Assembly: GCA_946185345.1 (NCBI GenBank) | Contig: CAMHJC010000001.1 | Coordinates: forward strand, 486-64,485 | Length of the DNA stretch: 64,000 bases | Origin: an uncultured Clostridia bacterium | GTDB lineage: Bacteria > Bacillota > Clostridia > Oscillospirales > Acutalibacteraceae | Direction: 5' to 3' | Shown here: piece by piece, positions 1-64,000 of the stretch | How the letters are laid out: each line of letters starts with the position of its first letter | Position numbering within the stretch: the stretch's first letter is position 1 | Program-made: the position numbers and the translations under genes | Notes under the pieces: model-generated | Told to the model about the DNA's origin: nothing | Databases searched by the model: none | Seen by the model: only the letters and a program-made list of their open reading frames with translations

Positions 1-195
1 GCTCTCACTGGTCGAGATGCTTTCACTGGTGGAAATGCTTGCACTTGTGGAGACGCTTTCACTTGTGGAAATGCTCTCGCTTGTAGAAACGCTTGCACTG
101 GCGGAGATACTTGCACTGGTCGAAATGCTCTCGGATTGGCTCTTTGATACGCTGTCACTGTTCGAAGTGCTCTCAGAAGTGCTCTTGGAGGTAGA
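1..195. repeat. Coding tandem repeat (12/18-nt periodicity) specifying the Ser-x-Ser-x repeats of the SRR adhesin
   Basis: Reiterated gctttcactggt / ggaaatgcttgcacttgt units. The minus-strand translation is STSESISTSASIS-type. Confidence 0.8.
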
Positions 196-1104
196 ATCAG
201 ACATGCTGCCTTCCTTCTCCCAAGCTTCGATATCTCTCCACCACACCTTGAAGTTGAGTCTGTTGTTGAAAAGTTTTTTCTCTTCGTAGAGCGTTTCCTG
301 TGTGACGTACTTATATGCCTTACCGTCTTTTACGATGGTATACTCTACTTCCGCTCTTCCCTGACCGTAGTCTTTAATATCATCAATAATTAACTCGTCA
401 TATTCTCCGTGAATAAAGGAGCTGTAATCATAATCCGCTGCTTTTTTAGCCTCTGCAATCAACTTATTATTGGTATATTGGGTGTATTCTGACGAGGCAA
501 CCGAATAAGAACTGACGCTTGCACTGCGTTTGGTAACATTCGTTGTCTTGACCTCCTCAGCCTTGGTTTCCTCGGTCTTGACTTCCTCGGTCTTGACTTC
601 CTCGGCCTTGGTTTCCTCGGCCTTGACCTCCTCAGCCTTGGTTTCCTCGGTCTTGACTTCCTCAGTCTCGGCTTCCTCGGCCTTGACTTCCTCGGCCTTG
701 ACTTCCTCGGCCTTGGTTTCCTCAGCCTTGGTTTCCTCGGTCTTGACTTCCTCGGTCTTGACTTCCTCGGCCTTGACTTCCTCGGCCTTGGTTTCCTCGG
801 TCAGGGTCACAACATCCTGCTCTGCCAGTGTTTCCTCTGTCTCCAGCTCGGCTGCATAGGCGGTCTGTGAAGGAACCATCATTGCTCCGCCCATCAATAC
901 GCCGGCCGCAACACCGCCTCTGAGAAGCGATTTGCCAAACGAACCGCTCTGTACCGATACTTCATTTCTGGATTCGCTGTTAATGAGGTATGTGACAAAA
1001 CCTGTGATCTTGGACTTCACGTTGTACCACACGCCGTTCTTCTTGCGGAGCTTGATTCTGGTGGTTTCGCTGGTGATCAATTTCTTTGAATTGTTTGATC
1101 TCAT
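1..1104 (-). CDS. Serine-rich-repeat (SRR) surface adhesin, N-terminal part; 3' end lies beyond position 1
   Basis: Absent from the ORF track because it runs off the window. ATG at 1104-1102 (minus) follows GGAGGC (complement of 1111-1116). Translation starts MRSNNSKKLITSETTRIKLRKKNGVWYNVKSK, a long N-region with a KxYKxGKxW-like motif. It continues with hydrophobic core GGVAAGVLMGGAMMV and an AYA site, then (A/T)EE(V/T)K repeats and a unique region. SxSxSxS repeats (SESISTSASIS...) run to the window edge. Confidence 0.8.
   Translation of the reverse strand, partial: MRSNNSKKLITSETTRIKLRKKNGVWYNVKSKITGFVTYLINSESRNEVSVQSGSFGKSLLRGGVAAGVLMGGAMMVPSQTAYAAELETEETLAEQDVVTLTEETKAEEVKAEEVKTEEVKTEETKAEETKAEEVKAEEVKAEEAETEEVKTEETKAEEVKAEETKAEEVKTEEVKTEETKAEEVKTTNVTKRSASVSSYSVASSEYTQYTNNKLIAEAKKAADYDYSSFIHGEYDELIIDDIKDYGQGRAEVEYTIVKDGKAYKYVTQETLYEEKKLFNNRLNFKVWWRDIEAWEKEGSMSDSTSKSTSESTSNSDSVSKSQSESISTSASISASASVSTSESISTSESVSTSASISTSESISTSES
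547..801. repeat. 17 x 15-nt coding tandem repeat
   Basis: Units cttgacttcctcggc / cttggtttcctcggt are repeated head to tail. They encode the (A/T)EE(V/T)K pentapeptide repeats of the adhesin on the minus strand. There are no spacers, so this is not a CRISPR array. Confidence 0.9.
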
Positions 1105-1251
1105 TTTTTTGCCTCCATTTTTTTAATAATTTCTGACATTTTTCAGTCTGCGTCATACACCATTCCGTTTACGGCACAGGCCGCAAATGTCATTTTCATC
1201 AAGAAGTTTCATGTTATTTTAAATTATTTCTTTGTCATATTGCAATAAAAC

Positions 1252-1285
1252 TGGGATAAGCCGCAAAAAAGTGGGATAAACCGCA
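1252..1285 (+). promoter_or_regulatory. Candidate LytTR response-regulator binding site (imperfect direct repeat)
   Basis: TGGGATAAGCCGCA (1252-1265) and TGGGATAAACCGCA (1272-1285) lie 20 nt apart start to start. They sit in the divergent intergenic region between the adhesin gene and the LytTR/HK operon. TATAGT follows at about 1291-1296. Confidence 0.4.
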
Positions 1286-1504
1286 GTTTTATAGTGTCGT
1301 CGGCAGGTCATTTTGTCTTTTTATTATATTTCGTTCAAAAATTCATTACAAAAAAATCATGTGGCGGTCCTTTTGCCTGTGTCAGCTGCCGCTGACAATC
1401 AGGCACTGATTCACTCACAAATTTTTAAAACATATGGAAAACTCACGCAAAGTGTGATATAATATACGTAAAGGAAAATTCAACTGCAAAGGAAGTGATC
1501 CGCT

Positions 1505-2254
1505 GTGAATATTGCCATTGTGGATGACAATCCCCTCGACCTTGAGACCCTGGACAGAATACTGAAGGAATACTGTGCGGTCAACGCCATTGACGCCGAG
1601 ATTTCTGTTTTTGACGACGCACAGAAGCTGCTCGACGGCTACCGTCCGCTGCAATACACTGTCATTTTCCTCGACATTTACATGAACAGCATCACCGGCA
1701 TAGAGGCGGCCCGTTCGGTCAGAAACGCCGACCCTGACACGCTGCTGGTTTTTCTCACTTCCAGCACCGACCACATGTCCGAAGCCTTTACGCTGCACGC
1801 TTTTGACTATATTCAAAAGCCTGTCAATGCCTGTCAGATCTTCCGCGTGATGGACGATATTCTCAAACGCCGCACCGAATCGGAAAGCAACCGCCTGTCA
1901 TTCTACAGCAACAAACGTGACTACAGCCTGCCGTACAGCGAAATTGTCACCGTGATCACCAACGCCAATTACCTCGAAATCACCGACTGCCACGGCAACA
2001 CCTACAAAACCCGAATGACCTTTGTTGCGGCGAGCACCCAGCTCGAACAGGACAAACGGTTTCTCAGGCTGCTGCGAGGCGTGCTGGTCAATATGGATTT
2101 CATCGCAAGCTTCGGCAGCGACACCTGCCGCATCAAGGGCGGAGATGAACTTCCTATCAACATCAGAAGCCGCAAGAGCATTGAACAGACCTGGCGCAAC
2201 TACCTTTTCAGCAAAATACGCGGCGAATCTATGAGAAGAGGAGGAAATCAATGA
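1505..2254 (+). CDS. LytTR-family response regulator (CheY receiver + LytTR DNA-binding domain)
   Basis: GTG start. Receiver motifs are IAIVDDNPLD, FLDIYM and LTSSTDH. C-terminal LytTR-like segments are YLEITDCHGNTYKTRMTF and RGVLVNMDFI. The stop overlaps the next start (ATGA). Confidence 0.9.
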   Translation: MNIAIVDDNPLDLETLDRILKEYCAVNAIDAEISVFDDAQKLLDGYRPLQYTVIFLDIYMNSITGIEAARSVRNADPDTLLVFLTSSTDHMSEAFTLHAFDYIQKPVNACQIFRVMDDILKRRTESESNRLSFYSNKRDYSLPYSEIVTVITNANYLEITDCHGNTYKTRMTFVAASTQLEQDKRFLRLLRGVLVNMDFIASFGSDTCRIKGGDELPINIRSRKSIEQTWRNYLFSKIRGESMRRGGNQ

Positions 2255-3585
2255 CACTGCATCAATACACAGTCACCCTCTTCACTTATATGACATTGAT
2301 TCCCGCCGCTGTGATCTGCTTTTTTCCCATGAAGAACCGCATCAGACACAGCATGAGCTATCTGATCATCTACTCGGCGCTGCTTTTTGGCATCACCCTG
2401 CCGGCAGCGGCTCTTGTCAGCTGTGCTTTCAATGTTCCTTTTGACATTTTGCTGGTGGTGCTGCTGCCGACCTACTTTCTGACATACCATAAAAACATTC
2501 AGACCAACTTCAGCAAATCCATTGCGGTATTTGCGTTTGTCTGTGCTCTGATGAGCGTCAGCTCCAACATTACCGTTATCTTTGACGCCCTGTTATTCCC
2601 TCAGTCAGATCCCAATACATTCAGATTCAGTTCCGCCGCCATTCAGTTCGTCACCAACATCATCATAGCGGCGATGCTTTTCATTCCCATGGTCAACTAC
2701 GGCAGCAGGCTGATTGACAGTCTGGATGTCGACAGCGTGTGGTATGCCACCGTGCCGATTTCGCTGATTTTCCTCACGATGAACATCATGATACAGCCCG
2801 TTCATTACAGCACACTCTATTTCAACAATATCTATAAGACATTCATCTGGTCCATCGCACTGCTGTTTTCCATGATGATTCTGCTGCTCGTCATGTTTTA
2901 TTTCATCGTCAAATTCATTCTCAGCTACGTCAGTACAGAGCAGCGGAACCGCATTCTGGAAATGCAGGAGCGTCAGTACATAACCCAGCGCAGATATATA
3001 GAGGAAAGCGCCAGAGTGCGCCACGATTTCAAGCAGACCATCGCCGCGCTCAAATCGCTCTCCGACGCGAAGGATTATGACGCCATCGGCAGCTACCTGG
3101 ACAAATACGTTCAGTCTGTCCCGATAAGGGAGATAAAGGATTACTGCCAGAACAATGCGGTCAACGCTCTGCTCAATTACTATATGCAGCAGGCCGAACA
3201 GGAAGGCATTAAGACCAGCCTTCGCATAGATATTCCCGAAAATCTCCCCTTCAGCGATGTGGATCTCTGCGACATCATCGGCAATATTCTCGAAAATGCC
3301 ATTACCGCCTGCCGCAAGCTCGACGAGCACAAACGTTGGATCCAGCTGGCCGCCATCATTCAGAATGATTCACAGCTTTGCATCGTCGCCACTAACAGCT
3401 TTGACGGCCATGTGCGCAGTAAATCCGGCCATTATTATTCCACACGGCACAGCGGCAAGGGCATCGGACTGCTCTCCATCGCCTCCACTGCCGAAAAGTA
3501 CGGCGGCACCGCTGAATTCTCCCACGAGGGCGGCGAATTTTACACCGACATCATGATGCCGATAAACGACCATTACAACGATTGA
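2251..3585 (+). CDS. AgrC-like (HPK10-type) membrane sensor histidine kinase, GHKL ATPase
   Basis: About 6 N-terminal TM helices. H-box is VRHDFKQTIAAL, N-box is GNILENAITA, G-box is GKGIGLLSI. Translationally coupled to the LytTR regulator. Confidence 0.9.
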   Translation: MTLHQYTVTLFTYMTLIPAAVICFFPMKNRIRHSMSYLIIYSALLFGITLPAAALVSCAFNVPFDILLVVLLPTYFLTYHKNIQTNFSKSIAVFAFVCALMSVSSNITVIFDALLFPQSDPNTFRFSSAAIQFVTNIIIAAMLFIPMVNYGSRLIDSLDVDSVWYATVPISLIFLTMNIMIQPVHYSTLYFNNIYKTFIWSIALLFSMMILLLVMFYFIVKFILSYVSTEQRNRILEMQERQYITQRRYIEESARVRHDFKQTIAALKSLSDAKDYDAIGSYLDKYVQSVPIREIKDYCQNNAVNALLNYYMQQAEQEGIKTSLRIDIPENLPFSDVDLCDIIGNILENAITACRKLDEHKRWIQLAAIIQNDSQLCIVATNSFDGHVRSKSGHYYSTRHSGKGIGLLSIASTAEKYGGTAEFSHEGGEFYTDIMMPINDHYND

Positions 3586-3615
3586 CGGCCCGCATGGATC
3601 CGCCGTCAATACATA

Positions 3616-3794
3616 ATACTAATTTTCGGCTAAAATCAGACATTCTTTGCGGCCTATTTTGCGCCCTGCGGCGTCATCGTCCTAGGCAGGCGCCAGCCTG
3701 CCGTCGTCCTGCTGTCGACGAGTCGACAGCTATTCCTTGCAGGACACAAAATATTCTCCCAAATAATTGTCTACTTTCAACCGAAAATTAGTAT
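3616..3794 (+). mobile_element. MITE-like structured intergenic repeat, copy 1 (long form, 179 bp)
   Basis: 14-bp perfect terminal inverted repeat ATACTAATTTTCGG...CCGAAAATTAGTAT. Internal hairpins are GGCAGGC-GCCA-GCCTGCC and GCTGTCGAC-GAG-TCGACAGC. Near-identical copies are at 30815-30980 and 58169-58347. Confidence 0.85.
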
Positions 3795-3796
3795 AA

Positions 3797-3836
3797 ATCC
3801 CCGAAGCGCCTCTTTTCAGGGCTTCGGGGATTTTTG
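3797..3836 (+). terminator. Rho-independent terminator downstream of the HK operon
   Basis: Stem ATCCCCGAAGC (3797-3807) pairs with GCTTCGGGGAT (3821-3831) and is followed by TTTTT. Confidence 0.75.
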
Positions 3837-3991
3837 CGTCAATCGGACTTATTCAGTTCAAACAGCCTGCACTCCGGTTCCTGGCGGATTGCAGAGCGCA
3901 GGCTGTTGAGGTTGTAACGCCGTCTCACTGTACGGTGCGGTGATTCAATGAATCGGACGCTTCCTTCCGCCGGTCATCGTGAAATGAAGGC

Positions 3992-6900
3992 TTATTCCTC
4001 CGACTCGGACTTTCTTCTTCTGCCAAAGAGCAGGAAGATGATCAGACCGAGGAGAAGAACGGATACGCCCACGATGGAGCCGATGAAGAGAGGCGTATTG
4101 TTATACCAGCGCGCAAAGATGTTGGTTGTGATAAGGAATCCTTCCACATTCTCAAACTTGGTGCGGCCGGATCTGTCCTTGGCGACAATCATAAGGGTCT
4201 GCTTTTCTGTGGACTGAGGAACGTTGAATTTGTACAGATCGCCGACGGTCTCGTACTTCACTTCGTTGCCGGAGGTACACCTTGTGTCATCCGCCTTATC
4301 TCCCTTGATGAGATAAATTCTGACTGTGTCAAGCGCAATGTTATCCTTGATCTCAATAGCGACGTTTCTTCCGTCGGAAGCGTAGGTCTCTCCGCTTTCG
4401 ATGTTGGTCGGAATGATGCTCGGGGGCAGTTTGTCGATGATGAAGGAAATCTCGGCATCCTTGCCTTCGTCGATGTTTTCGTTCGAGTTGCCTGCGCTGT
4501 CTTTGGAGGAGAAGAACAGGGTGTACTTGCCGTTGTCCTCAAAGAGATCGCGATGAATCGAATAGGTGTAGCTGGATCTGCCGCCCTTATCGATGACGTT
4601 CAGATCGTAATCGGCATCTTCTTCAAGTACAAAGTGCTCGTCATTCTTGACAAGTTCCAGCGAGTAATCCGTCAGCTTGCCGAAAACGCTCTCGGTGACG
4701 ACAAGATCCTTGCCCGCCTGGTTGTAGTTGTTGTTGATATCTTCGATTCCGCTGAGCTCATAGACCGAACCGAATCTGTTGACATAGAATACCTTGGAAT
4801 CGGTCTTGCTGTTGCCGGCTTTGTCCTTGGCGGTCGCAGTAATCTTGTAGATGCCGTCAACCGACTGTTCCTCGGTGAAATTGTCGTAGTTGATGTCATA
4901 CTCATATTCACCGTTGAACTTAGCGCTTCTGGAGTAGCTGACCTTCTTCTGTTTATCCATCTTGGTCAGGACGACCGAGATGTTATCTTTGTTCAGGTTG
5001 GTATCCTTCACTACCACACTGGGTCTGACATCGCCGTTGGACGGCTTGGCAGGAACGGAAATAATGACTTCCGGAGAAGTTCTGTCCACATAGAACGAAT
5101 CCTTCTCGTAATCCTTGGCCGCATTGCCCGCCAGATCGGTGAAATCAATATCGAATGTGTAGTGGGCGTCATTGGAGAATGTGACGGTGGCGGTGTGAAC
5201 ATCGCCGTTGTTTCTCCAGCCGCTTACAGAAGGAGCCGCCTTGCTGCTGCCTCTGTCGATGGCTGTAATTTCGGTCTTGATGCGATCGGTGCTGAAGTTA
5301 TGCTCCTTGATCGTGATGGTGGCGGTTACCACGGTGCTGAAATAGCTGTCTTTCTTGGTGCTGCCGCTGACATTGTAGCTGACCGAAACAACCGGAATGG
5401 TCTTGTCGACGGTGAATTCCGTCGGAACAACGCCGTTGTAGCTGACCTTGTCATTGAAGTTGCCCGCAAGATCGGTGCAATTCATCGAGAAGGTATAATC
5501 GCCGTCCTCGCTGTAAACCAGCGTCGCTGTGTGGGTAGTGCCGTCTCCGTTGCCGCCTGCCGTGACCGTCTTCCAGCCGGAAAGCTTGGGAATAAAGCCG
5601 TGGGGATTGGAAATGGAAAGCTTGACAGCATTGGGATCGAAGTTTCTCTCCTTGACGACAATGGTCGCAGTGCGGTTGGCCTTGAAGTACTTGCCGCTGT
5701 CCACGTTGTTGTTGTCATAGGATACGGTCATTTCAGGCTTGGTGATATCGATCTTGACATCGACCGACTTCTCACTCTTGTTGCCTGCGTTATCCACGGC
5801 GTAAACGGTGATTCTGACATTGTTGCTGTTGTTCTTGTTCTTGTCAACGTTGATGAAGTTGTCGTTGGTGGTCTTGAACGTCCGGGCAGCGGAAATGCTG
5901 CTCTGGGTCAGTGTTCCTTTGAATTCAAAGAGCTTGCCTTTCTGGGTTTCCTGATTGTTTTTGACGTTGTCAAGATTCTCCACCTTGTAGGTGACGGACT
6001 TCAGACCGGAATAAACATTGTCCTTGCTGGGATCGACAACGGTGACATCCACTCTCACATCGTCATTGTAGATGCCGTTGACAGGCTGCTTTCTGGGTTC
6101 CAGAGTGATGATCGGAGCAACCGATTCAAACTCCGGCAGCTGGTCATCGACGATCAATCCGTCTGTGGAGAGATAGATGAAGTTGCCCGAACGGTCTGTG
6201 ACCTTGAGATAGACCACAAAATGTCTATTGCCTTCCTTGGCCTTGATCGAGAAGTCCTCATAATCCATCCATTCGATCCTGCCCGACTTCTCCAATGCCG
6301 TAAGTTCTTCGTCGCTGTACTTCGACTCGGCTTCGCCGTTGAGTCTGGTACCGTTCTCGAAATAGTCGATGTAGTACTTGACGCTGTCAACACCGGCAGT
6401 CAGATCGGAGGCCTTTTTGGTGAAGGAGATGCTGATGGTAGACCACAGGCTGAAGAGCATCTCGGTGCTGTTTTCGATCCAGCTCTGAGGCTTGGTTCCC
6501 TCTTCGCCGGCCTGAGCGATAATGGTGCCTTCCGGATCGGTCTTGTCAACGGTGAACAGGCTGTTGTATTTCTCCACGACAGGATTCTTGGCCATATCGG
6601 TGAAATCAACGCCGAAGGTGTAATTGGCATCGCCGCTGAAGTTGATGACAGCCACATGGGTGTCTTCATCGGGTGTGGCGCCCTTAGTGGTGACCCACTT
6701 GACGCCGCCGTCGTCATTCTTGACGATCTCGTAGGTGTTTTCTACGTCGTTTTTCTTGTAATCTTTGGCTTCAACAGTGATCACGGCGGCATCCGGGTCA
6801 AAGTGGTTGCTGCGCTCCGTGATGGTGACTGTTGCGGTTCTTTCAGCGGCAAAATAGCTTCTGCCGTCGATTACCTGATAAGGTGCTTCGTTGTTGAATT

Positions 6901-9900
6901 TGACGCTGACGGTAGGATTGGTCACGTCGATGTCGAGAGCCAGCTCCGCACTGCTTATGTTGCCTGCGTTGTCCATGGCTTCCACATAAACGACGACATT
7001 GCTGGAGTTGTTGAGCTGAGAATCGACGGTGATAGTAAAGGCGTCTTCATCGCTGTCCGGCGCTCTGGTGACGGACTGTGTTGCCTCTTGGTCGTCGGGA
7101 ATTACTTTGTAGGAAATCTGCTTGATGCGGGAACTGGGCAGATTGTCAAACAAATCGCTCGCAGCAATCTTCACTTCCACATCGCCGTTGTAAATATCCT
7201 GTTTTTCGACAGGCTCCACCGTGAGGGTCGGAGCTTTGTTGTCGACGGTGAATGATTCTTCGAATGACTCTGCGGCGTTGCCTGTGTTATCGGAGAAGCT
7301 GACACCGAAGGTGTATTTTGCGTCCTTGTTAAATGTGACGGTTGCCTTGTGTGTCGCTTCATCAGGCTTTCCTGCGACTTCTGTGGTCTCCCACTCGCTG
7401 ATTTCATAGGCGCCGTCAATGACGTTGCCATTGTGATCAAGGGCTTTGGTTTTGTTCTTGATGCCCGATGTAGCGGTTTCGGGATTGAAGTGAACGGTAC
7501 GCTCGGTAATGGTAACTTCAGCGGTTCTTCCGGTGAAATATCCGTCGGAAGCATCTTCGTTCTTTCTGTCGTCGGTAAATTGGACGTCAATCACGGGAGC
7601 GGTGGTGTCTATGTCAAGACCGAACATCGCTTCCTTGGAAGTATTGCCGCAATAATCCGTTGCCAATGCGTGTACCACAACATCGGAGGAATTGTTGGAA
7701 TCGGCTGATACAACCAGATTGACTGTATATTTGCCGGGCTTCTCTGTCTGAAGATCAATGGTTTCTTTCTCCTGCGTTGTCTGGCCATCGGCGGTCACCC
7801 AGTAGGAGATCGTTTTGATGCCGGAATACGCCTGAGCGGAGTGCTGGTCAACAACATCAATAATAACATTGACATCGCCGTTATAGCTCTCCTTGCTTTC
7901 TTCCGGAGTAATTGTCACGGAAGGCGGATCGTTGTCGATAATGAAGCCCTGGTCCGGAATGATGTACCGGTAGTTGCCCACCGTGTCGGTCAGCTTCAGA
8001 TAAACGATGAAGTTTTCCTTCTCCTTGGAGCTGTCAAATTCGAGGGGTGCTTTATACTCTTTGAATGTGAGCTTGTCGAGCGCTGCTCTGGCACTCTCCT
8101 CGGTATCGGCAACGACAGGAGTATTGGTCTTGCAGTATTCGATTCTGGCGGTGGTGGTTGCGTCCTCCGCTTCCGCTGTGACGGTAATGGTGTCGTGGCT
8201 GTAAAGACCGAAGGTGACAAACGATACAATGGCATCCCATGTCTTTTCCCAAATGGATTGTTCATCCTTGGTTTTGCCCTTGACGGTCATCTTGCCTGTC
8301 GGAGCGACGGTGTCCACCGTAAAGGGAGTGACGACCGGCTCCTTGACGAGCGATACATCCGCCTTGTTGGTGTAGGAAACCTTGACGGTGTAATTGGCGT
8401 CGGCCTTGAATCTGACGGTTGCGGTATGAGTTTTGCCTTTGTTTTCCCAGCTGATCATGGAGGCTTTGTCGATTGCGACAGTCTTGCCGGCCGCATCAAG
8501 CGCCGTTATGACAATGCCGTCCTGGGCGGCCTTCTGATCAAAGGTGAATTCTTCGTCGGTATAGGTGAGAACAAGCGTTCTGCCGTCTTTGTAATAATCT
8601 ACCCCATCGACGGAGGTCACCTTGCCTTTGGTGTCAAAGGAAGCGGTCACTTCGGGTTTCTGGGAATTGATGGCCACCGCATCGGAAGCCGAAACGATCA
8701 CGTTGCCGGCTTTGTCCTCCGCAACGACTACCACTCTCAGATTGCGGGTTGTGTTGTCATCGGCGGTGACGACAAGCGATTCATCCACCAGCAGGGGATC
8801 ATCAATCTTCACTTCGCCGGTTTTGGTGGCGGATTTGATCTGATCCTTGGCGGTCTTGCTTTCATCGTAATCCTTGATGACATAGTACCTGACGGATTTG
8901 ATTCCCGAGTGAGCCTTGTTCTCTTCGGGATCCTGAACCGTCAGTCTGAAATTCACATCGGAATGGAAGAATCCGTTGGAATTGGGTTCTTGGAGCTTCT
9001 TGATGGAGACGGTAGGCTTTGTCATGTCGATAATGACGCCGCTGGTGCTGATGTAAAGGGTATTGCCTGCCTTATCCGTGATACGGGCATAAACGGTGAA
9101 CTGTTCATCCTGTGTAAAGATGAAGGAATCATCGCTGAACTTGCCCTCTTTATACAGGGTCTCGAGATCCTCACCAAGAATGGCCTCCTCGGCGTCGGTT
9201 TTGTAATACTTAATGTACTGTATTTCGGAAAGATCGTCCTTCGCGTCGGTGACCTCAGCGGTGACCGGCTTGTTAACGAAAACATCGTATTGGAATTCGC
9301 CCGCAGCGGCAATCTTTGACCAGGTGAGACCGTTGACCGAGATGCTGCCTGTCGGAGCGGTCTTGTCGATGACGAAGGTCGCTTGGCTTACCGGATCGGC
9401 GGACATGCCTGCCTTGTTTGTGTAGGTGACGGTAAAGTCGGTGTACTTGCCTTCTTCGGAAAGGGTGAATGTACCGACCTTGTCTTTCCAGGTGACAACC
9501 ACATCGTGGCTGGCATTGTTGATTTTGGCGGTAACTTTAACGGCCGAAGGATTGAAGCAGTCGTCACTGTCGGTAATCGTTACGGTTCCGGTGCGTTCGC
9601 CGTTGTAGTAATTGGCAAGACCTTCCTCGTGCTTGCCGCCTTCCACGGAAACGGCGATTTCCGGCTTCTTGCTGTTGATATGGACGGCCTGCTTGGCTGT
9701 GACGACGTTTCCGGCACGGTCAGCCGCTTCCACGTATACAACCACGTTTTCGACGTTTCCGTATTCGGCTTCTGACAGGGTGACGGAATCCTCAAACACG
9801 CTGACTTCTTCGCCGTCGTAGGTAAAGAGTGTAGTCGCCTCTGTTTTCCCGGCGCCGGTTTCTATCCAGTACTTGACATAACTCAGATCGGAAGAAATCT

Positions 9901-11554
9901 CTCTGTCAGTAACCTTGACGGAAAGCTCCGCACTGCTGTTGAAGTATCCTTTTTCACAGTCGGCGGGAGAATTGGGATCAATCACTGCCTCCGGCTTGGT
10001 CTTGTCAAAGGCGATAACGAGATTGACCGACTTACCGTCAACCTTTACTTCACGCCAGCCAAAGTAGAAAATTCTGATTTTTTTGACGGTGCAGTCAGAT
10101 GTGATGACATACGAATTGTTTGCGCCCAAAAAATTGTGGATTTTCTTTGTTTCCTTGTCGGTGGTAACCTCAAACGCCACGTAATCCTTTGCGTTGAAGG
10201 TGACCTGCTTATCCTTGGCAAAAACATACTGGTTCTTGGCGCTGTTGAATTTGATACATTCGCTGCCGTTCCACTGAATCTGGCTGAAATCCATCGCCTC
10301 GGCTTTTTCAAACTTCACAGTGACAGCCTTATCCTCTGTTATTTTGCTGAGCTTGAGGGTCAGGTTGTTGTTGGCAAAATTCTCGTCAGGAGAAAGACTG
10401 TCCAGTTTGACCGCCTCTCCGTTGACGGAAACCGAGCTGACAACATAACCCGAATCAGGGATCAGTTTGACTGTAACCTCGGAATCGTCCCCATGCTCGA
10501 TCTGATTTCTGTCAATGGACACTTTGCCGTGTTCGCCCGATTCGGCGGTGATGTAGTACAGCTTGGCAACAAATCTGACTCTGACGGAAAAGTCCTTGTC
10601 CGAAGGCATGGAGAATTCATACTCGGTCTTGTTTCTGTCGGAATTTTCATTGTCGTCTGACTTCTTAAAGAGATCCTGGCCTTCGGGATGCGCTTCGTTA
10701 TAAACGATCACTCTGGAGATGCGCTTGCCTGCCTTTGCGGCAACCTTGACTTCGACTTCAGAGCCGGCCTTGGCGGAAACGCTGCCTATAGGACAATTGG
10801 CGGAATAATCGACAATTGTACCCTTCTGGCTGTCATATCGGATAGCGGCAACGTCTGTCTTCTCAAATTCCGTCTTGACCGTGGTATCGTCCGTTACGGT
10901 CAATGTTTCCTCGTACTTGGACTCGCCAAAGGTTTTGTCCTCGCCGTTGACTCTGATGCGAACGATGCGGTAGCCTTCCTTGGCGGTGACAGTCACCTTC
11001 GCCTTGACTCCGGTTTCGGATTCAAGCACGAAATCCTTACTCTTGGCCTCGCTGCCGTCTATCGCAAATGTACCCTGATCATCATTGCCCGTGACGGTCA
11101 GTTTGACATCTTTGGTAAACTTCACATCGACCTGCGTATCGGATTCCGCCTTGAAGCTGACTTGATTATCCTCAACCTTCAGGCTTTTGTCGCCGACGGT
11201 AACGCCTGCGATTTTCCATCCGCTGTCAGGTGTGAGCTTAAGCAGAACATCGGCGTCCTTCTGTAAGTTGGAAAGATCTGCGGTTTCACCGTTGACCGTC
11301 GCGGTAACAGAGCCTTTGCCCGTCTTATTCACGGTAACCTTCACCGCTGCCGAGACTTCAGGTTCTCCGCCTTCAGCAGGCTGGATTTCCGGAGTTTCTT
11401 CGGCATTGGCTTCTTTGGCTTCCTCTGTGGCGGGAGCCAAAGGTTCGGTGTCCGGACTTGCCCAGACTGTCGAAGGCATTGAGCCGACCAGCAGCATGAG
11501 AGCAAGCGCCGCAGACAATACCCTGTGAACAGTCTTGAACTTCAGTTCCTTCAT
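3992..11554 (-). CDS. Giant (2520 aa) surface protein with many Ig-like fold repeats, N-terminal signal peptide and C-terminal membrane anchor
   Basis: ATG 11554 follows GAGGAGA (complement of 11561-11567). The track start at 11620 adds 22 aa and has no RBS. Signal peptide is MKELKFKTVHRVLSAALALMLLVGSMPSTVWA. The linker motif [VI]D-x-[TKD]-x-P recurs at least 14 times (VDKTAPTG, IDMTKPTV, IDTTAPVI, IDVTNPTV and others), separating beta-rich modules with D.AGN motifs. C-terminal TM is LFIGSIVGVSVLLLGLIIFLLF followed by RRRK. No LPXTG motif. Confidence 0.85.
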   Translation of the reverse strand: MKELKFKTVHRVLSAALALMLLVGSMPSTVWASPDTEPLAPATEEAKEANAEETPEIQPAEGGEPEVSAAVKVTVNKTGKGSVTATVNGETADLSNLQKDADVLLKLTPDSGWKIAGVTVGDKSLKVEDNQVSFKAESDTQVDVKFTKDVKLTVTGNDDQGTFAIDGSEAKSKDFVLESETGVKAKVTVTAKEGYRIVRIRVNGEDKTFGESKYEETLTVTDDTTVKTEFEKTDVAAIRYDSQKGTIVDYSANCPIGSVSAKAGSEVEVKVAAKAGKRISRVIVYNEAHPEGQDLFKKSDDNENSDRNKTEYEFSMPSDKDFSVRVRFVAKLYYITAESGEHGKVSIDRNQIEHGDDSEVTVKLIPDSGYVVSSVSVNGEAVKLDSLSPDENFANNNLTLKLSKITEDKAVTVKFEKAEAMDFSQIQWNGSECIKFNSAKNQYVFAKDKQVTFNAKDYVAFEVTTDKETKKIHNFLGANNSYVITSDCTVKKIRIFYFGWREVKVDGKSVNLVIAFDKTKPEAVIDPNSPADCEKGYFNSSAELSVKVTDREISSDLSYVKYWIETGAGKTEATTLFTYDGEEVSVFEDSVTLSEAEYGNVENVVVYVEAADRAGNVVTAKQAVHINSKKPEIAVSVEGGKHEEGLANYYNGERTGTVTITDSDDCFNPSAVKVTAKINNASHDVVVTWKDKVGTFTLSEEGKYTDFTVTYTNKAGMSADPVSQATFVIDKTAPTGSISVNGLTWSKIAAAGEFQYDVFVNKPVTAEVTDAKDDLSEIQYIKYYKTDAEEAILGEDLETLYKEGKFSDDSFIFTQDEQFTVYARITDKAGNTLYISTSGVIIDMTKPTVSIKKLQEPNSNGFFHSDVNFRLTVQDPEENKAHSGIKSVRYYVIKDYDESKTAKDQIKSATKTGEVKIDDPLLVDESLVVTADDNTTRNLRVVVVAEDKAGNVIVSASDAVAINSQKPEVTASFDTKGKVTSVDGVDYYKDGRTLVLTYTDEEFTFDQKAAQDGIVITALDAAGKTVAIDKASMISWENKGKTHTATVRFKADANYTVKVSYTNKADVSLVKEPVVTPFTVDTVAPTGKMTVKGKTKDEQSIWEKTWDAIVSFVTFGLYSHDTITVTAEAEDATTTARIEYCKTNTPVVADTEESARAALDKLTFKEYKAPLEFDSSKEKENFIVYLKLTDTVGNYRYIIPDQGFIIDNDPPSVTITPEESKESYNGDVNVIIDVVDQHSAQAYSGIKTISYWVTADGQTTQEKETIDLQTEKPGKYTVNLVVSADSNNSSDVVVHALATDYCGNTSKEAMFGLDIDTTAPVIDVQFTDDRKNEDASDGYFTGRTAEVTITERTVHFNPETATSGIKNKTKALDHNGNVIDGAYEISEWETTEVAGKPDEATHKATVTFNKDAKYTFGVSFSDNTGNAAESFEESFTVDNKAPTLTVEPVEKQDIYNGDVEVKIAASDLFDNLPSSRIKQISYKVIPDDQEATQSVTRAPDSDEDAFTITVDSQLNNSSNVVVYVEAMDNAGNISSAELALDIDVTNPTVSVKFNNEAPYQVIDGRSYFAAERTATVTITERSNHFDPDAAVITVEAKDYKKNDVENTYEIVKNDDGGVKWVTTKGATPDEDTHVAVINFSGDANYTFGVDFTDMAKNPVVEKYNSLFTVDKTDPEGTIIAQAGEEGTKPQSWIENSTEMLFSLWSTISISFTKKASDLTAGVDSVKYYIDYFENGTRLNGEAESKYSDEELTALEKSGRIEWMDYEDFSIKAKEGNRHFVVYLKVTDRSGNFIYLSTDGLIVDDQLPEFESVAPIITLEPRKQPVNGIYNDDVRVDVTVVDPSKDNVYSGLKSVTYKVENLDNVKNNQETQKGKLFEFKGTLTQSSISAARTFKTTNDNFINVDKNKNNSNNVRITVYAVDNAGNKSEKSVDVKIDITKPEMTVSYDNNNVDSGKYFKANRTATIVVKERNFDPNAVKLSISNPHGFIPKLSGWKTVTAGGNGDGTTHTATLVYSEDGDYTFSMNCTDLAGNFNDKVSYNGVVPTEFTVDKTIPVVSVSYNVSGSTKKDSYFSTVVTATITIKEHNFSTDRIKTEITAIDRGSSKAAPSVSGWRNNGDVHTATVTFSNDAHYTFDIDFTDLAGNAAKDYEKDSFYVDRTSPEVIISVPAKPSNGDVRPSVVVKDTNLNKDNISVVLTKMDKQKKVSYSRSAKFNGEYEYDINYDNFTEEQSVDGIYKITATAKDKAGNSKTDSKVFYVNRFGSVYELSGIEDINNNYNQAGKDLVVTESVFGKLTDYSLELVKNDEHFVLEEDADYDLNVIDKGGRSSYTYSIHRDLFEDNGKYTLFFSSKDSAGNSNENIDEGKDAEISFIIDKLPPSIIPTNIESGETYASDGRNVAIEIKDNIALDTVRIYLIKGDKADDTRCTSGNEVKYETVGDLYKFNVPQSTEKQTLMIVAKDRSGRTKFENVEGFLITTNIFARWYNNTPLFIGSIVGVSVLLLGLIIFLLFGRRRKSESEE

Positions 11555-11684
11555 TGTTTTTCTCCTCACTTTTAGATTTTTTTGTACCGGGTTTCCGAAA
11601 AGCCGGCATGCGCACGACAAAACCTGCGGCGGGCAACCGCAAGCCTGTCACGGCCATTCTGCCGCTTTTGGAACATGAGCCGGG

Positions 11685-12206
11685 CTATCTGCGCCACAGC
11701 CTTCGCGCAAAAGCGGCAAGCTTTTCAAAAATCAGTACTGTATACTTATCATTTCTTCCGCTGTGCAGGATCACTCCCTCGAGCGAAAGAAACAAAAGCC
11801 ATAAATCAAGAATCACGGGTGTTATCCCGCTGACATTTTTCGCAATCATCACCGCCAGGATGAAGACCGCGGATACGAGCAAAAGTCCCCATGACATGGC
11901 CCGTCGGCCGGGCATGCGGAAGGCCGCTCCGGCATGTGGATGACCGGACGCTTTCGGTTCGGTCAGACGGCGCAGTCTGACGGTGGCGGCGCAGAAAACG
12001 GTGCCGCAGATCAGTCCTGCCCAGAAGATGCCGGCCGCAATGTACAACGCGGCGGAATGTTCATTGGTTTCCACCGAAATCACCAGCGGAATCAGCAGAA
12101 TCGAACAAACCGATACAAAATAGCCTGCCGCGGCAAGGGCATAATACAGCAGATGCCGCCTTTTGAGGGAGGATTCACTCTTATTGGTTTGATTGCTCAA
12201 GCGCAA
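11685..12206 (-). CDS. Hypothetical polytopic membrane protein (about 4 TM)
   Basis: 173-aa ORF with hydrophobic segments YYALAAAGYFVSVCSILLIPLVI, LYIAAGIFWAGLICGTVFCA, WGLLLVSAVFILAVMIA and ILDLWLLFLSL. It begins 4 nt after the upstream gene ends. No family recognised. Confidence 0.55.
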   Translation of the reverse strand: MRLSNQTNKSESSLKRRHLLYYALAAAGYFVSVCSILLIPLVISVETNEHSAALYIAAGIFWAGLICGTVFCAATVRLRRLTEPKASGHPHAGAAFRMPGRRAMSWGLLLVSAVFILAVMIAKNVSGITPVILDLWLLFLSLEGVILHSGRNDKYTVLIFEKLAAFARRLWRR

Positions 12207-12210
12207 CGCC

Positions 12211-13017
12211 TCATTCTATAACTTCGTCAGTGTGTATTTCCACCATGCTTCTCACTATGCGGAAGGAAACGGCGGCAGGATTGACGGGCTGCTCGGATAC
12301 GCCTTCCAGCACGGTAGTGCCTGCGCCCCGGTCTTCCCCGGAAAGCTCCGTGAGCTCCACGGCATCCGAGCCGGTGAGCAGAGCGGTTCCCTCTTCGTGG
12401 AGAGCCTCTTTGCTTCCCGTGAGAAGGGCGGTTCCTTCATCGGAGCAGATGCCTTTGGTGCTGTTGCCCGTGAGCAACGCCGTACCTTCCTGATCGTCAT
12501 CCGGCGCACCCATCGTTTCATATTCATTAGGTTCGGGAAGCTTCTGTGTCGGGGGACGGTTGGAAATTGCGGACTTTTCTCCGTAAAGCTCGCCGGTGGT
12601 CGGCTCCTCTTCCTCCGCAGAATAACCCGCCTGTTTAAACGCCTGCGGATTCAGCGATTCGCTGGTCTTGTCGAGTCTCTTTGAAGCGTGCGCAACAGGA
12701 ACGGCGCCGGGGGCCGGTACTCCGTATGCCTGAACGGAAGGCGCGGACATATTGGACGGCATGGCGCCTGAATTGCCGACCTGCTGTGTCAGCTTGCCTC
12801 TGGCAGCATTGACGCTGCTCGGACGGTGAAGCTTGGCGCCGCTCGCCGAATTATTCTCACGCATGGCCTTGATCTCACGGGCGACTGTTTTGCCCGTAAG
12901 ATCACCGATAACGGACGGAATCTTAAGCTTGATGAATATCAGGATTGCCGCTATCAGCGCTATTCCCGACAGCAAAAAGCCTACTATCGAAATGATATTC
13001 CAGGTTTGTGCGCTCAT
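12211..13017 (-). CDS. Bitopic membrane protein with a disordered tail carrying reiterated E-G-T-A-L-L-T-G motifs
   Basis: N-terminal TM is IISIVGFLLSGIALIAAILIFI. The Pro/Ser-rich tail has 3 x EGTALLTG and 1 x AGTTVLEG (aa 177-239). It is 2 nt from the kinase gene stop. Confidence 0.7.
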   Translation of the reverse strand: MSAQTWNIISIVGFLLSGIALIAAILIFIKLKIPSVIGDLTGKTVAREIKAMRENNSASGAKLHRPSSVNAARGKLTQQVGNSGAMPSNMSAPSVQAYGVPAPGAVPVAHASKRLDKTSESLNPQAFKQAGYSAEEEEPTTGELYGEKSAISNRPPTQKLPEPNEYETMGAPDDDQEGTALLTGNSTKGICSDEGTALLTGSKEALHEEGTALLTGSDAVELTELSGEDRGAGTTVLEGVSEQPVNPAAVSFRIVRSMVEIHTDEVIE

Positions 13018-13019
13018 AA

Positions 13020-14783
13020 TCAGTTCTCCTTATTTTTAAATGCGTTGGCAATGGCTTTTCTGGCGACGGGCAGTTTCTCCTTGACCTTGTCTACTTTAGG
13101 ATTAAAGCTCTCGTCGTTGGACGTTACTTCGTCAATCTCCCTCAGATAATCCTCCACAGAATCCAGAAGATCGGTCATTTCTTTCCTGGACACGTTATCT
13201 CTGCTGAATTTATGGGCATACTGAATGATGGTCGACACCGTCAGACGGCAGGCCTCCAGATCCATTACCTCATCGTCGGCATTGTCTTTTCTGGCTTCTT
13301 CCACAATCAGGCTGATATTCTTCCACTGATTTTTAAAGGTATTCTGCGGAATATCTCCTTCTTCAAGCTGGAACTCGATCGAAGAGATGAAATCACCGGT
13401 CTGGTTAAAGAGCTTTGCCTTGTAATAAAATTCGTCGCTCTTGGAAGAATGTGATACGGCTTCGCCGAACCAATAGGTGGCGCTTTTTCTGCGGGTGATA
13501 TCGTTTTCGGAACTGTTCCCGTTCTCATCCTGGCCGTAATCATAATAACCCCAGTACAGCTTTCCGATCTCATAAGAAAGCTTGCCGTAAAAATCGGTTT
13601 TATTGAGCCAGCTGAGGCTTCCCTGTTTATTGTCGGATTGATTGGTGTCCTGATTTTCGTCATCCTTGAGGTGCAGCACATTCAGCAGCACCTTCTCCTC
13701 ATCCTGGGTGAAGGATCTGTCTGCCTTAAAGGTATCGATCAGTGTGAAATAGGCATCGCTTCTGTCGGGAATGATTTTGATGGCGTTGGTGTAGTACTCC
13801 ACCTTTTTATCGTAATCGCTTTCCTCATTGCCGAGCCGGAAATTATTGTCGTAGTCCTTGTCGTTGATATATGTCTTCATGACAAGACCGACAATGCCCA
13901 CTATCAGAAACAGCAGGCAGGCGGCAGAAGTCGCAATGAAGGCCCCCAGCTTTTTCTTTTGAATTTTTCTGTACGCTGCGCCGTTTTCATGATAATGCTG
14001 CAGCGCATAAAGCAGCTCGGCGCATGACTGGTATCTGTCATTGGGATTGAGCTGTGTACACTTTTCGATAATGGCCTCAAAGCCCGGATCGAGCTGCGGA
14101 TTCCAGTATCGGATGGGATAGATTTCATAAGGCGGTTCACACGGATTTTTACCGGTAACCAGATGATACAGCGTAACGCCGAGACAGTACACATCGGTAC
14201 GGGCATCGGTCTGGCCCTTGCCTCCGAACTGTTCCGGAGCGGCATAGCCCTTGGTGCCGAGACTCACCGTATCGGCAAGGCTGTGATCCTTGTATTCACG
14301 GGCGATACCGAAGTCGATGATCTTGATGTTGCCGTCAGGTCTGAGCATGACGTTGGACGGCTTCATATCACGGTAAATGATAGGAGGCTTGCGGGTGTGG
14401 AGATACTCGAGCGCTTCGCATATCTGCATGGCCCACTCGATAACAAGCTCCTGAGGCTGCGCACCGTTCTGCTTGAGAATGGTGTTGAGCGTTTCGCCTT
14501 CTATGTAGTCCTCGATGATGTAAATGTAATTCGGATCCTCTAAGATATCCACGATTCGCACGATGGCGGTATGATCCAGCTGCTTAATCATATTGGCCTC
14601 GGCAATGGCGCTCTGGACAACGATTTCGTTGGCCTTGTCCCTCGTCTTTTTCGGCACTATCTTGATGGCCCACTGTTTATTGAGGCGCCTGTCTCTTGCG
14701 AGAAACACCTCGGACATGCCGCCTTTGCCTATCGACGTAAGTATTTCGTACTTGTCGTCAATGACTTGTCCCACAAAGTTCAA
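13020..14783 (-). CDS. Transmembrane Hanks-type Ser/Thr protein kinase with helical (TPR-like) extracytoplasmic domain
   Basis: G-loop GKGGMSEV, WAIK lysine, catalytic loop YRDMKPSN, DFG, AAPE. One TM (FIATSAACLLFLIVGIVGLV). About 290-aa C-terminal non-PASTA domain. Confidence 0.9.
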   Translation of the reverse strand: MNFVGQVIDDKYEILTSIGKGGMSEVFLARDRRLNKQWAIKIVPKKTRDKANEIVVQSAIAEANMIKQLDHTAIVRIVDILEDPNYIYIIEDYIEGETLNTILKQNGAQPQELVIEWAMQICEALEYLHTRKPPIIYRDMKPSNVMLRPDGNIKIIDFGIAREYKDHSLADTVSLGTKGYAAPEQFGGKGQTDARTDVYCLGVTLYHLVTGKNPCEPPYEIYPIRYWNPQLDPGFEAIIEKCTQLNPNDRYQSCAELLYALQHYHENGAAYRKIQKKKLGAFIATSAACLLFLIVGIVGLVMKTYINDKDYDNNFRLGNEESDYDKKVEYYTNAIKIIPDRSDAYFTLIDTFKADRSFTQDEEKVLLNVLHLKDDENQDTNQSDNKQGSLSWLNKTDFYGKLSYEIGKLYWGYYDYGQDENGNSSENDITRRKSATYWFGEAVSHSSKSDEFYYKAKLFNQTGDFISSIEFQLEEGDIPQNTFKNQWKNISLIVEEARKDNADDEVMDLEACRLTVSTIIQYAHKFSRDNVSRKEMTDLLDSVEDYLREIDEVTSNDESFNPKVDKVKEKLPVARKAIANAFKNKEN

Positions 14784-14798
14784 TGCTCTTCAACCTCC

Positions 14799-15572
14799 TC
14801 AGACTGCCTTAATCAGCAAAGCCGTTATGTTGTCGTTTTCGTGACGGTATTTATTCAGATCAATCAGCTGCACGATATGCGACTCCATCTCCTGCTCTGA
14901 GTGATTGACAGACGGGCCGAGTGTCCTGGCAATTTCCTCCGCCGTGATCTCGTGGCGGAAGCCGTCCGAACAGAGCATATAACATTCTCCGGAATTCGCC
15001 CTGCCGTAATAGAAGGCCGGCTCGACTGTCCTTGAAGCGCCTACGCACTGAAGAAGCACATTCCGGCGGGGATCCTTTTCGGCCGCTTCGGGAGTAAGTC
15101 TGCCCTTCTGAATTTCTCTGGCGACAAGGGTCTGATCCTCGGTAAGCACTTCGGCGTTGGAATCGGTGATGCGGTAGGCTCTGGAATCGCCCACATGACC
15201 GATAATATACCTTCCGTTTTCGAGAATCAGCATGGCGGTCACGGTAGAACCCAGCTGAATGCGAAAACGCTCACCGTATTCCGAAATAATCTGATTCTGC
15301 TGCCGGATCATCCTTCCCCATGAATAGGCCACGTCTCCGATGACGTTATCGCCTGAGAGAAATGCAGGGAATTCATTTTCGAACCAGTCGCAGAAAGCTT
15401 TGATCACGGCAGCGCTCGCCACTTCGCCCTTGGACAATCCGCCCATACCGTCACAAATGACTGCGAGAAGGATATTTCCCTTGTCGGTGACGGCCTGCTT
15501 GATGCAGCAGCTATCCTGATTTGTTTTTTTCTGAATGCCTACGTCTGTACTTAACGAGAGGTTAAATTCCAT
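14799..15572 (-). CDS. PP2C-family Ser/Thr phosphatase
   Basis: Motifs TDVGIQKKTNQDS, CDGMGG, VGDSRAY, LCSDGF and DNITALLI. Confidence 0.9.
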   Translation of the reverse strand: MEFNLSLSTDVGIQKKTNQDSCCIKQAVTDKGNILLAVICDGMGGLSKGEVASAAVIKAFCDWFENEFPAFLSGDNVIGDVAYSWGRMIRQQNQIISEYGERFRIQLGSTVTAMLILENGRYIIGHVGDSRAYRITDSNAEVLTEDQTLVAREIQKGRLTPEAAEKDPRRNVLLQCVGASRTVEPAFYYGRANSGECYMLCSDGFRHEITAEEIARTLGPSVNHSEQEMESHIVQLIDLNKYRHENDNITALLIKAV

Positions 15573-15584
15573 TTAAACACCTGC

Positions 15585-16892
15585 TTATTCAACGTAAAAT
15601 GTAAATTTTTCATTTGCCAGAAGTATCTCAGAACCCGAAAAGACTTCCACTTCGGTTTCTCTTTTAATCACTCTGCCGTCAACATAGGTTTTGTTGGTGG
15701 AATTTTTATCCACCACATAGAAGTGATTTCCTCTGGTGACGATATCCGCATGGCTTCTGCTGACATAACTGTTGTCCGACACGAAATAATCGCAGTACTC
15801 TCTTTCGCTGCCTATGCGGAACACCGGTTTATCCACCGGTATTTTCTCACGGCTCTTTTCCCTGATAAGGTAAGGATAAGCCGGCGCAGGCAGTTCGTCA
15901 CACCCCAGCACCACGGTGCCTCGTCTCTCGTTGTATCCAAGAACAACCGTACCCGAAGGAGGCGCCTGGCCGGCCGCCGGATCGGGATCAATCTGATCCC
16001 GGACAGGTGTCGGAACCTGATTCCGTGTCTGAACAGGAGACGGAGCCGGAGTCTCAGCCGGAGTCTGAGCGGCGCCTTTGTCGGATACTCCGCCGGCGGT
16101 TCTGCCGCCGTTGACGCCGTTCGGTTTGACCAGCGGCTTGCCGCAGAAGGAACAGTAGCTGGATTCGATGGTGTTTTTTGTGCCGCAGTACATACAGAAA
16201 AGCGTGCGTCTTTTTTCTTCGATGATCTTTATCCTTCGCTTTTCGTCAAAGGGGTTGTATTCGATTCCCTGAGGAGTCTCACGGCTTTTCTGGTCCTTCG
16301 GTTTTTCTCTGAGCTGATCGGAAGGCGCCTGATAACTGTATTCTTCTTTTCTGCCCATCAGATACTTAATCAGACGCTGGAAATTATTGATGGAAAAAGG
16401 CGCTCCGCTGCTGAAGAAGGCGTAATAGCTGTTGAGAAAGCCCATGTTTTCTCCCGGAATGAAGCTGAAAAACCCCGGCAGCTGATGAAAGAACAAGCCC
16501 TTTTCCTCGTAATTATAATTATTCAGAACCGGCCAAAGTATACATCTGACGGTACCCTGCGGATCAAGAAAAATTCTGTCCGGATCCAGGTCAATATGAT
16601 TGCTGCTCAGTCCCAGATCCTCACATTTTTTGATGATATTGATCAGCTGATCCACTACCTTGAGGAAGTAGGTTTTGTTGACAGAGTACCCGTTATTGTG
16701 CGACACAGGATTCAGTCCCTGCACAATACACTCAAGCACGGTTGTCTTGCCGCTCTTTTTTACGATGACCGGCAAAAAGGCCCCCAGCGAAGAGCTTACA
16801 TTCAGTTCCCGTTCATATAATACTTCAGGATATGTAAATTTATTTGTTATGATGATTCTGCCTGATGTGATTTTTGTCGTTATTTTACTCAA
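15585..16892 (-). CDS. Pseudokinase-like N-domain + zinc-ribbon + Pro-rich linker + C-terminal FHA domain protein
   Basis: The N-domain has a degenerate catalytic-loop-like stretch NHIDLDPDRIFLDPQGTVRCILWP. Zn ribbon is CMYCGTKNTIESSYCSFCG. The linker carries SGTVVLG and RGTVVLG. FHA motifs are FRIGSE, SRSHA and STNKTYVDG. Confidence 0.8.
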   Translation of the reverse strand: MSKITTKITSGRIIITNKFTYPEVLYERELNVSSSLGAFLPVIVKKSGKTTVLECIVQGLNPVSHNNGYSVNKTYFLKVVDQLINIIKKCEDLGLSSNHIDLDPDRIFLDPQGTVRCILWPVLNNYNYEEKGLFFHQLPGFFSFIPGENMGFLNSYYAFFSSGAPFSINNFQRLIKYLMGRKEEYSYQAPSDQLREKPKDQKSRETPQGIEYNPFDEKRRIKIIEEKRRTLFCMYCGTKNTIESSYCSFCGKPLVKPNGVNGGRTAGGVSDKGAAQTPAETPAPSPVQTRNQVPTPVRDQIDPDPAAGQAPPSGTVVLGYNERRGTVVLGCDELPAPAYPYLIREKSREKIPVDKPVFRIGSEREYCDYFVSDNSYVSRSHADIVTRGNHFYVVDKNSTNKTYVDGRVIKRETEVEVFSGSEILLANEKFTFYVE

Positions 16893-16952
16893 TGGACATC
16901 ATCATTCCTTTATTCTGGCCTATAAATAGAGTTTGCCTGTCTTTCCGATCCG

Positions 16953-17270
16953 TCAGAACCATCTTCTGGACAGTCTTTCCGCTCTGTTGATCGCATTGAT
17001 CTGCGCATTCTTATACTGAGCGGCGGCAAACCGGAGGTATTCCGCATACGCAGTCAATGACTGTACCATAGCGGCATGCACTGAACTGCTATCATCTATC
17101 GTGTGCCATTTGGCCATGAACGCATCGTAATCAGAGCCTTTCCAGCCCGAAGAAAGCTCCTCCGCCGCCTGATTGGCTCTGTTCATGCCCTGATCGAGTT
17201 TTCTGACATATTCTTCAACTGCCTTGGCGGCGCCTTCAAAACAGCTGTGATCCACATAAATACTTGCCAT
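16953..17270 (-). CDS. WXG100-like small helical protein
   Basis: SGWKGS motif at mid-length. About 105 aa, predicted helix-turn-helix hairpin. ATG at 17270 is preferred (GAGGTG upstream); the track start is 17279. Confidence 0.7.
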   Translation of the reverse strand: MASIYVDHSCFEGAAKAVEEYVRKLDQGMNRANQAAEELSSGWKGSDYDAFMAKWHTIDDSSSVHAAMVQSLTAYAEYLRFAAAQYKNAQINAINRAERLSRRWF

Positions 17271-17296
17271 TTCATTCACCTCATATATATGCTGAA

Positions 17297-17602
17297 TTAC
17301 TTAAACGCATCCGCCAGGGATGTATTCTGCTCTTCAACGCTCACATAGCCTTTGGCTATCAGTTCATGAAGCGCATTGACATAATTCTGCATCGTATTGT
17401 ATCTCGGCTGGCGACAGCTTTTCATAATGCTTTTGAATGTCCCTATAGCGTGCTCCGCTGCGGGACCCTGCCATGATGAATCGAGCCTTGCCATACTATT
17501 CCTCATCACAGAATCGACATCATCGTCAAGCCTGCTGTTGATGACATCAATCGTACTTGCCGTAGAGTCAACAATGTCTGTATTGACATACATTTCGTCC
17601 AT
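17297..17602 (-). CDS. WXG100-like small helical protein
   Basis: SSWQGPAAE motif. The C-terminal EEQNTSLADAFK resembles the tail of the EsxA-like protein (AEAQNISIAEAFR). ATG 17602 follows GGGAGG. Confidence 0.7.
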   Translation of the reverse strand: MDEMYVNTDIVDSTASTIDVINSRLDDDVDSVMRNSMARLDSSWQGPAAEHAIGTFKSIMKSCRQPRYNTMQNYVNALHELIAKGYVSVEEQNTSLADAFK

Positions 17603-17748
17603 GATAATACCTCCCGTCAGTATTATTATCATACTTAATAACTATATCACAATATATCTGTTTTACTGTAAAATCGTATCATTGAATAACCGCATCATGG
17701 CAGCAGGTTATTGTATGCATACCATTTTACTCCAAAACAGCGGCGGAG

Positions 17749-17988
17749 TCAAGCTTCACTTGTCTCCATATCGGCCATTACTTCTGAAATGTTGATGTTG
17801 CTTAATCTGTTATAGACTTTTTCGTAATTGCGGGCGACATCCGTAATGGCGCCGGCGCACATCTCCGTACCGATTCCCTGAAAATTCTCACCCCGGAGAT
17901 CTTCCGCAATTCCGTAAAGATCTTTGATGATTCTGCTCAGATCATTCTTGATATCACGTATCTGTTCCTTTGCTTCATATTCTGTCAT
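17749..17988 (-). CDS. 79-aa helical hairpin protein (FQG in place of WXG), putative effector partner
   Basis: ATG 17988 follows GGAGG. The track start at 18066 would overlap the upstream gene. Central ENFQGIG turn. Sits directly downstream of lipase effector 2. Confidence 0.55.
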   Translation of the reverse strand: MTEYEAKEQIRDIKNDLSRIIKDLYGIAEDLRGENFQGIGTEMCAGAITDVARNYEKVYNRLSNINISEVMADMETSEA

Positions 17989-18010
17989 ATAAAACAACCT
18001 CCTCGCATCT

Positions 18011-19519
18011 TTACATTGCGCCGGTGATAGTTGATTCCACCGCATCAAATTCCCTCGCCGTATCATTCAGATAGGATACGCACGACGCCAGCAGTCCGCT
18101 TCCGTTGGTTCTGATGTCTGCCGCCATTAGATTCCATTTATCAAAAAGATTCAGGGCGGAATACAGTCTGTCCATCCTGTCGTCTATGGATACCAGTTTT
18201 TTGTTGATTCCGGCCAGTTTAGTGGCATATTTTGTCAGCTTGCCCGTATCCACTCTGATTTCGGTGTAGGACTGGGCGTAGATGTATCCTTTGTTGAAGT
18301 TGGAATTATACCACTCTTTGATGTTATTATAAATAGTCTGGATGGCGTCTTTGAATTCCCTGACTTTTTGCTTTGTCCAGTTGTACGCGGTTTCGAGCAT
18401 ATTGGCAACGCCTTCGATCACGTTGTTGATGAATTCCGTTACCGCCTCGTAAACGTATTCATAGGCATATGCCACAATCGCCGCCACGATGATGGCCGCC
18501 ACCTCCGCCATGATGAGCGAAGTGATATTGAGTTCCGTGAGAACAAGAATGGTGCCTATCAGATTAATCACGCCGTTAACCGAAATATTGCCGTCTTCAT
18601 CATACAATATATCAAGTCCGGCGGTTGTGACAATCATCAGATCAGCCGCAATCCATTTGATCTTGTTTCCGATAATCGAAGGCATATGGTCCACGCCGAG
18701 GGAAATCTTCTGCGTGATCCTGGAAAGGGTGTCCTGTTCGCCTTCGACCAGCGAATCGCCGTCGTAATCAAGATATTTTGTATCATGCCGGTTAAATGAA
18801 TTATATTTGTCGTCGTCCCTGTTTCTCACAGCCACATAGTGATACTCGCAATCCGGCAGGTCATTGAGCAGGTTGCCGACAAAGCTCCACCGGTAATGCT
18901 TCATTTTGGGACTCATATGGGCGATCTTATCCTTGTATTTTTTCAGAAACTCGCCCGAAAAACCAGGGCCGTCGAGACTGACGCACTGTGTGATATTTCC
19001 GTCGAGGCCGTACTCTTCCGAGACGATGGTGGCGTATTCCGCCAGATTGCCGCCCAGTGAATGGCCGGTCATACAGAGTTCATTATATCGGCTCAGAAGC
19101 TCCTTGTTTCTCTTCAGAAAATTTCTTACCTCACGCTGCTGCTTTGTGCAGGTCTCATTGATCAGCAGGATATCGGCTTCCGTCCAATCATGGATACCGT
19201 TGGCCAGTGAGGTGAGAGCTTCACTTCCTCTGAAGCCGACCACGCCGGCGCCGTCCGGCGTCTCCATCACGCAGCAGCTGAAGCCGTTTTTGTCATTGGT
19301 ATCGTGAACGGCGACGATTTTCCAGTCGTCGATATCACTGGCAAGCTCGTTTTTGATATAGTTGTAAATCCTCAGATTGTCTCCTGTCAGTCTTTTGGCA
19401 ATTTCCTTGAAGGTGAAGCTGGCGTTTTTTCCCATTTTTTCCATTGCTTCCTGAAAGAAGGAATCGAGATGCATATACGCCACCTGAGAGGCGGCCACCA
19501 TTCTTTTATCCGACTGCAT
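18011..19519 (-). CDS. Putative T7SS lipase/esterase effector 2: N-terminal alpha/beta-hydrolase (DUF2974-like, GHSLGG) + hydrophobic middle + C-terminal LXG-like helical domain
   Basis: Nucleophile elbow is GHSLGGNLAEY. Hydrophobic stretch is IMAEVAAIIVAAIVAYAY. The C-terminal about 110 aa (IRVDTGKLTKYATKLAGINKKLVSIDDRMDRLYSALNLF...) is homologous to the tail of the 20262-21773 product. Confidence 0.7.
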   Translation of the reverse strand: MQSDKRMVAASQVAYMHLDSFFQEAMEKMGKNASFTFKEIAKRLTGDNLRIYNYIKNELASDIDDWKIVAVHDTNDKNGFSCCVMETPDGAGVVGFRGSEALTSLANGIHDWTEADILLINETCTKQQREVRNFLKRNKELLSRYNELCMTGHSLGGNLAEYATIVSEEYGLDGNITQCVSLDGPGFSGEFLKKYKDKIAHMSPKMKHYRWSFVGNLLNDLPDCEYHYVAVRNRDDDKYNSFNRHDTKYLDYDGDSLVEGEQDTLSRITQKISLGVDHMPSIIGNKIKWIAADLMIVTTAGLDILYDEDGNISVNGVINLIGTILVLTELNITSLIMAEVAAIIVAAIVAYAYEYVYEAVTEFINNVIEGVANMLETAYNWTKQKVREFKDAIQTIYNNIKEWYNSNFNKGYIYAQSYTEIRVDTGKLTKYATKLAGINKKLVSIDDRMDRLYSALNLFDKWNLMAADIRTNGSGLLASCVSYLNDTAREFDAVESTITGAM

Positions 19520-19523
19520 GCCG

Positions 19524-20243
19524 TCACGCTCCTATTGATTCTTCCATTTCGGCAGGCGTCACCGAACTGACGCCGTTATCTATCAGCACATTCTGCATTC
19601 CGAGCGGATCATAATTCTGAATGGCTGCCAGCGTCACGCCGGGATAATCCTCCATCTCCTGCCGGCAGGGTTCATAGGCATCCTCCCGCATGGCAAAAAC
19701 CAGTGCGCCCAGGTCGATCTCCAAAGATTTCCCTGTGTCGATCAGAGCGTTCAGCACCTTTTCGCCGTAATTATCTCCCGGAATAAATATCAGCCGCACA
19801 TGGAACCGCTCTATGCCGTGCCTGCTTAAGAATTCACTGACGCTGATGCCGGTATCGGTTTCACTGACGCTGTCGGCTATATACACTTCAGAAGCGCCGG
19901 TCAGGCCTGACTTCTGAAGATGGCCGTCAATCACTCTCTCCACTTCACGGCATTTGAGAGCGGTGACGTAATTTTCCGTAATGGTGCCGTCCTTGTCAAT
20001 GGTGGCGGTAAACACCAGATCGGGGTCGTTTTTGGGAACAATGTAAAGAAGCGCATGGCTTGTATTCAGTCTGTCGCCGATGTGTGTCGCGGTAAATTCG
20101 CAGCCATAGACATTTTCCAGATAACTGCACACCTTGTCAGCCGTAGGTTGATTGATTTCCAGACATGCGCCCATTCCGATCATCATGCCCAAAGCCATAA
20201 TAATTCCTCCGATACGAATGATAATCCGACTCATTTTTTTCAT
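19524..20243 (-). CDS. Lipoprotein, putative immunity protein (paralog of 21787-22446)
   Basis: Lipobox in signal MKKMSRIIIRIGGIIMALGMMIGMGAC. Shares YLENxY..(K/E)F and GT(I/F)(T/S)(E/D)NY motifs with the other lipoprotein. Its stop is 4 nt from the effector 2 start. Confidence 0.65.
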   Translation of the reverse strand: MKKMSRIIIRIGGIIMALGMMIGMGACLEINQPTADKVCSYLENVYGCEFTATHIGDRLNTSHALLYIVPKNDPDLVFTATIDKDGTITENYVTALKCREVERVIDGHLQKSGLTGASEVYIADSVSETDTGISVSEFLSRHGIERFHVRLIFIPGDNYGEKVLNALIDTGKSLEIDLGALVFAMREDAYEPCRQEMEDYPGVTLAAIQNYDPLGMQNVLIDNGVSSVTPAEMEESIGA

Positions 20244-20261
20244 AACAAGTCCCTCGTAAGA

Positions 20262-21773
20262 TTAACCAAATGATTTGATGATGTTGTTTTCCACATTTTC
20301 AAATTCCTGCGCCACATCGTTAAGATAATCGCCGCAGGCCTTCAGCTTTCTGCTGTACTCAGTGGTAACATCCGCGCTGAGAAGCTTGAGCCCGTCAAAC
20401 AGATTGAGCCTGAAATACAGTCGGTCCATATCACGGTCAATGGTATCCAGCTGACCGTTAATTTCCGCAATTCTGTCACAGTAGCGATAGAGCTTGCCGG
20501 TATCCACCCGAATCACCGTACCTGCCTCTGCGACCATCCGCTCGATCCTTCCGGATTTTTTATTATACCAGTCTACTACCTTGTTGAAAAAGTCGGTAAT
20601 TTTTTTCACATTCTGCTTGATCACATCAAAGGGAAGTTTCACGATATCGACTACCAGATTTTCAACCAAAAGCGAAAGGTTGTCAATTTCGACTCTGAGA
20701 TTGACCAGTGTTTTATCGTCAATCGTAAAAGGACTTGTCATGACGATGCCCAGAATGATTCCGCCGATGTCCGCCAGCGTATTCGTTATCGTACCGATCA
20801 CCGGTATGTCGGAAACCAGCGCCAATCCCACTGTAATATTATGGAGCCACTTGCAAACCTCTTCCTGCTCCACATACGCTTCCTCCCGGAAGTTGCCGTT
20901 TTCGTCAAAGCTGCCGTTTCTGTCGGCATAGGTGAGTATGCCGTAGCTGCCGTGATTGAATATGGCGTCTTCGGCTCTTTCGTTGTCCGTCATATCCTCC
21001 TTGTGCTTTTTATTCCGATCGGGAATGCCGGTATGGGCATCTTCCAGATCGGACTTGGAGCCATGACCGCTGTCGCTCTTGACATATACGGTTTCTCCGG
21101 CTATATCTATCAGCAGGATATCGACAAAATCCTTGGAGCCGTTGATATTTTTGATCTTGTCCTTGTTGCGCGCGATCTGCCGGTCATAGCCCTGGACAAA
21201 CTCCTTGCTGAATCCCTGGCCTTCATACGAAACGCACCTGTCAATCTTGTCTCCGCAGACAATGGTCACATACATCGCCTGATTGCCGCCGTTTGAATGG
21301 CCTGTGACATCCATATGGTCATACGGAAGCGATCTGATGTACTCCGCCGCGGCCTCCTGCGATTTCTGGGACATATCCCCGTAACCGTGCGTATTGTTGT
21401 TCCATTGTTCGCTTGATCCGCCGGTGCCTCGGAAGGCCACCGTCACATCCCCCGAAGGCTCAACAAAACAGGCGGCACGTATTCCGCCGTAATCCTTTTG
21501 TGTAGGATACGTGACCTTCAGACTGCACAGCTTGTCGTCCTTCAGAATCTCCTCGAACAGGTGCTTGACAGCGGGAAGATCCGATTCCAGACCTCCCGAA
21601 AGGCTCCTGGAGCGACTGCCGAAAATCTTTTCGATCTTCTCCATGGAAACGCTGCCGTCCTCATTCTGGAATTCCGCCAGAATCTTGCCGAGAGGCTTAT
21701 TGTAATGGCAGTCTGTAAGATCGGTGTACATCAATGTATCAAGTAAAAGCATCTGTCGTTCTGACAAAGCCAT
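20262..21773 (-). CDS. Putative T7SS lipase/esterase effector 1 (same architecture as 18011-19519)
   Basis: Nucleophile elbow is GHSNGGNQAMY. The C-terminal tail VIRVDTGKLYRYCDRIAEINGQLDTIDRDMDRLYFRLNLF... is paralogous to effector 2. Confidence 0.7.
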   Translation of the reverse strand: MALSERQMLLLDTLMYTDLTDCHYNKPLGKILAEFQNEDGSVSMEKIEKIFGSRSRSLSGGLESDLPAVKHLFEEILKDDKLCSLKVTYPTQKDYGGIRAACFVEPSGDVTVAFRGTGGSSEQWNNNTHGYGDMSQKSQEAAAEYIRSLPYDHMDVTGHSNGGNQAMYVTIVCGDKIDRCVSYEGQGFSKEFVQGYDRQIARNKDKIKNINGSKDFVDILLIDIAGETVYVKSDSGHGSKSDLEDAHTGIPDRNKKHKEDMTDNERAEDAIFNHGSYGILTYADRNGSFDENGNFREEAYVEQEEVCKWLHNITVGLALVSDIPVIGTITNTLADIGGIILGIVMTSPFTIDDKTLVNLRVEIDNLSLLVENLVVDIVKLPFDVIKQNVKKITDFFNKVVDWYNKKSGRIERMVAEAGTVIRVDTGKLYRYCDRIAEINGQLDTIDRDMDRLYFRLNLFDGLKLLSADVTTEYSRKLKACGDYLNDVAQEFENVENNIIKSFG

Positions 21774-21786
21774 TGTTACACACTCC

Positions 21787-22446
21787 CTATCTTATTACAG
21801 TATTCAAAGGCGGTACGGAACTGTAGCTGTCAACATACTGATCCACGCTTTCCTGACTGTCCAGCGCTCCGTACTGCTCCGGAGCAAGCGGATATAACGC
21901 CACATAGCCCCCGAAATGCTCCGACTGAAGATCAGAACAGACAGCATCAAAAAGCTTCTGATCCTGTCCGGCTGACGACGGAACGAGAATGTGGATGTCC
22001 GTCCTGAAATGCTCGGGATATCTGACACGATAGCTGTCGAAGTCGTCCATATCCACCGCTTCGTCCGGAAAATAGGACGAAGTGAAATAAAACGTAAATT
22101 TCGCATCCTGTATATGCCTGTTCAGGATGGTCTGTATTCTGTCGCGGCAGACGGCTTTTGCCATAATGCCGTAATAATTATCTGAAAATGTCCCGGAATC
22201 CCGACACACTACTATTTTCTCGTTTGGATATGCGTCAGAAGAAAAAAGGATCTCAGCGTAAGGTATATCCATGCTCGGATAAATCACCGTCACCAGGTCA
22301 AACTTCTGATGGTATTTGTTTTCCAGGTATTTCTGCGCCTCACCCGCAAAATCGTAATTCTTATCCATACAACCGCTCACTCCCGAAATCAAAATTATCG
22401 CTACGGTCAGAAAAATACTTATGATTGATTTTCTTGCCAAATTCAT
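21787..22446 (-). CDS. Lipoprotein, putative immunity protein
   Basis: Lipobox in signal MNLARKSIISIFLTVAIILISGVSGC. Lies immediately upstream of effector 1. Confidence 0.65.
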   Translation of the reverse strand: MNLARKSIISIFLTVAIILISGVSGCMDKNYDFAGEAQKYLENKYHQKFDLVTVIYPSMDIPYAEILFSSDAYPNEKIVVCRDSGTFSDNYYGIMAKAVCRDRIQTILNRHIQDAKFTFYFTSSYFPDEAVDMDDFDSYRVRYPEHFRTDIHILVPSSAGQDQKLFDAVCSDLQSEHFGGYVALYPLAPEQYGALDSQESVDQYVDSYSSVPPLNTVIR

Positions 22447-22575
22447 ACTCCGACATTCCTATCCGTTACTTCATCATAAGGCTGCTTACAGGCATACAGG
22501 CAACAGCCGGGAATTACAGCTTAGGTAAAACTTCCCGACTGTCGCCAATACGTGTAGAATAATCGAGGATGCTGA

Positions 22576-22884
22576 TTATCTGAATGCTTCAGCAATGCTG
22601 ATATTCTGTGCTTCAGCGGCGTCATAACCTTCGGCTACATTGGCTCTGAGGAATTTGACATATTCGTTGATGATATCCTCGTACAGCTGGAAGAACTTTG
22701 AGGCAAACTCATTGTATGCGTCAATGGTGGAAGCGGAAGCTTCACCTTCCCAGATATTTGCCAGATGATCTACGGTTTCCTTGCTGCGCTGGAGCTCTTC
22801 TGTGAGCTTTTTATTCAGACTTTCAAGCTGGCTTGCGATCTCAAGCACTTGATCTGTACTTATTCTGATACTGTTACCGGCCAT
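22576..22884 (-). CDS. esxA: WXG100 protein (EsxA-like)
   Basis: 102 aa. Central IWEGEA (WXG) motif, two-helix layout, GGAGG-type RBS. Confidence 0.85.
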   Translation of the reverse strand: MAGNSIRISTDQVLEIASQLESLNKKLTEELQRSKETVDHLANIWEGEASASTIDAYNEFASKFFQLYEDIINEYVKFLRANVAEGYDAAEAQNISIAEAFR

Positions 22885-22906
22885 GTAATTTCACCTCCGT
22901 AAAAAA

Positions 22907-23212
22907 TTAGTTTGTCAGCTTACCTACCTGTGTGATGTTGTCATCCTGACGGGCAACATAGTTGGCTCTCTGCTTGTCAAGCGCTTCGCTTGCAAGAGCG
23001 AGCTTCTCCGCCATTTTCTTCAGCTCCTCGGTAAAACCGGTAATGCGCTGAACATAAGCGAGATTGTCAGCACCGTCCCAGGCGCTGCCCATGGTGCTTG
23101 CAGCCTGCATCAGCTGAGTGTAAATCTGTGTATAATTCTCGGAACTTGCGCGAAGCTTCTGCGACGCGGCAGCCATCTCCTCAAATGATGCAACATAGAT
23201 TGTTTTTCCCAT
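22907..23212 (-). CDS. WXG100 protein (second paralog)
   Basis: SAWDGAD motif. ATG 23212 follows AAAGGAGAA; the track start is 23233. Confidence 0.8.
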   Translation of the reverse strand: MGKTIYVASFEEMAAASQKLRASSENYTQIYTQLMQAASTMGSAWDGADNLAYVQRITGFTEELKKMAEKLALASEALDKQRANYVARQDDNITQVGKLTN

Positions 23213-23241
23213 AACAAGGTTCTCCTTTCGCAAAAATTGAA

Positions 23242-23499
23242 TTATATCAGCATGAGCCGGGAGCCGTTATGTATGCCAAGCTCCGCAACAATCATGTTAA
23301 TATTGTAAATAATGCCTGTGTCGGCGTCGCACAATACCGCATCACGCGACGCCTTGTATTCTCCTCCGGAGAGATCGCTGAGCGCGCTTGCGACAAGCTG
23401 CACAACTTCGCTCATTCTGCTCTCGAGAGGAATGAACACGTCAAATGTTTCTCCCGACGCGGGAACGGATATTTCAACCAAAGCTTTGTTACTCAGCAT
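23242..23499 (-). CDS. esaB: YukD/EsaB-like ubiquitin-fold T7SS protein
   Basis: 85 aa. The pattern ...FDVFIP....M.EV.......L......(long loop)....L.ELGI.NGS.LMLI is typical of YukD. Overlaps the essC stop by 11 nt. Confidence 0.75.
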   Translation of the reverse strand: MLSNKALVEISVPASGETFDVFIPLESRMSEVVQLVASALSDLSGGEYKASRDAVLCDADTGIIYNINMIVAELGIHNGSRLMLI

Positions 23500-26400
23500 C
23501 TTCTTCCTCCGTTTTGCTCTTCAGCAGCTTAATCTTGACGCACTTGCCCTTCTGCATGACATAGCCGAAGCCGGAGCCGATCGGTTTGCGCAGCTCAGGC
23601 GTCATGGTGGTCGGCTTCAGATAGAACTGGTCAGAGAAGCCGTTGCCTATCCATATGCCGTCCACCTGCGATACATTCTGTTTGTACCACTTCTCGTACG
23701 ACACAGCTGAAATGGCGTTGATCTGCTCGGCGATGACGATATTGATCCTGTAATCGACACTGCCTTTTTCCAAAATCAGCGACAGCCGTTCGTTGGCGTC
23801 CTGACTGAGCACGCCTTTGAGGGCGGCCAGCGAATTGATGATGACAAATACGCTTTCAAACGCCTCGGGATCCTGTCCCGCCGCCAGAGCATCCTTGTAG
23901 GTGTTGTTTCTGTAGAGCACCAGATCAAAGAGCTTTCGCACTTCGCTCTCGCAGTCCTTGGCCGAATTGCAGAGCGTCAGCGTGCCGGTGGGAACGGAAA
24001 CGGATTTGGGCGCATCAAAAACGACGCCCTTTACCACTTCGGTTGTACCCGCCAATTCCGCAAAATCGGCGATAAAATCCTGATATTCATTGCCGGAGGA
24101 ATGAACCATATTGATATAGGCCGCTCCGAAGGGGTAATAGCAGACATTGAGGGTGCTTTTTTCCATACCGACAGGAATCCGGATCCTGTCATTCGGGCGG
24201 ATATATCCCCGCAGGAATTCAACATCCACCTTCTCGGGGAGAATGGGAACCCTCTTGGCGACTTCGCCTTTCCACGAGGCGCTGACCTTGCGGCAGTCGT
24301 CACGGATAAAGGCAAAGGGTACGCTCTCGTCGGTCAGGCTGGCCGCCTGGAATTCATACAGCGCTTCCTGCCGGATAAGGCCTCTGCCCTTGATTTTGGC
24401 AGGATAAAGACCCTCGGTCTTGCCCACAACGGAGGAATAATCCGATTCGTCGTTGAGCTGCATTACCAGGAGCTGCTTGAAATTCTGAAGCATTCTGAAT
24501 TTGACACTCGTTGTGCCGAGGGCGGTGAGTACAAAATAAATGCCGTACTTGGTGCCTTCACGGGAAAGGAATGCCACGGCCTCCTCCCGGTCGCTGTATG
24601 TCTCGGTAAACGCGGAGAAATTGTTGATGGCCACCACTATGGACGGCAGAGTTTCTCCCGAAGTGCCGATATAGGAGCTGTAATCGCCGCCGTAATTGGC
24701 AAAGAGCTTTTTGCGCCGTCCGGTCTCTTCGAGCAGCATCTTGAAGAGATTGCCTACCTTCTCGGCTTCATAGGAAAGGATCACATCGCCCACATGAGGC
24801 GCATCGGCAAATGCCCTGAGCGTCTCGGATGCGAAATCGAGTATGTAAAGGTTGACTTCGTCGGGCGTGTGCTCGTGAATGAGCGAATAGATCATTGCGT
24901 TGAGGAATGTGGTCTTGCCGCTTCCCGCAACACCGTAGACCACGGCGTTGCCTTCTTCGGATATGGGAAGCCGCAGCACGCACTGCCTCTGGTTGGCCGG
25001 ATCGTCAAGCTCGCCGATGACGGGATTGAGCTTGAATCGTTCGGATACGACCGAGTATTTCTTCTTGACGTCTTCCATCATGATCACGGCAGGAATAGGC
25101 TCGAGCCAGAGCGGTCTGATCTTAATGCCTTCTTCCTCGGCGGTTTTCTTCAGATATTCAGTGATAACGTCAAGCTGCTTTTTGGCGTTGCCTCCGGCAT
25201 TCTTTCTGCCGGGCTTTACTTCTTTGATAACGTGTCCGTTGCGGTCGATGACGGCAACGCTGTTGTCTTTTTCCTTGACGACCGTTTCAGAGGGATAGTA
25301 CGGCGCTCCCGACCATGCAGACTGTCCGAGTTCAAACAGCTCGTTATAGCCGACCTGAAGATAGAAACGTCCGGTATCGGTCAGCTCGGCGGCGTCGGGA
25401 CGCTTGAGCATATCCATACTGTCGGCACGCTCCTGCACCTTGAGACACACACGGAACTTACTGTTGCTCCATATCTGATCGTCAACCACGCCGCTCGGCT
25501 TCTGGGTCGCCAGTATCAGGTGAACGCCAAGGCTTCGGCCGATACGGGCGGCACTGACCAGCTGGGTCATGAATTCCGGCTGCTGGGTTTTCAGCTCGGC
25601 GAACTCGTCGGAGATGATAAACAGATGCTGCAGCGGCTCCTCCACGGTGCCTTCCCTGTAGAGCTTCTGATACTTGTAGATATCGATGTTGCTGACGCCG
25701 ACCTTCTTGCTGGCGTCGGCAAAAATCGCCTGTCGGCGCTTCAGCTCACTCTCGATGGAAACGAGCGATCTCTTGATGGCGGCGCCGTCGAGATTGGTGA
25801 TAATGCCGGCGGTGTGCGGCAGATGTTCAAATGACTTCGCCATGCCGCCGCCCTTGTAGTCGATGAGGATAAAGGCCACCTCGTTGGGGTGATAATTGAC
25901 GGCCAGCGAAAGAATATAGGTAATGATAAACTCGGATTTACCCGAACCGGTCATACCCGCGACCAGACCGTGAGGGCCGTGGAATTTTTCGTGCAGATCA
26001 AGCTTGAAGGTCTCGCCGAGGGTATCCACACCCACAGCGGCTTCAAGAGATTTGGTGGGATCATTGTCTCTCCATCTCGCCAGGGCGTTGAGATGTTCGA
26101 CCATGCCGACTCCGAACATTTCCAGGAAGGTCAGCGTTCTGGGCAGCTTAAAGCTTGTCGCGCTGTTATCCAGCGTGATATTGGCAAGTCTCACGCTCAG
26201 GTCGAGCGGATCCTGCAGCGGCTTTATGTCAGGGAAAAATTCCGTGCTCTTGCCGGAAATGTCGTTTTTGTCAAAGAGTCTCGCTCTGTTGCCCGACAGC
26301 TCGACCACCATGGAACATTCCTTGGGCAAATCCTTCAGCTCGTCATAGATGGATATCACGCTGATGTTGAGATTTTCCTTCTTGGCGAGCACCTGTTTGA

Positions 26401-28042
26401 CCACTTCCGTGTGAACCGCCAGCGTCTTGCTCATGGAGAATATGATGAAATAAGGAGATGTGTCCTTGAGATCATTCTCATTCATGGCAATGCGGGCCTC
26501 GACAATATTCTCAAGATAGGCGGAAAGTTCCTTCGCCTCGTTGTTGTTGGTGGCGATAAAGCGGAATTTATTGTCGTCGTTCCAGACATGCGGGAGCCAT
26601 TTGACAAATCCGAATTCATCCTCATCATCAATGTCATACAGGAACACCAGCTTGACTTCGTCATAGCTGTAGAGAGCCGACAGCTGAATAATCAGTCCCT
26701 TGGCGAATTCAGCCGCCTGCTGCTTCTGGCCTATGATACCCGAAATGTGATCTTCCGCCAGTGAATAGGTAATGGGTATGTTGTGAAGCTCCTTGGGTCT
26801 TTCGCACAGGATGTACATTTCCTCTTCCAGAATGTCGTCATCCGTGGAGAACCTGCGTTCGGAATAGGAAAACTCGGCGTCAAGAAGTCCGCTGCCGTGG
26901 CCGACTCTCACTCTGAGAAAATCATTCTGTCCCGGAGCGCGTTCCCACAGATTTCTCTGGACGTTTCTGATGCGGTTTTCACACTCCCCGACGGTAATGC
27001 AGTTCTCATTGAGGATGGAAACCTGTTCCTGGCTCGCCTCGTTGATTTTAACGGAGAGATGATTGAGGTATTCCCTGTATTTTTTCTGCCGGATGACTTC
27101 CTTTTCCTTTTTCCTCCGGCGCTCATATGTCTTGATCAGCATCGGCATGAGCAGCGTGCCGATCATCATGCTTCCGCCCATTACCATAGACATCACATTG
27201 CCGGTAATCGCGGCGTTTGTCACTGTCACTACCGACATCATGCCCATGGCCATCGAGGAACCGATCACCAGAGGCCACGGCATTTCCTCCGTAACGGGAC
27301 TGCTGGGAGGAGAATCAATTTTGAATTCCGCCGTTTCAATGTCTCTCTTGAATCTCGGGGAACGGTAAAAGAAATCCGGATCCCTGAGCTCGTATTCCTC
27401 CTCGTCATCCGACTCGGCTACCGGCTGGCTGATATACCGCTGCAGCTTGGCCGAAGCGGTAACCCTGCCGTCAGGATTATTAAATGCGATAAAATTCTTT
27501 CCTATTATAATCTTAAGGCCCATAATAAAGACCACATCGCCCACATAAAGCTCCGCTTTTTCTATTCTGGCCTTATTGACGAATGTTCCGTTGGTACTGC
27601 CGTTGTCAAAGATGTACCAGTGGCCGGACTTATAGGACAGCACCGCATGCCCGGAAGAAACAAAACTGTTGCTGAAACAGATATCGTTGCGCTCGTTTCT
27701 TCCTATAAAGATATCGACATCGTTTTCCACCAGATATTTGCTGAATTCCTGTCTGTCATCGGTAACAGGCTCGGTAAACACAAAAATCTTTTCTTTATTC
27801 TGCTTGGAAAGCACGTAAATACTCATGGGCTTTGCCACTGTATTCTTAAGCACGTTCTCCTTGCCGTCAGTCACCTTTACGGTGCGGTTTGACTTGAGCA
27901 CCCACTTGTCGCTGATGCCTTCAATGCCCACCAGTCTCATCGGGCCATTATCGGTTTCCTCATACAGCCAGTATCTGCCGGTAATTTTGTCAGGCAGCGA
28001 CACCGTATTCAGATATGACTTGGTAATCGTAGTAACAATCAT
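23489..28042 (-). CDS. essC: EssC/YukB-type FtsK-SpoIIIE T7SS ATPase with N-terminal FHA domains
   Basis: N-terminal FHA (GRNERNDICF...SSGHA...STNGTFVN), then 2 TM helices, then three P-loop ATPase domains (GMTGSGKSEF, GVAGSGKTTF, and a degenerate third). ATG 28042 is preferred (MIVTTITKSYL...; GGAGAAG upstream). The track start is 28114. Confidence 0.9.
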   Translation of the reverse strand: MIVTTITKSYLNTVSLPDKITGRYWLYEETDNGPMRLVGIEGISDKWVLKSNRTVKVTDGKENVLKNTVAKPMSIYVLSKQNKEKIFVFTEPVTDDRQEFSKYLVENDVDIFIGRNERNDICFSNSFVSSGHAVLSYKSGHWYIFDNGSTNGTFVNKARIEKAELYVGDVVFIMGLKIIIGKNFIAFNNPDGRVTASAKLQRYISQPVAESDDEEEYELRDPDFFYRSPRFKRDIETAEFKIDSPPSSPVTEEMPWPLVIGSSMAMGMMSVVTVTNAAITGNVMSMVMGGSMMIGTLLMPMLIKTYERRRKKEKEVIRQKKYREYLNHLSVKINEASQEQVSILNENCITVGECENRIRNVQRNLWERAPGQNDFLRVRVGHGSGLLDAEFSYSERRFSTDDDILEEEMYILCERPKELHNIPITYSLAEDHISGIIGQKQQAAEFAKGLIIQLSALYSYDEVKLVFLYDIDDEDEFGFVKWLPHVWNDDNKFRFIATNNNEAKELSAYLENIVEARIAMNENDLKDTSPYFIIFSMSKTLAVHTEVVKQVLAKKENLNISVISIYDELKDLPKECSMVVELSGNRARLFDKNDISGKSTEFFPDIKPLQDPLDLSVRLANITLDNSATSFKLPRTLTFLEMFGVGMVEHLNALARWRDNDPTKSLEAAVGVDTLGETFKLDLHEKFHGPHGLVAGMTGSGKSEFIITYILSLAVNYHPNEVAFILIDYKGGGMAKSFEHLPHTAGIITNLDGAAIKRSLVSIESELKRRQAIFADASKKVGVSNIDIYKYQKLYREGTVEEPLQHLFIISDEFAELKTQQPEFMTQLVSAARIGRSLGVHLILATQKPSGVVDDQIWSNSKFRVCLKVQERADSMDMLKRPDAAELTDTGRFYLQVGYNELFELGQSAWSGAPYYPSETVVKEKDNSVAVIDRNGHVIKEVKPGRKNAGGNAKKQLDVITEYLKKTAEEEGIKIRPLWLEPIPAVIMMEDVKKKYSVVSERFKLNPVIGELDDPANQRQCVLRLPISEEGNAVVYGVAGSGKTTFLNAMIYSLIHEHTPDEVNLYILDFASETLRAFADAPHVGDVILSYEAEKVGNLFKMLLEETGRRKKLFANYGGDYSSYIGTSGETLPSIVVAINNFSAFTETYSDREEAVAFLSREGTKYGIYFVLTALGTTSVKFRMLQNFKQLLVMQLNDESDYSSVVGKTEGLYPAKIKGRGLIRQEALYEFQAASLTDESVPFAFIRDDCRKVSASWKGEVAKRVPILPEKVDVEFLRGYIRPNDRIRIPVGMEKSTLNVCYYPFGAAYINMVHSSGNEYQDFIADFAELAGTTEVVKGVVFDAPKSVSVPTGTLTLCNSAKDCESEVRKLFDLVLYRNNTYKDALAAGQDPEAFESVFVIINSLAALKGVLSQDANERLSLILEKGSVDYRINIVIAEQINAISAVSYEKWYKQNVSQVDGIWIGNGFSDQFYLKPTTMTPELRKPIGSGFGYVMQKGKCVKIKLLKSKTEEEDAE

Positions 28043-28530
28043 TATACCTGCTTCTCCAATCGCAACTATCAGTATGAACGACGTACAATCATACAACGCA
28101 TTATTCAGAGACATGCTTATACATTCTCAATTTTATATTTTACATCGAGTTGCCAAAAATGTCAATATCTTTATAAAAGAAAGCATAATGTCGTAATTAT
28201 CGCAAGACTTCACTTATTAGACATAATTCACTCAATAAATACTGCTCAAATTTTAATAATCAAACTAACAAATCATCTTCAGACTTTCCTTTTTCTGCGG
28301 ATTAATCAAAAAAAAGCAATCAAAATCCGGCGATATTTTTGCACAGTGTCATATATCTTCGCTGTTTCCCATAGTTGCGTTTTTACAATCGGCTAGTTAA
28401 TTCATGAAAAAGAGGTGCGGTTTACCATCATTATTCATTTTTCAGTCTTAAGTTTTCCGTCTTAAGTTGGAAAATCCTGTCTTGGAAACCGAAGAATGAA
28501 AACTTAAAACTTAAAAAAGAATAATACAAA

Positions 28531-28570
28531 GCAAAAAATCCCATCGACGTTAGTCGACAGGATTTTTTGC
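28531..28570. terminator. Bidirectional hairpin terminator downstream of the tRNA cluster
   Basis: GCAAAAAATCC...TCGAC-GTTA-GTCGA...GGATTTTTTGC, with A/T runs on both sides. Confidence 0.6.
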
Positions 28571-28572
28571 TT

Positions 28573-28665
28573 TGGCGGAGAAGGAGGGATTTGAACCCTC
28601 GCGCCAGCGATTAACCAGCCTACTCCCTTAGCAGGGGAGCCTCGTCACCACTTGAGTACTTCTCC
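28573..28665 (-). tRNA. tRNA-Ser (anticodon GCT)
   Basis: Manual cloverleaf: acceptor GGAGAAG/CTTCTCC, anticodon arm CTCCC-CTGCTAA-GGGAG, long variable arm, T-arm GAGGG-TTCAAAT-CCCTC, encoded CCA. Confidence 0.9.
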
Positions 28666-28711
28666 GAATGTGCTGACACAAAGTCAATATTATTAAATAA
28701 AAGAAAGGGTG

Positions 28712-28800
28712 TGGCGGAGGGGAAGGGATTCGAACCCTTGGTAGGTTGCCCTATCACTAGTTTTCAAGACTAGCTCCTTAAACCGCTCGGACACCCCTCC
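28712..28800 (-). tRNA. tRNA-Ser (anticodon TGA)
   Basis: Acceptor GGAGGGG/CCCCTCC, anticodon arm CTAGT-CTTGAAA-ACTAG, long variable arm, TTCGAAT T-loop, encoded CCA. Confidence 0.9.
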
Positions 28801-28805
28801 ATAGT

Positions 28806-28892
28806 TGGTGCGGATAACAGGACTTGAACCTGCATGAACTTGCATTCACTAGAACCTGAATCTAGCGCGTCTGCCAATTCCGCCATATCCGC
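28806..28892 (-). tRNA. tRNA-Leu (anticodon CAG)
   Basis: Acceptor GCGGATA/TATCCGC, anticodon arm CTAGA-TTCAGGT-TCTAG, long variable arm, TTCAAGT T-loop, encoded CCA. Confidence 0.9.
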
Positions 28893-28953
28893 ATAAAGTG
28901 GCTAACCCGGTTTGCTCTAACTCAGTTAGTCGCTAACTCAGTTAGCAAGAATT

Positions 28954-28982
28954 ATATTATCATACCGCAGGCGATTTGTCAA
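28954..28982 (-). promoter_or_regulatory. Sigma-A type promoter of the tRNA cluster
   Basis: On the minus strand, TTGACA (28982-28977), a 17-nt spacer, then TAATAT (28959-28954). Confidence 0.6.
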
Positions 28983-29128
28983 GGTTTTTTTTTAAATTTA
29001 TCCGATAATTTTTTTGTGTGCCAAAAGGTTAAATCATAATTATTTGAACTAAGTTTACATATTCGTAATAAAGCAGTCCAAAAACTGTGCCATAATGTTT
29101 TATATAATGTAAATTGAGGGGCAGAATA

Positions 29129-30079
29129 TTGTTCGGATATGTACGCATTTTTAAACCGCAATTGAGAATATGCGAATATGAAACCTATCGCTCTGTGTAC
29201 TGCACGCTGTGCAGGCATCTCGGAAAGCAGATGGGGCCGGTTTCCAGACTGCTGCTCAATTACGACTACACATTCATGACCATGCTCATGATCGCGCTCA
29301 GCGGTGAAAAGCCGGAGTTTGTTCCGGGCAGATGCGCCGTGAATCCAGCCAAGAAATGCGGCCTGTGCCGGACGCACAATGACGCTTTTGCGTACACCTC
29401 GGCGCTCACCGCCATCATGTTCTATTATAAACTCAAAGACAACATCAGGGATTCCTCTCCCGGCAAGCGGCTCTTATGGCGTACTCTGACGCCTTATGCC
29501 TCGCATGTGCGCAAAAAAGCCAGTAAGCTTTATCCGCAGGAGGACGCCCTGGTCAGCGAATACATAACACGGCAGTTCGAGGCGGAGAGCAAAGCCGTCC
29601 CGGGCGGGGAACTGGTGATTGACGAGCTTTGTGAACCGACCGCCGATGTGATTTCCTCATTTGCCGTCAGACTCTCCGACAGGGAAAGCGACAAGGTGAT
29701 TTTAAAGCACTTCGGGTATTTTCTGGGCCGGTGGATCTACATGATAGACGCACTGGACGACCTGAAGGACGACCTGGAGGACGGCTCCTTCAATCCGCTT
29801 GTACTTAAATTCGGCCTCACTCCCGAAGACGCCGCCACGAAGAGCGAACGCTGGGAGCAGGCCAGATGCTACGGCAATGACAGCCTCAACATGTCGGCCG
29901 CCCAGGCGGTCAAGTATTACGAACTGCTTGATCTAGGCGAATTCAAACCCATCACCGACAATATCATGTATCTCGGCATCTCCGAGGCACAGCGAACCGC
30001 ACTGTTTCCGCCTGCCAAAAAAAGGCGCAGACGTTCAGATAAGAATCAAATTGATACAGGAGTTGAAGAAAATGAATGA
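29129..30079 (+). CDS. DUF5685-like protein (MFGYV... N-terminus, Cys-containing)
   Basis: TTG 29129 follows GAGGGG; the track start is 29114. The N-terminus [31 protein letters not shown] matches my recollection of the DUF5685 family, which is commonly adjacent to a J-domain protein. Confidence 0.6.
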
Positions 30080-30740
30080 TCCATATTCCGTACTGGGTGT
30101 TTCTCCGAACGCATCCGATGACGAGGTAAAGACAGCCTACAGAAACCTCGCCAAAAAGTATCACCCCGACAATTACGCCAATACCCCGGACGTTGCCGAG
30201 CTTGCCGCCGAGAAGATGTCACAGGTCAACGAAGCCTATGACATGATTGTCACGTCACGCAAAAACGGCACACCTGTCGGCGGTTCCTCCTCCAATGCCG
30301 GCACAAGCGGCACCAAAACCGCCAACGATCACAGCTCCTTCTCCGGCACGCAGCACACGGATTTTGCCGATGTGCGCAACCTTTTCAGCGCAGGCAGAAT
30401 CACCGACGCGGAAATGGTGCTCGACGGCGTGCCTAATTCCCGCAGAAACGCCGAATGGTATTTCCTCAAGGGAAGCGTGCTTTACCGCAGGGGCTGGATT
30501 GATCAGGCATACGCCTACTTCCAGACAGCCGTCAACAAGGCTCCCAACAACGCCGAATATCGCGCTGCCTACACGCAGGTTTCACAGCAGCGCACCGGAA
30601 GGACTGCCGGCTACAACTACAACAACGGCGGCGGTTCCTCCTGCGCAAGCGGCTGCGGTCCCTGCTCCACCTGTATGGGTCTGCTCTGTGCCGACTCCTG
30701 CTGCGAATGCTTCGGCGGCGACCTCATCACCTGCTGCTGA
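30072..30740 (+). CDS. J-domain protein with TPR-like middle and Cys-rich C-terminal tail
   Basis: J domain is [31 protein letters not shown]. The tail [34 protein letters not shown] has 10 Cys in 33 aa. ATG 30072 follows AGGAG. Confidence 0.85.
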
Positions 30741-30814
30741 GCCTTCGGCAAATCTGTTTTTCATCGCAAATCATTTACCAAGGCAGCACCGTGCGGATTG
30801 TACGGTGTTGCCTT

Positions 30815-30980
30815 ATACTAATTTTCGGCTAAAATCAGACTTTCTTTGCGGCCTATTTTGCGCCGTCCTAGGCAGGCGCCAGCCTGCCGTCGTCCTGCTG
30901 TCGACGAGTCGACAGCTATTCCTTGCAGGACACAAAATATCCTCGCAAATAATTGTCTACTTTCAACCGAAAATTAGTAT
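30815..30980 (+). mobile_element. MITE-like structured intergenic repeat, copy 2 (short form, 166 bp)
   Basis: Same termini and internal hairpins as copy 1. It lacks a 13-nt segment (CTGCGGCGTCATC) present in copies 1 and 3. Confidence 0.85.
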
Positions 30981-31004
30981 TAATTTTTAGAGGAGGTACC
31001 TTTT

Positions 31005-31547
31005 ATGAATTCAGGCTCTGTTTCCTCCAAAATTGCACTGTGCGGAATATTAACCGCACTGAGCGTTGCGGCAATGATTGTCGCTGGATTTATGGGAATC
31101 CTGACCTACGCTGCGCCGATGATCGCCGGAGGAGTGCTGATCGTGCCGGTGAGGCAATACGGAACCGGCACGGCGCTCACTATGTTTGCCGCCGTATCGC
31201 TGCTGGGTCTGATGCTTATTCCCGACAAGGAGATGGCTCTGTTTTATCTGCTGCTTTTCGGGCATTACCCCGTCATTCAGCCTTTGCTCAACCGGATCAA
31301 CAAAAAGCCGCCCAGGGTTCTGGTAAAGGCTTTGGTATTCAACTGCGGTGCGGTGCTTTCCGTTCTGCTGGCAAAGCTGATTTTTGCCGTGCCGGTTTTT
31401 GATTCCGATAAGCCGGTATGGATACTGGCGGCGGCCTATCTGATTGCCGCCAATGTCTGCTTTGCGTTGTACGACCGCGCACTGCTGGGTTTTTATACGC
31501 TGTACGACGTGCGGATAGGCCCTTTGCTCAACAAGCTTTTCAAATAA
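31005..31547 (+). CDS. Polytopic membrane protein (function unknown; possibly a small-molecule transporter component)
   Basis: 180 aa, about 5 TM helices, strong RBS AGAGGAGG. No confident family assignment. Confidence 0.6.
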   Translation: MNSGSVSSKIALCGILTALSVAAMIVAGFMGILTYAAPMIAGGVLIVPVRQYGTGTALTMFAAVSLLGLMLIPDKEMALFYLLLFGHYPVIQPLLNRINKKPPRVLVKALVFNCGAVLSVLLAKLIFAVPVFDSDKPVWILAAAYLIAANVCFALYDRALLGFYTLYDVRIGPLLNKLFK

Positions 31548-31554
31548 ACAGACA

Positions 31555-31597
31555 GACGGGCGGATTTCGGTTGATTCCGGAATCCGCCCGTCCTTTG
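31555..31597. terminator. Bidirectional terminator between convergent genes
   Basis: Stem GACGGGCGGATT (31555-31566) pairs with AATCCGCCCGTC (31581-31592). T-rich sequence follows. Confidence 0.75.
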
Positions 31598-31598
31598 A

Positions 31599-32588
31599 TT
31601 ATTTGTATTTTTTGGCGACCTGCTCGGCTCTTACGAGATAGCTGAAGCCTTTTGCCATCAGGGATCCGCTCACACGGAGCCGGTTCAGCTGAAGGAAATC
31701 ATCTCCCCGTCTCACCACTCCGCTGGTTGTGGTAAACGCCAGACGGAATCCGGCCTGTCTGAGTATTTCCTTTGAATTTCCTCCGTAGGTGCCGTACGGA
31801 TAGGCGAAGTATTTGGATCCGTTCAGTTTTGCGGAGGATTTTTTCAGATCCTTCACACCCGCTTCCACCGACACGCCCTGCATCATTCCCCTGTTGGTGG
31901 GAACGCCGCCGCTCTCGACGGTACCCTTGTGCATATTGTGGGTATGAGAATGAAGCTCCACATTCGGCAGAGTGAGTTTGTAGGGAAGATTCTTGCGCCA
32001 TCCGGTAATGACAAAGGATGTGGCGACAAATCCGTACTTGTGAAGCTCCGGCTGAAGCAGATCGAAGAAATTATCCTGTCCGTCATCCGAAGTAAGCAGC
32101 ACGCATTTGGCAGGAATTTCAATATTGCCCTGGAGCCATTCGTAAAGCTCGTCCATGGTCAGGGTGACATATCCGTTTTCCCATAGCCACTGAAGGTGAG
32201 TTTTCACCGCCTGAATGGCATGGCTGTTATTACCTTTGGTCGGTTTTTCCGTGGCGGCGTCGTAAAAGAAGTGGTACATCAGCACCGGAACGAAATCCGC
32301 TTTCGGGCCGTTATACCCGCGGAAACGCTGGACATATTCCGGTTCTCTGGGAACAAAATCAGAGTCAAACGCCGACTGCTCCATCGAAATATCAGAGCCG
32401 GAAACAATCCCGCAGCACAGAAGCGCCATTCTGTCGGCAGCGCTTCGGGCGTCTTTTGACCCGTCCGGGAGACCGCCTTCAGAGGCAGCCGAGACATGTC
32501 CCGTGAAAATCACCCCGCAAACGGCAAATATCGCCGCCGCAAGAGTGATGGCGGTGAAAAACGCCGCAGATTTATTCTTCATATTCAT
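31599..32588 (-). CDS. Polysaccharide deacetylase (NodB homology) family protein, membrane-anchored/secreted
   Basis: N-terminal TM/signal sequence. Motifs LTSDDGQDN and HSHTHNMH. Confidence 0.8.
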   Translation of the reverse strand: MNMKNKSAAFFTAITLAAAIFAVCGVIFTGHVSAASEGGLPDGSKDARSAADRMALLCCGIVSGSDISMEQSAFDSDFVPREPEYVQRFRGYNGPKADFVPVLMYHFFYDAATEKPTKGNNSHAIQAVKTHLQWLWENGYVTLTMDELYEWLQGNIEIPAKCVLLTSDDGQDNFFDLLQPELHKYGFVATSFVITGWRKNLPYKLTLPNVELHSHTHNMHKGTVESGGVPTNRGMMQGVSVEAGVKDLKKSSAKLNGSKYFAYPYGTYGGNSKEILRQAGFRLAFTTTSGVVRRGDDFLQLNRLRVSGSLMAKGFSYLVRAEQVAKKYK

Positions 32589-32634
32589 ACATCCCCCTTA
32601 ATCCGGATAATTCCCGGCCGATAAATCGGCCTGA

Positions 32635-33369
32635 TCATACAACATATCCGCCGTTCGGACAGAGCACCTGACCCGTGATGAAGGAGGCTTCGTCCGATGA
32701 CAGAAAGTAAATCGCCCTGGCCACTTCCTCAGGAGTGCCGAGACGCATAAGCGGCGTGCAATCCGCCAGCTCACGCAGATCCTCCACGCTGAGGTGTGAA
32801 TTCATATCGGTATCAATGACGCCGGGCGCCACACAATTGACCCGTATGCCGCTGGGGCCGACTTCCTGCGCAAGCGCCTTTGTCAGGCCGATCACGGCGG
32901 CTTTAGTGGCGGAATAAAGCGTTTCGCATGACGCTCCTACCTGTCCCCACATGGAGGATAGGTTGACAATGCTGCCGCGATGCTCCCTCAGCATTGACGG
33001 AAGGGCCGCCCTGGCGCAGAGGAACATGCCGTCCACATTGACCGCGAAGGTGGAACGCCATTCGTCATAGTCGATGTCGGTGAAAAGGCTCTGCCGGGCA
33101 ACCGCCGCATTATTGACCAGAATGCCTACGCCGCCAAGCTGCCCGTTGATTTTGTCAAACATGGCGGCGACCTCCTCCGGCCGCGAAACGTCTGCCTTGA
33201 CCGCCATGGCGACTCCGCCGGAAGCGTTGATCTCACGGGCCGCTTCCAGCGCCGGCTCACGGCTGCGGTTGTAATTGATGACGGTCGGGTGTCCTTTGGC
33301 GGCAAAGAGCCGTGCCGCAGCCAGACCGATTCCCCGTGAAGCGCCTGTGACCAGCACTGTCGGTTTCAT
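32635..33369 (-). CDS. SDR-family oxidoreductase (FabG-like 3-oxoacyl-ACP reductase)
   Basis: TGASRGIG, NNAA and the YSATKAA catalytic motif. Confidence 0.85.
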   Translation of the reverse strand: MKPTVLVTGASRGIGLAAARLFAAKGHPTVINYNRSREPALEAAREINASGGVAMAVKADVSRPEEVAAMFDKINGQLGGVGILVNNAAVARQSLFTDIDYDEWRSTFAVNVDGMFLCARAALPSMLREHRGSIVNLSSMWGQVGASCETLYSATKAAVIGLTKALAQEVGPSGIRVNCVAPGVIDTDMNSHLSVEDLRELADCTPLMRLGTPEEVARAIYFLSSDEASFITGQVLCPNGGYVV

Positions 33370-33528
33370 CCGGCACGCCTCCCTCGTTTTTGTTTTGATT
33401 TTTGTTGATTGTTAAACAGTAAAAGCTACGAAAATCAGGGATTTACAGTATTTGAAACAGCAAGCTTTTCTCCATTCAGGGGAAGGCAAAGCTTAAACAT
33501 TTCCCTTATCGGTTGTGCCCTGATTGAT

Positions 33529-34125
33529 TCATTGATGTGATTCTTCTTTGATCAGTTTTTTAAAATCGATCTTCCCGAATCTGCCGAAAAAACGCTCCCT
33601 GTCAAAGCCTTCCGGCTCCAGACGGCGGCACATGAAGCTCATGGTCCAGATATCCTCGGCAACGCCGTCGGTCACAACACCGTCGGAAGTGTAGGATATT
33701 TTGACAAATCCCAGCCGCGTATAGGTGCGGATGGCATTGTAGTTGGAAGCCCGCACCTCCAGACGAATCTCATTGAAGCCGCACTTTTTGGCGTCGTCGA
33801 TGGCGGCGGTCATCAGACGTGATCCCCAGCCGGCGCCCCTGTAGGGTTTGTCGATTCCTACCCCCAGATATCCCACGTCGTCCGGTTCGTCAACACGTCG
33901 CACAATGTCGCACCAGCCGACCGCTCTTGAGTCGGGAGCAATCAGCAGAAACTGTGGATAGCCGCATTCACGGCATGCCCTGATGAATCCGATGATATCC
34001 TCCAGCGGATATCCTCCCGAAATGGACAGGAATTTGCCTTCCCTGGCCACCCGGTCAAATGTCTCGCAGTAGGAAACGGCGTATTTTTCGGAGGAACGCA
34101 CGATCTTAAGCTTGTCCATAATCAA
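33529..34125 (-). CDS. GNAT-family N-acetyltransferase
   Basis: YRGAGWGSRLM acetyl-CoA loop; LEVRASNYNAIRTYTRLGF. Confidence 0.8.
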   Translation of the reverse strand: MIMDKLKIVRSSEKYAVSYCETFDRVAREGKFLSISGGYPLEDIIGFIRACRECGYPQFLLIAPDSRAVGWCDIVRRVDEPDDVGYLGVGIDKPYRGAGWGSRLMTAAIDDAKKCGFNEIRLEVRASNYNAIRTYTRLGFVKISYTSDGVVTDGVAEDIWTMSFMCRRLEPEGFDRERFFGRFGKIDFKKLIKEESHQ

Positions 34126-34132
34126 ATGTCCG

Positions 34133-35488
34133 TCAGTCGGCCAAAGCCGCCTGCATCATGATGGCACATTCCAGACGCTTTTTTTCCATCTCGCAGTAGA
34201 GACTGTAGGGCTCCAGAATGTCGCCGTTCTTTTCGTTGTTGATGGCGTTGCAGCCGCCGCTGCAATAGAATCTTGCCCAGCAGTCACGGCACTTTTTCTT
34301 GTTGTAGATAGTGGTGCGGGCGAATTTCTTTTTGATGTCGGTGTTGAAGGTGCCGTCATTGAGATTGCCCATCTTCCACTCGTCGTGACCCACAAACTGG
34401 TGGCAGGGGAAGATATCTCCCTGAGGGGTAATGGCGACGTATTCATTGCCGCAGCTGCATCCTCTCAGACGGCGGATGGCGCAGGGGCCTTGATTCAAGT
34501 CTATCATAAAGTGGAAGAAGTTGATCTTCTCCCCCGCCTTCTTCATCTCAATGAGCTTCTGCGCGAGCGTCTCGTACTCCTCGAATATCCTCGGCAGGTC
34601 GGACTCCTGAATGGAGAAATCCAGCTTGGGATCCGAAACGACAGGCTCCTCCGAGAGCTGATCGAATCCCTGCTCGTAGAGATACATGATGTCGTTTGTA
34701 AAGTCGAGATTGTAGCGTGTGTAGGTGGCCCTGGCATAATAGTCCTTGTCGCCCCGCTGCGCCACCAGTTTCCTGAATTTGGGCAGGATCCGGTCGTGGC
34801 AGCCCTTGCCGCCCCAGTCGAGACGAAGCCGGTCGTTGACTTCCTTGCGGCCGTCAATGGAAAGCACGCAGTTGTGCATTTCACGGTTGATGAAGTCGAT
34901 CTTGTCGTCGTCGAGCAGCAGTCCGTTGGTGGTGATGGTGAAGCGGAAATTCTTGCCGAATTCAGCCTCCTTGGAACGAGCGTACTCTACTGTTTTTTTG
35001 ACCACTTCAAAATTCATCAGCGGTTCTCCGCCGAAGAAATCCACTTCCAGATTGCGTCTGCCCACCGATTTGTCGATGAGGAAGTCAATGGCCTTGCGGG
35101 CAATCTCCTCGCTCATCAGGCAGCGTTCGCCGCCGAATCCTCCCTTGCTCGCAAAGCAGTATTCGCAGGCGAGATTGCAGTCGTGGCTGATGTTGAGACA
35201 CATCGACTTGACCGAAGCGTTGATCATCATATCGGCGAATTTCTCATAATCGTCCGCGGCGTGAAGCTGGCCCATGTCAAAGATTTCGTAAAGCTCGGCG
35301 TAAGCCGAATCGATTTCCTCACGGCTGTAATCGCCGAGCGCTTCATACGCTTCGGCAGGAGTCTGAGCGGTCATATTTTCGTCTGTGAAATCGACCAGTC
35401 TGTATGTGAGATCGTCCACAACATGCACCGCTCCGCTGTACACGTCAAGTATGATGTTGTAGCCGCCTAAACTGTATTTATGTATCAT
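34133..35488 (-). CDS. scfB: Radical SAM/SPASM thioether-forming SCIFF peptide maturase
   Basis: CNLACEYCFA (CxxxCxxC) cluster. SPASM motifs are CAIRRLRGCSCG and CRDCWARFYCSGGC. N-terminus is MIHKYSLGGYNIILDVYSGAVHVVD. ATG 35488 is preferred; the track ORF extends to 35653 across a terminator-like hairpin. Confidence 0.85.
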   Translation of the reverse strand: MIHKYSLGGYNIILDVYSGAVHVVDDLTYRLVDFTDENMTAQTPAEAYEALGDYSREEIDSAYAELYEIFDMGQLHAADDYEKFADMMINASVKSMCLNISHDCNLACEYCFASKGGFGGERCLMSEEIARKAIDFLIDKSVGRRNLEVDFFGGEPLMNFEVVKKTVEYARSKEAEFGKNFRFTITTNGLLLDDDKIDFINREMHNCVLSIDGRKEVNDRLRLDWGGKGCHDRILPKFRKLVAQRGDKDYYARATYTRYNLDFTNDIMYLYEQGFDQLSEEPVVSDPKLDFSIQESDLPRIFEEYETLAQKLIEMKKAGEKINFFHFMIDLNQGPCAIRRLRGCSCGNEYVAITPQGDIFPCHQFVGHDEWKMGNLNDGTFNTDIKKKFARTTIYNKKKCRDCWARFYCSGGCNAINNEKNGDILEPYSLYCEMEKKRLECAIMMQAALAD

Positions 35489-35564
35489 TTGGCAAATATC
35501 CTTCCGTCGGGATAAAATAACGGATTTCCGTCGGTCTTTCACGGTTCCGTTACTTAAAAATTTT

Positions 35565-35608
35565 AAATAAAAGAGTACAAAGCCGCCGGACCTTTCTGAT
35601 CCGGCAGC
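35565..35608 (-). terminator. Intra-operon attenuator/terminator between SCIFF precursor and maturase
   Basis: Minus-strand RNA GCUGCCGGA-UCAGAAAGG-UCCGGCGGC (one G-U pair) is followed by UUUGUACUCUUUUAUUU. Confidence 0.6.
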
Positions 35609-35670
35609 CTTGTAAAACACTGCGCACAAATTCGCAAAAAATCTGTGCCGCACAGAAATTACGTCAAAAA

Positions 35671-35811
35671 TTACTTCTCACACTTCTGATTTGCCACTGT
35701 GCAGGAAGTTTTGCATGCGGACTGGCAGGAAGCCTGGCACTCGCCGCAGCCGCCTTTGACAGCGCTTTCCTTCAGATTGGCCTTGTTGAGAGTCTTGATG
35801 TGCTTTTCCAT
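35671..35811 (-). CDS. scfA: SCIFF (six cysteines in forty-five) RiPP precursor peptide
   Basis: 46-aa ORF below the track cutoff: MEKHIKTLNKANLKESAVKGGCGECQASCQSACKTSCTVANQKCEK. It has six Cys and RBS GGAGG. It lies directly upstream of the radical SAM maturase. Confidence 0.9.
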   Translation of the reverse strand: MEKHIKTLNKANLKESAVKGGCGECQASCQSACKTSCTVANQKCEK

Positions 35812-35844
35812 GGTTTAACCTCCAATCGTATAACGAATAAAGAT

Positions 35845-35873
35845 ATTATAACAAATATTTTTTTATATTTCAA
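35845..35873 (-). promoter_or_regulatory. Sigma-A type promoter of the SCIFF operon
   Basis: On the minus strand, TTGAAA (35873-35868), a 17-nt spacer, then TATAAT (35850-35845). Confidence 0.65.
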
Positions 35874-35985
35874 CCTATAAATGCATAAATTTACACATCA
35901 CATTTTTTGGTCTTTTATACAACTTCATTACTGAAAGTATTGAAAAACCGAATTGACGGCCTGCCGGGCTTTTCCTTCTCCGGAC

Positions 35986-36435
35986 TCAGTGCGAATACTT
36001 CCTGCGCGGCCTGACACGATTGGAGCCGAGCCAGCCGCCGCATCCTCCCGCAAGCAGAAGGAGTACCAGCTTGACGGCCACCAGAAGGCTGAAGGCGTCC
36101 TCGTCCATGGCAATGCCGATGATCCACGCACCGACGAACACTGCCAATCCTATGGCAAGGCCGTAGAACAGGCCTCTTTCACGGGAAATCGACCCGCAGA
36201 TGTATCCGCCCGCAAAGCAGCCCAGCATAAGCGCCACCACCGACAGCGGAATGACCGCCGATGAAACGATGGACTTCATCACGACAAACACCAGCGCAAA
36301 AATCATCACAAATGCCATCGCAACCACCAGCGCCGCCGTCAGTCCGATCAGAAATGGTTTGGCGATTCTGATCGCCGGATTCCGGCCGCCGCAGGATCTG
36401 GAATACCTGAGTTTTCTCGATTTTACATGTGTCAT
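35986..36435 (-). CDS. Small polytopic membrane protein (TIGR04086-like, commonly next to yajC in Clostridia)
   Basis: ATG 36435 follows GGAGGT. About 4 TM helices. Gly-rich ICGSISRERGLFYGLAIG motif. Confidence 0.6.
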   Translation of the reverse strand: MTHVKSRKLRYSRSCGGRNPAIRIAKPFLIGLTAALVVAMAFVMIFALVFVVMKSIVSSAVIPLSVVALMLGCFAGGYICGSISRERGLFYGLAIGLAVFVGAWIIGIAMDEDAFSLLVAVKLVLLLLAGGCGGWLGSNRVRPRRKYSH

Positions 36436-36538
36436 AAAAAATACCTCCCGGCTCTCTGAGCAATTTACTGGTAAATAAATACTCAAAGATCCGGGAGAAT
36501 ATGCCTATGTTCTGCTTTGTGAAAAAGACAAAAAGCGA

Positions 36539-36922
36539 TTACTTCTTGAGGAAGCCGAAAAGGCCCTTCTTTTCCTTGGCGTTATCCTTCTTATCCTCGG
36601 TCTTAGGCGCTGTGCGGCGTGTCTCGTTGCTGCCGATAGCCCACTTCTTGATCTTGACCTTGTTGCGGTCGGCACCGGTTTCAATGACGATGTCGTCATC
36701 CTTGATGCTGACCACTCTGCCGATGATGCCGCCAATGGTCACGATGGTGTCGCCGACTTCAAGTGTGTTTCTCATTTCCTCTTCCTTTTTCTTCTGCTTG
36801 GACTGAGGTCTGATGAGAATGAAGTAGAATACAGCAATGATAACGCCGTAGAGAAGTATCATGGTGATCATGCTGCCCGAATTGTTGCCGCCTGCGCCTG
36901 CGCTGAATCCTATAAGGTTCAT
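36539..36922 (-). CDS. yajC: Preprotein translocase subunit YajC
   Basis: TM followed by FYFILIRPQSKQKKKEEEM...LEVGDTIVTIGGIIGRVVSI, the signature YajC layout. Confidence 0.85.
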   Translation of the reverse strand: MNLIGFSAGAGGNNSGSMITMILLYGVIIAVFYFILIRPQSKQKKKEEEMRNTLEVGDTIVTIGGIIGRVVSIKDDDIVIETGADRNKVKIKKWAIGSNETRRTAPKTEDKKDNAKEKKGLFGFLKK

Positions 36923-37043
36923 ATTGAATTACCTCCAAAAGAAAAAATATAAATCATTATATCAATTAAAATACAAAAGTGCAAGTCAATTTTTGAATAA
37001 ACAAGCCATAAATGTAAATATTCCGTAAACGCACCGCCCGATA

Positions 37044-38174
37044 TTACAGCCGTCTGCCCAGAATTTCTCTCTGTTCACGGTAGAATTCCTCAAAACGTCC
37101 TTCGCTGAGCGCCTGACGGATTTTTTCCATAAGGGTGTTGTAAAAATACAGATTGTGCATCACGGTGAGCCGCATGGCAAGCATTTCGCCGCTCTTGATG
37201 AGGTGGTGAATATACGCCCTCGAATGTCTGCGACAGGTCGGACAGTCGCAGGCTTCGTCCAGCGGACGTTCATCCAGACGGTACTTGGCGTTGTTCATAT
37301 TGATGACGCCCCGGGAAGTGAAGATATGTCCGTGCCGTGCGTTCCGGGACGGCATGACGCAGTCGAACAGGTCAACTCCTCTATAAACCGCCTCCAGAAT
37401 ATTCACCGGCGTGCCGACGCCCATAAGATATCTCGGCTTGTCCTTTGGCATGAACGGCTCCACCGTCTCAATGATGTCATACATCACCTCCGCCGGTTCG
37501 CCGACGGCCAGGCCGCCGATTGCGTAGCCGTTCAGGTCAAGTCCGGCTATTGCCTTCATGTTGTCGATGCGGATATCCTTGTAAGTGCCGCCCTGATTGA
37601 TGCCGAAGAGCATCTGGCTTTTGTTGATGGTGGTTTCAAGCGAATTGAGCCGCTCCATCTCCGCCCGGCAGCGCTTCAGCCAGCGGATGGTGCGGTCGGA
37701 GCTTTGTTTGACATACTCGTAGGGCGAAGGATTCTCCACGCACTCGTCGAACGCCATGGCGATGGTCGAGGCGAGATTCGACTGAATCCGCATACTTTCC
37801 TCCGGTCCCATGAAGATTCTGTGTCCGTCGATATGGGAGCGGAAATGGACGCCTTCCTCGGTGATCTTTCGCAGCTGCGAAAGCGAAAACACCTGGAATC
37901 CTCCGCTGTCGGTGAGAATCGGCCCGTCCCAGCCGGTGAATTTGTGCAATCCTCCCAGCGTGTGGACGTTTTCATCACCCGGTCGCAGGTGAAGATGGTA
38001 GGTATTGCAGAGCTGCACCTGACAGCGCAGCTCCTTCAGGTCGTAGGCCGACACGGCGCCCCGGATGGCGCCCGTGGTGGCGACATTCATAAACGCCGGC
38101 ATATGCACCGTGCCGTGAACCGTCTCAAAATCGCCCAGCCGGGCGTGTCCTTCCTGTTTGATGAGTTTGTACAT
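37044..38174 (-). CDS. tgt: Queuine tRNA-ribosyltransferase (tRNA-guanine transglycosylase)
   Basis: NTYHLHLRPG, ILTDSGGFQVFSL, and Zn site CDCPTCRRHSRAYIHHL. Confidence 0.95.
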   Translation of the reverse strand: MYKLIKQEGHARLGDFETVHGTVHMPAFMNVATTGAIRGAVSAYDLKELRCQVQLCNTYHLHLRPGDENVHTLGGLHKFTGWDGPILTDSGGFQVFSLSQLRKITEEGVHFRSHIDGHRIFMGPEESMRIQSNLASTIAMAFDECVENPSPYEYVKQSSDRTIRWLKRCRAEMERLNSLETTINKSQMLFGINQGGTYKDIRIDNMKAIAGLDLNGYAIGGLAVGEPAEVMYDIIETVEPFMPKDKPRYLMGVGTPVNILEAVYRGVDLFDCVMPSRNARHGHIFTSRGVINMNNAKYRLDERPLDEACDCPTCRRHSRAYIHHLIKSGEMLAMRLTVMHNLYFYNTLMEKIRQALSEGRFEEFYREQREILGRRL

Positions 38175-38256
38175 AGATTAATAGCAAACCTTTCCTGTAG
38201 TTATTCTTTTCCTCCGTCAATATTTCTCCTGATTCTTCCGAATACTTCCTCATGTG

Positions 38257-38406
38257 TCATTGTCTCATCTGTATTTCTTGCAATCTCAGGACAAGCATCG
38301 TTCCATATCCGTTCTCTGTCAGATAAACAGGATGGCCGCTTTGAACTGTATTCTCTATCTCGGAAAAATAGTCCCTTAAATCTGTTACGGGTCGGATCCC
38401 AATCAT
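38257..38406 (-). CDS. Phd/YefM-like antitoxin, short or frameshifted, orphan
   Basis: Below the track cutoff. Sequence is MIGIRPVTDLRDYFSEIENTVQSGHPVYLTENGYGTMLVLRLQEIQMRQ. A second frame continues ...PEIARNTDETMTHEEVFGRIRRNIDGGKE, a typical antitoxin C-terminus. No toxin gene follows. Confidence 0.5.
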   Translation of the reverse strand: MIGIRPVTDLRDYFSEIENTVQSGHPVYLTENGYGTMLVLRLQEIQMRQ

Positions 38407-38498
38407 TCTTCTTCCTCCAACGCTTTCGGGTTACAGCCCCTTTTTATCGCTATCTTAAAATCCTTCTTGAACTGACCGATAAATTCTATACTAAGCAT
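38403..38498 (-). pseudogene. Truncated YafQ/RelE-family toxin stub (31 aa)
   Basis: MLSIEFIGQFKKDFKIAIKRGCNPKALEEEE matches only the N-terminus of YafQ-type toxins. The start overlaps the DinJ-like stop, and the stop overlaps the next ATG (ATGA). Confidence 0.55.
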
Positions 38499-38757
38499 TG
38501 AGTGCCTCCATCAGTTCCTCCACACTGTCAAAAGTTCCGTAAAGGTCTTCCCACTTTTCAGCTGCATCCATTGCAGCTGAAGTTGCTTCATTCGGTGACT
38601 GACGTGTGATTTCAAAAGGCATGGCGTGTTCCCAGATCGCCTGACGGAAGAATATAGTGACTGCTGTGGATAAATCCATTCCCAATTCCGCGAAAAGCTC
38701 CTGCGCCTGCCGCTTGGTCTCCGCGTCTATGCTGATGTTGGCTGTTGTTTTCGCCAT
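38491..38757 (-). CDS. RelB/DinJ-family antitoxin
   Basis: MAKTTANISIDAETKRQAQELFAELGMDLSTAVTIFFRQ is a ribbon-helix-helix DinJ signature. Confidence 0.8.
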   Translation of the reverse strand: MAKTTANISIDAETKRQAQELFAELGMDLSTAVTIFFRQAIWEHAMPFEITRQSPNEATSAAMDAAEKWEDLYGTFDSVEELMEALNA

Positions 38758-38844
38758 AATGATAACCTCCTGTCTTTTTCTATCATTATATATGATTCAC
38801 CTGAAATTGTCAATCATTATGCGCATGTTATGAATATATTATAA

Positions 38845-39870
38845 TTATAAAATGGCCATTGCATCGCCGAAGGAAAAGAATCTGTATCTTTCCTCGACGG
38901 CGACCCTGTAGGCGTTCATCACATTGTCAAAGCCGGCGAAGGCTGACACCAGCATGATGAGAGTGCTCTCCGGCAGGTGGAAATTGGTGATCAGTCCGTC
39001 AATCACCTTGAATTCATAGCCCGGATAAATGAATATCTGCGTCCAGCCATCGTCCGGCTGAATCTTTCCGTCTGTCACGGGGCAGGATTCCAGCGTGCGG
39101 CAGCTGGTGGTGCCGACCGAAATGACCCTTCCGCCCTGCGAATGGGTTTCGTTGATGAGGTCGGCTGTCTCCTTCGGCAGACAGTAATGCTCGGAATGCA
39201 TCACATGGTTGTTCACGTCGTCCACCTTGACCGGACGGAAGGTGCCGAGTCCGACGTGCAGGGTGACAGTGCCGATTTTGACACCTTTGGCACGGATTGC
39301 GTCAAGCAGTTCATTGGTGAAGTGCAGTCCGGCGGTCGGAGCGGCGGCGGAGCCGAGTTCACGGGAATAGACCGTCTGGTAGCGCTCCCTGTCCTCCAGC
39401 TTTTCGGTGATGTAAGGCGGCAGCGGCATCTGTCCGATTCGGTCGAGCACCGAGAAGAATTCGTCCTCACATTCAAAGCGCACGATCCGGTTGCCGTCCT
39501 CCAGCACTTCGACGACTTCGCCTGCCATCAGGCCTTCGCCGAATACAAACCGTGTGCCGACCCTGGCACGTTTGCCCGGCTTGGTCAGACATTCCCACAC
39601 CTTCTGCTCCTTCTGGGTCAGCAGCAGGAATTCGTTGACCGAATCGCCGCCCTCCTTCACGCCGAATATCCTCGCCGGAAGCACCCGGGAATCGTTGACG
39701 ATCAGGCAGTCGCCGGGATGCAGGCAATCAATGACGTCGCGGAATATTTTATGTTGCAGCGCTCCGCTCTGTCTGTCCATGACCATCAAGCGGGAGGAAT
39801 CCCTCGGTTCCACCGGATGCTGGGCAATCAGTTCCTGCGGAAGGTCGTAATAAAAATCGGAAGTTTTCAT
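38845..39870 (-). CDS. queA: S-adenosylmethionine:tRNA ribosyltransferase-isomerase
   Basis: N-terminus is [30 protein letters not shown]. Full-length QueA-like sequence. Confidence 0.95.
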
Positions 39871-39975
39871 CTTGTTTCATTCATCCTTTTTTGTTCAAAT
39901 TTGTGCGCACAGTCACTAAACCGGCGGCATATTATAGGTAAAAATAAGCAAAATCGGCGATTTGCCGCAAAGCCC

Positions 39976-40003
39976 TTGACATTTGGCGATTATGCGTTAT
40001 AAT
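39976..40003 (+). promoter_or_regulatory. Sigma-A type promoter upstream of the lysine riboswitch
   Basis: TTGACA (39976-39981), a 16-nt spacer, then TATAAT (39998-40003). Confidence 0.65.
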
Positions 40004-40029
40004 AATCCTAAAGACGATAAAATAAACAG

Positions 40030-40330
40030 AATTTCTGATAGAGGTGCGGCATTCAAAAGAGTATCTCCGGCCGAGGCAGCCATTGCCGTCGGCAGGCCGG
40101 TGGGAAAGGTTGTGCCGCCGAAGGGCTTGTCCGTGTATGGCAGGGCATGCGCCTGGGTGTGCGGTCAACAGCCGTACAACTGTCATCATGCGTGATGGAG
40201 TGCTACTCAGATAATATTGCCGTTCGACCGGCGGAAAGACACATTTCAAACGAAGTCTGCACCGCTTTCCGGCAGCGGTTAATATTATAACGCATGGATG
40301 ACCGGTTATCAACCGGTTTTTTGTTTTTTT
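40030..40330 (+). promoter_or_regulatory. Lysine (L-box) riboswitch with terminator expression platform
   Basis: P1 is TCTGA (40034-40038) with TCAGA (40207-40211). Conserved AGAGGTGCG (40040-40048), GCCGAAGGG and TGGAGTGCTAC. Terminator ACCGGTT-ATC-AACCGGT plus a T-run is at 40301-40330. It lies upstream of asd. Confidence 0.8.
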
Positions 40331-40381
40331 GTTTTATTTGTCAACAATATATCATTTATTCTTTTTGGAGGTCTGTAAATT

Positions 40382-41464
40382 ATGAAACAGTCTTACAACG
40401 TAGGTATTATCGGAGCCACAGGCATGGTTGGTCAGAGATTTGCCACTCTGCTGTCCAATCATCCCTGGTTCAAAGTGACCGCTCTCGCAGCCAGCGCACG
40501 CTCTGCGGGTAAAACATACAAAGAAGCGGTCGGCTCCCGCTGGAAGCTGTCCACTCCCATGCCGGCGGAGATGGAGGACATGATCATTCTCGACGCTGAC
40601 GCAGACATCGAAAAGATCACCGCTGCCGTTGACTTCGTTTTCTGCGCGGTCGATATGAAAAAAGACGAGATCCGCGCTCTGGAAGAAAAATACGCCAGGC
40701 ACGAATGTCCCGTTATGTCCAATAACAGCGCACACCGCTTCACCGAGGACGTTCCCATGATCATCCCCGAAATCAACGCAGACCATTCCCAGATCATCGA
40801 AGCGCAGCGCAAGCGCCTCGGCACCAAGCGCGGCTTTATCTCGGTCAAATCCAACTGCTCCATCCAAAGCTATGTTCCTGCGCTCACTCCCCTGCTCGAG
40901 TACGGCGTTCAGGACGTGCTCGCCTGCACCTACCAGGCCATCTCCGGCGCCGGCAAGAATTTTGAGACATGGCCTGAAATGATCGACAACCTCATTCCCT
41001 TCATCGGCGGCGAGGAAGAGAAGTCCGAAAAAGAGCCCCTCAAGGTCTGGGGCCAATATGAGGACGGCAAAATTACGCTGCGTGACGATATCCGCATCAC
41101 CACACAGTGCCTGAGAGTGCCTGTTTCCGACGGTCACACGGCTGCGGTCTTCGTGCGCTTCAAGAACAAGCCCACCATCGAGGAAATCAAGGCAAAATGG
41201 GCGGCCTTCTCCGGCGAACCCCAGAAGCTCGGCCTTCCCAGCGCCCCCAAGCAGTTCATTCACTACTTCGAGGAGGACAACAGACCGCAGGCCAAGCTCG
41301 ACCGCAATCTGGAAGGCGGCATGGCTGTCAGCTGCGGACGCCTTCGTGAAGACACTCAGTACGACTACAAATTCGTCTGCCTTTCCCACAACACCCTCCG
41401 CGGCGCTGCCGGAGGCGCTGTCCTCATGGCGGAACTCCTCTGCGCACAGGGATGGCTGGACTGA
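40382..41464 (+). CDS. asd: Aspartate-semialdehyde dehydrogenase
   Basis: GATGMVGQRF NAD motif; SNCSI active-site Cys. Full length, 360 aa. Confidence 0.95.
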   Translation: MKQSYNVGIIGATGMVGQRFATLLSNHPWFKVTALAASARSAGKTYKEAVGSRWKLSTPMPAEMEDMIILDADADIEKITAAVDFVFCAVDMKKDEIRALEEKYARHECPVMSNNSAHRFTEDVPMIIPEINADHSQIIEAQRKRLGTKRGFISVKSNCSIQSYVPALTPLLEYGVQDVLACTYQAISGAGKNFETWPEMIDNLIPFIGGEEEKSEKEPLKVWGQYEDGKITLRDDIRITTQCLRVPVSDGHTAAVFVRFKNKPTIEEIKAKWAAFSGEPQKLGLPSAPKQFIHYFEEDNRPQAKLDRNLEGGMAVSCGRLREDTQYDYKFVCLSHNTLRGAAGGAVLMAELLCAQGWLD

Positions 41465-41466
41465 AC

Positions 41467-41560
41467 GCGCAGCGGAGCTGCGCTTAGAGAATAGAGAATA
41501 GAGAATAGATAATAGATACTAGTTTCGGAGCGCTTCGCGCTGGAATATATATTTTTTATT
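41467..41560 (+). repeat. Heptamer-array + GC-hairpin intergenic module (copy A)
   Basis: Hairpin GCGCAGC-GGA-GCTGCGC (41467-41483). Heptamers TAGAGAA x3, TAGATAA and TAGATAC (41485-41522). Then TTTCGG-AGCGC-TTC-GCGCT-GGAATATA. Confidence 0.8.
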
Positions 41561-41643
41561 CGGTACGCTATTTCTTATTTGGAATACAATAGTTAATATA
41601 GGGCTTTTACAAATTACATTCAAAATGAAAGAAGGACTGTCGC

Positions 41644-42531
41644 TTGAAGAACACAATTTTTACCGGTTCCGGCGTTGCCATCGTCACTCCTATGAACGAG
41701 GACGGCTCCGTTAACTATGAAGCTTACGCCGATCTGATTGATTTCCAGATCGAAAACAAGACCGACGCCATCATCACCTGCGGCACCACAGGTGAATCCT
41801 CCACTCTCAGCGATGACGAGCACTGCGAGGTCATCCGATTCGCCATCGAGCAGACCGCCGGCAGAGTTCCGGTTATCGCCGGAACAGGCAGCAACGACAC
41901 CAAGTACGCCATCGAGCTTTCCAAGGCCGCCGAGGAAATGGGTGCGGACGGCCTGCTGCTGGTCACTCCCTACTACAACAAGACTTCTCAGCGGGGGTTG
42001 GTCGCCCACTTCGGCATGATCGCCGAGAGCGTCAAGACGCCTATCATTCTCTACTCCGTCCAGAGCAGAACCGGCGTCAATATCGCTCCCGAAACCGCCT
42101 ATGAGCTTTCCAAGTACGATACCATCGCCGCCATCAAGGAGGCCAGCGGCAACATCTCGCAGGTTGCCAAAATCAGAGCCATGTGCGGCGACAATCTCGA
42201 TGTCTACTCCGGCAACGACGATCAGATCGTTCCGCTGCTTTCACTCGGCGGCAAGGGTGTGATTTCCGTTCTCGCCAATGTCGCTCCCGAAGTCGCCCAC
42301 AACATCTGCCAGTATTACTTTGACGGCAAGGTCGCCGAAAGCGCCGCTCTCCAGCTTGAATACCTCGACCTCTGCAACGACCTCTTTATCGATGTCAATC
42401 CCATTCCCGTCAAGGAAGCCCTCAATATGATGGGCATGAACGCCGGTCCCTGCCGTATGCCTCTCTACGAAATGACCGAAGCCGCCAAGGATAAGCTCGC
42501 CGCCACTCTCGCAAGACACGGACTTTTATGA
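41644..42531 (+). CDS. dapA: 4-hydroxy-tetrahydrodipicolinate synthase
   Basis: TTG start. GTTGES motif; full-length DapA-like sequence. Confidence 0.95.
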   Translation: MKNTIFTGSGVAIVTPMNEDGSVNYEAYADLIDFQIENKTDAIITCGTTGESSTLSDDEHCEVIRFAIEQTAGRVPVIAGTGSNDTKYAIELSKAAEEMGADGLLLVTPYYNKTSQRGLVAHFGMIAESVKTPIILYSVQSRTGVNIAPETAYELSKYDTIAAIKEASGNISQVAKIRAMCGDNLDVYSGNDDQIVPLLSLGGKGVISVLANVAPEVAHNICQYYFDGKVAESAALQLEYLDLCNDLFIDVNPIPVKEALNMMGMNAGPCRMPLYEMTEAAKDKLAATLARHGLL

Positions 42532-42544
42532 CGCTCGCCTGGGT

Positions 42545-42630
42545 AAAAAACGTTCGCTTAGAGAATAGATAATAGATAATAAAGAATAGATAATAGTTTC
42601 GGAAGCCCTTCGGGCTTGAAAAGTAATATT
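42545..42630 (+). repeat. Heptamer-array + GC-hairpin intergenic module (copy B)
   Basis: CGTTCGCT, then TAGAGAA/TAGATAA/TAGATAA/TAAAGAA/TAGATAA (42559-42596), then TTTCGG-AAGCCC-TTC-GGGCTT-GAAAAGTA. It aligns with copy A over about 65 nt. Confidence 0.8.
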
Positions 42631-42702
42631 TCCACATGCTTTCGGTTGTAATTCCGGCCGGAAGCATGTGTTGTAATTGGGATAAATGGAGCTGAGTGAA
42701 AA

Positions 42703-43184
42703 ATGTGCCTGATCTGTGACAGAATTAATATGATCAAAAAGGGCGTCAATCCTTATTTTGTCAGGGAGCTTGCAACGGGGTACGTCGTGATCGGCGACAA
42801 CCAGCATTTTTATGGCTACACGCTTTTCCTTTACAAGCATCACGGGGACAAGACCGAGCTCTTTCATCTGGATTCCGCTGAACGGGCGAAATTCATGGAG
42901 GAGATGCAAGCGTGGCCGAGTCGGTTTTCCGTGCCTTCGGCGCCGAAAAGATGAATTATGAGCTGCTCGGCATGGGCGACTCGCACCTGCACTGGCATTT
43001 GTTCCCACGCAGAACCGGCGACATTGAAAACTGCGGCAATCACGGCAAAGGTCCCGTCTGGTGGTACCCTATGGAAAAGATGTATGCCGACGACAACCGA
43101 CCTTCCGAGATTCAGCTTGCCGAGATGAAGCAAAGACTTGCCGCTGAGCTGGACAGGCTGCTGCCGGATAAGACTTCCGATTAA
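42703..43184 (+). pseudogene. HIT-family hydrolase interrupted by a 1-nt frameshift (or sequencing error)
   Basis: ORF 42703-42954 (MCLICDRINMIKKGVNPYFVRELATGYVVIGDNQ...FMEEMQ) and ORF 42912-43184 (VAESVFRAFGAEKMNYELLGMGDSHLHWHLFPRR) together form one HIT protein. The frames meet at about 42908-42912. Confidence 0.75.
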
Positions 43185-43190
43185 TCCAAG

Positions 43191-43862
43191 GTGAAACAAT
43201 TGATGGATTTGATAAAAAAATGTAAGGATAAACTGGACGGCATACGGAAACCGGCGCATAACGGCAAACAATCAAACATAGTCACTGACGGAGGAATATT
43301 TCTGCTTATCGGCATGCTGCTCGGGGTATTCTCCAAATGGCTGGACTGTCTCGGCATCAACGACGGCGTGTGGTGGCAGCGTCTTCTGGGCATGATCGAC
43401 CTCGGAAATCTGCTTTCGCTTTTTCCGGTATGGCTTCTGATTGCGCTGGCCATCGCTGTTTACGCCGGATCGCCGCTGAAGGCGGCGCTGCGTGTTTTCC
43501 TCTTTTTTGCCGGAATGTGCGCGGCCTATCACATCTCTTCCATACTCATTGCCGGATTCAATCCTATGGACTACATGATGATCTGGTACGGATTCACAGC
43601 CATTTCTCCTCTGCTCGCCGCTGTCTGCTGGTACGCCAAAGGAACATCCATCCCGTCGCTCGTGATTACCACGCTGGTTCTCTGGAATATGATGTCCTGC
43701 TGCTTTGCGATCGGTTTCTGGTATTTTGATTTCAGAAGCGTCATGGACACGCTGATTTTTATCGGAGCGGCCGTCATTCTCCATGTTTCCCCGAAAAATA
43801 CGGCAATCAGCCTGGCCGGCGCCTTGGCATTGGCTTTGCTGTTCCGGTTGCCTTTAGGTTAA
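43191..43862 (+). CDS. Hypothetical polytopic membrane protein
   Basis: About 6 TM helices. The start may instead be ATG 43203, which follows AAGGTG. No family recognised. Confidence 0.6.
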   Translation: MKQLMDLIKKCKDKLDGIRKPAHNGKQSNIVTDGGIFLLIGMLLGVFSKWLDCLGINDGVWWQRLLGMIDLGNLLSLFPVWLLIALAIAVYAGSPLKAALRVFLFFAGMCAAYHISSILIAGFNPMDYMMIWYGFTAISPLLAAVCWYAKGTSIPSLVITTLVLWNMMSCCFAIGFWYFDFRSVMDTLIFIGAAVILHVSPKNTAISLAGALALALLFRLPLG

Positions 43863-43894
43863 TAAAATCAAAAAACGAAAGGACGTAAAAATTG

Positions 43895-44653
43895 ATGACA
43901 AAAATCATTCTCTGCGGCTGCAACGGAAAAATGGGCGCCGCCATTACGGGTATTGTCAACGAGCGCAGCGACTGCGAAATCGTCGCCGGCGTTGACGTGA
44001 ATACCGCCAACATTCACGGTTATCAGGTGTATTCCGGCATTGCCGACGTGACCGAAAAAGCCGACGTGATCATTGACTTCTCCCATCCCAGCACGCTGGA
44101 TTCCATTCTGACCTATGCGGTGGAAAAGTCGGTTCCCGCCATTCTCTGCACCACCGGCTATTCCGAAGCCCAGATCAGCAGGATCGAGGAAACTTCCCAA
44201 AAGATCGCCCTTTTCCATTCCGGCAACATGTCGCTCGGCATCAACCTGCTGATTGCCCTTTCCCGCAAGGCGGCGCAGATTCTCGGCGGCAGCTTCGATG
44301 TGGAAATCGTCGAGAAGCACCACAATCAGAAGCTCGACGCGCCCAGCGGCACCGCTCTGATGATTGCCAAGGCCATCAGCGAGGAACTTCCCTATGAATC
44401 ACGCTACGAATACGACCGCCACAGCGTCCGCAGAAAGCGTGAGCGCAGTGAAATCGGCATTCATTCGGTCCGGGGCGGCAGCATTGTCGGCGAGCACGAG
44501 GTCATCTTCGCCGGACACGACGAAGTGGTCACCATCGCCCACAGCGCACAGTCTAAGGGTGTATTTGCCGCCGGCGCCGTGAACGCTGCGGTCTATCTCT
44601 GCGGCAAGCCCGCAGGACTCTACGACATGAACGATCTGATTGCCGAAGCCTGA
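43895..44653 (+). CDS. dapB: 4-hydroxy-tetrahydrodipicolinate reductase
   Basis: N-terminus is MTKIILCGCNGKMGAAI. Motifs EKHHNQKLDAPSGTA and HSVRGG. Confidence 0.9.
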   Translation: MTKIILCGCNGKMGAAITGIVNERSDCEIVAGVDVNTANIHGYQVYSGIADVTEKADVIIDFSHPSTLDSILTYAVEKSVPAILCTTGYSEAQISRIEETSQKIALFHSGNMSLGINLLIALSRKAAQILGGSFDVEIVEKHHNQKLDAPSGTALMIAKAISEELPYESRYEYDRHSVRRKRERSEIGIHSVRGGSIVGEHEVIFAGHDEVVTIAHSAQSKGVFAAGAVNAAVYLCGKPAGLYDMNDLIAEA

Positions 44654-44906
44654 ATTTGTTAAGTTTATACAATTTTAATAAATTAGAATTGTGCGATTTG
44701 TGTGAGAGATTGATTGTCATTTCTCCTGCAAATCGCTTTTTTCTTTGTCAAAAATACATATGAATTGTCCGTTCTGTTAAAAGATGTTTTCTACATTGCC
44801 ACAATTAATGGATATCCGGCACATTCGTTAGTTTTACGAATTGACAGGAATGTAAAATAATAATACAATAAGGTCAGAAATCTCATATTGGAAAGGAAGG
44901 ATTATT

Positions 44907-46913
44907 TTGGAAAAATTGATGTATCTCTCAGCCGGAGTCGGCGCTCTCGCCCTGCTTTACGCTTTGTTCCTCACCATGAGGGTCAAGCGTCAGGAGGAAG
45001 GCACCGACAGAATGAAGCAGATTGCCGCCTCGATCAACGAAGGCGCAAGGGCTTTCCTTTTTGCGGAATACCGCATTCTGGTCATCTTTGTGGCGGTGCT
45101 GTTCCTGGCCATCGGCATCGGTCTGAACAACTGGCTGACGGCCGTCTGCTTCCTCTGCGGCTCGGTACTCTCGACCCTTGCCGGATACTGCGGCATGTCG
45201 GTCGCCACCAAAGCCAACGTCCGCACGGCTAACGCCGCCAAAAAGCACGGCATGAGCAAGGCGCTCTCGGTGGCCTTCTCCGGCGGTGCCGTCATGGGAA
45301 TGTGCGTTGCCGGTCTCGGACTGCTGGGCGTCTGCCTGATCTACGCCATTTCGGGCAACACCGACATTCTCTTCGGATTCAGCCTGGGCGCTTCTTCCAT
45401 TGCGCTGTTTGCCCGTGTGGGCGGCGGCATTTACACCAAAGCGGCCGACGTCGGCGCTGATCTCGTCGGCAAGGTGGAGGCAGGCATTCCGGAGGACGAT
45501 CCGAGAAACCCTGCTGTTATCGCCGATAACGTCGGCGACAACGTGGGCGACGTCGCCGGCATGGGAGCCGACCTCTTTGAAAGCTATGTCGGGTCGCTGA
45601 TCTCCGCCATTACACTGGGTGTAGGCATTTCCGGCGGCATGAGCGTCAATGCGGCGCTCTTCCCGGCCATTCTCTCGGCGGTAGGCCTGGTCGCCTCCAT
45701 TATCGGCACCTTCTTCGTGCGCGGCAAGGAAGGCGGCAACCCCCAGACAGCTCTGAATATTGGCACCTACGTCGCTTCGGGCGCCGTGATTGTCGTTTCT
45801 CTGATTCTCAGCAAAACCCTTATGGGCAGCCTGAGATATTCCATTCCCGTCATTGCGGGTCTGGTAGTAGGTCTGCTGATCGGTATTATCACCGAACTTT
45901 ACACTTCCGATCAGTTCCTTTTCGTCCGCAAGATTGCCGACCAGTCCAAGACCGGCCCGGCTACCACCATCATCAGCGGCATTGCGGTGGGTATGCAGTC
46001 CACCCTCTTCCCCATTATCCTTATCGGAATCGGCGTGCTGGCGGCGTACCGTTCCTGCGGCGGCGGATACAACGGACTCTACGGCATTGCTTTGGCTGCC
46101 GTGGGTATGCTTTCCACCACAGGCATTACGGTGGCGGTTGACGCATACGGCCCGATTGCGGACAACGCCGGCGGCATTGCCGAAATGAGCGGCCTAGACG
46201 AATCGGTCCGCAAGATCACCGACAGCCTGGATTCCGTCGGCAATACCACCGCCGCCATCGGCAAGGGATTTGCCATCGGTTCCGCAGCACTCACCGCATT
46301 GGCGCTGTTTGTTTCCTATGCGCATGCGACAGAGCCGGTTCTCGGCGCCATCAATATTCTCGACCCGAAGGTCATCGTCGGTCTGCTCGTGGGCGGTATG
46401 CTGCCCTTCCTTTTCTCGTCGCTCACCATGGACAGCGTTTCAAAGGCGGCCAATGAGATGATCGAGGAAGTCCGCAGACAGTTCCGTGAGATGCCGGGTC
46501 TGCTGGAAGGCACGCAGAATCCCGATTACAAGACCTGCGTCAGCATTTCCACACACGCGGCACTCAAGCAGATGCTCATTCCCGGCATTATCGCCATTAT
46601 CTGCCCGCTGGTGGTAGGCTTCCTGCTCGGTACCGAAGCGCTCGGCGGAATGCTCGCCGGTGCGCTTGTCACAGGTGTGCTGCTGGCCATCTTCATGTCC
46701 AATTCCGGCGGTGCGTGGGATAACGCCAAGAAATTCATCGAAGGCGGCGGAGAGGACGGCAAGGGCAGCGAATCCCACAAGGCCGCCGTTGTCGGCGATA
46801 CGGTCGGCGATCCCTTCAAGGACACTGCCGGTCCCTCCATCAATATTCTCATTAAACTCATGACCATTGTTGCGCTTGTCTTTGCCCCGATGTTCGGCGG
46901 CGGATTCTTTTGA
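44907..46913 (+). CDS. hppA: Membrane-bound ion-translocating pyrophosphatase
   Basis: 668 aa, polytopic. Motifs [28 protein letters not shown] and GGAWDNAKK. Confidence 0.95.
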
Positions 46914-46923
46914 TTAGCGTGAA

Positions 46924-49805
46924 GTGAGTTGCTTTCATCCTAAGAAGGTTTTCATCTTGCAACTATCCAATTATCTTTCTCTCCCTGCCCGTTTCAGACT
47001 GCTGAAACCGAAGCAGAAACGGCTCGTCAGACTGGGCTGCGCAGCGCTTGCGCTGACGCTCTCGGTGGGAGCGGTTTCCTTTCTGACCACACGCGCTTCG
47101 GATGATGTCGTCACCAATAGCGATGTCAATGTGGTTACCAACAGCGATGCGGAAATGCCCGCCAAGAACAGCGTGACCTTCACCCGCTCCGCAGAACCGG
47201 TGCGTACTCTCAGCAGCATCGTGGAAGAAGGCAGCTGCGGCGACAATGCCACCTACACGATTGACAGCAACGGTCTGCTGACCGTCAGCGGTTCCGGCGC
47301 AATCAATCGTGAGGCATTTATTAATCCGGCAATAAAATATCTATAAACCAATTTCTGCTAAATGCCGTTAATTTCGAAATACGAATTATCAACATTTAAT
47401 TGCCGGAGTAATAATAACAAGACCAATATCACCGCTGTCTCCTTTGGGAACGGCATCACAACTGTAAACGCCTTCGCATTCAAAGGCTGTACCGGACTTA
47501 CATCCGTCACATTTCCAAGCAGCATAACAACCATACAAATGGCTGCGTTTTATGGCTGCAGCGGTCTGCAATCCGTCACCTTTAATGGCAATGTAACCGC
47601 AATGGGCAACAGTGCGTTTGTGCAGTGTAATAACCTGAACGCCCTGACCATCGAGGGAATGTCATTCGGAGGCGCGAGTTTTCCGTATTTAAAAACCGGC
47701 ACCATTGTAACACTTACCAAGGGTTTCACATTTAACGGTACCGAAGTGACGCAAGATAACGCCGAAAGTTATTTCGGCAATGCAACTGTCAATTTCCGTG
47801 TGCCCGTCACCGGCGTAACGCTGAACAAGAACAGTATGACTCTACCCATTGGCAGTTCCGAAACGCTCACCGCGACGATTTTGCCGGAGGACGCGACAAA
47901 TCAAAACGTCACATAGTCGAGCAGCAATACCAACGTGGCAACCGTTGACCAGAACGGCAAAGTGACAGTTAATAAGAAAGGCAGAGCGACCATTACCGCC
48001 ATTACCGCCACTACCGAAGACGGGGCATTTACTGCCGCATGCGAAGTGACTGTGACCGTGCCGGTCACGGGTATATATCTAAGAAGAAGCAACGGTTATC
48101 TGAGAAAAGGTCATACCAGAAACTACAGCGATTATGTTGTGGTGGAGCCGGGGTATGCCGACAACCAGAATGTCACATGGTCAAGCAGTGATACAAGCGT
48201 GGCAACCGTTGACCAGAGCGGCAATGTAACACTCGTTGAGGAAGGAACCGCCACCATTACCGTTACCACCGTGGACGGCGGCTATCAAGCCTCCTTCGAG
48301 TTGGGAGTGTACATTCCTCCCACAAGCGTATCGCTGAATAAGAGCAGTATGGATCTTTATGTGGACGAAATCCAAACCCTCACCGCAACAGTAGAGCCGG
48401 AAAACACCGCTTGTCTCATAGATTGGTGCATTGAAGCAAATTATTGTCCAAAAGATATATATTATGCGGCAGATATTACCGGCAACGGCAGGTCATGCAC
48501 GGTAAGAGGAATTACCGCTAGTGGTATACTTAACACTAATTACATCATTGTTGTGCTTTACTGCTTGACCCTGAAACAATGGAACCCCTCTTGACGGATA
48601 GCTGCTATGTAAAAGTTTACGATCTTGCTGCGGGCATAACACTGAACAAGAACGAGTTGAATCTGAATAAGGGCGAATCCGAAACCCTCACCGCAACGGT
48701 GGAAACAGATGATTGCTATGGCCACCCCAACCCAAACGTCACATGGTCGAGCAGTAACGCAAATGTGGCAGCCGTTGATCAGAACGGTACTGTGACAGCC
48801 GTTGACAGAGGAACCGCCACCATCACCGCCACGACCGCGGACGGCGGCTTTACCGCCTCCTGTCAGGTGACCGTTGCCGCTCCTGTCACAGGCGTAAAAC
48901 CGAACAAGGACGAACTGAAGCTGCATACGGGCAATTCGGAAACGCTCACCGCAACGCTTGTGCCGCAGAACGCCAACAACCAGAATGTCACATGGTCGAG
49001 CAGCGATCCTTCTGTCGCTACGGTTGATCAAAGCGGCAAGGTGACAGCCGCTGGCGTTGGCACGGCTTCCGTTACCGTTACCACCGAGGATGGCAGCTTC
49101 ACCGCCTCCTGTCAGGTGACGGTGGTCATTCCTGTCACGGGCGTAACGCTGGACAAGAGCGAACTGCATCTGATCAAGAGCGAATCCGCAACCCTCACAG
49201 CGACGGTTGAACCGGAGGACGCCACCGATCAGATTGTCACATGGTCGAGCAGCAATACAACCGTGGCTGCCGTTGACCAGAACGGCAAGGTGACAGCCAA
49301 GAACGCAGGCAGCGCGACCATTACCGCCGCTACCGAAGATGGGGCATTTACTGCCGCATGCGCAGTGACAGTCAAGGAAGCCTCCTACGTGGTTCAGCAG
49401 GAAAGCGTCCTGGATTGGACAAAGGGCAGCGGAAAGGATATGATCGTTGTCATCAAGAACGCCGAAAACGACAAAGAAACGCATTTGAAATTCACTGCGC
49501 TGTATGTCGATGACGCCGCAGAAGCAGTTGCCCCAAGCAATTATGAAACGGCAAAGGGCAGTCTGCGGCTGACGCTGAAAGCGTCCTATCTGGAAACCCT
49601 GAGCGTCGGAGAGCATACCTTCACCGTAGAATTCAAAGACGGTTCCGTCAGGCAATCCTTCACGGTTCATGCTGCCTCCGCCGGCAATGATTCTCCCGGC
49701 ACAGGCGAGAGCAACACATTTGCGATGCTTTGCCTCATTATGCTGGCCGTTTCCGGTGTGTGCGCAGTTTCTGTGGTCATTCGCAGAAAACTCTCCCGAG
49801 CATAA
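46924..49805 (+). pseudogene. Disrupted cell-surface protein (signal peptide, BspA-type LRR, multiple Big_2 domains, sortase-type C-terminal signal)
   Basis: Four track ORFs (46924-47346, 47362-47916, 47935-48594, 48579-49805) belong to one gene. The first three share a frame and are separated by in-frame stops TAA 47344, TAA 47359 and TAG 47914. The last needs a frameshift near 48540-48580. Repeats VTGVTL.K..L.L..G.SETLTATV.PE.A..Q.VTWSSS are Big_2-like. The C-terminus is SPGTGES followed by a hydrophobic segment and RRK. Confidence 0.8.
47320..47412. mobile_element. 93-nt inverted-repeat-bounded insertion inside the surface-protein gene
   Basis: ATTAATCCGGCAAT (47320-47333) and ATTGCCGGAGTAAT (47399-47412) match 12 of 14 as an inverted repeat. 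The AT-rich insert carries both TAA stops. Conceptual removal restores ...GSGAINREAF|NNKTNITAVSFGNG in frame. Confidence 0.5.
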
Positions 49806-49913
49806 GAGCAAGGGTCTACCCTCTGCGGATAAAGCATAAAAATTAAAGACGCCCGACACGTTTCCGATGGACGGAAAAGTGCCGGGCGTTTTTTGATGTC
49901 GTAATAGTGTTCA

Positions 49914-50816
49914 TCAGCAGAGATAACTGTCAATAAATTCCATATAGGGATTGCGCCGGTAAACACTGTCGGGATGGTCTTTGTACCATTCAAATTCTTC
50001 CTTAATTCCCTGCTCCAGCGGCATTGTTTCGGGCATCAATTCGCTTTGCCGGCTGACGTCCAGCACATATTCGTAATCGTGGAAGCAGAAGTATTTCCGC
50101 TGGAACACCGATCTGTCCACGCTGACGAATTCCGGCGTTTTTCCTGCCGCCCTGTAGCAGATGTCCACCCATTCCTTCACGGTCACGGTTTCCCGATTGC
50201 CGACGTTATAGACGGTTTGATCCGGATGCTTTTCGAGAAGAATCTCTACAAAGCGGCACAGATCGCGGACGTGGAAGAATTGCAGCTTCATTCCGCCTTC
50301 GCCCGGAAGACAGAAGGTTCTGTCCTGCATGGCGCAGTCAAAGACAAACGCCTCCCGGTAAAGATTTTCGTATATTCCATAGAAATACGGAGGACGGAGG
50401 ATGTATGCGCCGGAAACATTCCCGGCTAAATATTGCTCCGCCGCCAGCTTGTTGGTGCCGTAATCGCCCCAGACCGAATTGCGGCCGCATTCCTGCTCCT
50501 CGGTGAATGGCTGGGGATTGGTTTCGGGATAGACCGCACTGGAACTGATCAGAATATAATCGTCAAACGCAATGCCTGATTCCACCAGTGTCCTGACATG
50601 CTCCTCCGTGTAGGCGGTAATGTCCAGAATCACGTCGAAATGCTTTCCGCTGAGCATTTTTCCCAATTGCGTGCGGTCGCATTGGATGTGCGTCACACCG
50701 CTGACCTGCGGTCTGCTTCCCCGGTTGAGAACGGTGACCTCATTGCCTTTTGACAAAAAATATTCCGCGGCGTATCGGCTCACAAATGTAGTGCCGCCTG
50801 TGATAAGAATCGTCAT
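49914..50816 (-). CDS. NAD-dependent epimerase/dehydratase family protein
   Basis: The N-terminus ILITGGTTFVSRY is a Rossmann motif. 300 aa, extended-SDR-like. Confidence 0.75.
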   Translation of the reverse strand: MTILITGGTTFVSRYAAEYFLSKGNEVTVLNRGSRPQVSGVTHIQCDRTQLGKMLSGKHFDVILDITAYTEEHVRTLVESGIAFDDYILISSSAVYPETNPQPFTEEQECGRNSVWGDYGTNKLAAEQYLAGNVSGAYILRPPYFYGIYENLYREAFVFDCAMQDRTFCLPGEGGMKLQFFHVRDLCRFVEILLEKHPDQTVYNVGNRETVTVKEWVDICYRAAGKTPEFVSVDRSVFQRKYFCFHDYEYVLDVSRQSELMPETMPLEQGIKEEFEWYKDHPDSVYRRNPYMEFIDSYLC

Positions 50817-50831
50817 TTTTTTCAGGCTCCT

Positions 50832-51074
50832 TTAGACAACGGATTCAAAAAGTCGGTCGGCTGATTCCTTGGTGGCGTATTCGCTGACTTCCAGCACGCG
50901 GATTTTGACGGAGCGCGCGCCGAGTGTCACTTCTATAATATCGCCCACCTTCACATCATAGGATGCTCTCGCAATCTTGCCGTTGACCAGCACCCTTCCG
51001 GCGTCGCAGGCTTCATTGGCCACCGTGCGGCGTTTGATGATGCGGGACACCTTCAGATATTTGTCAAGTCTCAT
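50832..51074 (-). CDS. rqcP: S4-domain RNA-binding protein, RqcP/YabO-like
   Basis: MRLDKYLKVSRIIKRRTVANEACDAGRVLVNGKIARASYDVKVGD closely parallels B. subtilis YabO. Confidence 0.75.
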   Translation of the reverse strand: MRLDKYLKVSRIIKRRTVANEACDAGRVLVNGKIARASYDVKVGDIIEVTLGARSVKIRVLEVSEYATKESADRLFESVV

Positions 51075-51202
51075 ATTGTTTCCTCCTAGCAGAAAATAAC
51101 AGGTATGTGCTTTGTTTCTTCATTATACCATACCTTCATCAAAAATGCGAGGATTATTTCATTCTTAAGCAATTCTTAATCTTCGCCTGTCTCCTCCTTT
51201 TT

Positions 51203-51522
51203 TTCCTGAAAAAATTTAGATGATTGTAAAACTTGATTGACAGCGTAAATCAGGGCTTTTACACTTGATACTATTAATCCGGCAATAAAATATCTATCCA
51301 TTTTTTCTTCAGCCGAGGGAAGGATTTTTTTGGTTTTTGCCTTTTGCGTATTCGCCTGACTGCATTGCTTTTCCCAGTGCGTCGCAGCGAGGGGCGCTGC
51401 CCTTAACCTGCGAGGAGGTCCAGATCCCCTCGACTCCCACGCTCACATTCGTTCGCTAGTTGTGCGCTGCGCTATGCTTTTTTTCTATTTCTTTTACAAT
51501 CGCCTATTCCTGAAAAAATTTA
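51203..51522. mobile_element. Possible ~280-bp miniature insertion with inverted ends and flanking 16-nt direct repeat
   Basis: The direct repeat TTCCTGAAAAAATTTA occurs at 51203-51218 and 51507-51522. The inverted repeat is GATTGTAAAA (51222-51231) with TTTTACAATC (51492-51501). The interior holds the 25-nt sequence (51273-51297) also found at 47320-47344. Confidence 0.4.
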
Positions 51523-51586
51523 CAACTCATCGGTTGACAAATTCCGTTTTTTACATCATGATATAGTATATAAAGTATGCATTGCG

Positions 51587-53491
51587 GTGATAAATCAAAT
51601 GAGAAACCTGAAACAAGAATTCACCCGTGTCGGCAGACAGCTGCTGGACGCATTTTATGCCGGGCGAGCGCTGGTGGCGCACAATCATCTCGGAGCGCAT
51701 TTTTCCCTTGAGGACGGCGTGCAGGGCGTGCGATTCACGATTTTCGCCCCTTACGCCGTGAAGATTGCCGTTCTGGGCGACTTCAACGGCTGGAATGAAA
51801 ACGCTCACACGATGCGCAAAATAGACAACCTCGGCATGTATTCGGTATTTGTTCCGGGTGCGGTCAGAGGACAGTTATATAAATACCGTATCTGGCAGGC
51901 GGGCGGATCGGTCTGTGACAAGGCCGATCCTTATGCCCAGATGGGACAGCGCAGACCCTACAATTCCTCGGTCATCATGGAAGTGGACGATTCCTCCTTT
52001 ACCGACCGTGAATGGATGCGCAGCCGCTCCCGATGCTTCGAAAAGCCGCTGAACATCTATGAGGTGCATCTCGGGGCGTGGTGCCGCAAGCCCGGCCTGA
52101 GCACCGAGCAAAGCTGGCACACCTACGACGAAATCGCCGAACGTCTGGCCGATTACGCTCTCGACAACGGCTTCACCCATATCGAACTGATGCCCCTGAC
52201 CGAACATCCCTTCGACGGCTCCTGGGGTTACCACGTCAGCGGCATGTTCGCCGCCACTTCACGCTACGGTTCTCCGCAGCAGCTTATCAGGATGATTGAT
52301 ATCTGCCACAACAAGGGCATCGGCGTCATTCTCGACTTCGTGATGGTGCATTTCGTGAGGGACAGCTTCGGACTGGGCCGCTTCGACGGCACGCCGCTTT
52401 ACGAATATCCTCTTGACTTCATGGCCAACAGCGAGTGGGATTCCTACAATTACGATTTTTACAAGGGACACGTCCAGAGCTTTCTGCTGTCGGCGGCTTA
52501 CTTCTGGCTGAGCACCTACCACATCGACGGACTCCGCATTGACGCGGTGAGCAATATCATCTACTGGCAGGGACAGAGCGAGAGAGGCGTCAATCAGGGC
52601 GCCGTGGAATTCATGCGGCGGTTCAACGATGAACTGCATGCGGTCTGCCCGGAAGTGATGATGATTGCGGAGGATTCCAGCTCCTATTACAATGTCACCT
52701 CCAGATATTCCGACCACTGGCACCTGGGATTCGACTACAAATGGGACATGGGCTGGATGAACGATACCCTCAAATATTTTGCGCTCGATCCTTTCTTCCG
52801 CCGCGGAAGCCACGAGAAACTGACCTTTTCCATGGATTACTACAGCGCCGAAAATTACCTTCTGCCCTTTTCACACGACGAGTCCTCCCACGGCAAGAAA
52901 TCCATTCTCGGCAAAATGTGGGGAAACACTGGGCAGAAATTTGCCCAGTGCCGCACGCTTTATGTGTATATGTTCACACATCCCGGCAAAAAACTCAATT
53001 TCATGGGCAACGAACTGGCCCAGCTCGACGAGTGGAAAATCACCGAGGAAATCCACTGGTACGAGCTTCAGAATGAGTACAACGGCAAATTCCACGCCTT
53101 TTTCCGTGAGATGAGCCAGATTTACCGCTGGTATCCTTCCCTGTGGGAAATGGATTACAACGGCGTCGGCTTTGAATGGATAGACCGCACCGACGCTTAC
53201 AACAATATTTTCGCCTATATCAGACGGGGCGGAGGTCAGGAGACCGTGGTGGTGCTCAATCTCTCGACCAATCCCCAGTACAAATACGTTCTCGGACTAC
53301 CGCACCAGGGCGTCATCAGGGAGATTATGAACAGCGACGCCGTGGAATACGGCGGACAGGGACTTGCCCGCAATGAGGAACAAAGTATTTCTCCCTATCC
53401 TCACGGTGAAATGCCCTGCAGTGTGACGGTGCAGATTGCGCCGCTTTCGGGGCATGTGTTTGTTATTGAAGAAGAGAGGAAGCCGGATTAA
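51587..53491 (+). CDS. glgB: 1,4-alpha-glucan branching enzyme
   Basis: GH13 motifs DFVMVHF, GLRIDAV and FSHDES. The start is uncertain (GTG 51587 or ATG 51599). Confidence 0.9.
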   Translation: MINQMRNLKQEFTRVGRQLLDAFYAGRALVAHNHLGAHFSLEDGVQGVRFTIFAPYAVKIAVLGDFNGWNENAHTMRKIDNLGMYSVFVPGAVRGQLYKYRIWQAGGSVCDKADPYAQMGQRRPYNSSVIMEVDDSSFTDREWMRSRSRCFEKPLNIYEVHLGAWCRKPGLSTEQSWHTYDEIAERLADYALDNGFTHIELMPLTEHPFDGSWGYHVSGMFAATSRYGSPQQLIRMIDICHNKGIGVILDFVMVHFVRDSFGLGRFDGTPLYEYPLDFMANSEWDSYNYDFYKGHVQSFLLSAAYFWLSTYHIDGLRIDAVSNIIYWQGQSERGVNQGAVEFMRRFNDELHAVCPEVMMIAEDSSSYYNVTSRYSDHWHLGFDYKWDMGWMNDTLKYFALDPFFRRGSHEKLTFSMDYYSAENYLLPFSHDESSHGKKSILGKMWGNTGQKFAQCRTLYVYMFTHPGKKLNFMGNELAQLDEWKITEEIHWYELQNEYNGKFHAFFREMSQIYRWYPSLWEMDYNGVGFEWIDRTDAYNNIFAYIRRGGGQETVVVLNLSTNPQYKYVLGLPHQGVIREIMNSDAVEYGGQGLARNEEQSISPYPHGEMPCSVTVQIAPLSGHVFVIEEERKPD

Positions 53492-54394
53492 ATGTCACAG
53501 ATCTATTCCAAAATCGACCGAATTCCCTCAGGGCAGGCCTCCGAAAAGCTCGTCGAAGGCTGCCTTGTGCTGGAGGGCGGCGCTTTCCGGGGATTGTATA
53601 CCCAGGGTTTTCTTGATGCCATGATGCTGAACGACCTCAATCTCAGCTGCGTCATCGGCGTTTCCGCCGGCGCGCTGGGCGGCCTGAATTATGTATCGGG
53701 TCAGATCGGCCGGTCTGCCCGCATCAATCTCAGCTACCGTCACGACAGCCGATACATCGGCGTCAAGGCCCTGATACACAGTCACAGCATACTGGACGTA
53801 GGATTTCTCACAGAGGACAGAGGCATTATCTCCGAGCCTTTGGACGAGCAGAGATTCTACCGTCCCGAACAGCGTTTCGCAGCAGTGGCGACAAACTGCG
53901 TTTCCGGCAAGCCCGTGGTCTTTGAAAAAGGCAAATGCGGCGATTACCTTCTGGATGGCGTGAAGGCCTCCGCTACCATGCCGTATATTTCCCCTATGGT
54001 GCAGATCAACGGCATCCCGTATCTTGACGGAGGCTGTTCCTGCGCCATTCCCTACCGCTGGGCGATTAAACAGGGGTTTGAAAAAATCATCGTCATCCGC
54101 ACACGGGATCCGCTTTTCCGCAAGAAGGATACCCGCATCTCACCGGCGCTCCGCATTTACAGCCGTTACCCCGCGCTGGCGTTGAAACTCATACAAAGCA
54201 ACAGCAGATACAACCGCCAGTGCGATGAAATAGAGCTTCTCCACAAAAACGGACGGCTGCTCCGTCTCGCTCCCTCAGAACCGGTCACTGTCGGCCGAGT
54301 GGAGCCGAATCTGGAAAAACTCGGAGAACTGTACTGGCTCGGCTACAACGACTGCCTTTCACATCTGTCACGTATAAGAAATTATCTGTCCTGA
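53492..54394 (+). CDS. Patatin-like phospholipase family protein
   Basis: LEGGAFRG oxyanion motif, GVSAGA (GxSxG), and DGG at the catalytic Asp. Confidence 0.85.
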   Translation: MSQIYSKIDRIPSGQASEKLVEGCLVLEGGAFRGLYTQGFLDAMMLNDLNLSCVIGVSAGALGGLNYVSGQIGRSARINLSYRHDSRYIGVKALIHSHSILDVGFLTEDRGIISEPLDEQRFYRPEQRFAAVATNCVSGKPVVFEKGKCGDYLLDGVKASATMPYISPMVQINGIPYLDGGCSCAIPYRWAIKQGFEKIIVIRTRDPLFRKKDTRISPALRIYSRYPALALKLIQSNSRYNRQCDEIELLHKNGRLLRLAPSEPVTVGRVEPNLEKLGELYWLGYNDCLSHLSRIRNYLS

Positions 54395-54436
54395 GATTTC
54401 CGAGTGTTCAGAACAACGGCAAACGGAAGGTTAGAT

Positions 54437-54627
54437 GAGTGTGGAGTGTGAAGTGTGGAGTGTGGAGTAAATGAGCGCCTGTGACGCTGGAATATAAACG
54501 CTCACTTGGAAAAAAGACGTTCGCTTTTATAGTGAAACCCAATCAGTCTGAGAAAAGCCATTAAGCGAGCTTGCGAGCGTATATTTTTCAAGCCCGCAGG
54601 GCTTCCAAAACTCCACACTCCACACTT
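54437..54627. repeat. Heptamer-array inverted-repeat structure (copy C) enclosing two hairpin modules
   Basis: Heptamers GAGTGTG/GAGTGTG/AAGTGTG/GAGTGTG lie at 54437-54468. An 18-bp perfect inverted repeat pairs AAGTGTGGAGTGTGGAGT (54451-54468) with ACTCCACACTCCACACTT (54610-54627). Inner motifs CGCTGGAATATA and AAGCCC-GCA-GGGCTT match copies A and B. Confidence 0.8.
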
Positions 54628-54688
54628 AAGCACAGCTCCGCTGTGCGTTTTACGGTCTTCGGATAATGGAAGCAGAGAAGGAGATACA

Positions 54689-55672
54689 ATGAGCAACATA
54701 AAAATATTTCTAAAAAACTTCACCGCCGGCAGGAGGGCGCTTTTCAAGCGCATGGGAATCTATCTCGGATCGGCGCTGGCGGTCTTTGAGGCCGCCAATA
54801 TCCTGCTTGAGGACGGAGCGGTCGCCAATTGGTGCGCCGGAATGACCCTGGGCGGAATCAGTCTGCGCTCGGTGCTCACCAATGTCTTTGTCTATCTCGG
54901 TGCGGGAGCGGTTCTGGCGCTGCTGCGTCAGGGATCCTTTGCGCATTACTGCATGAATATCATCGGCACCGACGTCAAAATCGAAATCGCCATGTCGGAC
55001 ATCTTCTCCAACCGGGGAGAAATCGTCGTGCCGTGCAATACCACTTTTTCCGGCCGCAGGGAAGTCATCGGGGGCAGAAGCATTCAGACACAGATGACCG
55101 AGCGTCTCCGCCTGCCGAAAGACGAAAACGGTTCGGCGGAAAACGGCGGCGAATACTTCGAGAACGCCGTGAAGCAGGCGCTTCAGCGTCCCGAGTGCCG
55201 GAAACGGCGCATCGAGGGACAGAAGGAGCTTGCCGGCCGGCTGTACGACATTTACCAATACGGCACCATGGCGCCCGTGACATTCCCTGTGGACGGAAAG
55301 CAGCGCAATGTCATTTTGTTAGCGGTCGCCGAAATGCTCGAGCCGGACAAGCCCAAAACCGACGGGCAGCATCTGATGAAGAGCATTGACGATATGTGGG
55401 AGCAGATTGCCGCCTGCCGCACCCGGGAACAGACACTTGTTGTGCCGATTCTCGGCACCGGAAGCGCAGGCATTACCGACAAGCCGCAGCAGACGGTGGC
55501 AAGGTATATTCTGCGCACATTCGCCGACAACGCCCACAGGCTCGGCATCAAAAAGCTCATTCTCAGCGTTTATCCGCAGGATTATCTGGACGACAAAATC
55601 AATCTGGAAGAGCTGCGCTGCTACGCCGATTACCTGTGCAGATTCCCCGACAGCGATTTTAATATTTCGTAA
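54689..55672 (+). CDS. Hypothetical protein: N-terminal 2 TM helices + C-terminal macro-like (DUF6430-like) domain
   Basis: RBS AGAAGGAG. TM helices are IYLGSALAVFEAANILL and LTNVFVYLGAGAVLALL. Motifs VVPCNTTF...IGGRSIQ and LVVPILGTGSAG resemble macro-fold phosphate-binding loops. Family assignment is tentative. Confidence 0.5.
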   Translation: MSNIKIFLKNFTAGRRALFKRMGIYLGSALAVFEAANILLEDGAVANWCAGMTLGGISLRSVLTNVFVYLGAGAVLALLRQGSFAHYCMNIIGTDVKIEIAMSDIFSNRGEIVVPCNTTFSGRREVIGGRSIQTQMTERLRLPKDENGSAENGGEYFENAVKQALQRPECRKRRIEGQKELAGRLYDIYQYGTMAPVTFPVDGKQRNVILLAVAEMLEPDKPKTDGQHLMKSIDDMWEQIAACRTREQTLVVPILGTGSAGITDKPQQTVARYILRTFADNAHRLGIKKLILSVYPQDYLDDKINLEELRCYADYLCRFPDSDFNIS

Positions 55673-55711
55673 CGCGGCAGCATTCTCTTTCAACGGAGGT
55701 ATTTTGAAAAC

Positions 55712-56584
55712 ATGTCATCATTGTCAGACATAGGCACCATCAGGGACATCATGCAGCGCCACGGGTTTTCTTTTTCCAAGGGACTCGGACAGAACTTCCT
55801 GGTCAATCCGTCGGTATGTCCCAGAATGGCCGAAATGGGCGGCGCCAAGCCGGATGCCGGCGTGCTGGAAATCGGCCCGGGCATCGGTGTATTGACCGCC
55901 GAGCTGGCCTGTCGTGCCAAAAAAGTAGTGGCGGTCGAGCTTGACGACCGCCTGATTCCCGTGCTTAGCGAGACGCTCGGGCAGTTCTCCAACGTAAAGG
56001 TCATTCACGGAGACGCCCTCAGGCTCGACCTCGCCTCCATTATCCGGGAAAATTTTGCCGATTGCGGCAGCGTCGCCGTATGTGCCAATCTTCCCTATTA
56101 CATCACGTCTCCCATTATCATGGCGCTGCTCGAAAGCAGGCTTCCCATCGAATCGGTCACCGTAATGGTGCAGAAGGAGGCCGCCGACCGCATCTGTGCG
56201 CCTGTCGGCAGCCGTGAAAGCGGCGCATTGACCGTGGCCATCAATTATTACTCCGAGCCGCACATGCTTTTCCGTGTCAGTCCCGGCAGCTTCATGCCGC
56301 CTCCCAAAGTGACTTCCGCCGTGATCCGTATGGATATTCTGCCCGAACCCGCATACGACGTGGGCGACGAAAAGGTATTCTTCCGCATGGTCAGGGCAGG
56401 ATTCTCCCAGAGGCGCAAAACGCTGACCAATGCCCTTACATCGGGAGGCTTCCTTACAAGGGAAGAAGCAGCGCAGGCGCTTGCCAATGCGTCCATCGCT
56501 CCTTCCGCGCGAATAGAGGCTCTGAATATGGACCTGCTCGCATCGCTTTCCAGAAGCATTTGTCAGTTGAATAATAAAAAGTGA
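55712..56584 (+). CDS. rsmA: 16S rRNA (adenine1518/1519-N6)-dimethyltransferase
   Basis: GQNFLVN, LEIGPGIGVLT, and NLPYYITSPI. Confidence 0.95.
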   Translation: MSSLSDIGTIRDIMQRHGFSFSKGLGQNFLVNPSVCPRMAEMGGAKPDAGVLEIGPGIGVLTAELACRAKKVVAVELDDRLIPVLSETLGQFSNVKVIHGDALRLDLASIIRENFADCGSVAVCANLPYYITSPIIMALLESRLPIESVTVMVQKEAADRICAPVGSRESGALTVAINYYSEPHMLFRVSPGSFMPPPKVTSAVIRMDILPEPAYDVGDEKVFFRMVRAGFSQRRKTLTNALTSGGFLTREEAAQALANASIAPSARIEALNMDLLASLSRSICQLNNKK

Positions 56585-56684
56585 TAAAATTGATAAAAAG
56601 ACTGTACAATTCGTGATAAGTGTTGTATAATAAAATGCAGCCGGTTTTGTCAAGCTTTTTTCATATGCAGGGAGGATTACAATC

Positions 56685-57620
56685 GTGAACAACGACTTCA
56701 AAAAATCGTCTTATCTTTTGACCTTTCTTTTCTTTTTCATTGGTGTCATCGCTCTGGTCGGTGTATCAGCCGCTAAATATTTTACCTTTGATGAACTCGT
56801 GGTGACCGTCTGCCAGATCGTTTCCTTGCTGTCATTCTTCATCATGTTTATCAACTGCGTCTATTCCAAGAGCAAATACAACAGCGCTTGCATCAGATTC
56901 GCCGACTATCTCATCGCCAACCGCCGCAAGGAAGCCGAGAGAAGAGCCGCCGACAACGAACGCATGAAGGAAATGCAGAATATCCGCGCGGCAGCCGAGA
57001 AAGACAGGGAAAAAGCCGTGGCGGCAGCCCTTCAACAGGGACGCAGCGAGGGCGCGCAATCGGCCGGCTTCACGCAGACGCCCCGTCAGGCCGCTCCTGC
57101 TCCGGCACCCGTACAGCAGAACGCCATGCCGATGCCTCAGCAGATGCCCGTACAGCAGAATGCCATGCCAATGCCTCAGCAGATGCCACAGGCTCACGTA
57201 CAGCCACCGGCTCCCGTTCAGACTCAGAACCGCATGCCCGTTGCACCCGTTGCACCCGTTGCACAGCCCGTTGCACCCGTTGCACCCGTTGCACAGCCCG
57301 TTGCGCAGCCGGTTCCCCAGAGAATTCCCCAGCCGGCCGTTCAGAAGGTCATTTCCGAGAACCGAGAACCGGTCGGTATGCCCAACGAAGAGGTACTCTA
57401 CAACGAATACGGCGAGCCGGTAATGGTGCGCCGCCGTGTGCGCAAGTCCGCATTTTCCCCTGACGGCGAAATGCTTTACGACAGCCACGGCAATCCTGTT
57501 ATCCGCCGCAATCAGGGATTGTGGGAACCGCTGGAACAGAGGCATGAAATCGTCGTCAAGGTCGAGACGGCTCCCGGCATGACAGTGTCACAGCCTTCCG
57601 AAAGGGATCATCAGCAATGA
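56685..57620 (+). CDS. Membrane protein with Gln/Pro-rich low-complexity repeats
   Basis: Two N-terminal TM helices, a coiled Lys/Glu/Arg-rich stretch, then QQNAMPMPQQMP x2 and (VAP/VAQP)n repeats. Confidence 0.65.
   Translation: MNNDFKKSSYLLTFLFFFIGVIALVGVSAAKYFTFDELVVTVCQIVSLLSFFIMFINCVYSKSKYNSACIRFADYLIANRRKEAERRAADNERMKEMQNIRAAAEKDREKAVAAALQQGRSEGAQSAGFTQTPRQAAPAPAPVQQNAMPMPQQMPVQQNAMPMPQQMPQAHVQPPAPVQTQNRMPVAPVAPVAQPVAPVAPVAQPVAQPVPQRIPQPAVQKVISENREPVGMPNEEVLYNEYGEPVMVRRRVRKSAFSPDGEMLYDSHGNPVIRRNQGLWEPLEQRHEIVVKVETAPGMTVSQPSERDHQQ
57111..57309 (+). repeat. Coding tandem repeats (39 nt x2; 30 nt x2 built from 9-nt CCCGTTGCA units)
   Basis: The 39-nt unit is duplicated at 57111-57149 and 57150-57188. 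The 30-nt unit is duplicated at 57238-57267 and 57268-57297, with a partial unit after. Confidence 0.85.
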
Positions 57621-58045
57621 GCCGCCCGGTCGTTCCCTATCTCCACACCGCCCAGTATTATGAAACGGACTGCATGGGCATTATTCATCACTCCAATTAC
57701 ATACGTTGGATGGAAGAAGCGCGCATCGACTTTCTCAGGCAGTTCGGACTGAGCTATGCGACACTCGAGGCAGACGGTCTGCTTTCTCCCATCTTTGAAG
57801 TCAGGTGCCAATACCGGCGCATGGTGAAGTTTGAGGACGTGGTGGCCATTGAAGTCGGTATCGTAAAATACACCGGTGTCAAGCTGATTCTGTCCTATCG
57901 CATGACCAACCGGTCTTCCGGTGAACTCTGCGCCGAAGGTGAAAGCACCAGCTGCTTCGTGAATTCCGAAGGAAAGCTGATTTCACTCAAAAAGGAGTAT
58001 CCCGATCTTCACAGACTCTTTGAGGAGCTTGTCCCTGTTCAATGA
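57617..58045 (+). CDS. Acyl-CoA thioesterase (YbgC/4HBT hot-dog fold)
   Basis: YYETDCMGIIHHSNYIRWMEEAR signature. 142 aa. The start overlaps the upstream stop. Confidence 0.85.
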   Translation: MSRPVVPYLHTAQYYETDCMGIIHHSNYIRWMEEARIDFLRQFGLSYATLEADGLLSPIFEVRCQYRRMVKFEDVVAIEVGIVKYTGVKLILSYRMTNRSSGELCAEGESTSCFVNSEGKLISLKKEYPDLHRLFEELVPVQ

Positions 58046-58168
58046 TTCTACTAAAAATAGTATAACAAAAGCCCGTTGACGCGGCTTGATTGAATTTCTC
58101 GGTCACCCCCTGCGTTCTTCGGGCTTTTTTTGCATATTTTGCATATACTATCAACAGGAATCCTATTC

Positions 58169-58347
58169 ATACTAATTTTCGGTTGAAAGTAGACAATTAT
58201 TTGCGAGGATATTTTGTGTTCTGCAAGGAATAGCTGTCGACTCGTCGACAGCAGGACGACGGCAGGCTGGCGCCTGCCTAGGACGATGACGCCGCAGGGC
58301 GCAAAATAGGCCGCAAAGAATGTCTGATTTTAGCTGAAAATTAGTAT
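58169..58347 (-). mobile_element. MITE-like structured intergenic repeat, copy 3 (long form, inverted orientation)
   Basis: Reverse complement of copy 1, including the 13-nt segment. There is one mismatch in the terminal repeat (TAGCTGAAAATTAGTAT). Confidence 0.85.
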
Positions 58348-58371
58348 CAGCTTTCTCGGAGGTACTGCCAT

Positions 58372-58509
58372 ATGCATGAAGCGGTTTGTGTTTTTATCGG
58401 TCTGTTTGTCGGAGGTATTGTCGGCGTTGTGACAATGTGCCTGGTTCAGGTCAATCACTGCAAGGACTGCCCTCACCGCAAAAGCGTCCTCAACCGGGGC
58501 GGCAGGTGA
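58372..58509 (+). CDS. 45-aa small membrane protein (DUF3789-like)
   Basis: Below the track cutoff. GGAGGT lies 8 nt upstream of the ATG. Sequence is MHEAVCVFIGLFVGGIVGVVTMCLVQVNHCKDCPHRKSVLNRGGR. It overlaps the convergent gene end by 20 nt. Confidence 0.45.
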   Translation: MHEAVCVFIGLFVGGIVGVVTMCLVQVNHCKDCPHRKSVLNRGGR

Positions 58510-59065
58510 CCTTAAGGCCTGCCAGCGCAGCAATGCCGGCGGCTTCGGCATAATCCGCTATACGGGAGGCGCCCATTGCCGCCGCTTCTCCGTACAGGTC
58601 GATAAAATACAGCGTAATTCCGGACTGACCGGCATATTCATTGAATAATGCCGCCCATGAGGCAAGATCCTTTTTCGGATCAAAACACAGCCTGTCAAAG
58701 GAAAAAACCATCCCGGCAGCCCTGAGCACTTCCCTGAGCGCCGAGGTAAATTCATCAGCGGAACAACCGGCATCCATCAGCCTCATATATCCCTCCGTCA
58801 CGGCCGAACCTACGGCGGCAATCACGCAGAGCCACGGCTCGGCTTCGGATGAATATTTCAGCCCGAATCTGTCAAGCAGCTCTCCCCGGGAGGAAAAATA
58901 GTCACGGGTATCGGCAAGGCAGCCGGCAATATCCGCCGCAACGGCTTCATTCTGACATGTGAGCATGCCGAAGGAGGTCTTAAGCGCCTCTGACGGCTGC
59001 ATGAATTCCTCTGCGGCAGTTTCCGGCAGATCGCCGCCCGATAATAACAGTTCGATGAGTTTCAC
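58490..59065 (-). CDS. Hypothetical cytoplasmic protein
   Basis: GTG 59065 (VKLIELLLSGGDLPE...) follows AAGGGTGA; the track start is 59137. No family recognised. Confidence 0.5.
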   Translation of the reverse strand: MKLIELLLSGGDLPETAAEEFMQPSEALKTSFGMLTCQNEAVAADIAGCLADTRDYFSSRGELLDRFGLKYSSEAEPWLCVIAAVGSAVTEGYMRLMDAGCSADEFTSALREVLRAAGMVFSFDRLCFDPKKDLASWAALFNEYAGQSGITLYFIDLYGEAAAMGASRIADYAEAAGIAALAGLKVTCRPG

Positions 59066-59297
59066 GTCTATCACCCTTTCATGACAATTTTTTGCCGTAA
59101 TCATTCTATCACATTGCCATGACGATTGCAAGATCAACAGAATTTTTCACCCGACATTCATCTGTCACGCTATTCTTTTAATTGAATGTTCACATAACAG
59201 TCAAACAATCGGTTGACTTGATAGTCAGAATGTGCTATTATTTAAGGAACGCCGCATGCTTACTGATCGGCAATCCATTTCTGAGAAGGTATGTGTT

Positions 59298-60518
59298 ATG
59301 AGAACATTTCATAAATCGCACAAGCTGGATAATGTGTGCTACGACATAAGAGGCCCCGTCATGGACGAAGCCAACCGCATGATCGCCGCCGGAGAGACCA
59401 TACTCAAGCTCAACATCGGCAATCCGGCTCCGTTCGGCTTCCGCGCACCCGATGAAGTCATTGAAACCATGCAGTCCAATCTCACCTCCACTGAGGGATA
59501 TTCCGACTCAAAGGGTCTGTTCGCGGCACGTCAGGCGATAGCGGACTACTGCGTGAATGTCAAGCATATCGAAGGTGTAACGCCGGACGATGTTTACACC
59601 GGAAACGGCGCCAGCGAATTGATCACGCTCTCGATGCAGGGCCTGCTCGACAACGGCGACGAAGTGCTCGTGCCTGCGCCGGACTATCCCCTGTGGACGG
59701 CTTCCGTCACGCTGGCCGGCGGCAAGGCGGTGCATTACATATGCGATGAGAGCGCCGACTGGTTCCCCGACATAGACGACATCCGCTCCAAGGTCACTCC
59801 CAGAACCAAGGGCATCGTCATCATCAATCCCAACAATCCAACGGGTGCGCTTTATTCACGTGAACTGCTGGAAGAAATTGCGCAGATCGCCCGTGAAAAC
59901 GGCCTCATCGTATTCTCGGACGAAATCTACGACCGACTTGTGATGGACGGTCTGGAGCACACTTCCATTTCCTCCATCGCGCCGGATATTTTCTCCGTTA
60001 CCTTCAACGGACTTTCCAAATCCCACCTTATCGCAGGCTACCGCTGCGGCTGGATGTCTCTCTGCGGCGAGAAATCGCATGTCAAGGGCTACATCGAGGG
60101 CATCAATCTGCTCTCCTCCATGCGCCTCTGCTCCAACGTGCCTGCGCAGTCGCTCATTCCCGTGGCGCTCAAGAACGCTTACACGGCAAAGGAACTGCTC
60201 GTTCCCGGCGGCAGAATTTACGAACAGCGCGAATTCATCTGCAGCGCCATCAACGACATTCCCGGCATGAGCGTTGTCAAGCCCAAGGCGGCCTTCTACA
60301 TCTTCCCCAAAATGGATATCAAGCGGTTTAACATCACCGATGATGAGAAATTCGTGCTTGATTTCCTCAAACAGAAAAAGATTCTGCTCACCCACGGAGG
60401 CGGCTTCCACTGGGAAACGCCCGACCACTTCCGCATTGTCTACCTGCCCCGGCTCGAGGAACTCAGGCAGGCGGCCGAAGGACTGCGTGACTTCCTGGCG
60501 GATTACCGTCAGAATTGA
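59298..60518 (+). CDS. Class I/II pyridoxal-phosphate aminotransferase (AlaA-type)
   Basis: N-terminus is MRTFHKSHKLDNVCYDIRGPV. NIGNPAPFGF motif. SKSHLIAGYRCGW carries the PLP lysine. Confidence 0.9.
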   Translation: MRTFHKSHKLDNVCYDIRGPVMDEANRMIAAGETILKLNIGNPAPFGFRAPDEVIETMQSNLTSTEGYSDSKGLFAARQAIADYCVNVKHIEGVTPDDVYTGNGASELITLSMQGLLDNGDEVLVPAPDYPLWTASVTLAGGKAVHYICDESADWFPDIDDIRSKVTPRTKGIVIINPNNPTGALYSRELLEEIAQIARENGLIVFSDEIYDRLVMDGLEHTSISSIAPDIFSVTFNGLSKSHLIAGYRCGWMSLCGEKSHVKGYIEGINLLSSMRLCSNVPAQSLIPVALKNAYTAKELLVPGGRIYEQREFICSAINDIPGMSVVKPKAAFYIFPKMDIKRFNITDDEKFVLDFLKQKKILLTHGGGFHWETPDHFRIVYLPRLEELRQAAEGLRDFLADYRQN

Positions 60519-60548
60519 TTTTTTTTGAATAATAGCATTGACCGTTTG

Positions 60549-60591
60549 AAACCGGACGAGAGGCAGTTTCACTGTTCGTCCGGTTTTTTTT
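60549..60591 (+). terminator. Rho-independent terminator
   Basis: AACCGGACGA ... TCGTCCGGTT followed by TTTTTTT. Confidence 0.8.
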
Positions 60592-60712
60592 GCATGTGTG
60601 GATAAATATTTTTCAGCAAGAAATATTTATATAATTTAAGAATTATTCTTGGCAAAATATTGGTTGCTTGTTAAGATGTATTTATAATAAAACAGGAGGA
60701 CAACATGCATTA

Positions 60713-60925
60713 CATATTTACCATTGCAGCCGGTATCTGGTGTCCGCCTACAGGCTCAGCTCGGACGAAGTTACGGTTGACGCCGGGGAATTCACACGGT
60801 ATCTGCTTGAAAACAACGATTTTGCCGACAAGGACGGCATTCCCGTGACCGAGGTCACAAATCCCGCCGGGATTTCATCGCAGCCGTATCAAGGGCGGCA
60901 ATTGACTGACGGTTCATGCCATTAA
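60713..60925 (+). pseudogene. Fragment of a paralog of the downstream lipoprotein gene
   Basis: HIYHCSRYLVSAYRLSSDEVTVDAGEFTRYLLENNDFADKDGIPVTEVTNPAG aligns with TYYTCGRYLVAALSYNVAGIDADAAEFGNSLLEDSKYTTADGQPVTEVQSIGDG of the 61059-61961 product. It lacks a signal peptide and an N-domain. Confidence 0.6.
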
Positions 60926-61058
60926 GGATAAAAGCCGTACAAGCTTAATATTATTTGTTGATTGTTTTTATTTTTAAAAGCGAAAAATAAACTCTTGACA
61001 AAATTTTAATAATCTGTTACAATAGTATTATCAAAATACCGAATGGAGGAATACACCA

Positions 61059-61961
61059 ATGAAAACAGCAAAAAGACTCATCACACTGACTGCCGTGCTG
61101 GCACTGCTCCTTTGCCTGGCCGCTTGCGCCAAAAAACCGAATTTCACCCAGAAAATCACCGCAGGCAACATCGAGGTGACCGTTCGTGACGACATGAAGG
61201 AGGATCCTTCCATCACCTCAAAGGCGGAATCCTACATCACATGCTATTTCTGGAACGGCTACGGCGTCAATGTGGGTTCCGTCAAATCAACTGACTACAA
61301 AATCAAGGGTATGACTGCCGAGGATTTCCTTCAGGATGCGCTCAAGGACCAGAAGAACGTCTCAGGTATTATGAAGTACGGCGAGATACCTTATATGGAA
61401 TACACTATCGTTGACGACGGCAAGGATTATCTCTTTACCAACTTCGTTCTGGAAGAAGGCTATGAATTCTATCTGCTGGAGTTCTACACGCTCTCCAAAA
61501 CATCCGACAAATACATGGATCAGTACAAAACCATCCTGAACAGCGTCAGAATGATCGAAGAACCTGCCAAGACGACTGATATCGTCATCAAGGGAGTAAA
61601 ATTGACCGTTGACGGCGATGCTTACACCGATGATGATACGTATTATACCTGCGGCAGATACCTGGTAGCCGCACTCAGCTATAATGTAGCAGGCATCGAT
61701 GCGGACGCCGCAGAATTCGGCAATTCCCTGCTGGAAGACAGCAAATATACCACTGCTGACGGACAGCCTGTCACAGAAGTCCAGTCCATCGGCGACGGCA
61801 TGGCATACTTTGAAGGTATTGAAGACAATATGGCCTCTTATCACTATATCAGGATAGTGGACGACACACTGGTTTATGTCATCTTCTTCACCAACCAGCC
61901 TGTCGATACAGCGATGAAGGCTGAATTCTCCTCTATTGCCAGCTCCGCAACACTTGCGTAA
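61059..61961 (+). CDS. Lipoprotein of unknown function
   Basis: Signal MKTAKRLITLTAVLALLLCLAAC with lipobox LAAC. RBS GGAGGA. Confidence 0.75.
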   Translation: MKTAKRLITLTAVLALLLCLAACAKKPNFTQKITAGNIEVTVRDDMKEDPSITSKAESYITCYFWNGYGVNVGSVKSTDYKIKGMTAEDFLQDALKDQKNVSGIMKYGEIPYMEYTIVDDGKDYLFTNFVLEEGYEFYLLEFYTLSKTSDKYMDQYKTILNSVRMIEEPAKTTDIVIKGVKLTVDGDAYTDDDTYYTCGRYLVAALSYNVAGIDADAAEFGNSLLEDSKYTTADGQPVTEVQSIGDGMAYFEGIEDNMASYHYIRIVDDTLVYVIFFTNQPVDTAMKAEFSSIASSATLA

Positions 61962-61999
61962 GTTGCTATTGAGAGCCGGTTGATTCGGTAAGACATCAA

Positions 62000-62046
62000 A
62001 AACCGCAGACATCCTTCCGTTATCGGAATGTGTCTGCGTTTTTTTG
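62000..62046. terminator. Bidirectional terminator between convergent genes
   Basis: AAAAACCGCAGACA ... TGTCTGCG followed by TTTTTTT. Confidence 0.75.
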
Positions 62047-62084
62047 GGTTGTATCGGAGCAGGACTGCCCGGATTCCGTCAGAT

Positions 62085-62357
62085 TCAGTTTTCCAGCGCG
62101 GAGAAGAACATTTCGTAGGCGTCGTCCCAGCCGTCAGGGCCTTCCACGCCTCCGCCGTTGACGCTGCGCAGCATGGCGGCATTGAATTCCTCCCCCATAG
62201 TGAATAATTCGCCTACCGTCACGGGATATCCCAGCGATGTGGCACATTCGCAGAACGCCGCAGACGGATCGGGGGCATTTCTTGTGGCAAGCAGCGCCGA
62301 CTTGATGCTTTCATCATGAAGCGCCGCAACAAGCAGTTTGTTCAGAGTTTCATTCAT
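62085..62357 (-). CDS. Nif11-domain-like small protein
   Basis: ATG 62357 follows GAGAGG. MNETLNKLLVAALHDESIKSALLATRNAPDPSAAFCECATSLGYPVTVGELF resembles the Nif11 N-terminal domain. It is followed by ...SVNGGGVEGPDGWDDAYEMFFSALEN. Confidence 0.5.
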   Translation of the reverse strand: MNETLNKLLVAALHDESIKSALLATRNAPDPSAAFCECATSLGYPVTVGELFTMGEEFNAAMLRSVNGGGVEGPDGWDDAYEMFFSALEN

Positions 62358-62629
62358 ATGGTTCGCCTCTCGGTTCATTCAGTATTTTCGGCATGTTTAC
62401 ATATTAACCGACTGAATGTATTATACCACAAGGTCCGCCGTTTTTCTACCGTTTTGCGCCCAATAATATTGATTTTTTTGTGATTGAAAGGTATAATACG
62501 GAGTGTGGATTTCATAAAAAAAGTGCGGCTCATCCGCCAATCTGACAGGCGGAGTGATGGAAGGCGCATGCGCTCCGCACTCCGCAATGAAAAAAATCCA
62601 CGCTCCAATCCGAATCAGGGAGGAATATC

Positions 62630-63112
62630 ATGCTCACCGTCAATATCATCTGCGTCGGAAATCTGAAGGAACAGTACTGGCGGGACGCCTGTGCCGAATA
62701 CGCCAAAAGGCTCGGCGGCTTCTGCAAATTTTCCATTGCGGAGGTGAGCGAGAGCCGCCTGCCCAAGTCTTATTCCGACGCCGACATCGCAAAGGTCATC
62801 GAAAGCGAAGGCGCGAGAATTCTTGAAAAAATCCCCTCAGGCAGCTTCGTCGCCGCAATGTGCATAGAAGGCAGGGAACTCAGTTCCACACAGCTCGCCG
62901 CCCGTCTGGAGCAGATCGCTCTGAACGGCAAAAGCCGTGTGGATTTCATTATAGGCGGCTCCTACGGCCTGAGCGAAAGCGTCAAAAGACGTGCCGACCT
63001 GCGGCTCTCCATGTCGCCCATGACCTTTCCGCACCAGCTGGCCAGAGTCATGCTTTGCGAGCAGATCTACCGTGCGTTTTCGATCAACGCCGACACCAAA
63101 TATCACAAATAA
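62630..63112 (+). CDS. rlmH: 23S rRNA (pseudouridine1915-N3)-methyltransferase
   Basis: N-terminus is MLTVNIICVGNLKEQYWRDACAEYAKRL. The SPOUT C-terminus has IGGSYGL and the tail PHQLARVMLCEQIYRAF. Confidence 0.9.
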   Translation: MLTVNIICVGNLKEQYWRDACAEYAKRLGGFCKFSIAEVSESRLPKSYSDADIAKVIESEGARILEKIPSGSFVAAMCIEGRELSSTQLAARLEQIALNGKSRVDFIIGGSYGLSESVKRRADLRLSMSPMTFPHQLARVMLCEQIYRAFSINADTKYHK

Positions 63113-63126
63113 CCGCTGTCTTCCGC

Positions 63127-63582
63127 CTATCGCACCGTGGTGAACATCCAGTAGATGATCCCGTAGATCACCGAAGCGGATATGCCGAACACCAGCACAG
63201 GCCCGGCTATCTTGAACATATTGGCGCCGATGCCGAATACATGTCCCTCCGATTTGAATTCGATGGCGGGTGACACGATGGAATTGGAAAATCCCGTGAT
63301 AGGCACAAGCGTTCCCGCACCGGCGAATTTGGCTATTTTGGCAAACAGTCCCAACGCGGTCAGAATCGCCGCCGCCGCTATCAGGGCAATGGAGGCGGCG
63401 GTCTTTGAGGTATCCTGCGCAAATCCGGCCTTCATCATGACATCGGTCACAAGCTGTCCGACGCAGCACACCAGGCCGCCGATGACAAAGGCATAGACAC
63501 AGTCCTTGATCACCGGAGAGGGAGGCACGGCCTGCCGGGTCATCTTTTGGTATTCCTGGGGTGATATCTTTATACTTGACAT
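63127..63582 (-). CDS. spoVAC: Stage V sporulation protein AC
   Basis: 151 aa. Motifs KDCVYAFVIGGLVCCVGQ and GAGTLVPITGFSNSIVSPAIEFKSEG are typical of SpoVAC. Confidence 0.9.
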   Translation of the reverse strand: MSSIKISPQEYQKMTRQAVPPSPVIKDCVYAFVIGGLVCCVGQLVTDVMMKAGFAQDTSKTAASIALIAAAAILTALGLFAKIAKFAGAGTLVPITGFSNSIVSPAIEFKSEGHVFGIGANMFKIAGPVLVFGISASVIYGIIYWMFTTVR

Positions 63583-63889
63583 TGATCTGTCAGCTCCTTT
63601 CAGGGATTATTTTTCCCGTGGCGGCCGGATTTATTTTTTTATCCCGCAAAAAAATCCCATGAGTCAGACAAGGGGAGCATCGCTTTACCGCAATAATATG
63701 TCAGATTGCTAAAAGATGGGCCGTAATATTGATTTTATAGTAAAAATAATCATAAATTTTTGTATGGTATGTGAAAATAGTATGATGACGCTTTACAAAT
63801 AAAAAAGCTTGATGTATAATATATGGTAGGATTTATGTAAATAATTAGTTCTATTCTTTCATATTTTATTTGAATGGAGGCCAATTGAC

Positions 63890-64000
63890 ATGGCATGTAC
63901 AGATACAGAAATGAAGCTCTATGAAATTTGGAAAACCAAGGCGGCGGACGGTGATATCCTCGCCGAACTCAATGAAGTCGAAGGCAAGGACGAAGAAATA
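63890..64000 (+). CDS. Phospho-sugar mutase-like protein, N-terminal fragment (continues past the window end)
   Basis: ATG 63890 follows GGAGG. MACTDTEMKLYEIWKTKAADGDILAELNEVEGKDEEI resembles the N-terminus of Firmicute PgcA-type mutases. Only 37 codons are visible. Confidence 0.45.
   Translation, partial: MACTDTEMKLYEIWKTKAADGDILAELNEVEGKDEEI

Follow-up and report, generated by a model that had tools for sequence, protein, structure and literature searches.

A recently active MITE family that duplicates TNA target sites in the genome of an uncultured Clostridia bacterium

Three copies of a short palindromic repeat lie within 64 kb of the genome of an uncultured Clostridia bacterium (Acutalibacteraceae), and they raise the question of whether they belong to a mobile family, what such a family duplicates on insertion and which enzyme would move it. 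We analysed a stretch of 64,000 nucleotides (hereafter the window; GenBank assembly GCA_946185345.1, contig CAMHJC010000001.1, positions 486 to 64,485), which is part of contig C1 of a draft assembly labelled G000 in our data set. This draft amounts to 2.50 Mb in 176 contigs, is 93% complete and breaks at repeats. An earlier note made from the letters alone had reported near-identical copies at 3616-3794 (+), 30815-30980 (+) and 58169-58347 (-), and all three were recovered there by BLAST with 91-100% identity and E-values of 1e-70 to 1e-89, so that the repeat is not a product of chance.

The neighbouring genes are those named at the outset, encoding a GHKL histidine kinase (copy 1), a DnaJ-domain/TPR protein (copy 2) and a 4HBT thioesterase (copy 3). 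Copy 1 lies between the stop codon of the histidine kinase (3585) and a terminator-like hairpin at ~3797-3835, a bidirectional terminator beginning directly after the copy. Copy 2 follows the DnaJ/TPR terminator hairpin, parting a terminator stem from its T tract, and precedes the ribosome-binding site of a gene whose start codon is at 31005; copy 3 lies between the thioesterase gene and a 45-codon ORF (58372-58509). The copies are thus downstream of genes, as had been described, but copies 2 and 3 are also 24 nt upstream of the next start codon, with ribosome-binding sites beginning 8-10 nt past their ends. Two ORFs dismissed as spurious (3582-3791 and 30247-30990) most likely are, as they overlap the element and have no Pfam match; the MITE creates spurious ORFs of this kind that gene callers will annotate. 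The 45-codon ORF (+) has a GGAGGT ribosome-binding site, starts 24 nt past copy 3 and overlaps at its end the convergent DUF6630 gene (58490-59137, -); it is a candidate gene or read-through from copy 3. Coordinates of all element parts in the window are given in Table 1.

Table 1. Copies of the MITE in the window, their target-site duplications and internal hairpins
Feature	Position	Strand	Basis or remark
MITE copy 1, element proper, TAC...GTA, 177 bp, full-length form	3617..3793	+	100% identical to query
Copy 1 left target-site duplication, TAA	3614..3616	+	sequence reading, flank alignment
Copy 1 right target-site duplication, TAA	3794..3796	+	sequence reading, flank alignment
Internal GC-rich hairpin 1, GGCAGGC-GCCA-GCCTGCC	3685..3702	+	folding, family comparison
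Internal hairpin 2, GCTGTCGAC-GA-GTCGACAGC	3711..3730	+	family comparison
MITE copy 2, 164 bp, unique 13-nt internal deletion	30816..30979	+	alignment
Copy 2 left target-site duplication, TTA	30813..30815	+	single TTA at empty orthologous site in G004
Copy 2 right target-site duplication, TTA	30980..30982	+	flank alignment, empty site
MITE copy 3, 177 bp, left arm variant TTTTCAGC	58170..58346	-	alignment
Copy 3 target-site duplication, TCA on + strand = TGA in element orientation	58167..58169	-	
Copy 3 target-site duplication, TCA on + strand = TGA in element orientation	58347..58349	-	

A BLAST search of the whole draft with the 179-bp unit yielded 37 full-length copies and about 9 further copies that are truncated or internally deleted. 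In addition, 52 of the 352 contig ends break off 48-98 nt inside the element and therefore, given how assemblers behave at repeats, stand for about 26 further hidden copies. The total is roughly 60-75 copies, or one per 35-40 kb, and since so many contig ends stop inside it, the family accounts for much of the fragmentation of this MAG. Copies this numerous dispose of a local duplication, the outcome that the earlier note had named as the one that would defeat its reading. The 30 copies of exactly 179 bp have a mean identity of 97.8% and each is 1-6 bases off the consensus. Deletion variants measure 142, 149, 152 (two copies), 158 and 166 bp, and a 27-nt deletion is located between TCGTCC direct repeats flanking hairpin 1. 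The 13-nt indel that had been taken to divide long from short forms proved to be a deletion found in a single copy genome-wide. At three places the left half of the MITE (60-93 nt) is fused to coding-like sequence (C19:27102-27194, C158:1722-1812 and C70:4772-4831); these fusions look like MITE-adjacent deletions or assembly joins.

Read in element orientation, the flanks have the form T-N-A / TAC...GTA / T-N-A, which leaves an element proper of 177 bp. In 33 of the 37 copies both flanks carry the same TNA (TAA 15, TTA 12, TGA 6, TCA 0), within a wider Y-TNA-R target in which position -1 is C or T in 27/33 and position +1 is A or G in 23/33. A perfect matching TNA repeat was also found at 12 of the 19 copies checked in sister species. 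We then joined the flanks of 14 insertions and used them as queries against the 19 other species of the genus. For 6 of these 14 loci, at least one species aligned straight over the junction without extra DNA, the site of window copy 2 being empty in ten species. Base-level alignment showed a single TNA at the empty site of window copy 2 (G004 reads ggtgctgccTTAtttatgag), of the copy at C31:4222 (G003 reads tttcgaacTTAatctttcc) and of the copy at C43:11459 (G004 reads cacaagtaTAAaaacgc). The duplication is therefore 3 bp long, because the variable middle base matches on both sides and the empty sites carry one TNA, and not the TA of IS630/mariner-type elements that had been suggested. Together these sites demonstrate that insertion occurred after the species split and that the duplication is TNA. 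Flanks diverge by 11-30% between species, as against 97.8% identity among the 179-bp copies, and the family went through a recent burst in its own species. At one further locus, the G004 ortholog of the C69:4191 insertion (G004:C226:6931-7132) is about 147 bp longer than the reconstructed empty site, and this extra DNA may be an independent insertion of another element into the same intergenic gap.

The repeat is short, non-coding and multi-copy, and it has terminal inverted repeats, a target duplication and empty sites, features by which MITEs are recognised. The suspected MITE-like mobility is borne out by dozens of copies in the genome and by orthologous sites that lack the element in sister species: this is a genuine, recently active MITE family.

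The element ends in TACTAATTTTCGG...CCGAAAATTAGTA, a perfect terminal inverted repeat of 13-14 nt; in the window, copies 1 and 2 have the perfect 14 nt reported earlier, and a single mismatch interrupts it in copy 3 (TTTTCAGC). The arms pair imperfectly over about 54 nt at 79-80%, and the internal GC-rich hairpins mentioned for each copy are two in number. TCGTCC direct repeats lie on both sides of hairpin 1, which is missing in 123-bp forms of the family, and hairpin 2, with a weak T tail, is specific to the subfamily expanded in this genome. The whole element folds as a single long hairpin, and both strands beat shuffled controls (z = -8.2 and -11.2).

For the covariation analysis that had been proposed for the hairpins, we aligned 17 members from 8 species. 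Standard pairs made up 97.4% of pair cells, and pairing fell to 42-47% when partners were slid. Of 40 pairs, 8 underwent compensatory double changes, inner pairs and hairpin 1 among them (at pair 72/83 of hairpin 1, eight sequences have A-T and eight have G-C); all of these changes lead from one Watson-Crick pair to another, and the observed covariation score was reached by 0 of 500 shuffles. In 16 of the 17 members, folding of the minus strand is favoured by about 20 kcal/mol. This strand has 80 G·U cells versus 10 A·C or C·A cells, with G·U fixed or common at 9 positions and A·C occurring as singletons only and fixed at 0. This suggests that propagating copies keep one particular strand foldable, although the asymmetry could also go back to left/right end differences inherited from the parent. 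A search with Rfam covariance models returned no family, the highest score being the 17.6 bits of STAXI, whose gathering threshold is 40.5 (E = 0.16).

To place the insertion sites we used a gene map built simply from ORFs (2058 ORFs, 87% of the genome coding), and every one of the 37 copies falls between genes. Of 34 copies, 12 lie between convergent genes, compared with 17.5% of all intergenic gaps (p = 0.012), and 2 between divergent genes, compared with 18% (p = 0.07). Many insertions are next to or inside terminator hairpins, those at C25:3241 and C36:3483 being in the loop. Reconstructed insertion sites have a stabler fold than TNA sites drawn at random from intergenic DNA (-17.6 vs -12.6 kcal/mol, p = 3e-5) and are also richer in GC (0.43 vs 0.36), so that the preference for strongly folding sites is suggestive and confounded by GC content. 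Orientation relative to flanking transcription showed no bias (21 vs 13 copies, p = 0.23). Because copies stand between the terminators and the ribosome-binding sites of genuine genes, the MITE could alter their expression; we propose that effects on neighbouring genes are side effects of insertion beside such signals.

Beyond this genome, 11 of 19 sister species hold the MITE family at 73-87% identity (members of the genus carry the labels "uncultured Ruminococcus sp." RUG14799 and RUG10756 and "uncultured Clostridia bacterium"), and more members were found in other Bacillota, Oscillospiraceae and Clostridia MAGs from rumen and gut. Plasmid and phage collections gave no match to the MITE. The forms make a series, from a 123-bp core without GC hairpins through a 156-bp form with hairpin 1 to the 177-bp form, which has both hairpin 1 and hairpin 2 and underwent the expansion in the genome studied here; a 163-bp form has a different hairpin where hairpin 2 stands, and the older, divergent subfamilies span 123-163 bp. 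Mini forms of 25-53 bp consist of the ends only, keep their TNA flanks and show microhomology at the internal junction, as expected if they arise by abortive gap repair or slippage. Apparently unpaired termini in G003, G018 and G019, considered as candidate IS ends, proved to be such mini elements.

The TACTAATTTTCGAC terminus is shared by a metagenomic family with a different body, and at least three body types carry the TACTAAT...ATTAGTA terminus. Conversely, the central core including hairpin 1 is common to two other repeat families with different ends. One of these, seen in G019 (L085, L090 and L263-L265), is a separate, MITE-like family of about 125-150 bp whose ends read TATAGCAATCCAAAC... 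(also given as TATAGCAATCC...); it has the same central GC hairpin (CCTAGGTGGGCGCCAGCCCACCGTCGTC) and is repeatedly nested in or abutting the MITE studied here. The other, in G021 (genus g3, L258-L261), is a longer repeat in which some 100 nt match the central core (TATTTTGCC...CGTCCTAGG hairpin...GACAAAATA) and the outer parts differ; the core therefore travels with different ends.

The window was said to hold no transposase, and this stands; the whole draft has only a fragment of one. Profile searches of the genome with PF13586, PF13359, PF13340, PF07592, PF01797 and PF13358 gave zero matches, and the sole match to PF01609 (DDE_Tnp_1) is an ISAs1-family transposase fragment. It lies at a contig edge (C90:9700-10162) and comprises the C-terminal part with an HWSIENQLHW motif and the end CAGGGCGACAGC. 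An IS with matching termini, which the earlier note had advised looking for, was found neither in the genome and the genus nor in GTDB species genomes and JGI metagenomes: none of the 30 PF01609 and 5 PF13359 loci of the genus has the MITE termini, the terminal 19-mer gave only chance matches and short forms against 185,579 species genomes and the JGI metagenomes, and 1 Mb of loci plus the genome itself held no TNA-TAC...GTA-TNA pairs 600-3000 bp apart. The smallest contig of the draft is at least 2.6 kb, so a repeated IS of 1-1.5 kb would probably have been dropped from the assembly. Sister species G007, G018 and G019 have IS1031-like elements, 876 bp long and flanked by a TTA duplication; the ends of such elements in the genus (GAGCCTGTTCAGAA or GAGCGTGTTCACA) do not resemble the TACTAATTTTCGG of the MITE. 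As the MITE ends are unlike GAGCC or GAACC, we infer the parent family from the duplication alone. On the sequences compared, the MITE cannot be assigned to any named IS, its ends differing from those of the IS groups considered and no partner having been found.

We consider it very probable that the repeat is a non-autonomous DNA transposon moved in trans by a DDE transposase with duplication of TNA. Such an enzyme would recognise both inverted ends, cut the Y-TNA-R target with a 3-nt stagger and insert the element, after which gap repair would leave one TNA copy on each side. It would most likely be an IS5-superfamily transposase of IS1031 or PIF/Harbinger type, judging by the exclusively 3-bp TNA repeats that this group produces, and its gene probably either fell out of the draft or operates from a different replicon. 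Correia, RUP and many other bacterial MITEs belong to the TA-duplicating IS630/mariner type, and the ends can indeed be read as TA + CTAAT...ATTAG + TA. An IS630/Tc1-mariner-type MITE written TA/CTAATTTTCGG...CCGAAAATTAG/TA nevertheless has next to no likelihood, as 33 of 37 copies have the same, variable base outside the TA on both sides, empty sites carry TNA and not TA, and a profile search found the assembly to be without a DDE_3 transposase. Derivation from an ISAzo13-family insertion sequence would be in keeping with one full transposase in sister species G001 and a fragment in G018, but ISAzo13 elements of the order end in AGGAACTGTTCA..., unlike the TACTAATTTTCGG of the MITE, and the transposase is very rare (among 301 genomes at family level one has a full-length match, among 401 at order level two) and missing from G000, G003 and G019, all rich in MITE copies, which makes this origin very unlikely.

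Other readings start from the fold. A REP/REPIN-like palindrome spread by a RAYT (Y1), or an IS200/IS605-type single-stranded element, would agree with a long hairpin, and the one-strand G·U mismatches and stabler minus strand hint at a single-stranded stage; these systems make no target duplication, however, and given the TNA duplication, the clean empty sites and the result of a profile search in which the assembly yielded no Y1 transposase, we hold either to be highly improbable. The repeat might also be a host-selected structured RNA or terminator module first and mobile second, which would account for the strong fold with its compensatory changes in 8 of 40 pairs, the enrichment of copies at 3' ends of genes and the central core held in common with two repeat families that have other ends. 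This too appears very unlikely: there is no Rfam family and no orientation bias, the T tail of hairpin 2 is weak, copies also occur in 5' regions, and compensation restricted to Watson-Crick pairs is expected as well from double-stranded recognition or arm-to-arm repair. A more speculative thought, which we regard as improbable but worth stating, is that TACTAAT...ATTAGTA together with TNA may mark a MITE group of rumen and gut Clostridia with a transposase lineage not yet linked to such ends, and that one specific strand may have to fold in transposition or as RNA. A need for one strand to fold, if true, would be unusual for a duplication-making DDE element.

Among known systems, Correia (Neisseria), ERIC (enterobacteria) and RUP (pneumococcus) are intergenic, palindromic MITEs of about 100-180 bp that form long hairpins and adjoin terminators and start codons. 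The MITE studied here is like them in size, intergenic location, palindromic structure and position beside terminators and start codons; they differ in duplicating TA and in being tied to other IS families. With the IS1031 group (IS5 family, including IS427-like elements) and MITEs derived from it, the present family shares the TNA target and the exclusive 3-bp direct repeat. Members of that group such as ISLrh of Lacticaseibacillus rhamnosus favour TNA targets, where their direct repeat is exclusively 3 bp (PMC12016507); IS1237/ISLxx6 is an IS1031-group/IS427-like example from the IS5 family (PMC2516522). The ends of the group start with GAGCC or GAACC and those of our MITE with TACTAATTTTCGG, and in its genome a profile search found the ISAs1 fragment and no IS1031-group transposase. 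PIF/Harbinger elements make TWA repeats (PMC4482050). Tourist-like MITEs of this eukaryotic group have a 3-bp TWA duplication, to be compared with TAA or TTA at 27 of 33 sites here, and are likewise small, high in copy number and found near genes in AT-rich DNA (PMC4482050); unlike them, the present family has a bacterial host, also uses TGA (6/33) and has unrelated ends.

For an uncultured rumen lineage the family provides a clean marker of recent transposition, and it is a well-documented bacterial example of a TNA/TWA-duplicating MITE type. What goes beyond routine is confined to the transposase that would move it and the strand-specific hairpin constraint.

A second modular repeat (repeat B), which begins with TTAATCCGGCAATAAAATATCTATCC, occupies positions 51279-~51500 of the window and has more than 100 BLAST matches in the genome, many at contig ends; it is also found in G000 at C7:41931-41983, C15:1-50, C46:19059-19323 and C101:8480-8546. 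No contig overlapping the chimera of A-terminus and repeat B on C46 was found in an assembly walk. In at least three loci repeat B directly adjoins the final 33 nt of the MITE, the junction being identical, and at C7:41930 it abuts the outer end of the MITE. Either the MITE is its target, then, or the two make up a chimeric mobile unit. Taken together, the MITE and repeat B join 171 of the 352 contig ends in one similarity cluster.

Follow-up and report, generated by a model that had tools for sequence, protein, structure and literature searches.

A T7SSe-type type VII secretion operon with two lipase toxin cassettes in an uncultured gut-type Clostridia bacterium

Introduction

Among type VII secretion systems (T7SSs), the subtype T7SSe was defined by Garrett, Higginson & Palmer 2024 (PMC11217815) with about ten components of its own and, as one of its traits, a non-identical pair of WXG100 genes. 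The same study described TsdI and TseI, the latter as the proposed functional analogue of EsaA, reported reverse lipases at T7SSe loci, and stated that TseK is present at all of them (PMC11217815). In T7SSb, the YukC pseudokinase binds the FHA domains of YukB (PMC13037476).

Here we describe a locus within a 64-kb window, the whole stretch of DNA analysed, and identify it as a T7SSe-type type VII secretion operon of an uncultured gut-type Clostridia bacterium, including two lipase toxin cassettes. The layout as such is already known as T7SSe; the additions made here are the membrane-protein family of a 173-aa product, the fold of the TseJ N-domain, GTxxL repeats and a module linked to Tad genes.

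Results

The operon covers about 24.1 kb of the minus strand, on which all its features lie, from a promoter-like site near 28165 to a hairpin near 3800, with the gene order tseC-tseB-tseA1-tseA2, two immunity-lipoprotein/reverse-lipase cassettes, three Lap-like WXG100 partners, tseJ-tseF-tseD-tseH, a 4-TM gene and tseI. Upstream of the ATPase gene there are, as initially annotated, only a tRNA Leu/Ser/Ser cluster (28573-28892), then its terminator (28527-28574) and then the promoter-like site (TTGACA-17-TAAAAT, 28137-28165), a mere consensus match at 11 of 12 positions. The uninterrupted gene string that had been read from the sequence was borne out as well, with all calls of EssC, YukD, WXG100 proteins, lipoproteins, lipases, small proteins, FHA protein, PP2C phosphatase, kinase and membrane proteins. 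The proposed operon limits of 11685-28114 (about 16.4 kb) turned out too narrow, because the string runs 7.7 kb past 11685 and, after a 64-nt gap behind the 173-aa gene, continues on the same strand into a 2542-aa gene ending at 3992. Intergenic gaps, described as mostly below 25 nt, include several larger ones of 129, 116, 64 and 60 nt. The GC-rich hairpin after tseI (3795-3833; -31.6 kcal/mol, z = -5.6) is the probable operon terminator; it was not called by a strict terminator scan.

Gene for gene, the locus matches the published T7SSe component list, except that TseK was not found in the window. This order (C-B-A-A-immunity-lipase-3 small-J-F-D-H-I), lipase cassette included, is shared by the locus of Neobacillus sp. 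Marseille-Q6967. Comparison of gene neighbourhoods showed that the kinase-containing layout indeed recurs, with the J-F-D-H-I block kept in about 70 species-level loci and components conserved across two bacterial classes. The layout is distinct from those of Bacillus yuk and Staphylococcus ess, as had been noted: where those have EssA, EssB and EsaA, none of which is detected here by sequence, this operon encodes a kinase, a phosphatase and an FHA protein.

TseC (23489-28114) is an EssC-family FtsK/SpoIIIE ATPase (NCBIfam TIGR03928, 1074 bits vs a cutoff of 778) in which family models recognised an FHA and two FtsK_SpoIIIE domains. Its true start is probably Met25 at 28042, since homologues cover 98% of the ORF and the alignment with the published TseC reference begins at this residue. 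Residues 25-760 align end to end with this reference, at 56% identity over 700 aa, whereas the N-terminal ~700 aa share only 31% with TsdC, 27% each with TsiC and TsjC, 24% with TsfC and 25% with S. aureus EssC. With the EssC proteins encoded in Neobacillus and Bacillus loci it shares 61-66% identity. In the second FHA domain (residues 125-215, 27470-27742) the phosphothreonine-binding motifs GR, SxxH and NG are intact (IGR, SSGH, STNG), and this region resembles the pThr-binding FHA domains of Rv1747 and GarA, not the FHA of YukB. The three motifs are kept in 90-99% of TseC sequences, whereas in TsbC, the T7SSb ATPase, they are conserved in 0%, 0% and 21%.

The adjacent gene encodes TseB (23242-23499), a YukD/EsaB-like ubiquitin-fold protein without C-terminal Gly-Gly (PF08817, 28.9 bits vs a cutoff of 27), which is 66-75% identical to its counterparts from the T7SSe loci of Bacillales. 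TseA1 (22907-23233, WDG at residue 52) and TseA2 (22576-22884, WEG at residue 45) were assigned to WXG100 by family models and motif.

Lipase toxin 1 (20262-21773; PF11187, E = 1.6e-12) carries the motif GHSNG in an N-terminal Mbeg1-like alpha/beta hydrolase, followed by a C-terminal helical region, the 'reverse' arrangement; it also weakly matches SA1320_fam. The lipoprotein encoded upstream of it (21787-22446, lipobox VSGC) is a candidate immunity protein by its lipobox, signal-like helix and position, which is shared with two related loci, that of GCA_000703065.1 (L001) and L002; family-model searches of Pfam and NCBIfam gave no match for it. Lipase toxin 2 (18011-19519; Mbeg1-like/Lipase_3, PF11187, E = 3.7e-15, GHSLG) is 28-35% identical over 87-100% of its length to lipases of Neobacillus/Bacillus loci and of L001, and its last ~90 residues closely resemble those of lipase 1. 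In Pfam, neither C-terminal domain matched LXG or WXG100. The candidate immunity protein for lipase 2, a lipoprotein with lipobox MGAC (19524-20243), was assigned by lipobox and homology, with 24-29% identity over 62-93% of its length to what Bacillales loci encode upstream of their lipase. Next come three small helical proteins that are WXG100-like (17749-18066, 17297-17632 and 16953-17279; WXG100 E = 0.01, 8.6e-6 and 3.8e-6), two of which keep a WxG motif (WQG, WKG). In L001 and L002, too, this trio comes after the lipase, and we regard these proteins as candidates for Lap-type partners with which the lipases are co-secreted.

The 435-aa protein TseJ (15585-16892) combines a weakly matching DUF6382 domain (residues 1-180, 16353-16892), a zinc ribbon (residues 232-254, 16131-16199), two GTVVL repeats (residues 314-329, 15906-15953) and an FHA domain (residues 340-435, 15588-15875; E = 7.7e-14). 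DUF6382 was found in 21 of 21 TseJ homologues. A search for a TM helix in TseJ found none, consistent with a soluble protein. The model of its N-domain (pLDDT 90.6) gave as best three PDB matches 8cba (TraF-N), 6z0f (YukC) and 9qks_C, one chain from the core unit of the B. subtilis T7SSb (TM ~0.55, rmsd 6-7 Å, 12-17% identity), while true kinases scored lower (0.40-0.48). These top matches indicate that an EssB-like pseudokinase module is present at the fold level; sequence gave no signal for EssB/YukC in this domain. By this model TseJ thus has a predicted EssB/YukC-like pseudokinase fold which, in contrast to T7SSb, is part of a soluble protein and fused to an FHA domain. The initial expectation that the 268-, 173- and 435-aa proteins are not diverged forms of EssA, EssB or EsaA accordingly holds by sequence for all three, but at the structural level it is partly contradicted by the N-domain of TseJ. 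In the TseJ FHA the GR motif is without its canonical Arg, reading IGS (consensus IGK), so that its binding of pThr is uncertain.

TseF (14799-15572) is a PPM/PP2C Ser/Thr phosphatase of the Stp1/IreP type (E = 1.6e-48) with the motifs DGMGG, GDSR, SDG and DNIT all in place. The Hanks-type Ser/Thr kinase TseD (13020-14783; Pkinase, E = 6.5e-55) has intact AIK, RDxKPxN, DFG and APE motifs, one TM helix (residues 283-301) and an extracytoplasmic helical domain of ~285 aa. It could be aligned with 4eqm, a protein kinase domain from S. aureus, with M. tuberculosis PknB chains among the next-best matches, and is ~50% identical to Neobacillus TseD over 99% of its length; no TPR match was obtained in the family-model search. 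Judged by their intact catalytic motifs, both are predicted to be active enzymes.

TseH (12211-13017, 268 aa), whose full-length homologues, among them one in Neobacillus, occupy this position in loci of both Bacillales and Clostridia, consists of one N-terminal TM helix and a disordered cytoplasmic tail with four G-T-x-[LV]-L repeats (residues 178-237, 12307-12486). The motif GT.[VILG]L is strongly enriched, with 152 occurrences among 70 TseH homologues vs 3.0 expected (at most 9 in 500 shuffles) and 46 among 31 TseJ homologues vs 0.86 expected; among the 17 operon proteins of the window it is confined to TseH and TseJ. In TseJ, conservation reaches at least 90% at T315, L318, G325, T326 and L329, within an otherwise variable linker. 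FHA domains, as Durocher et al. reportedly found in 2000, discriminate between sites by the residue at pT+3, for which many prefer Ile or Leu. In TseH and TseJ, the G-T-x-[V/L]-L repeats are candidate phosphothreonine docking sites.

Between tseH and tseI lies the gene of a 173-aa four-TM protein (11685-12206). Its family, with 13 representatives in 1.84 billion proteins and the conserved motifs FW.GL and LSF.LHC..NG.NY.Y, occurs in 25 of 80 related loci, always in this place, and in none of the Bacillales loci; the protein matched neither EssA nor any other Pfam family. It is a Clostridia-restricted, putatively accessory membrane protein, absent from the published T7SSe component list (PMC11217815). 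TseI (3992-11620, probable start 11554) is a 2542-aa surface protein with a Sec signal peptide, repeated Ig-like domains (Big_13, Big_3_3, Flg_new_2) and a C-terminal TM anchor, and a giant homologue stands at the equivalent position in about 60 loci. Whereas the published T7SSe has TseK everywhere, a TseK profile search of the 64-kb window gave nothing (best E = 0.42) and no tseK follows the 3795-3833 hairpin. Directly after tseI, tseK is also missing in 7 of the 21 other loci in which the end of tseI is visible.

Discussion

Taken as a whole, operon identity and phospho-switch mechanism together, T7SSe is the best explanation of this locus and a likely one; roles beyond homology are those which we infer from gene neighbourhood. 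TseC hexamers in the membrane would export the TseA1/TseA2 pair as well as the lipase toxins, which may be recognised, like S. aureus TslA, through their C-terminal helical domain with the small WXG100-like partners bound to it, while the lipoproteins would shield the producer's own membrane from the lipases. TseI might span the wall, as has been proposed for EsaA. Assembly or activity could be gated by threonine phosphorylation: TseD would phosphorylate the G-T-x-[V/L]-L repeats of the TseH tail and the TseJ linker, and the resulting pT-x-x-L sites would be bound by the canonical FHA of TseC and perhaps also by that of TseJ. The EssB/YukC-like pseudokinase domain of TseJ may be the adaptor that sits on the ATPase from the cytoplasmic side, the part played by EssB in T7SSb, and the PP2C phosphatase TseF would reset the switch.

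The initial annotation had seen in this locus the stripped-down core of a T7SSb with a previously unrecognised architecture, from which EssA, EssB and EsaA were lost and their niches filled by an unrelated kinase and the 268-aa and 173-aa proteins. The ATPase indeed passes the Firmicute EssC equivalog model, YukD and WXG100 proteins are present, and Pfam and NCBIfam searches of the operon products and the other large ORFs of the window confirmed that EssA, EssB and EsaA are missing by sequence. Yet we consider this reading very improbable: the architecture is already published as T7SSe (PMC11217815), the ATPase is far closer to TseC than to S. aureus EssC, its FHA keeps the pThr-binding motifs that T7SSb EssC lacks, and an EssB-like fold is found in TseJ. 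The supposed replacements are conserved components in two bacterial classes, not ad hoc ones, the 268-aa protein being TseH and the 173-aa protein a Clostridia accessory; the proposed EsaA analogue is TseI. We give hardly any credence to an assignment to T7SSj, a related subtype that is confined to Clostridium and includes a kinase and a phosphatase together with J, K and I, although the host belongs to the Clostridia and the components A, B, C, D, F, I and J are common to both subtypes (PMC11217815). T7SSj has a single WXG100 gene instead of the two found here and is without TseH, and the ATPase shows its low 27% identity to the TsjC reference. TsjJ appears, from our reading of Fig. S4 (PMC11217815), to have hydrophobic, helix-like TM-looking segments, of which TseJ has none, and TsjD carries a TPR domain, none being detected in the kinase, which aligns over nearly its whole length with Neobacillus TseD.

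Rather unlikely, in our view, is a composite locus, in which minimal EssC/YukD/WXG100 genes with lipase cargo stand beside an independent envelope module (DUF6382-FHA protein, PP2C, kinase, TseH, 4-TM protein and giant Ig-like protein) that builds or regulates a surface structure and is co-transcribed with the T7SS, not mechanistically part of it. The literature assigns the components by neighbourhood only (PMC11217815), and in at least 20 of the 80 loci the J-F-D-H-I module lies directly behind Tad-type pilus genes (T2SSF, prepilin peptidase, TadE-like, DUF5702, WG-repeat protein), with no EssC within the fetched range of 10 kb upstream, so that it may not be dedicated to T7SS; in one locus (L078) the order is Tad genes, J, PP2C, EssC. 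However, the Tad-linked loci were covered only as far as tseI, so that an essC beyond it would escape notice, and in all Bacillales and close Clostridial loci with a long enough flank the module directly adjoins tseC-B-A1-A2. The TseJ N-domain, moreover, resembles the T7SSb and T4SS adaptors EssB/TraF. In favour of T7SSe as one machine, TseC-type FHA pThr-binding motifs are retained only in subtypes encoding a kinase, which argues for direct coupling between the module and TseC.

Gene content and extent of the operon

The initial annotation had described one continuous minus-strand gene string of 16.4 kb ending at position 11685. ORF listing, translation and comparison with Pfam and NCBIfam confirmed the continuity of the string and every gene named in it, but the extent proved too short: after a gap of 64 nt the same strand resumes with a gene encoding a 2542-aa protein (3992–11620). 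Because the string runs on through this gene to a hairpin, the operon comprises about 24 kb. The hairpin directly after the 2542-aa gene was stable by folding, and a strict terminator scan made no call there.

All genes of the operon lie on the minus strand. The first one encodes the ATPase EssC (23489–28114), which scored 1074 bits with model TIGR03928 (cutoff 778) and carries FHA and FtsK_SpoIIIE domains. This ORF as listed is probably 24 codons too long, with the true start at Met25; alignments with about 120 homologues extend over 98% of its length, Met25 is where the alignment with the published TseC reference starts, and the extra stretch (28042–28114) gives rise to a spurious hydrophobic segment at residues 13–31. 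It is followed by genes encoding a YukD-like protein (PF08817; score 28.9, cutoff 27), two proteins assigned to WXG100 by Pfam and NCBIfam, two lipobox proteins, each with an Mbeg1-like lipase that contains G-H-S-x-G next in order (Pfam and motif inspection), and three small proteins which are themselves WXG100-like according to Pfam and NCBIfam. Next come a 435-aa protein whose C-terminal part is an FHA domain, a PP2C phosphatase (Pfam, NCBIfam) and a single-TM Hanks-type kinase in which the AIK, RDxKPxN, DFG and APE motifs are intact. They are followed by a 268-aa and a 173-aa protein with one and four TM helices, respectively (the latter at 11685–12206), and finally by the 2542-aa protein, in which a signal peptide, Ig-like domains (Big_13, Big_3_3) and an anchoring TM helix at the C-terminus were recognised. 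The catalytic motifs of the phosphatase and the lipases are intact as well. Upstream of essC, where a promoter region and a tRNA cluster had been noted, we found three tRNA genes, a terminator and a promoter-like site; the latter (TTGACA-17-TAAAAT, 28165–28137, minus strand) matches the consensus and lies downstream of the terminator. The other large ORFs of the window encode housekeeping proteins, for example Tgt, QueA, GlgB, H+-PPase and an enzyme of the radical-SAM type.

Assignment to the T7SSe subtype

Subtypes T7SSc to T7SSj were defined from EssC phylogeny and gene neighbourhood by Garrett, Higginson and Palmer (2024, Microlife 5:uqae013; PMC11217815). The exemplar genus of T7SSe is Neobacillus, and its component set includes the WXG100 proteins TseA1 and TseA2, the YukD-like TseB, the TM kinase TseD, the PPM phosphatase TseF and the FHA-bearing ATPase TseC with conserved pThr-binding motifs. 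TseH has one TM helix and an unstructured cytoplasmic stretch; TseI is a large protein with a Sec signal, Ig-like domains and a C-terminal TM helix, proposed as an EsaA analogue; TseJ is cytoplasmic and consists of DUF6382 and an FHA domain; TseK is small, with one TM helix and a zinc-ribbon protein as best BLAST match, and is stated to occur at all T7SSe loci (PMC11217815).

The window ATPase, taken from Met25, was compared with the subtype references printed in Fig. S2 of PMC11217815, which are N-terminal stretches of about 700 residues, one per subtype. It was 56% identical to the TseC reference, end to end over 700 aa, and 31%, 27%, 27%, 25% and 24% identical to the references TsdC, TsiC and TsjC, to S. 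aureus EssC and to TsfC, respectively; these values are slight underestimates, because the references were taken from PDF text with some OCR errors. The pairwise identities thus argue for membership of the ATPase in the TseC group. Its second FHA domain (residues 125–215) contains IGR, SSGH and STNG, that is, the pThr-binding motifs GR, SxxH and NG, which are conserved in 98%, 99% and 90% of TseC proteins as compared with 0%, 0% and 21% of T7SSb EssC proteins (Table S1 of PMC11217815). By sequence, the FHA region resembles the pThr-binding FHA domains of Rv1747 and GarA rather than that of YukB.

Of the remaining components, all but TseK were recognised as well. Two non-identical WXG100 genes and the gene of the YukD-like TseB adjoin tseC, and the membrane kinase and the PPM phosphatase are 50–58% identical to their Neobacillus counterparts over 99–100% of their length. 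The 435-aa protein, TseJ, has an FHA domain (E = 7.7e-14) and no TM helix; DUF6382 scored under the Pfam cutoff in this protein (E = 0.003–0.008) and was present in all 21 aligned homologues. The 268-aa protein has its TM helix at residues 11–29, and full-length homologues of it occupy the corresponding place in Neobacillus and numerous further loci; homologues of the 2542-aa product lie downstream of tseH in about 60 loci. In Neobacillus sp. Marseille-Q6967 the gene order is the same: EssC, a YukD-like protein, two WXG100 proteins, then an Mbeg1 lipase preceded by a 246-aa protein and followed by three small ones, and lastly DUF6382-FHA, PP2C, kinase, another protein of 246 aa and a giant Big_13 protein. 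A scan of a genome collection with the alignment of TseJ homologues yielded 211 confirmed relatives, from which 80 species-level loci were picked; according to BLAST, the block of TseJ, PP2C, kinase, 268-aa and giant protein is kept in about 70 loci of Bacilli and Clostridia, and the cassette of lipase, immunity and small proteins is common to the window and Bacillales loci. Gene order and locus BLAST therefore identify the 268-aa protein as TseH and the 2542-aa protein as TseI.

T7SSj, a related subtype, has a single WXG100 gene, no TseH and a TPR-containing TsjD (PMC11217815), and its TsjJ appears to bear membrane segments, judging from the alignment in Fig. S4 of that paper. We rejected it, as the window encodes two WXG100 proteins and TseH, its TseJ is devoid of a TM helix, a TPR match was not obtained and the TsjC reference is only 27% identical. 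What the locus shares with T7SSe, on the other hand, is the TseC-type ATPase with a predicted pThr-competent FHA domain, paired WXG100 proteins, TseB, TseD, TseF, a soluble TseJ, TseH and TseI; in both, tseA2 and tseJ are separated by reverse-lipase genes and those of Lap-like partners. The locus is a T7SSe, an already known subtype. The earlier view that the layout is neither yuk- nor ess-like and is devoid of sequence-detectable EssA, EssB and EsaA holds, but the claim of a new architecture fails because this subtype was published in 2024. Uncultured Clostridia of gut and rumen type have a T7SSe with a lipase-toxin cassette, its gene order being that of soil Bacillales and its ATPase 61–66% identical to Neobacillus and Bacillus EssCs (BLAST against locus ORFs).

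A predicted EssB-type fold in the N-terminal domain of TseJ

The reported lack of EssA, EssB/YukC and EsaA was borne out, since no model of these proteins matched the operon products or the other large ORFs of the 64-kb window. Neither EssA nor EsaA/YueB was found among these or among 24 members of the 173-aa protein family, and EssB/YukC gave no Pfam, NCBIfam or PDB-sequence match among the operon products. A diverged EssA, EssB or EsaA hidden among the products would have altered this picture; by sequence there was none, but by structure the N-terminal domain of TseJ appears EssB-like. Pfam matched only DUF6382 in this domain, and a profile searched against all PDB sequences gave no match at E ≤ 10.

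As the fold search with full-length TseJ was flooded by FHA matches, the N-terminal domain was modelled alone. The AlphaFold2 model from a 21-sequence alignment (pLDDT 90.6, pTM 0.87) was searched against 350,542 PDB chains. The three best matches were the TraF N-terminal domain of pIP501 (8cba; E 2.9e-7, TM-score 0.54), B. subtilis YukC/EssB (6z0f_A; E 1.6e-5, TM-score 0.55) and a chain of the B. subtilis T7SSb core unit (9qks_C; E 2.0e-5, TM-score 0.56); true kinases came next with TM-scores of 0.40–0.48. The EssB-type matches superimposed with an rmsd of 6–7 Å at 12–17% identity. TraF has recently been recognised as structurally homologous to EssB/YukC, and the pseudokinase of YukC binds to YukB through the FHA domains of the latter (PMC13037476). 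Based on these matches, DUF6382 is best read, at the level of fold, as a compact EssB-type pseudokinase domain, predicted to be soluble and joined via a zinc ribbon and a linker to the FHA domain. Within the open-access library searched, the sole mention of DUF6382 is that of Garrett et al. 2024 (PMC11217815), which draws no link to EssB.

Compared with the T7SSb of S. aureus (Ess) and B. subtilis (Yuk), the window encodes EssC, EsaB and EsxA equivalents, namely an EssC-family ATPase (best PDB match YukB, E = 8.8e-131, residues 243–1023), an EsaB/YukD protein and an EsxA-like WXG100 protein, together with putative toxin/immunity/Lap cassettes and an EssB/YukC-like pseudokinase fold, here in TseJ. 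In contrast to T7SSb, EssA, EssB and EsaA are missing by sequence. An EssB proper, a membrane pseudokinase with an extracellular domain, was not found: the pseudokinase-like domain of the window is soluble and fused to an FHA domain, with no TM or extracellular part attached, whereas that of T7SSb is membrane-anchored with an extracellular domain. Moreover, the residues for pThr binding that are missing from T7SSb are retained in the FHA domain of the ATPase, and an active kinase/phosphatase pair is encoded.

Variant features of the Clostridial locus

Relative to the published T7SSe, the window shows three minor variant features: TseK is absent, an extra four-TM gene is present and there are two copies of the lipase/immunity cassette. 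None of the window ORFs of at least 20 aa matched a profile of 14 TseK sequences (best E = 0.42), and tseI is followed by the hairpin and a convergent LytTR two-component system in place of tseK. The Neobacillus TseK is a 79-aa protein with a TM helix and a CxxC...CxxC ribbon, encoded directly after tseI. TseK homologues lie directly 3' of tseI in 14 of 21 loci in which the end of tseI is visible; the seven without it at this site are all Clostridia-type, so that the TseK-less layout is a recurring sub-variant. TseK could be encoded elsewhere in the genome.

The 173-aa protein, encoded between tseH and tseI, was examined for relatives. Phmmer gave seven positional homologues and one profile iteration extended the family to 25 loci, always between tseH and tseI, with proteins of about 150–175 aa and about four hydrophobic helices. 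Among the 80 loci scanned the family was confined to Clostridia-type loci and not found in those of Bacillales; 13 relatives were detected among 1.84 billion representatives. The alignment revealed conserved FW.GL and LSF.LHC..NG.NY.Y motifs, and searching 24 members against Pfam gave no match to EssA or any other family. A spurious ORF was rejected in view of the positional homologues in 25 loci; a diverged EssA was rejected as well, given four TM helices and no EssA match in any of the 24 members, and so was a substitute for TseK, since both proteins are present in four of the loci (L030, L034, L035 and L037). The comparison across loci thus points to a real gene whose family stands outside the published list of T7SSe components.

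TseJ itself differs from its Neobacillus counterpart by an internal zinc ribbon, for which the latter gave no Pfam match. This ribbon of the Clostridial TseJ (16131–16199; FCMYCG...CSFCG) resembles that of TseK in the Neobacillus sp. Marseille-Q6967 locus (L021:4239–4478; FCRNCG...CPKC). The likeness may reflect domain shuffling between TseJ and TseK, yet both coexist in some loci. The same Neobacillus genome contains a second, stand-alone DUF6382-FHA gene (L021:10001–11155) encoding 384 aa with 34% identity to the window TseJ; it follows the T7SSe locus at a distance of about 5.5 kb, with opposite-strand genes between.

Lipase cassettes

The two lipases match PF11187 (E = 1.6e-12 and 3.7e-15) and contain the motifs GHSNG and GHSLG, respectively. 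Their C-terminal approximately 90 residues are conserved between the paralogues and gave no match to LXG or WXG100 models; three WXG100-like genes follow. 'Reverse' lipase toxins were described at a Neobacillus T7SSe locus (PMC11217815), and TslA/TilA/TlaA1-2 is a reverse-orientation lipase toxin system of the S. aureus T7SSb (Garrett et al. 2023, as cited in PMC11217815). The window cassettes share with the TslA system an N-terminal lipase with a C-terminal helical region, adjoining genes of WXG100-like partners and a lipoprotein-type candidate immunity gene. They differ in that the lipases match the SA1320 family model weakly (22–30 bits against a cutoff of 230), that there are three partner genes instead of two, and that the lipoproteins match no known family, DUF576 included. 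TseC would export TseA1/TseA2 and the lipases, whose C-terminal helical region may, by analogy with TslA, be bound by the three WXG100-like partners; the lipoproteins would act as immunity proteins and TseI as a putative wall-spanning element.

GTxxL repeats and a possible phospho-control

The cytoplasmic tail of TseH (12307–12486) and the linker of TseJ (15906–15953) contain G-T-x-[V/L]-L repeats, namely three GTALL and one GTTVL in TseH and two GTVVL in TseJ; among the 17 operon proteins, the motif is confined to these two. In 70 TseH homologues it occurs 152 times as compared with 3.0 in shuffles (maximum 9 in 500), and in 31 TseJ homologues 46 times as compared with 0.86, an enrichment of about 50-fold. 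It is carried by 45 of the 70 TseH homologues (1 to 12 copies each) and 28 of the 31 TseJ homologues (1 to 2 copies) in loci L002–L082, and the Thr and Leu positions of the TseJ linker are at least 90% conserved. The T7SSe paper (PMC11217815) does not mention these repeats, which, as far as can be told, are unreported.

FHA domains recognise pThr in combination with the residue at +3, which is frequently Ile or Leu. As a Leu at pT+3 fits this specificity, the repeats are plausible candidates for TseD substrates and multivalent docking sites of the TseC FHA domain. The FHA domain of TseJ lacks the canonical Arg (IGS in the window, IGK in the consensus) and TseJ may for this reason be a substrate rather than a reader. 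In such a scheme TseD would phosphorylate the GTxxL threonines of TseH and TseJ, the TseC FHA domain would dock on them, TseF would serve as eraser and the pseudokinase domain of TseJ as an adaptor on the ATPase. A comparable threonine-phosphorylation control is known for type VI secretion, with PpkA/PppA/Fha1 in P. aeruginosa and TssL-Fha in A. tumefaciens (as cited in PMC11217815). In both cases the secretion operon itself encodes a Hanks kinase of the membrane, a phosphatase of the PP2C type and a reader with FHA domain, and a phospho-dependent assembly logic would be common to them; the machines are unrelated, however, the FHA reader of T7SSe is part of the ATPase, and the candidate phospho-acceptors of T7SSe would be multivalent GTxxL repeats on a dedicated one-TM protein.

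The genes downstream of the lipase cassettes also occur in another setting. In at least 20 of the 80 species-level loci (within L051–L079, e.g. L066:1–20324, L075:1–20363, L052 and L078:61–16721), Tad-type pilus genes instead of essC directly precede the module of tseJ, tseF, tseD, tseH and tseI, with no EssC within 10 kb upstream. The Tad side comprises T2SSF, prepilin peptidase A24, TadE-like, DUF5702 and WG-repeat proteins, and the module comprises a longer DUF6382-FHA protein, PP2C, kinase, a TseH-like, often a four-TM and a TseI-like protein. The module may be a portable envelope-signalling cassette and not a dedicated T7SS core, which is the main rival to reading the downstream genes purely as T7SS. 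In L078, one string holds Tad genes, tseJ, PP2C, EssC, YukD and WXG100, and the sequence covered in the Tad-linked loci ends at tseI, so that essC may follow further on. A combined reading, in which T7SSe is gated by phosphorylation through a soluble EssB-type adaptor (DUF6382/TseJ) and ATPase FHA domains reading TseD-written pT-x-x-L in TseH and TseJ, while the cassette of kinase, FHA, TseH, four-TM protein and TseI also serves Tad-type pili in other Clostridia, is possible but in our estimation rather unlikely as a whole. The EssB-like pseudokinase fold in DUF6382, the GTxxL repeats as candidate kinase-target and FHA docking sites and the unlisted four-TM component provide leads for T7SSe, and the Tad-linked module is a further one; if it also serves Tad-type pili, it would link two envelope machines long noted as neighbours.

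Genomic setting

Tgt and its neighbours, with 95% identity to 'Clostridia bacterium' MAGs and 90% to Acutalibacteraceae, assign the window to an uncultured lineage of Clostridia. In genomes with 95%-identical Tgt (L083:16270–20723 and L084), tgt leads to a DUF5685 gene followed after 234 nt by uvrB, and neither the tRNA cluster nor a T7SS is present at this site. In the window (28573–31600) the place after the DUF5685 gene is taken by the three tRNA genes and then the T7SSe operon of 24 kb. The closest EssC among 5.8 billion proteins is 77% identical. Owing to the empty site in the Tgt-related genomes and this low identity, the locus behaves as an accessory island, presumably one for competition, in this lineage; from the sequence comparison it looks like an insertion or rearrangement whose left junction lies beyond the window.

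Convergent with tseI, a LytTR-type response regulator (1505–2254, plus strand) and a multi-TM GHKL sensor kinase (2251–3585, plus strand) are encoded; T7SSi has a LytR-like regulator among its listed components (PMC11217815). The window starts (1–~1000, minus strand) with the N-terminus of a serine-rich-repeat surface protein whose gene runs past the window start, with a KxYKxGKxW-like signal region (KKNGVWYNVKSK), E/K/T-rich 'EEVKAEE' repeats and S-x-S-x serine-rich repeats. We take this protein to resemble the SRR adhesins exported by accessory Sec systems. On the other side of the operon, the radical-SAM/SPASM enzyme (34133–35653, minus strand), beside the region at ~35.7–35.9 kb, is the counterpart of a SCIFF-peptide maturase, which in syntenic relatives (L083:12271–13893) adjoins a 46-aa SCIFF gene.

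Follow-up and report, generated by a model that had tools for sequence, protein, structure and literature searches.

The T7SSe type VII secretion system (TseA-TseK) was defined in 2024, by bioinformatics only, by Garrett, Higginson and Palmer (Microlife 5:uqae013; PMC11217815). Its described components include TseC, with an FHA domain whose pThr pocket is conserved; a kinase, TseD; a PPM phosphatase, TseF; a cytoplasmic protein, TseJ, that combines DUF6382 with an FHA domain; a giant Ig-like protein, TseI; a single-TM protein with an unstructured cytoplasmic stretch, TseK; and a small membrane protein, TseH. T7SSe has a wide distribution among gut Clostridia and soil Bacilli, in which such machines deliver antibacterial toxins, and knowledge of its switch would help to explain the timing with which commensal T7SSs fire. 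The authors of PMC11217815 already raised the possibility that Thr phosphorylation regulates T7SSe, and they named no phospho-acceptor sites. Their Figure S4 prints a GTTVL pair in TseJ yet marks only GR, SxxH and NG, and a search of the text for "motif" and "repeat" returned WXG, Gly-Gly, PE/PPE and pThr-pocket motifs only, with no mention of T-x-V-L arrays. We found no published report of such arrays.

Thr phosphorylation in the type VI secretion systems (T6SSs) of P. aeruginosa (PpkA/PppA/Fha1) and A. tumefaciens (TssL-pThr/Fha) likewise involves a Hanks-type membrane kinase, a PP2C phosphatase and an FHA protein encoded in the locus. There, the FHA protein is recruited by a membrane component once this is phosphorylated, which activates secretion (summarised in PMC11217815). 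The T6SS machine and its lineage are unrelated to T7SSe, and the T6SS has a single pThr site, as opposed to the T7SSe array described below. In the Esr-Esx threat-sensing systems of Actinomycetales (bioRxiv 2026, PMC13622651), an Esx-linked kinase/phosphatase pair controls the phosphorylation of a Thr in a disordered part of the FHA protein EsrG1, whose T152A variant no longer signals; the paper's text states no sequence motif for it. Esr-Esx resembles T7SSe in its T7SS-linked kinase and phosphatase and in the layout of its FHA output protein (domain, disordered region, FHA); it differs in belonging to another phylum, in its MoxR, vWA, transglutaminase and beta-propeller filament genes, and in having no TseK-like array protein. 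The Rv1747 ABC transporter of M. tuberculosis carries two FHA domains joined by a phospho-acceptor linker. Heinkel and colleagues (in 2019) reportedly found that multisite pThr-FHA contacts in the disordered Rv1747 linker drive higher-order clustering of this membrane protein. Rv1747 holds its readers and two sites in one polypeptide, whereas T7SSe has a dedicated scaffold with up to 18 near-identical sites.

Identification of the locus as T7SSe

The 64-kb stretch of DNA analysed here (the window) encodes an FHA-bearing EssC-like ATPase, a YukD-like protein, two WXG100 proteins, a DUF6382-FHA protein, a PP2C phosphatase, a Ser/Thr kinase, a bitopic protein and a giant Ig-like protein. Since this gene set and its order match those of PMC11217815, we identify the locus, from its gene content, as a T7SSe; the 268-aa protein, the 435-aa FHA protein and the "EssC" of an initial annotation correspond to TseK, TseJ and the 1541-aa ATPase TseC, respectively. 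tseC (23489-28114 (-)) encodes an FtsK/SpoIIIE-type T7SS ATPase with matches to PF01580 (1e-55) and PF00498, and GR, SxxH and NG are all present. Next to it are the genes for the WXG100 proteins TseA/TseA2 (22576-22884 and 22907-23233; PF06013), and tseB (23242-23499 (-)) encodes a YukD-like ubiquitin-fold protein (PF08817). tseI (3992-11620 (-)) encodes a 2542-aa Ig-like-repeat surface protein with a C-terminal TM segment; it carries Big_13, Big_3 and related domains and has a homologue in 57 loci. The 173-aa membrane protein encoded at 11685-12206 (-) was tentatively assigned to TseH by its position: its sequence is poorly conserved, phmmer matched it in one locus and in none of the others, and a 160-aa ORF fills the tseH position in loci L001-L003. 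The gene order J-F-D-K-(H)-I is kept in 83 loci from Bacilli and Clostridia. The window also encodes two TslA-like lipases.

TseK carries an array of conserved T-x-[VI]-L motifs

tseK (12211-13017 (-)), directly after tseD, encodes a 268-aa bitopic protein for which AlphaFold2 (AF2) predicts a TM helix at the N-terminus (aa 3-30), a second, juxtamembrane helix (aa 43-58) and, as the carrier of the motif array, a disordered tail. Lys and Arg follow the single TM helix, and we place the unstructured tail in the cytoplasm because of the positive-inside rule and the description in PMC11217815. We found 328 TseK homologues, and 2110 clusters at 50% identity (E ≤ 1e-3); no Pfam or NCBIfam family covers the protein. 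In 67 of 70 loci tseK starts at most 60 nt from the stop codon of tseD, and a kinase gene is present in every locus that has tseK. Two antisense ORFs that overlap the gene (12193-12684 and 12230-12493) were rejected as true genes.

The initial annotation had reported three copies of EGTALLTG and one of AGTTVLEG at 12301-12489, and all four are present as described: EGTALLTG at 12466-12489 (-) (aa 177-184), 12415-12438 (-) (aa 194-201) and 12370-12393 (-) (aa 209-216), and AGTTVLEG, the terminal "GTTVL" copy, at 12301-12324 (-) (aa 232-239). A fifth T-x-x-L that it had missed, T157-Q-K-L160 (12538-12549 (-)), opens the array; in the family alignment T157 never varies, and L160 is conserved in at least 90% of sequences. 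The terminal copy is nearly invariant in the TseK family, with T234, T235 and V236 each conserved in at least 90% and L237 invariant. The same annotation had proposed conservation of Thr and of Leu at +3 in orthologues as a check, and both are very strongly conserved. It had also counted Gly as part of the motif, which does not hold for TseK: the core is T-[EDTA]-[VI]-L, and only the last TseK copy and the TseJ motifs typically have Gly at -1.

The window TseK contains four T-x-[VIL]-L motifs against 0.33 expected (P(≥4) = 2.5e-4 from 20,000 composition-preserving shuffles), and TseK homologues contain a mean of 6.7 against 0.45 in shuffles. Among 144 TseK representatives at 50% identity the median is 6 motifs and 141 have at least two, and the count reaches 18 in the family (more than 1000 clusters at 50% identity), although the sequences behind these counts are not phylogenetically independent. 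TseK and TseJ are the only plausible ORFs in the window with such motif clusters.

With just four copies in the window TseK, three of them identical, the array could be taken for chance low complexity or for a functionless recent tandem duplication. The shuffles speak against chance. Over 24 nt, the differences among the three EGTALLTG copies are all synonymous (copies 1 and 2 differ by six), and we detected no DNA tandem repeat at these copies, indicating that the peptide is under purifying selection rather than recently duplicated; a recent DNA duplication as the origin of the copies was rejected for these reasons. Moreover, the motifs are conserved over more than 1000 clusters at 50% identity and in two bacterial classes. 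These comparative data refute the explanation, which we regard as having almost no chance of being correct, in agreement with the view of the initial annotation that the array is not chance low complexity.

The motif is specific for Thr. Position 0 of x-x-[VI]-L in TseK homologues is Thr in 784 cases and Ser in 3, with no hydrophobic alternatives, and a diverse TseK set gave 822 Thr and 15 Ser. Ser is nearly as frequent as Thr in TseK tails. When all Thr residues in TseK tails were counted without regard to the motif, 50% had Leu at +3, against a background of 9%. The repeat tail has pLDDT values below 50 (AF2), and a hidden beta-repeat fold, which we looked for in the TseK AF2 model, was not seen.

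One explanation for the array requires no phosphate: T-x-V-L may be a short beta-strand peptide that binds a partner by strand addition, with the kinase and phosphatase acting elsewhere. Candidate partners would be the ubiquitin-fold protein TseB, by analogy to SUMO-interacting motifs, in which acidic or Ser residues flank a hydrophobic core; the pseudokinase-like DUF6382; or an FHA domain that acts independently of phosphate, as in T7SSb. The V-L core of the T7SSe motif, with its E/D/S flanks, resembles hydrophobic-core strand motifs. However, position 0 is nearly always Thr and rarely Ser, Val or Ile, which a plain strand motif would not need, and we consider strand addition without phosphorylation quite improbable.

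A motif pair precedes the FHA domain of TseJ

tseJ (15585-16892 (-)) encodes a 435-aa protein consisting of DUF6382 (aa 1-180), a Zn ribbon (aa 232-254), a disordered linker and an FHA domain (aa 340-435). In the window TseJ, Pfam detects the FHA domain (7.7e-14), and DUF6382 scores just 16.3 bits, below the cut-off; full-length homologues (31-47% identity) carry PF19909, and the N-terminal domain folds confidently (AF2). As the initial annotation had stated, SGTVVLG and RGTVVLG precede the FHA domain at 15903-15956, and Leu stands at +3 of every Thr that it listed in TseK and TseJ. SGTVVLG (15936-15956 (-); aa 313-319) is conserved at T315 (94%), V317 (86%), L318 (94%) and G319 (87%), and RGTVVLG (15903-15923 (-); aa 324-330) at G325 (90%), T326 (97%), V328 (95%), L329 (97%) and G330 (93%). 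These G-T-[TV]-V-L-G motifs, about 15 and 26 residues ahead of the FHA domain, are as conserved as the FHA core and lie in an otherwise unconserved linker with pLDDT values of 39-53 (AF2). Ser was found at neither T315 nor T326 in the family. In the AF2 model of TseJ the unphosphorylated motifs are not docked on the FHA domain and the linker is simply disordered, an outcome that counts neither for nor against docking. GKTTVLE, which had been proposed as a further site near the N-terminus, is indeed present (aa 48-54) with Leu at +3; we excluded its KTTVL (16734-16748 (-); aa 49-53) from the motif system, since it is not conserved and lies inside a confidently folded beta-strand of the N-terminal domain.

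The presence of the TseJ motif correlates with that of a downstream kinase gene (63, 5, 4 and 3 loci in the four cells; Fisher P = 0.023). In the five loci that have a kinase and a TseJ without a strict T-x-[VIL]-L, two have T-V-V-M or T-A-V-V variants; the four loci with the opposite pattern have a TseJ motif and no kinase within 6 kb.

GarA (Mycobacterium), OdhI (Corynebacterium) and DgcB (Bdellovibrio) likewise have a Thr motif in a disordered segment, some tens of residues N-terminal to their own FHA domain, and among solved structures the DgcB FHA domain is nearest in sequence to that of TseJ. The DgcB tail (LEK-pT-SIV) and the GarA/OdhI tail (ETTSVF) have hydrophobic residues at +2 and +3, as does TseJ with Val at +2 and Leu at +3. 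TseJ differs from these proteins in its two tandem Gly-flanked motifs, its large N-terminal DUF6382, its Zn ribbon and its setting in a secretion system. It also lacks their hydrophobic residue at -3 and Glu at -2: its -2/-1 residues are Gly/Gly or Ser/Glu, and position -3 shows no conserved hydrophobicity. Compared with the T6SS FHA proteins, TseJ is an analogue and not a member of the family, scoring 22.4 bits on the TagH/VI_FHA model TIGR03354 against a cut-off of 120.

The FHA domain of TseJ (15588-15875 (-)), a presumed reader, has conserved S378, R379, H381, S398, T399 and N400. It lacks the canonical phosphate-binding Arg of "GR", which is Ser in the window and Lys (60%), Thr (20%) or Ser (13%) in the family. 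This lack fits binding by strand addition without phosphate, as does the DgcB tail, which can also occupy its FHA cleft when unphosphorylated (PMC6733907).

Motif arrays on other scaffolds

Among 4461 six-frame ORFs from the 83 loci, a density of at least three motifs per 80 aa was found in 61 TseK, 10 TseJ, one kinase and 7 unassigned ORFs. The kinase, from locus L079, has four TQVL repeats inserted in its own kinase domain. Three of the 7 unassigned ORFs encode Zn-ribbon/PNATTVLSD-repeat proteins, and a C-terminal TM segment is visible in two of these. In related loci, the motif has been gained independently on unrelated scaffolds. A search for arrays beyond T7SSe, with a synthetic 99-aa array of motif variants as the query, gave just two weak matches in a database of 5.8 billion proteins and was not informative. 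In T7SSf, which is reported to lack a kinase (PMC11217815), TsfJ has a single T-E-L-L among the three sequences printed in Figure S4 of that paper.

Kinase, phosphatase and TseC FHA domain

The presumed writer is TseD (13020-14783 (-)), a membrane Ser/Thr kinase (Pfam Pkinase, 6.5e-55) with intact catalytic residues: K41, R138, D139 and DFG are 100% conserved in 71 sequences. The presumed eraser is TseF (14799-15572 (-)), a PP2C/PPM phosphatase (PF13672 (PP2C_2), 5.2e-11) conserved in 76 of the 83 loci. The tight linkage of the motif to an active kinase and a phosphatase is a further point against strand addition without phosphorylation.

The initial annotation had counted three FHA domains. 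Pfam detects two: that of TseJ and a single one, not two, in the 1541-aa ATPase TseC (27530-27709 (-); aa 136-195 of ORF 23489-28114; PF00498, 1e-17). The latter is also a presumed reader. Its pThr pocket is canonical (G138, R139, S153, H156, S173, N175 and G176), these residues are 96-100% conserved in 27 TseC sequences, and its best solved relatives are the Rv1747 FHA domains. The FHA domain of T7SSb EssC/YukB, which has a degenerate pocket, binds YukC and YukD without phosphorylation (PMC12637312; PMC11217815), a precedent for a phosphate-independent motif. In T7SSe, unlike in T7SSb, the pThr pocket of the ATPase is conserved, which speaks against such a motif.

The TseD activation loop reads D-T172-V-S-L175-G-T177, with T172 conserved in 100% and L175 in 94% of the 71 sequences. 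This invariant T-x-x-L raises the possibility that the motif simply mirrors the substrate preference of TseD, and that the array is phosphorylated without being read by an FHA domain. Phosphorylated at multiple sites, the TseK tail could then switch in charge or conformation or set a threshold by taking up phosphate, or the array could serve to dock the kinase, and the FHA domains would bind other targets, such as T172-x-x-L175 of the activation loop. The repeats within the kinase domain of the L079 protein are in keeping with this possibility, as is the spacing of the sites, which at 7-9 residues apart are crowded for FHA domains. Nevertheless, bacterial Hanks-type kinases usually accept both Ser and Thr, and the preference for Thr over Ser (784:3) therefore suggests a reader that is specific for pThr. 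In TseJ, moreover, the motifs lie at a fixed short distance from the protein's own FHA domain, as in GarA, OdhI and DgcB, and a hydrophobic residue at +3 is a classical determinant of FHA selectivity (PMC5549992; PMC6733907). Overall, we judge it unlikely that the array consists of kinase substrates unread by FHA domains.

A proposed write/read/erase module

We propose that the T-x-[VI]-L sequences form a write/read/erase module of short linear motifs located in disordered cytoplasmic segments, a reading to which we assign a probability of about 0.6. The motif suits a pThr/FHA linear motif because Thr is favoured over Ser, because the segments are disordered, and because the motif has been gained independently on other scaffolds; the coupling of tseK to the kinase gene, the canonical TseC pocket and the +2/+3 residues shared with DgcB, GarA and OdhI point the same way. 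FHA domains are pThr-specific, and many of them select Leu, Ile or Val at +3; the motif has a Thr acceptor and a conserved Leu at +3 in a disordered segment on the reader's side of the membrane. The phospho-switch suggested by the initial annotation is partly supported: several independent lines fit its general form, but not its definition of the motif core, its inclusion of KTTVL or its number of FHA domains.

From sequence and predicted structure, we infer the phosphorylating enzyme, the binding partner and the effect on secretion as follows. TseD, which has an extracytoplasmic C-terminal domain, would sense an envelope or extracellular cue and phosphorylate the motif Thr residues, and TseF would remove the phosphates. 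The resulting pThr-x-[VI]-Leu would be a ligand of an FHA domain, either the canonical one of TseC or that of TseJ. TseK would be a membrane-anchored multivalent scaffold, with 4-5 sites in the window and 2-18 in relatives, that on phosphorylation brings proteins with FHA domains together at the membrane, thereby allowing the secretion ATPase to assemble or become active; the density of the array would provide avidity and a threshold response. The GT[TV]VLG pair of TseJ is probably a self-ligand of its own FHA domain, acting in cis (autoinhibitory) or in trans (oligomerising), as in GarA, OdhI and DgcB. Against a phospho-FHA mechanism, sites separated by 7-9 residues may not leave room for FHA domains to occupy them at the same time. 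The missing "GR" Arg of the TseJ FHA domain, the loci in which the TseJ motif and a kinase gene do not occur together, and the T-E-L-L of TsfJ in a system reported to lack a kinase also count against it.

The Thr residues of the TseK and TseJ motifs are the most likely sites at which the kinase would switch the machine on through FHA docking. The T-x-V-L arrays single out the probable target residues in TseK (4-5 Thr at least), in TseJ (2 Thr) and perhaps in TseD (T172), and thereby turn a vague idea about phosphorylation into a directly testable one. If the proposed module is correct, TseK would stand out among bacterial proteins as an unusually clean case of a dedicated, disordered multisite phospho-scaffold anchored in the membrane, a design familiar in eukaryotic signalling and rare in bacteria.

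Possible relationship to the T7SSb core

An FHA-bearing ATPase with a partner of pseudokinase fold is also the arrangement of T7SSb EssB/YukC-EssC/YukB, and TseJ and TseK might together be a phosphorylation-gated, split version of the EssB/YukC core, with assembly licensed by a multisite "phospho-barcode". We offer this idea tentatively and consider it doubtful. TseJ would provide an EssB-like pseudokinase fold that engages the ATPase, and TseK the membrane anchor; only once TseD has phosphorylated the T-x-V-L array of TseK, on which the FHA domains of TseJ and TseC could then dock, would TseJ and TseK be joined, and the TseJ GTTVLG pair would autoinhibit its own FHA domain or drive oligomerisation. 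EssB is membrane-anchored, whereas TseJ is soluble and has its own FHA domain. A PDB profile search with the TseJ alignment for a sequence-level link between DUF6382 and EssB returned only FHA and Zn-ribbon relatives (ArnA, DgcB and EmbR). The DUF6382 model of TseJ had one Foldseek match to the N-terminal domain of TraF (8cba), which has been described as a structural homologue of EssB/YukC (PMC13037476). Multisite post-translational licensing of this kind would be a design not described for any T7SS.

Outside its motif array, TseK has a conserved C-terminal peptide, VSFRIVRSMVEIHTDEVIE (12214-12273 (-)), with the family consensus PVAFKVxRSxxxIHTDEVI and pLDDT values of 62-76 (AF2).

Gene content of the T7SSe locus

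Every gene between about 3.9 kb and 28.1 kb of the window lies on the minus strand, and the locus belongs to T7SSe, a subtype that Garrett et al. (2024; PMC11217815) defined. The gene tseC (23489-28114) encodes a 1541-aa FtsK/SpoIIIE ATPase with an FHA domain at its N-terminus; TseC residue numbers refer to the longest ORF, in which a Met (MIVTTITKSY...) lies 24 codons inside the start (28043-28114). Two WXG100 genes (22907-23233 and then 22576-22884) lie beside the gene for a YukD-like protein (23242-23499). The locus also includes tseJ (15585-16892), whose 435-aa product matches DUF6382 weakly and has a zinc ribbon and an FHA domain; tseF (14799-15572), for a PP2C phosphatase; tseD (13020-14783), for a Hanks-type Ser/Thr kinase with a transmembrane segment; tseK (12211-13017), for a 268-aa bitopic protein; a gene for a 173-aa membrane protein (11685-12206); and tseI (3992-11620), for a 2542-aa protein with Ig-like repeats.

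TseK and TseJ carry repeated Thr-centred motifs

The initial annotation had described reiterated Thr-centred motifs in two proteins, and we found these as reported: in TseK, EGTALLTG at aa 177-184, 194-201 and 209-216 and AGTTVLEG at aa 232-239 (12301-12489), and in TseJ, SGTVVLG and RGTVVLG back to back at aa 313-330 (15903-15956). GKTTVLE near the TseJ N-terminus had been counted with them; KTTVL is present at aa 49 but is unconserved in homologues, and we removed it from the set. With the motif written as T-x-[VIL]-L (Thr at position 0, Leu at +3), TseK contains four copies, compared with 0.33 expected from shuffled sequences (P = 2.5e-4), and a scan of the whole window found no comparable cluster in any other plausible ORF. 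The 24-nt segments encoding the three EGTALLTG copies differ at synonymous sites only (six differences between copies 1 and 2), and Tandem Repeats Finder detected no DNA repeat beneath them, a pattern indicating that selection maintains the octapeptide. These observations, with conservation across the family, bear out the earlier view that the motif is not chance low complexity. Chance and recent duplication were both excluded as the source of the motifs.

In an AlphaFold2 (AF2) model of TseJ built with a 63-sequence alignment, aa 1-180 and 340-435 have pLDDT above 90, and the linker that includes both motifs is disordered (pLDDT 39-53). The only structured parts of TseK are the TM helix and a juxtamembrane helix, with pLDDT below 50 for the repeat tail. 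The positive-inside rule places this tail on the cytoplasmic side, in agreement with the published DeepTMHMM topology (PMC11217815). The models thus indicate that the motifs are short linear motifs in disordered cytoplasmic segments.

The motifs are conserved in both families

Both residues emphasized in the initial annotation, the Thr and the +3 Leu, proved to be conserved in orthologues. Exactly two motifs, with the consensus G-T-[TV]-V-L-G, are present in 100 of 120 TseJ homologues, about 10 residues apart and directly N-terminal of the FHA domain. Conservation is high in motif 1 (T315 94%, V317 86%, L318 94%, G319 87%) and motif 2 (G325 90%, T326 97%, V328 95%, L329 97%, G330 93%), and the surrounding linker is mostly gaps in the alignment.

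A word-indexed search found 328 TseK homologues, and a profile search found 2110 clusters at 50% identity with E<=1e-3 (1020 with E<=1e-10). The family has no functional name in any source, and Pfam and NCBIfam have no model of it. The layout is constant: TM helix, juxtamembrane helix (IPAVIGDLTGKTVAREIKAMRE), AHASKRLD box, an array of variable length, a near-invariant terminal GTTVL, and a conserved C-terminal peptide (consensus PVAFKVxRSxxxIHTDEVI, also FxIxRSxxxIHTDEVI). The array unit is T-[E/T/D/A]-[V/I]-L, usually preceded by Ala or Gly and followed by Ser, with a spacing of 7-9 residues. Homologues average 6.7 copies, versus 0.45 in shuffles; among 144 diverse representatives the median is 6 (range 0-15, with at least 2 in 141), and the highest count, from genome loci, is 18. 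The window TseK is atypical, with fewer copies, a spacing of 15-23 residues, and Ala-Leu in place of Glu-Val.

Position 0 of the TseK motif is Thr 784 times and Ser three times (822 and 15 in the diverse set), with Ser almost as frequent as Thr in the tails overall. In a pattern-free count, half of all tail Thr residues have Leu at +3, against a background of 9%. This near-absolute requirement for Thr argues against the motif being a phospho-independent strand-addition peptide for the ubiquitin-fold protein TseB or an FHA domain, which we consider decidedly unlikely despite the precedent of phospho-independent FHA binding in T7SSb (PMC12637312). The bias for Thr over Ser, like the geometry of TseJ, also speaks against the arrays being kinase substrates that no FHA domain reads, acting as a charge switch or phosphate sink; we regard this as unlikely.

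Three other TseK segments are strongly conserved: the juxtamembrane helix, as IPxVIGDLTGKTVAREIKAMRE (about 12838-12921); the AHASKRLD box (12670-12693), in which H110, K113, R114 and L115 do not vary; and the C-terminal peptide (12214-12273), with F252, H262 and E265 invariant. These may be docks for the kinase, phosphatase or ATPase.

Candidate readers and writer

The TseC FHA domain has canonical Gly-Arg, Ser-x-x-His and Asn-Gly elements, 96-100% conserved in 27 sequences, and among solved structures its best sequence matches are the Rv1747 FHA domains. This agrees with the reported canonical pocket of TseC FHA, as opposed to the degenerate pocket of T7SSb EssC (PMC11217815). In the TseJ FHA domain, Ser378, Arg379, His381, Ser398, Thr399 and Asn400 are kept at about 100%; the Arg position of the Gly-Arg pair is Lys in 60%, Thr in 20% and Ser in 13%, and is Ser in the window. 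Three FHA domains had been claimed for the locus, and Pfam detects one in TseJ and one in TseC; by analogy with EssC, a second, degenerate N-terminal FHA domain in TseC is possible.

The catalytic Lys, R-D pair and DFG of TseD are all intact. Its activation loop reads D-T172-V-S-L175-G-T177 (aa 172-175, 14259-14270), with T172 and T177 invariant and L175 conserved at 94% in 71 sequences. The likely autophosphorylation site of TseD thus sits in a T-x-x-L setting like that of the repeats.

Motif arrays recur on different scaffolds in related loci

In 185,579 species genomes, a pattern scan found 276 TseJ relatives. The best 80 loci are from Bacilli (Neobacillus, Bacillus, Oceanobacillus, Lysinibacillus and Ornithinibacillus) and Clostridia (Lachnospiraceae, Oscillospiraceae, Ruminococcus and Acutalibacteraceae). 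Gene order J-F-D-K-I is kept across loci. TseK is present in 70 of 83 loci, all 70 of which have the kinase, and in 67 of these tseK starts at most 60 nt from the tseD stop, frequently with a 4-nt overlap. A TseJ linker motif and a downstream kinase occur together in 63 loci, kinase only in five, motif only in four, and neither in three (Fisher P = 0.023, kinship ignored); two of the kinase-only loci have TseJ with T-V-V-M or T-A-V-V variants.

An unbiased search of 4461 six-frame ORFs for three or more motifs within 80 residues picked out 61 TseK, 10 TseJ, one kinase and seven unassigned ORFs. Three of the seven (L056:20367-21263, L024:11357-12214 and L004:9890-10543) combine a zinc ribbon at the N-terminus with 3-8 PNA-TTVL-SD units in tandem (PNATTVLSD-type repeats). 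A TM segment is visible at the C-terminus in L056 and L004; in L024, an assembly gap interrupts the ORF before this region. The L079 kinase (13297-16362, 1021 aa) has four tandem EGAES-TQVL-E repeats within its kinase domain, after the P+1 loop region (SRGYASPEHYG) and before the conserved segment that comes next (DVYSLGATLY). The same array thus occurs on unrelated scaffolds in the same type of locus, as expected for a ligand of a common reader or writer.

The TseJ linkers of L024 and L056 each contain five zinc ribbons and no T-x-V-L; the motif-bearing segment seems to have moved from TseJ to a separate tail-anchored protein. L079 lacks a separate TseK; in the TseJ of this locus the motif occurs as D-T-V-V-M-G, in two copies with Met at +3. 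A Neobacillus contig carries, downstream of a complete T7SSe locus and about 17 kb away (L008 and L022), a second paralogue of TseJ that has one GTTVLG motif and no adjacent kinase; one kinase may serve several FHA proteins. T7SSf TsfJ and T7SSj TsjJ have a single T-E-L-L or T-Q-L-I just before the FHA domain (PMC11217815, Fig. S4), and T7SSf is reported to lack a kinase gene (PMC11217815). The motif there may be older than the linkage to TseD, or a kinase encoded at another site may serve it.

A proposed phosphothreonine switch

We favor a model, to which we assign a probability of roughly 0.6, in which pThr-x-[VI]-Leu is written by TseD, erased by TseF and read by the FHA domain of TseC and/or TseJ, controlling secretion. 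TseD would phosphorylate the motif Thr, and TseF would remove the phosphate. TseK would act as a multivalent scaffold anchored in the membrane; by recruiting or clustering components that bear FHA domains, it would license secretion. The two TseJ motifs, which lie a short and fixed distance from the FHA domain of the same protein, would serve as a self-ligand in cis or trans, akin to those near the FHA domains of GarA, OdhI and DgcB. The FHA domain of Bdellovibrio DgcB, the closest solved relative of that of TseJ, binds its own N-terminal tail, LEK-pT-SIV, and the authors of that structure noted a hydrophobic +2/+3 pattern common to this tail and the GarA/OdhI tail ETTSVF. T6SS offers a precedent in control by PpkA, PppA and Fha and by TssL-pThr (PMC11217815). 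A second precedent comes from Actinomycetales, where an Esx-linked kinase/phosphatase pair phosphorylates the FHA protein EsrG1 on a Thr in its disordered region, and T152A abolishes signalling (2026 preprint, PMC13622651).

The AF2 model of TseJ DUF6382 (aa 1-180, 16353-16892, pLDDT above 90) matched the N-terminal domain of the pIP501 T4SS protein TraF (8cba) in Foldseek (E = 3.3e-7, 205 aligned columns); a profile search of PDB gave no sequence-level link to EssB. The TraF domain is described as a structural homologue of EssB/YukC, with a pseudokinase fold of that type (PMC13037476), and the membrane-anchored pseudokinase EssB/YukC of T7SSb binds the FHA domains of the ATPase (PMC12637312). 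Because of this match and this binding, it is conceivable, if doubtful, that TseJ (soluble pseudokinase-like domain and FHA) and TseK (anchor and pThr array) could be a split EssB rejoined kinase-dependently.

The T7SSe system and the general idea of phosphoregulation have been published; we found no publication of the specific motif arrays. The text of PMC11217815 mentions no motif or repeat of this type, and the TseJ pair appears uncommented in its Fig. S4. Full-text searches for the motif strings, T7SSe, TseK, TseJ, DUF6382, and T7SS-FHA-phosphothreonine work since 2024 found nothing else relevant on such arrays. From their sequences, we propose that the arrays are a pThr-FHA switch on a secretion system, with a dedicated scaffold of up to 18 tandem sites as the unusual feature.

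Lipase-like paralogues

Two lipase-like paralogues of ~500 aa (18011-19519 and 20262-21773) share 29% identity (E = 3e-35), each with an N-terminal Mbeg1-like/lipase domain and a conserved helical region at the C-terminus. In window coordinates each gene is followed by one for a putative lipoprotein (19524-20243 and 21787-22446). Alongside are a further pair of small WXG100-like proteins (17297-17632 and 16953-17279), and the 105-aa ORF at 17749-18066 matches no family. The domain layout is the "reverse" arrangement described for TslA, a lipase toxin of the S. aureus T7SS (PMC10730906), in this case inside a T7SSe locus.
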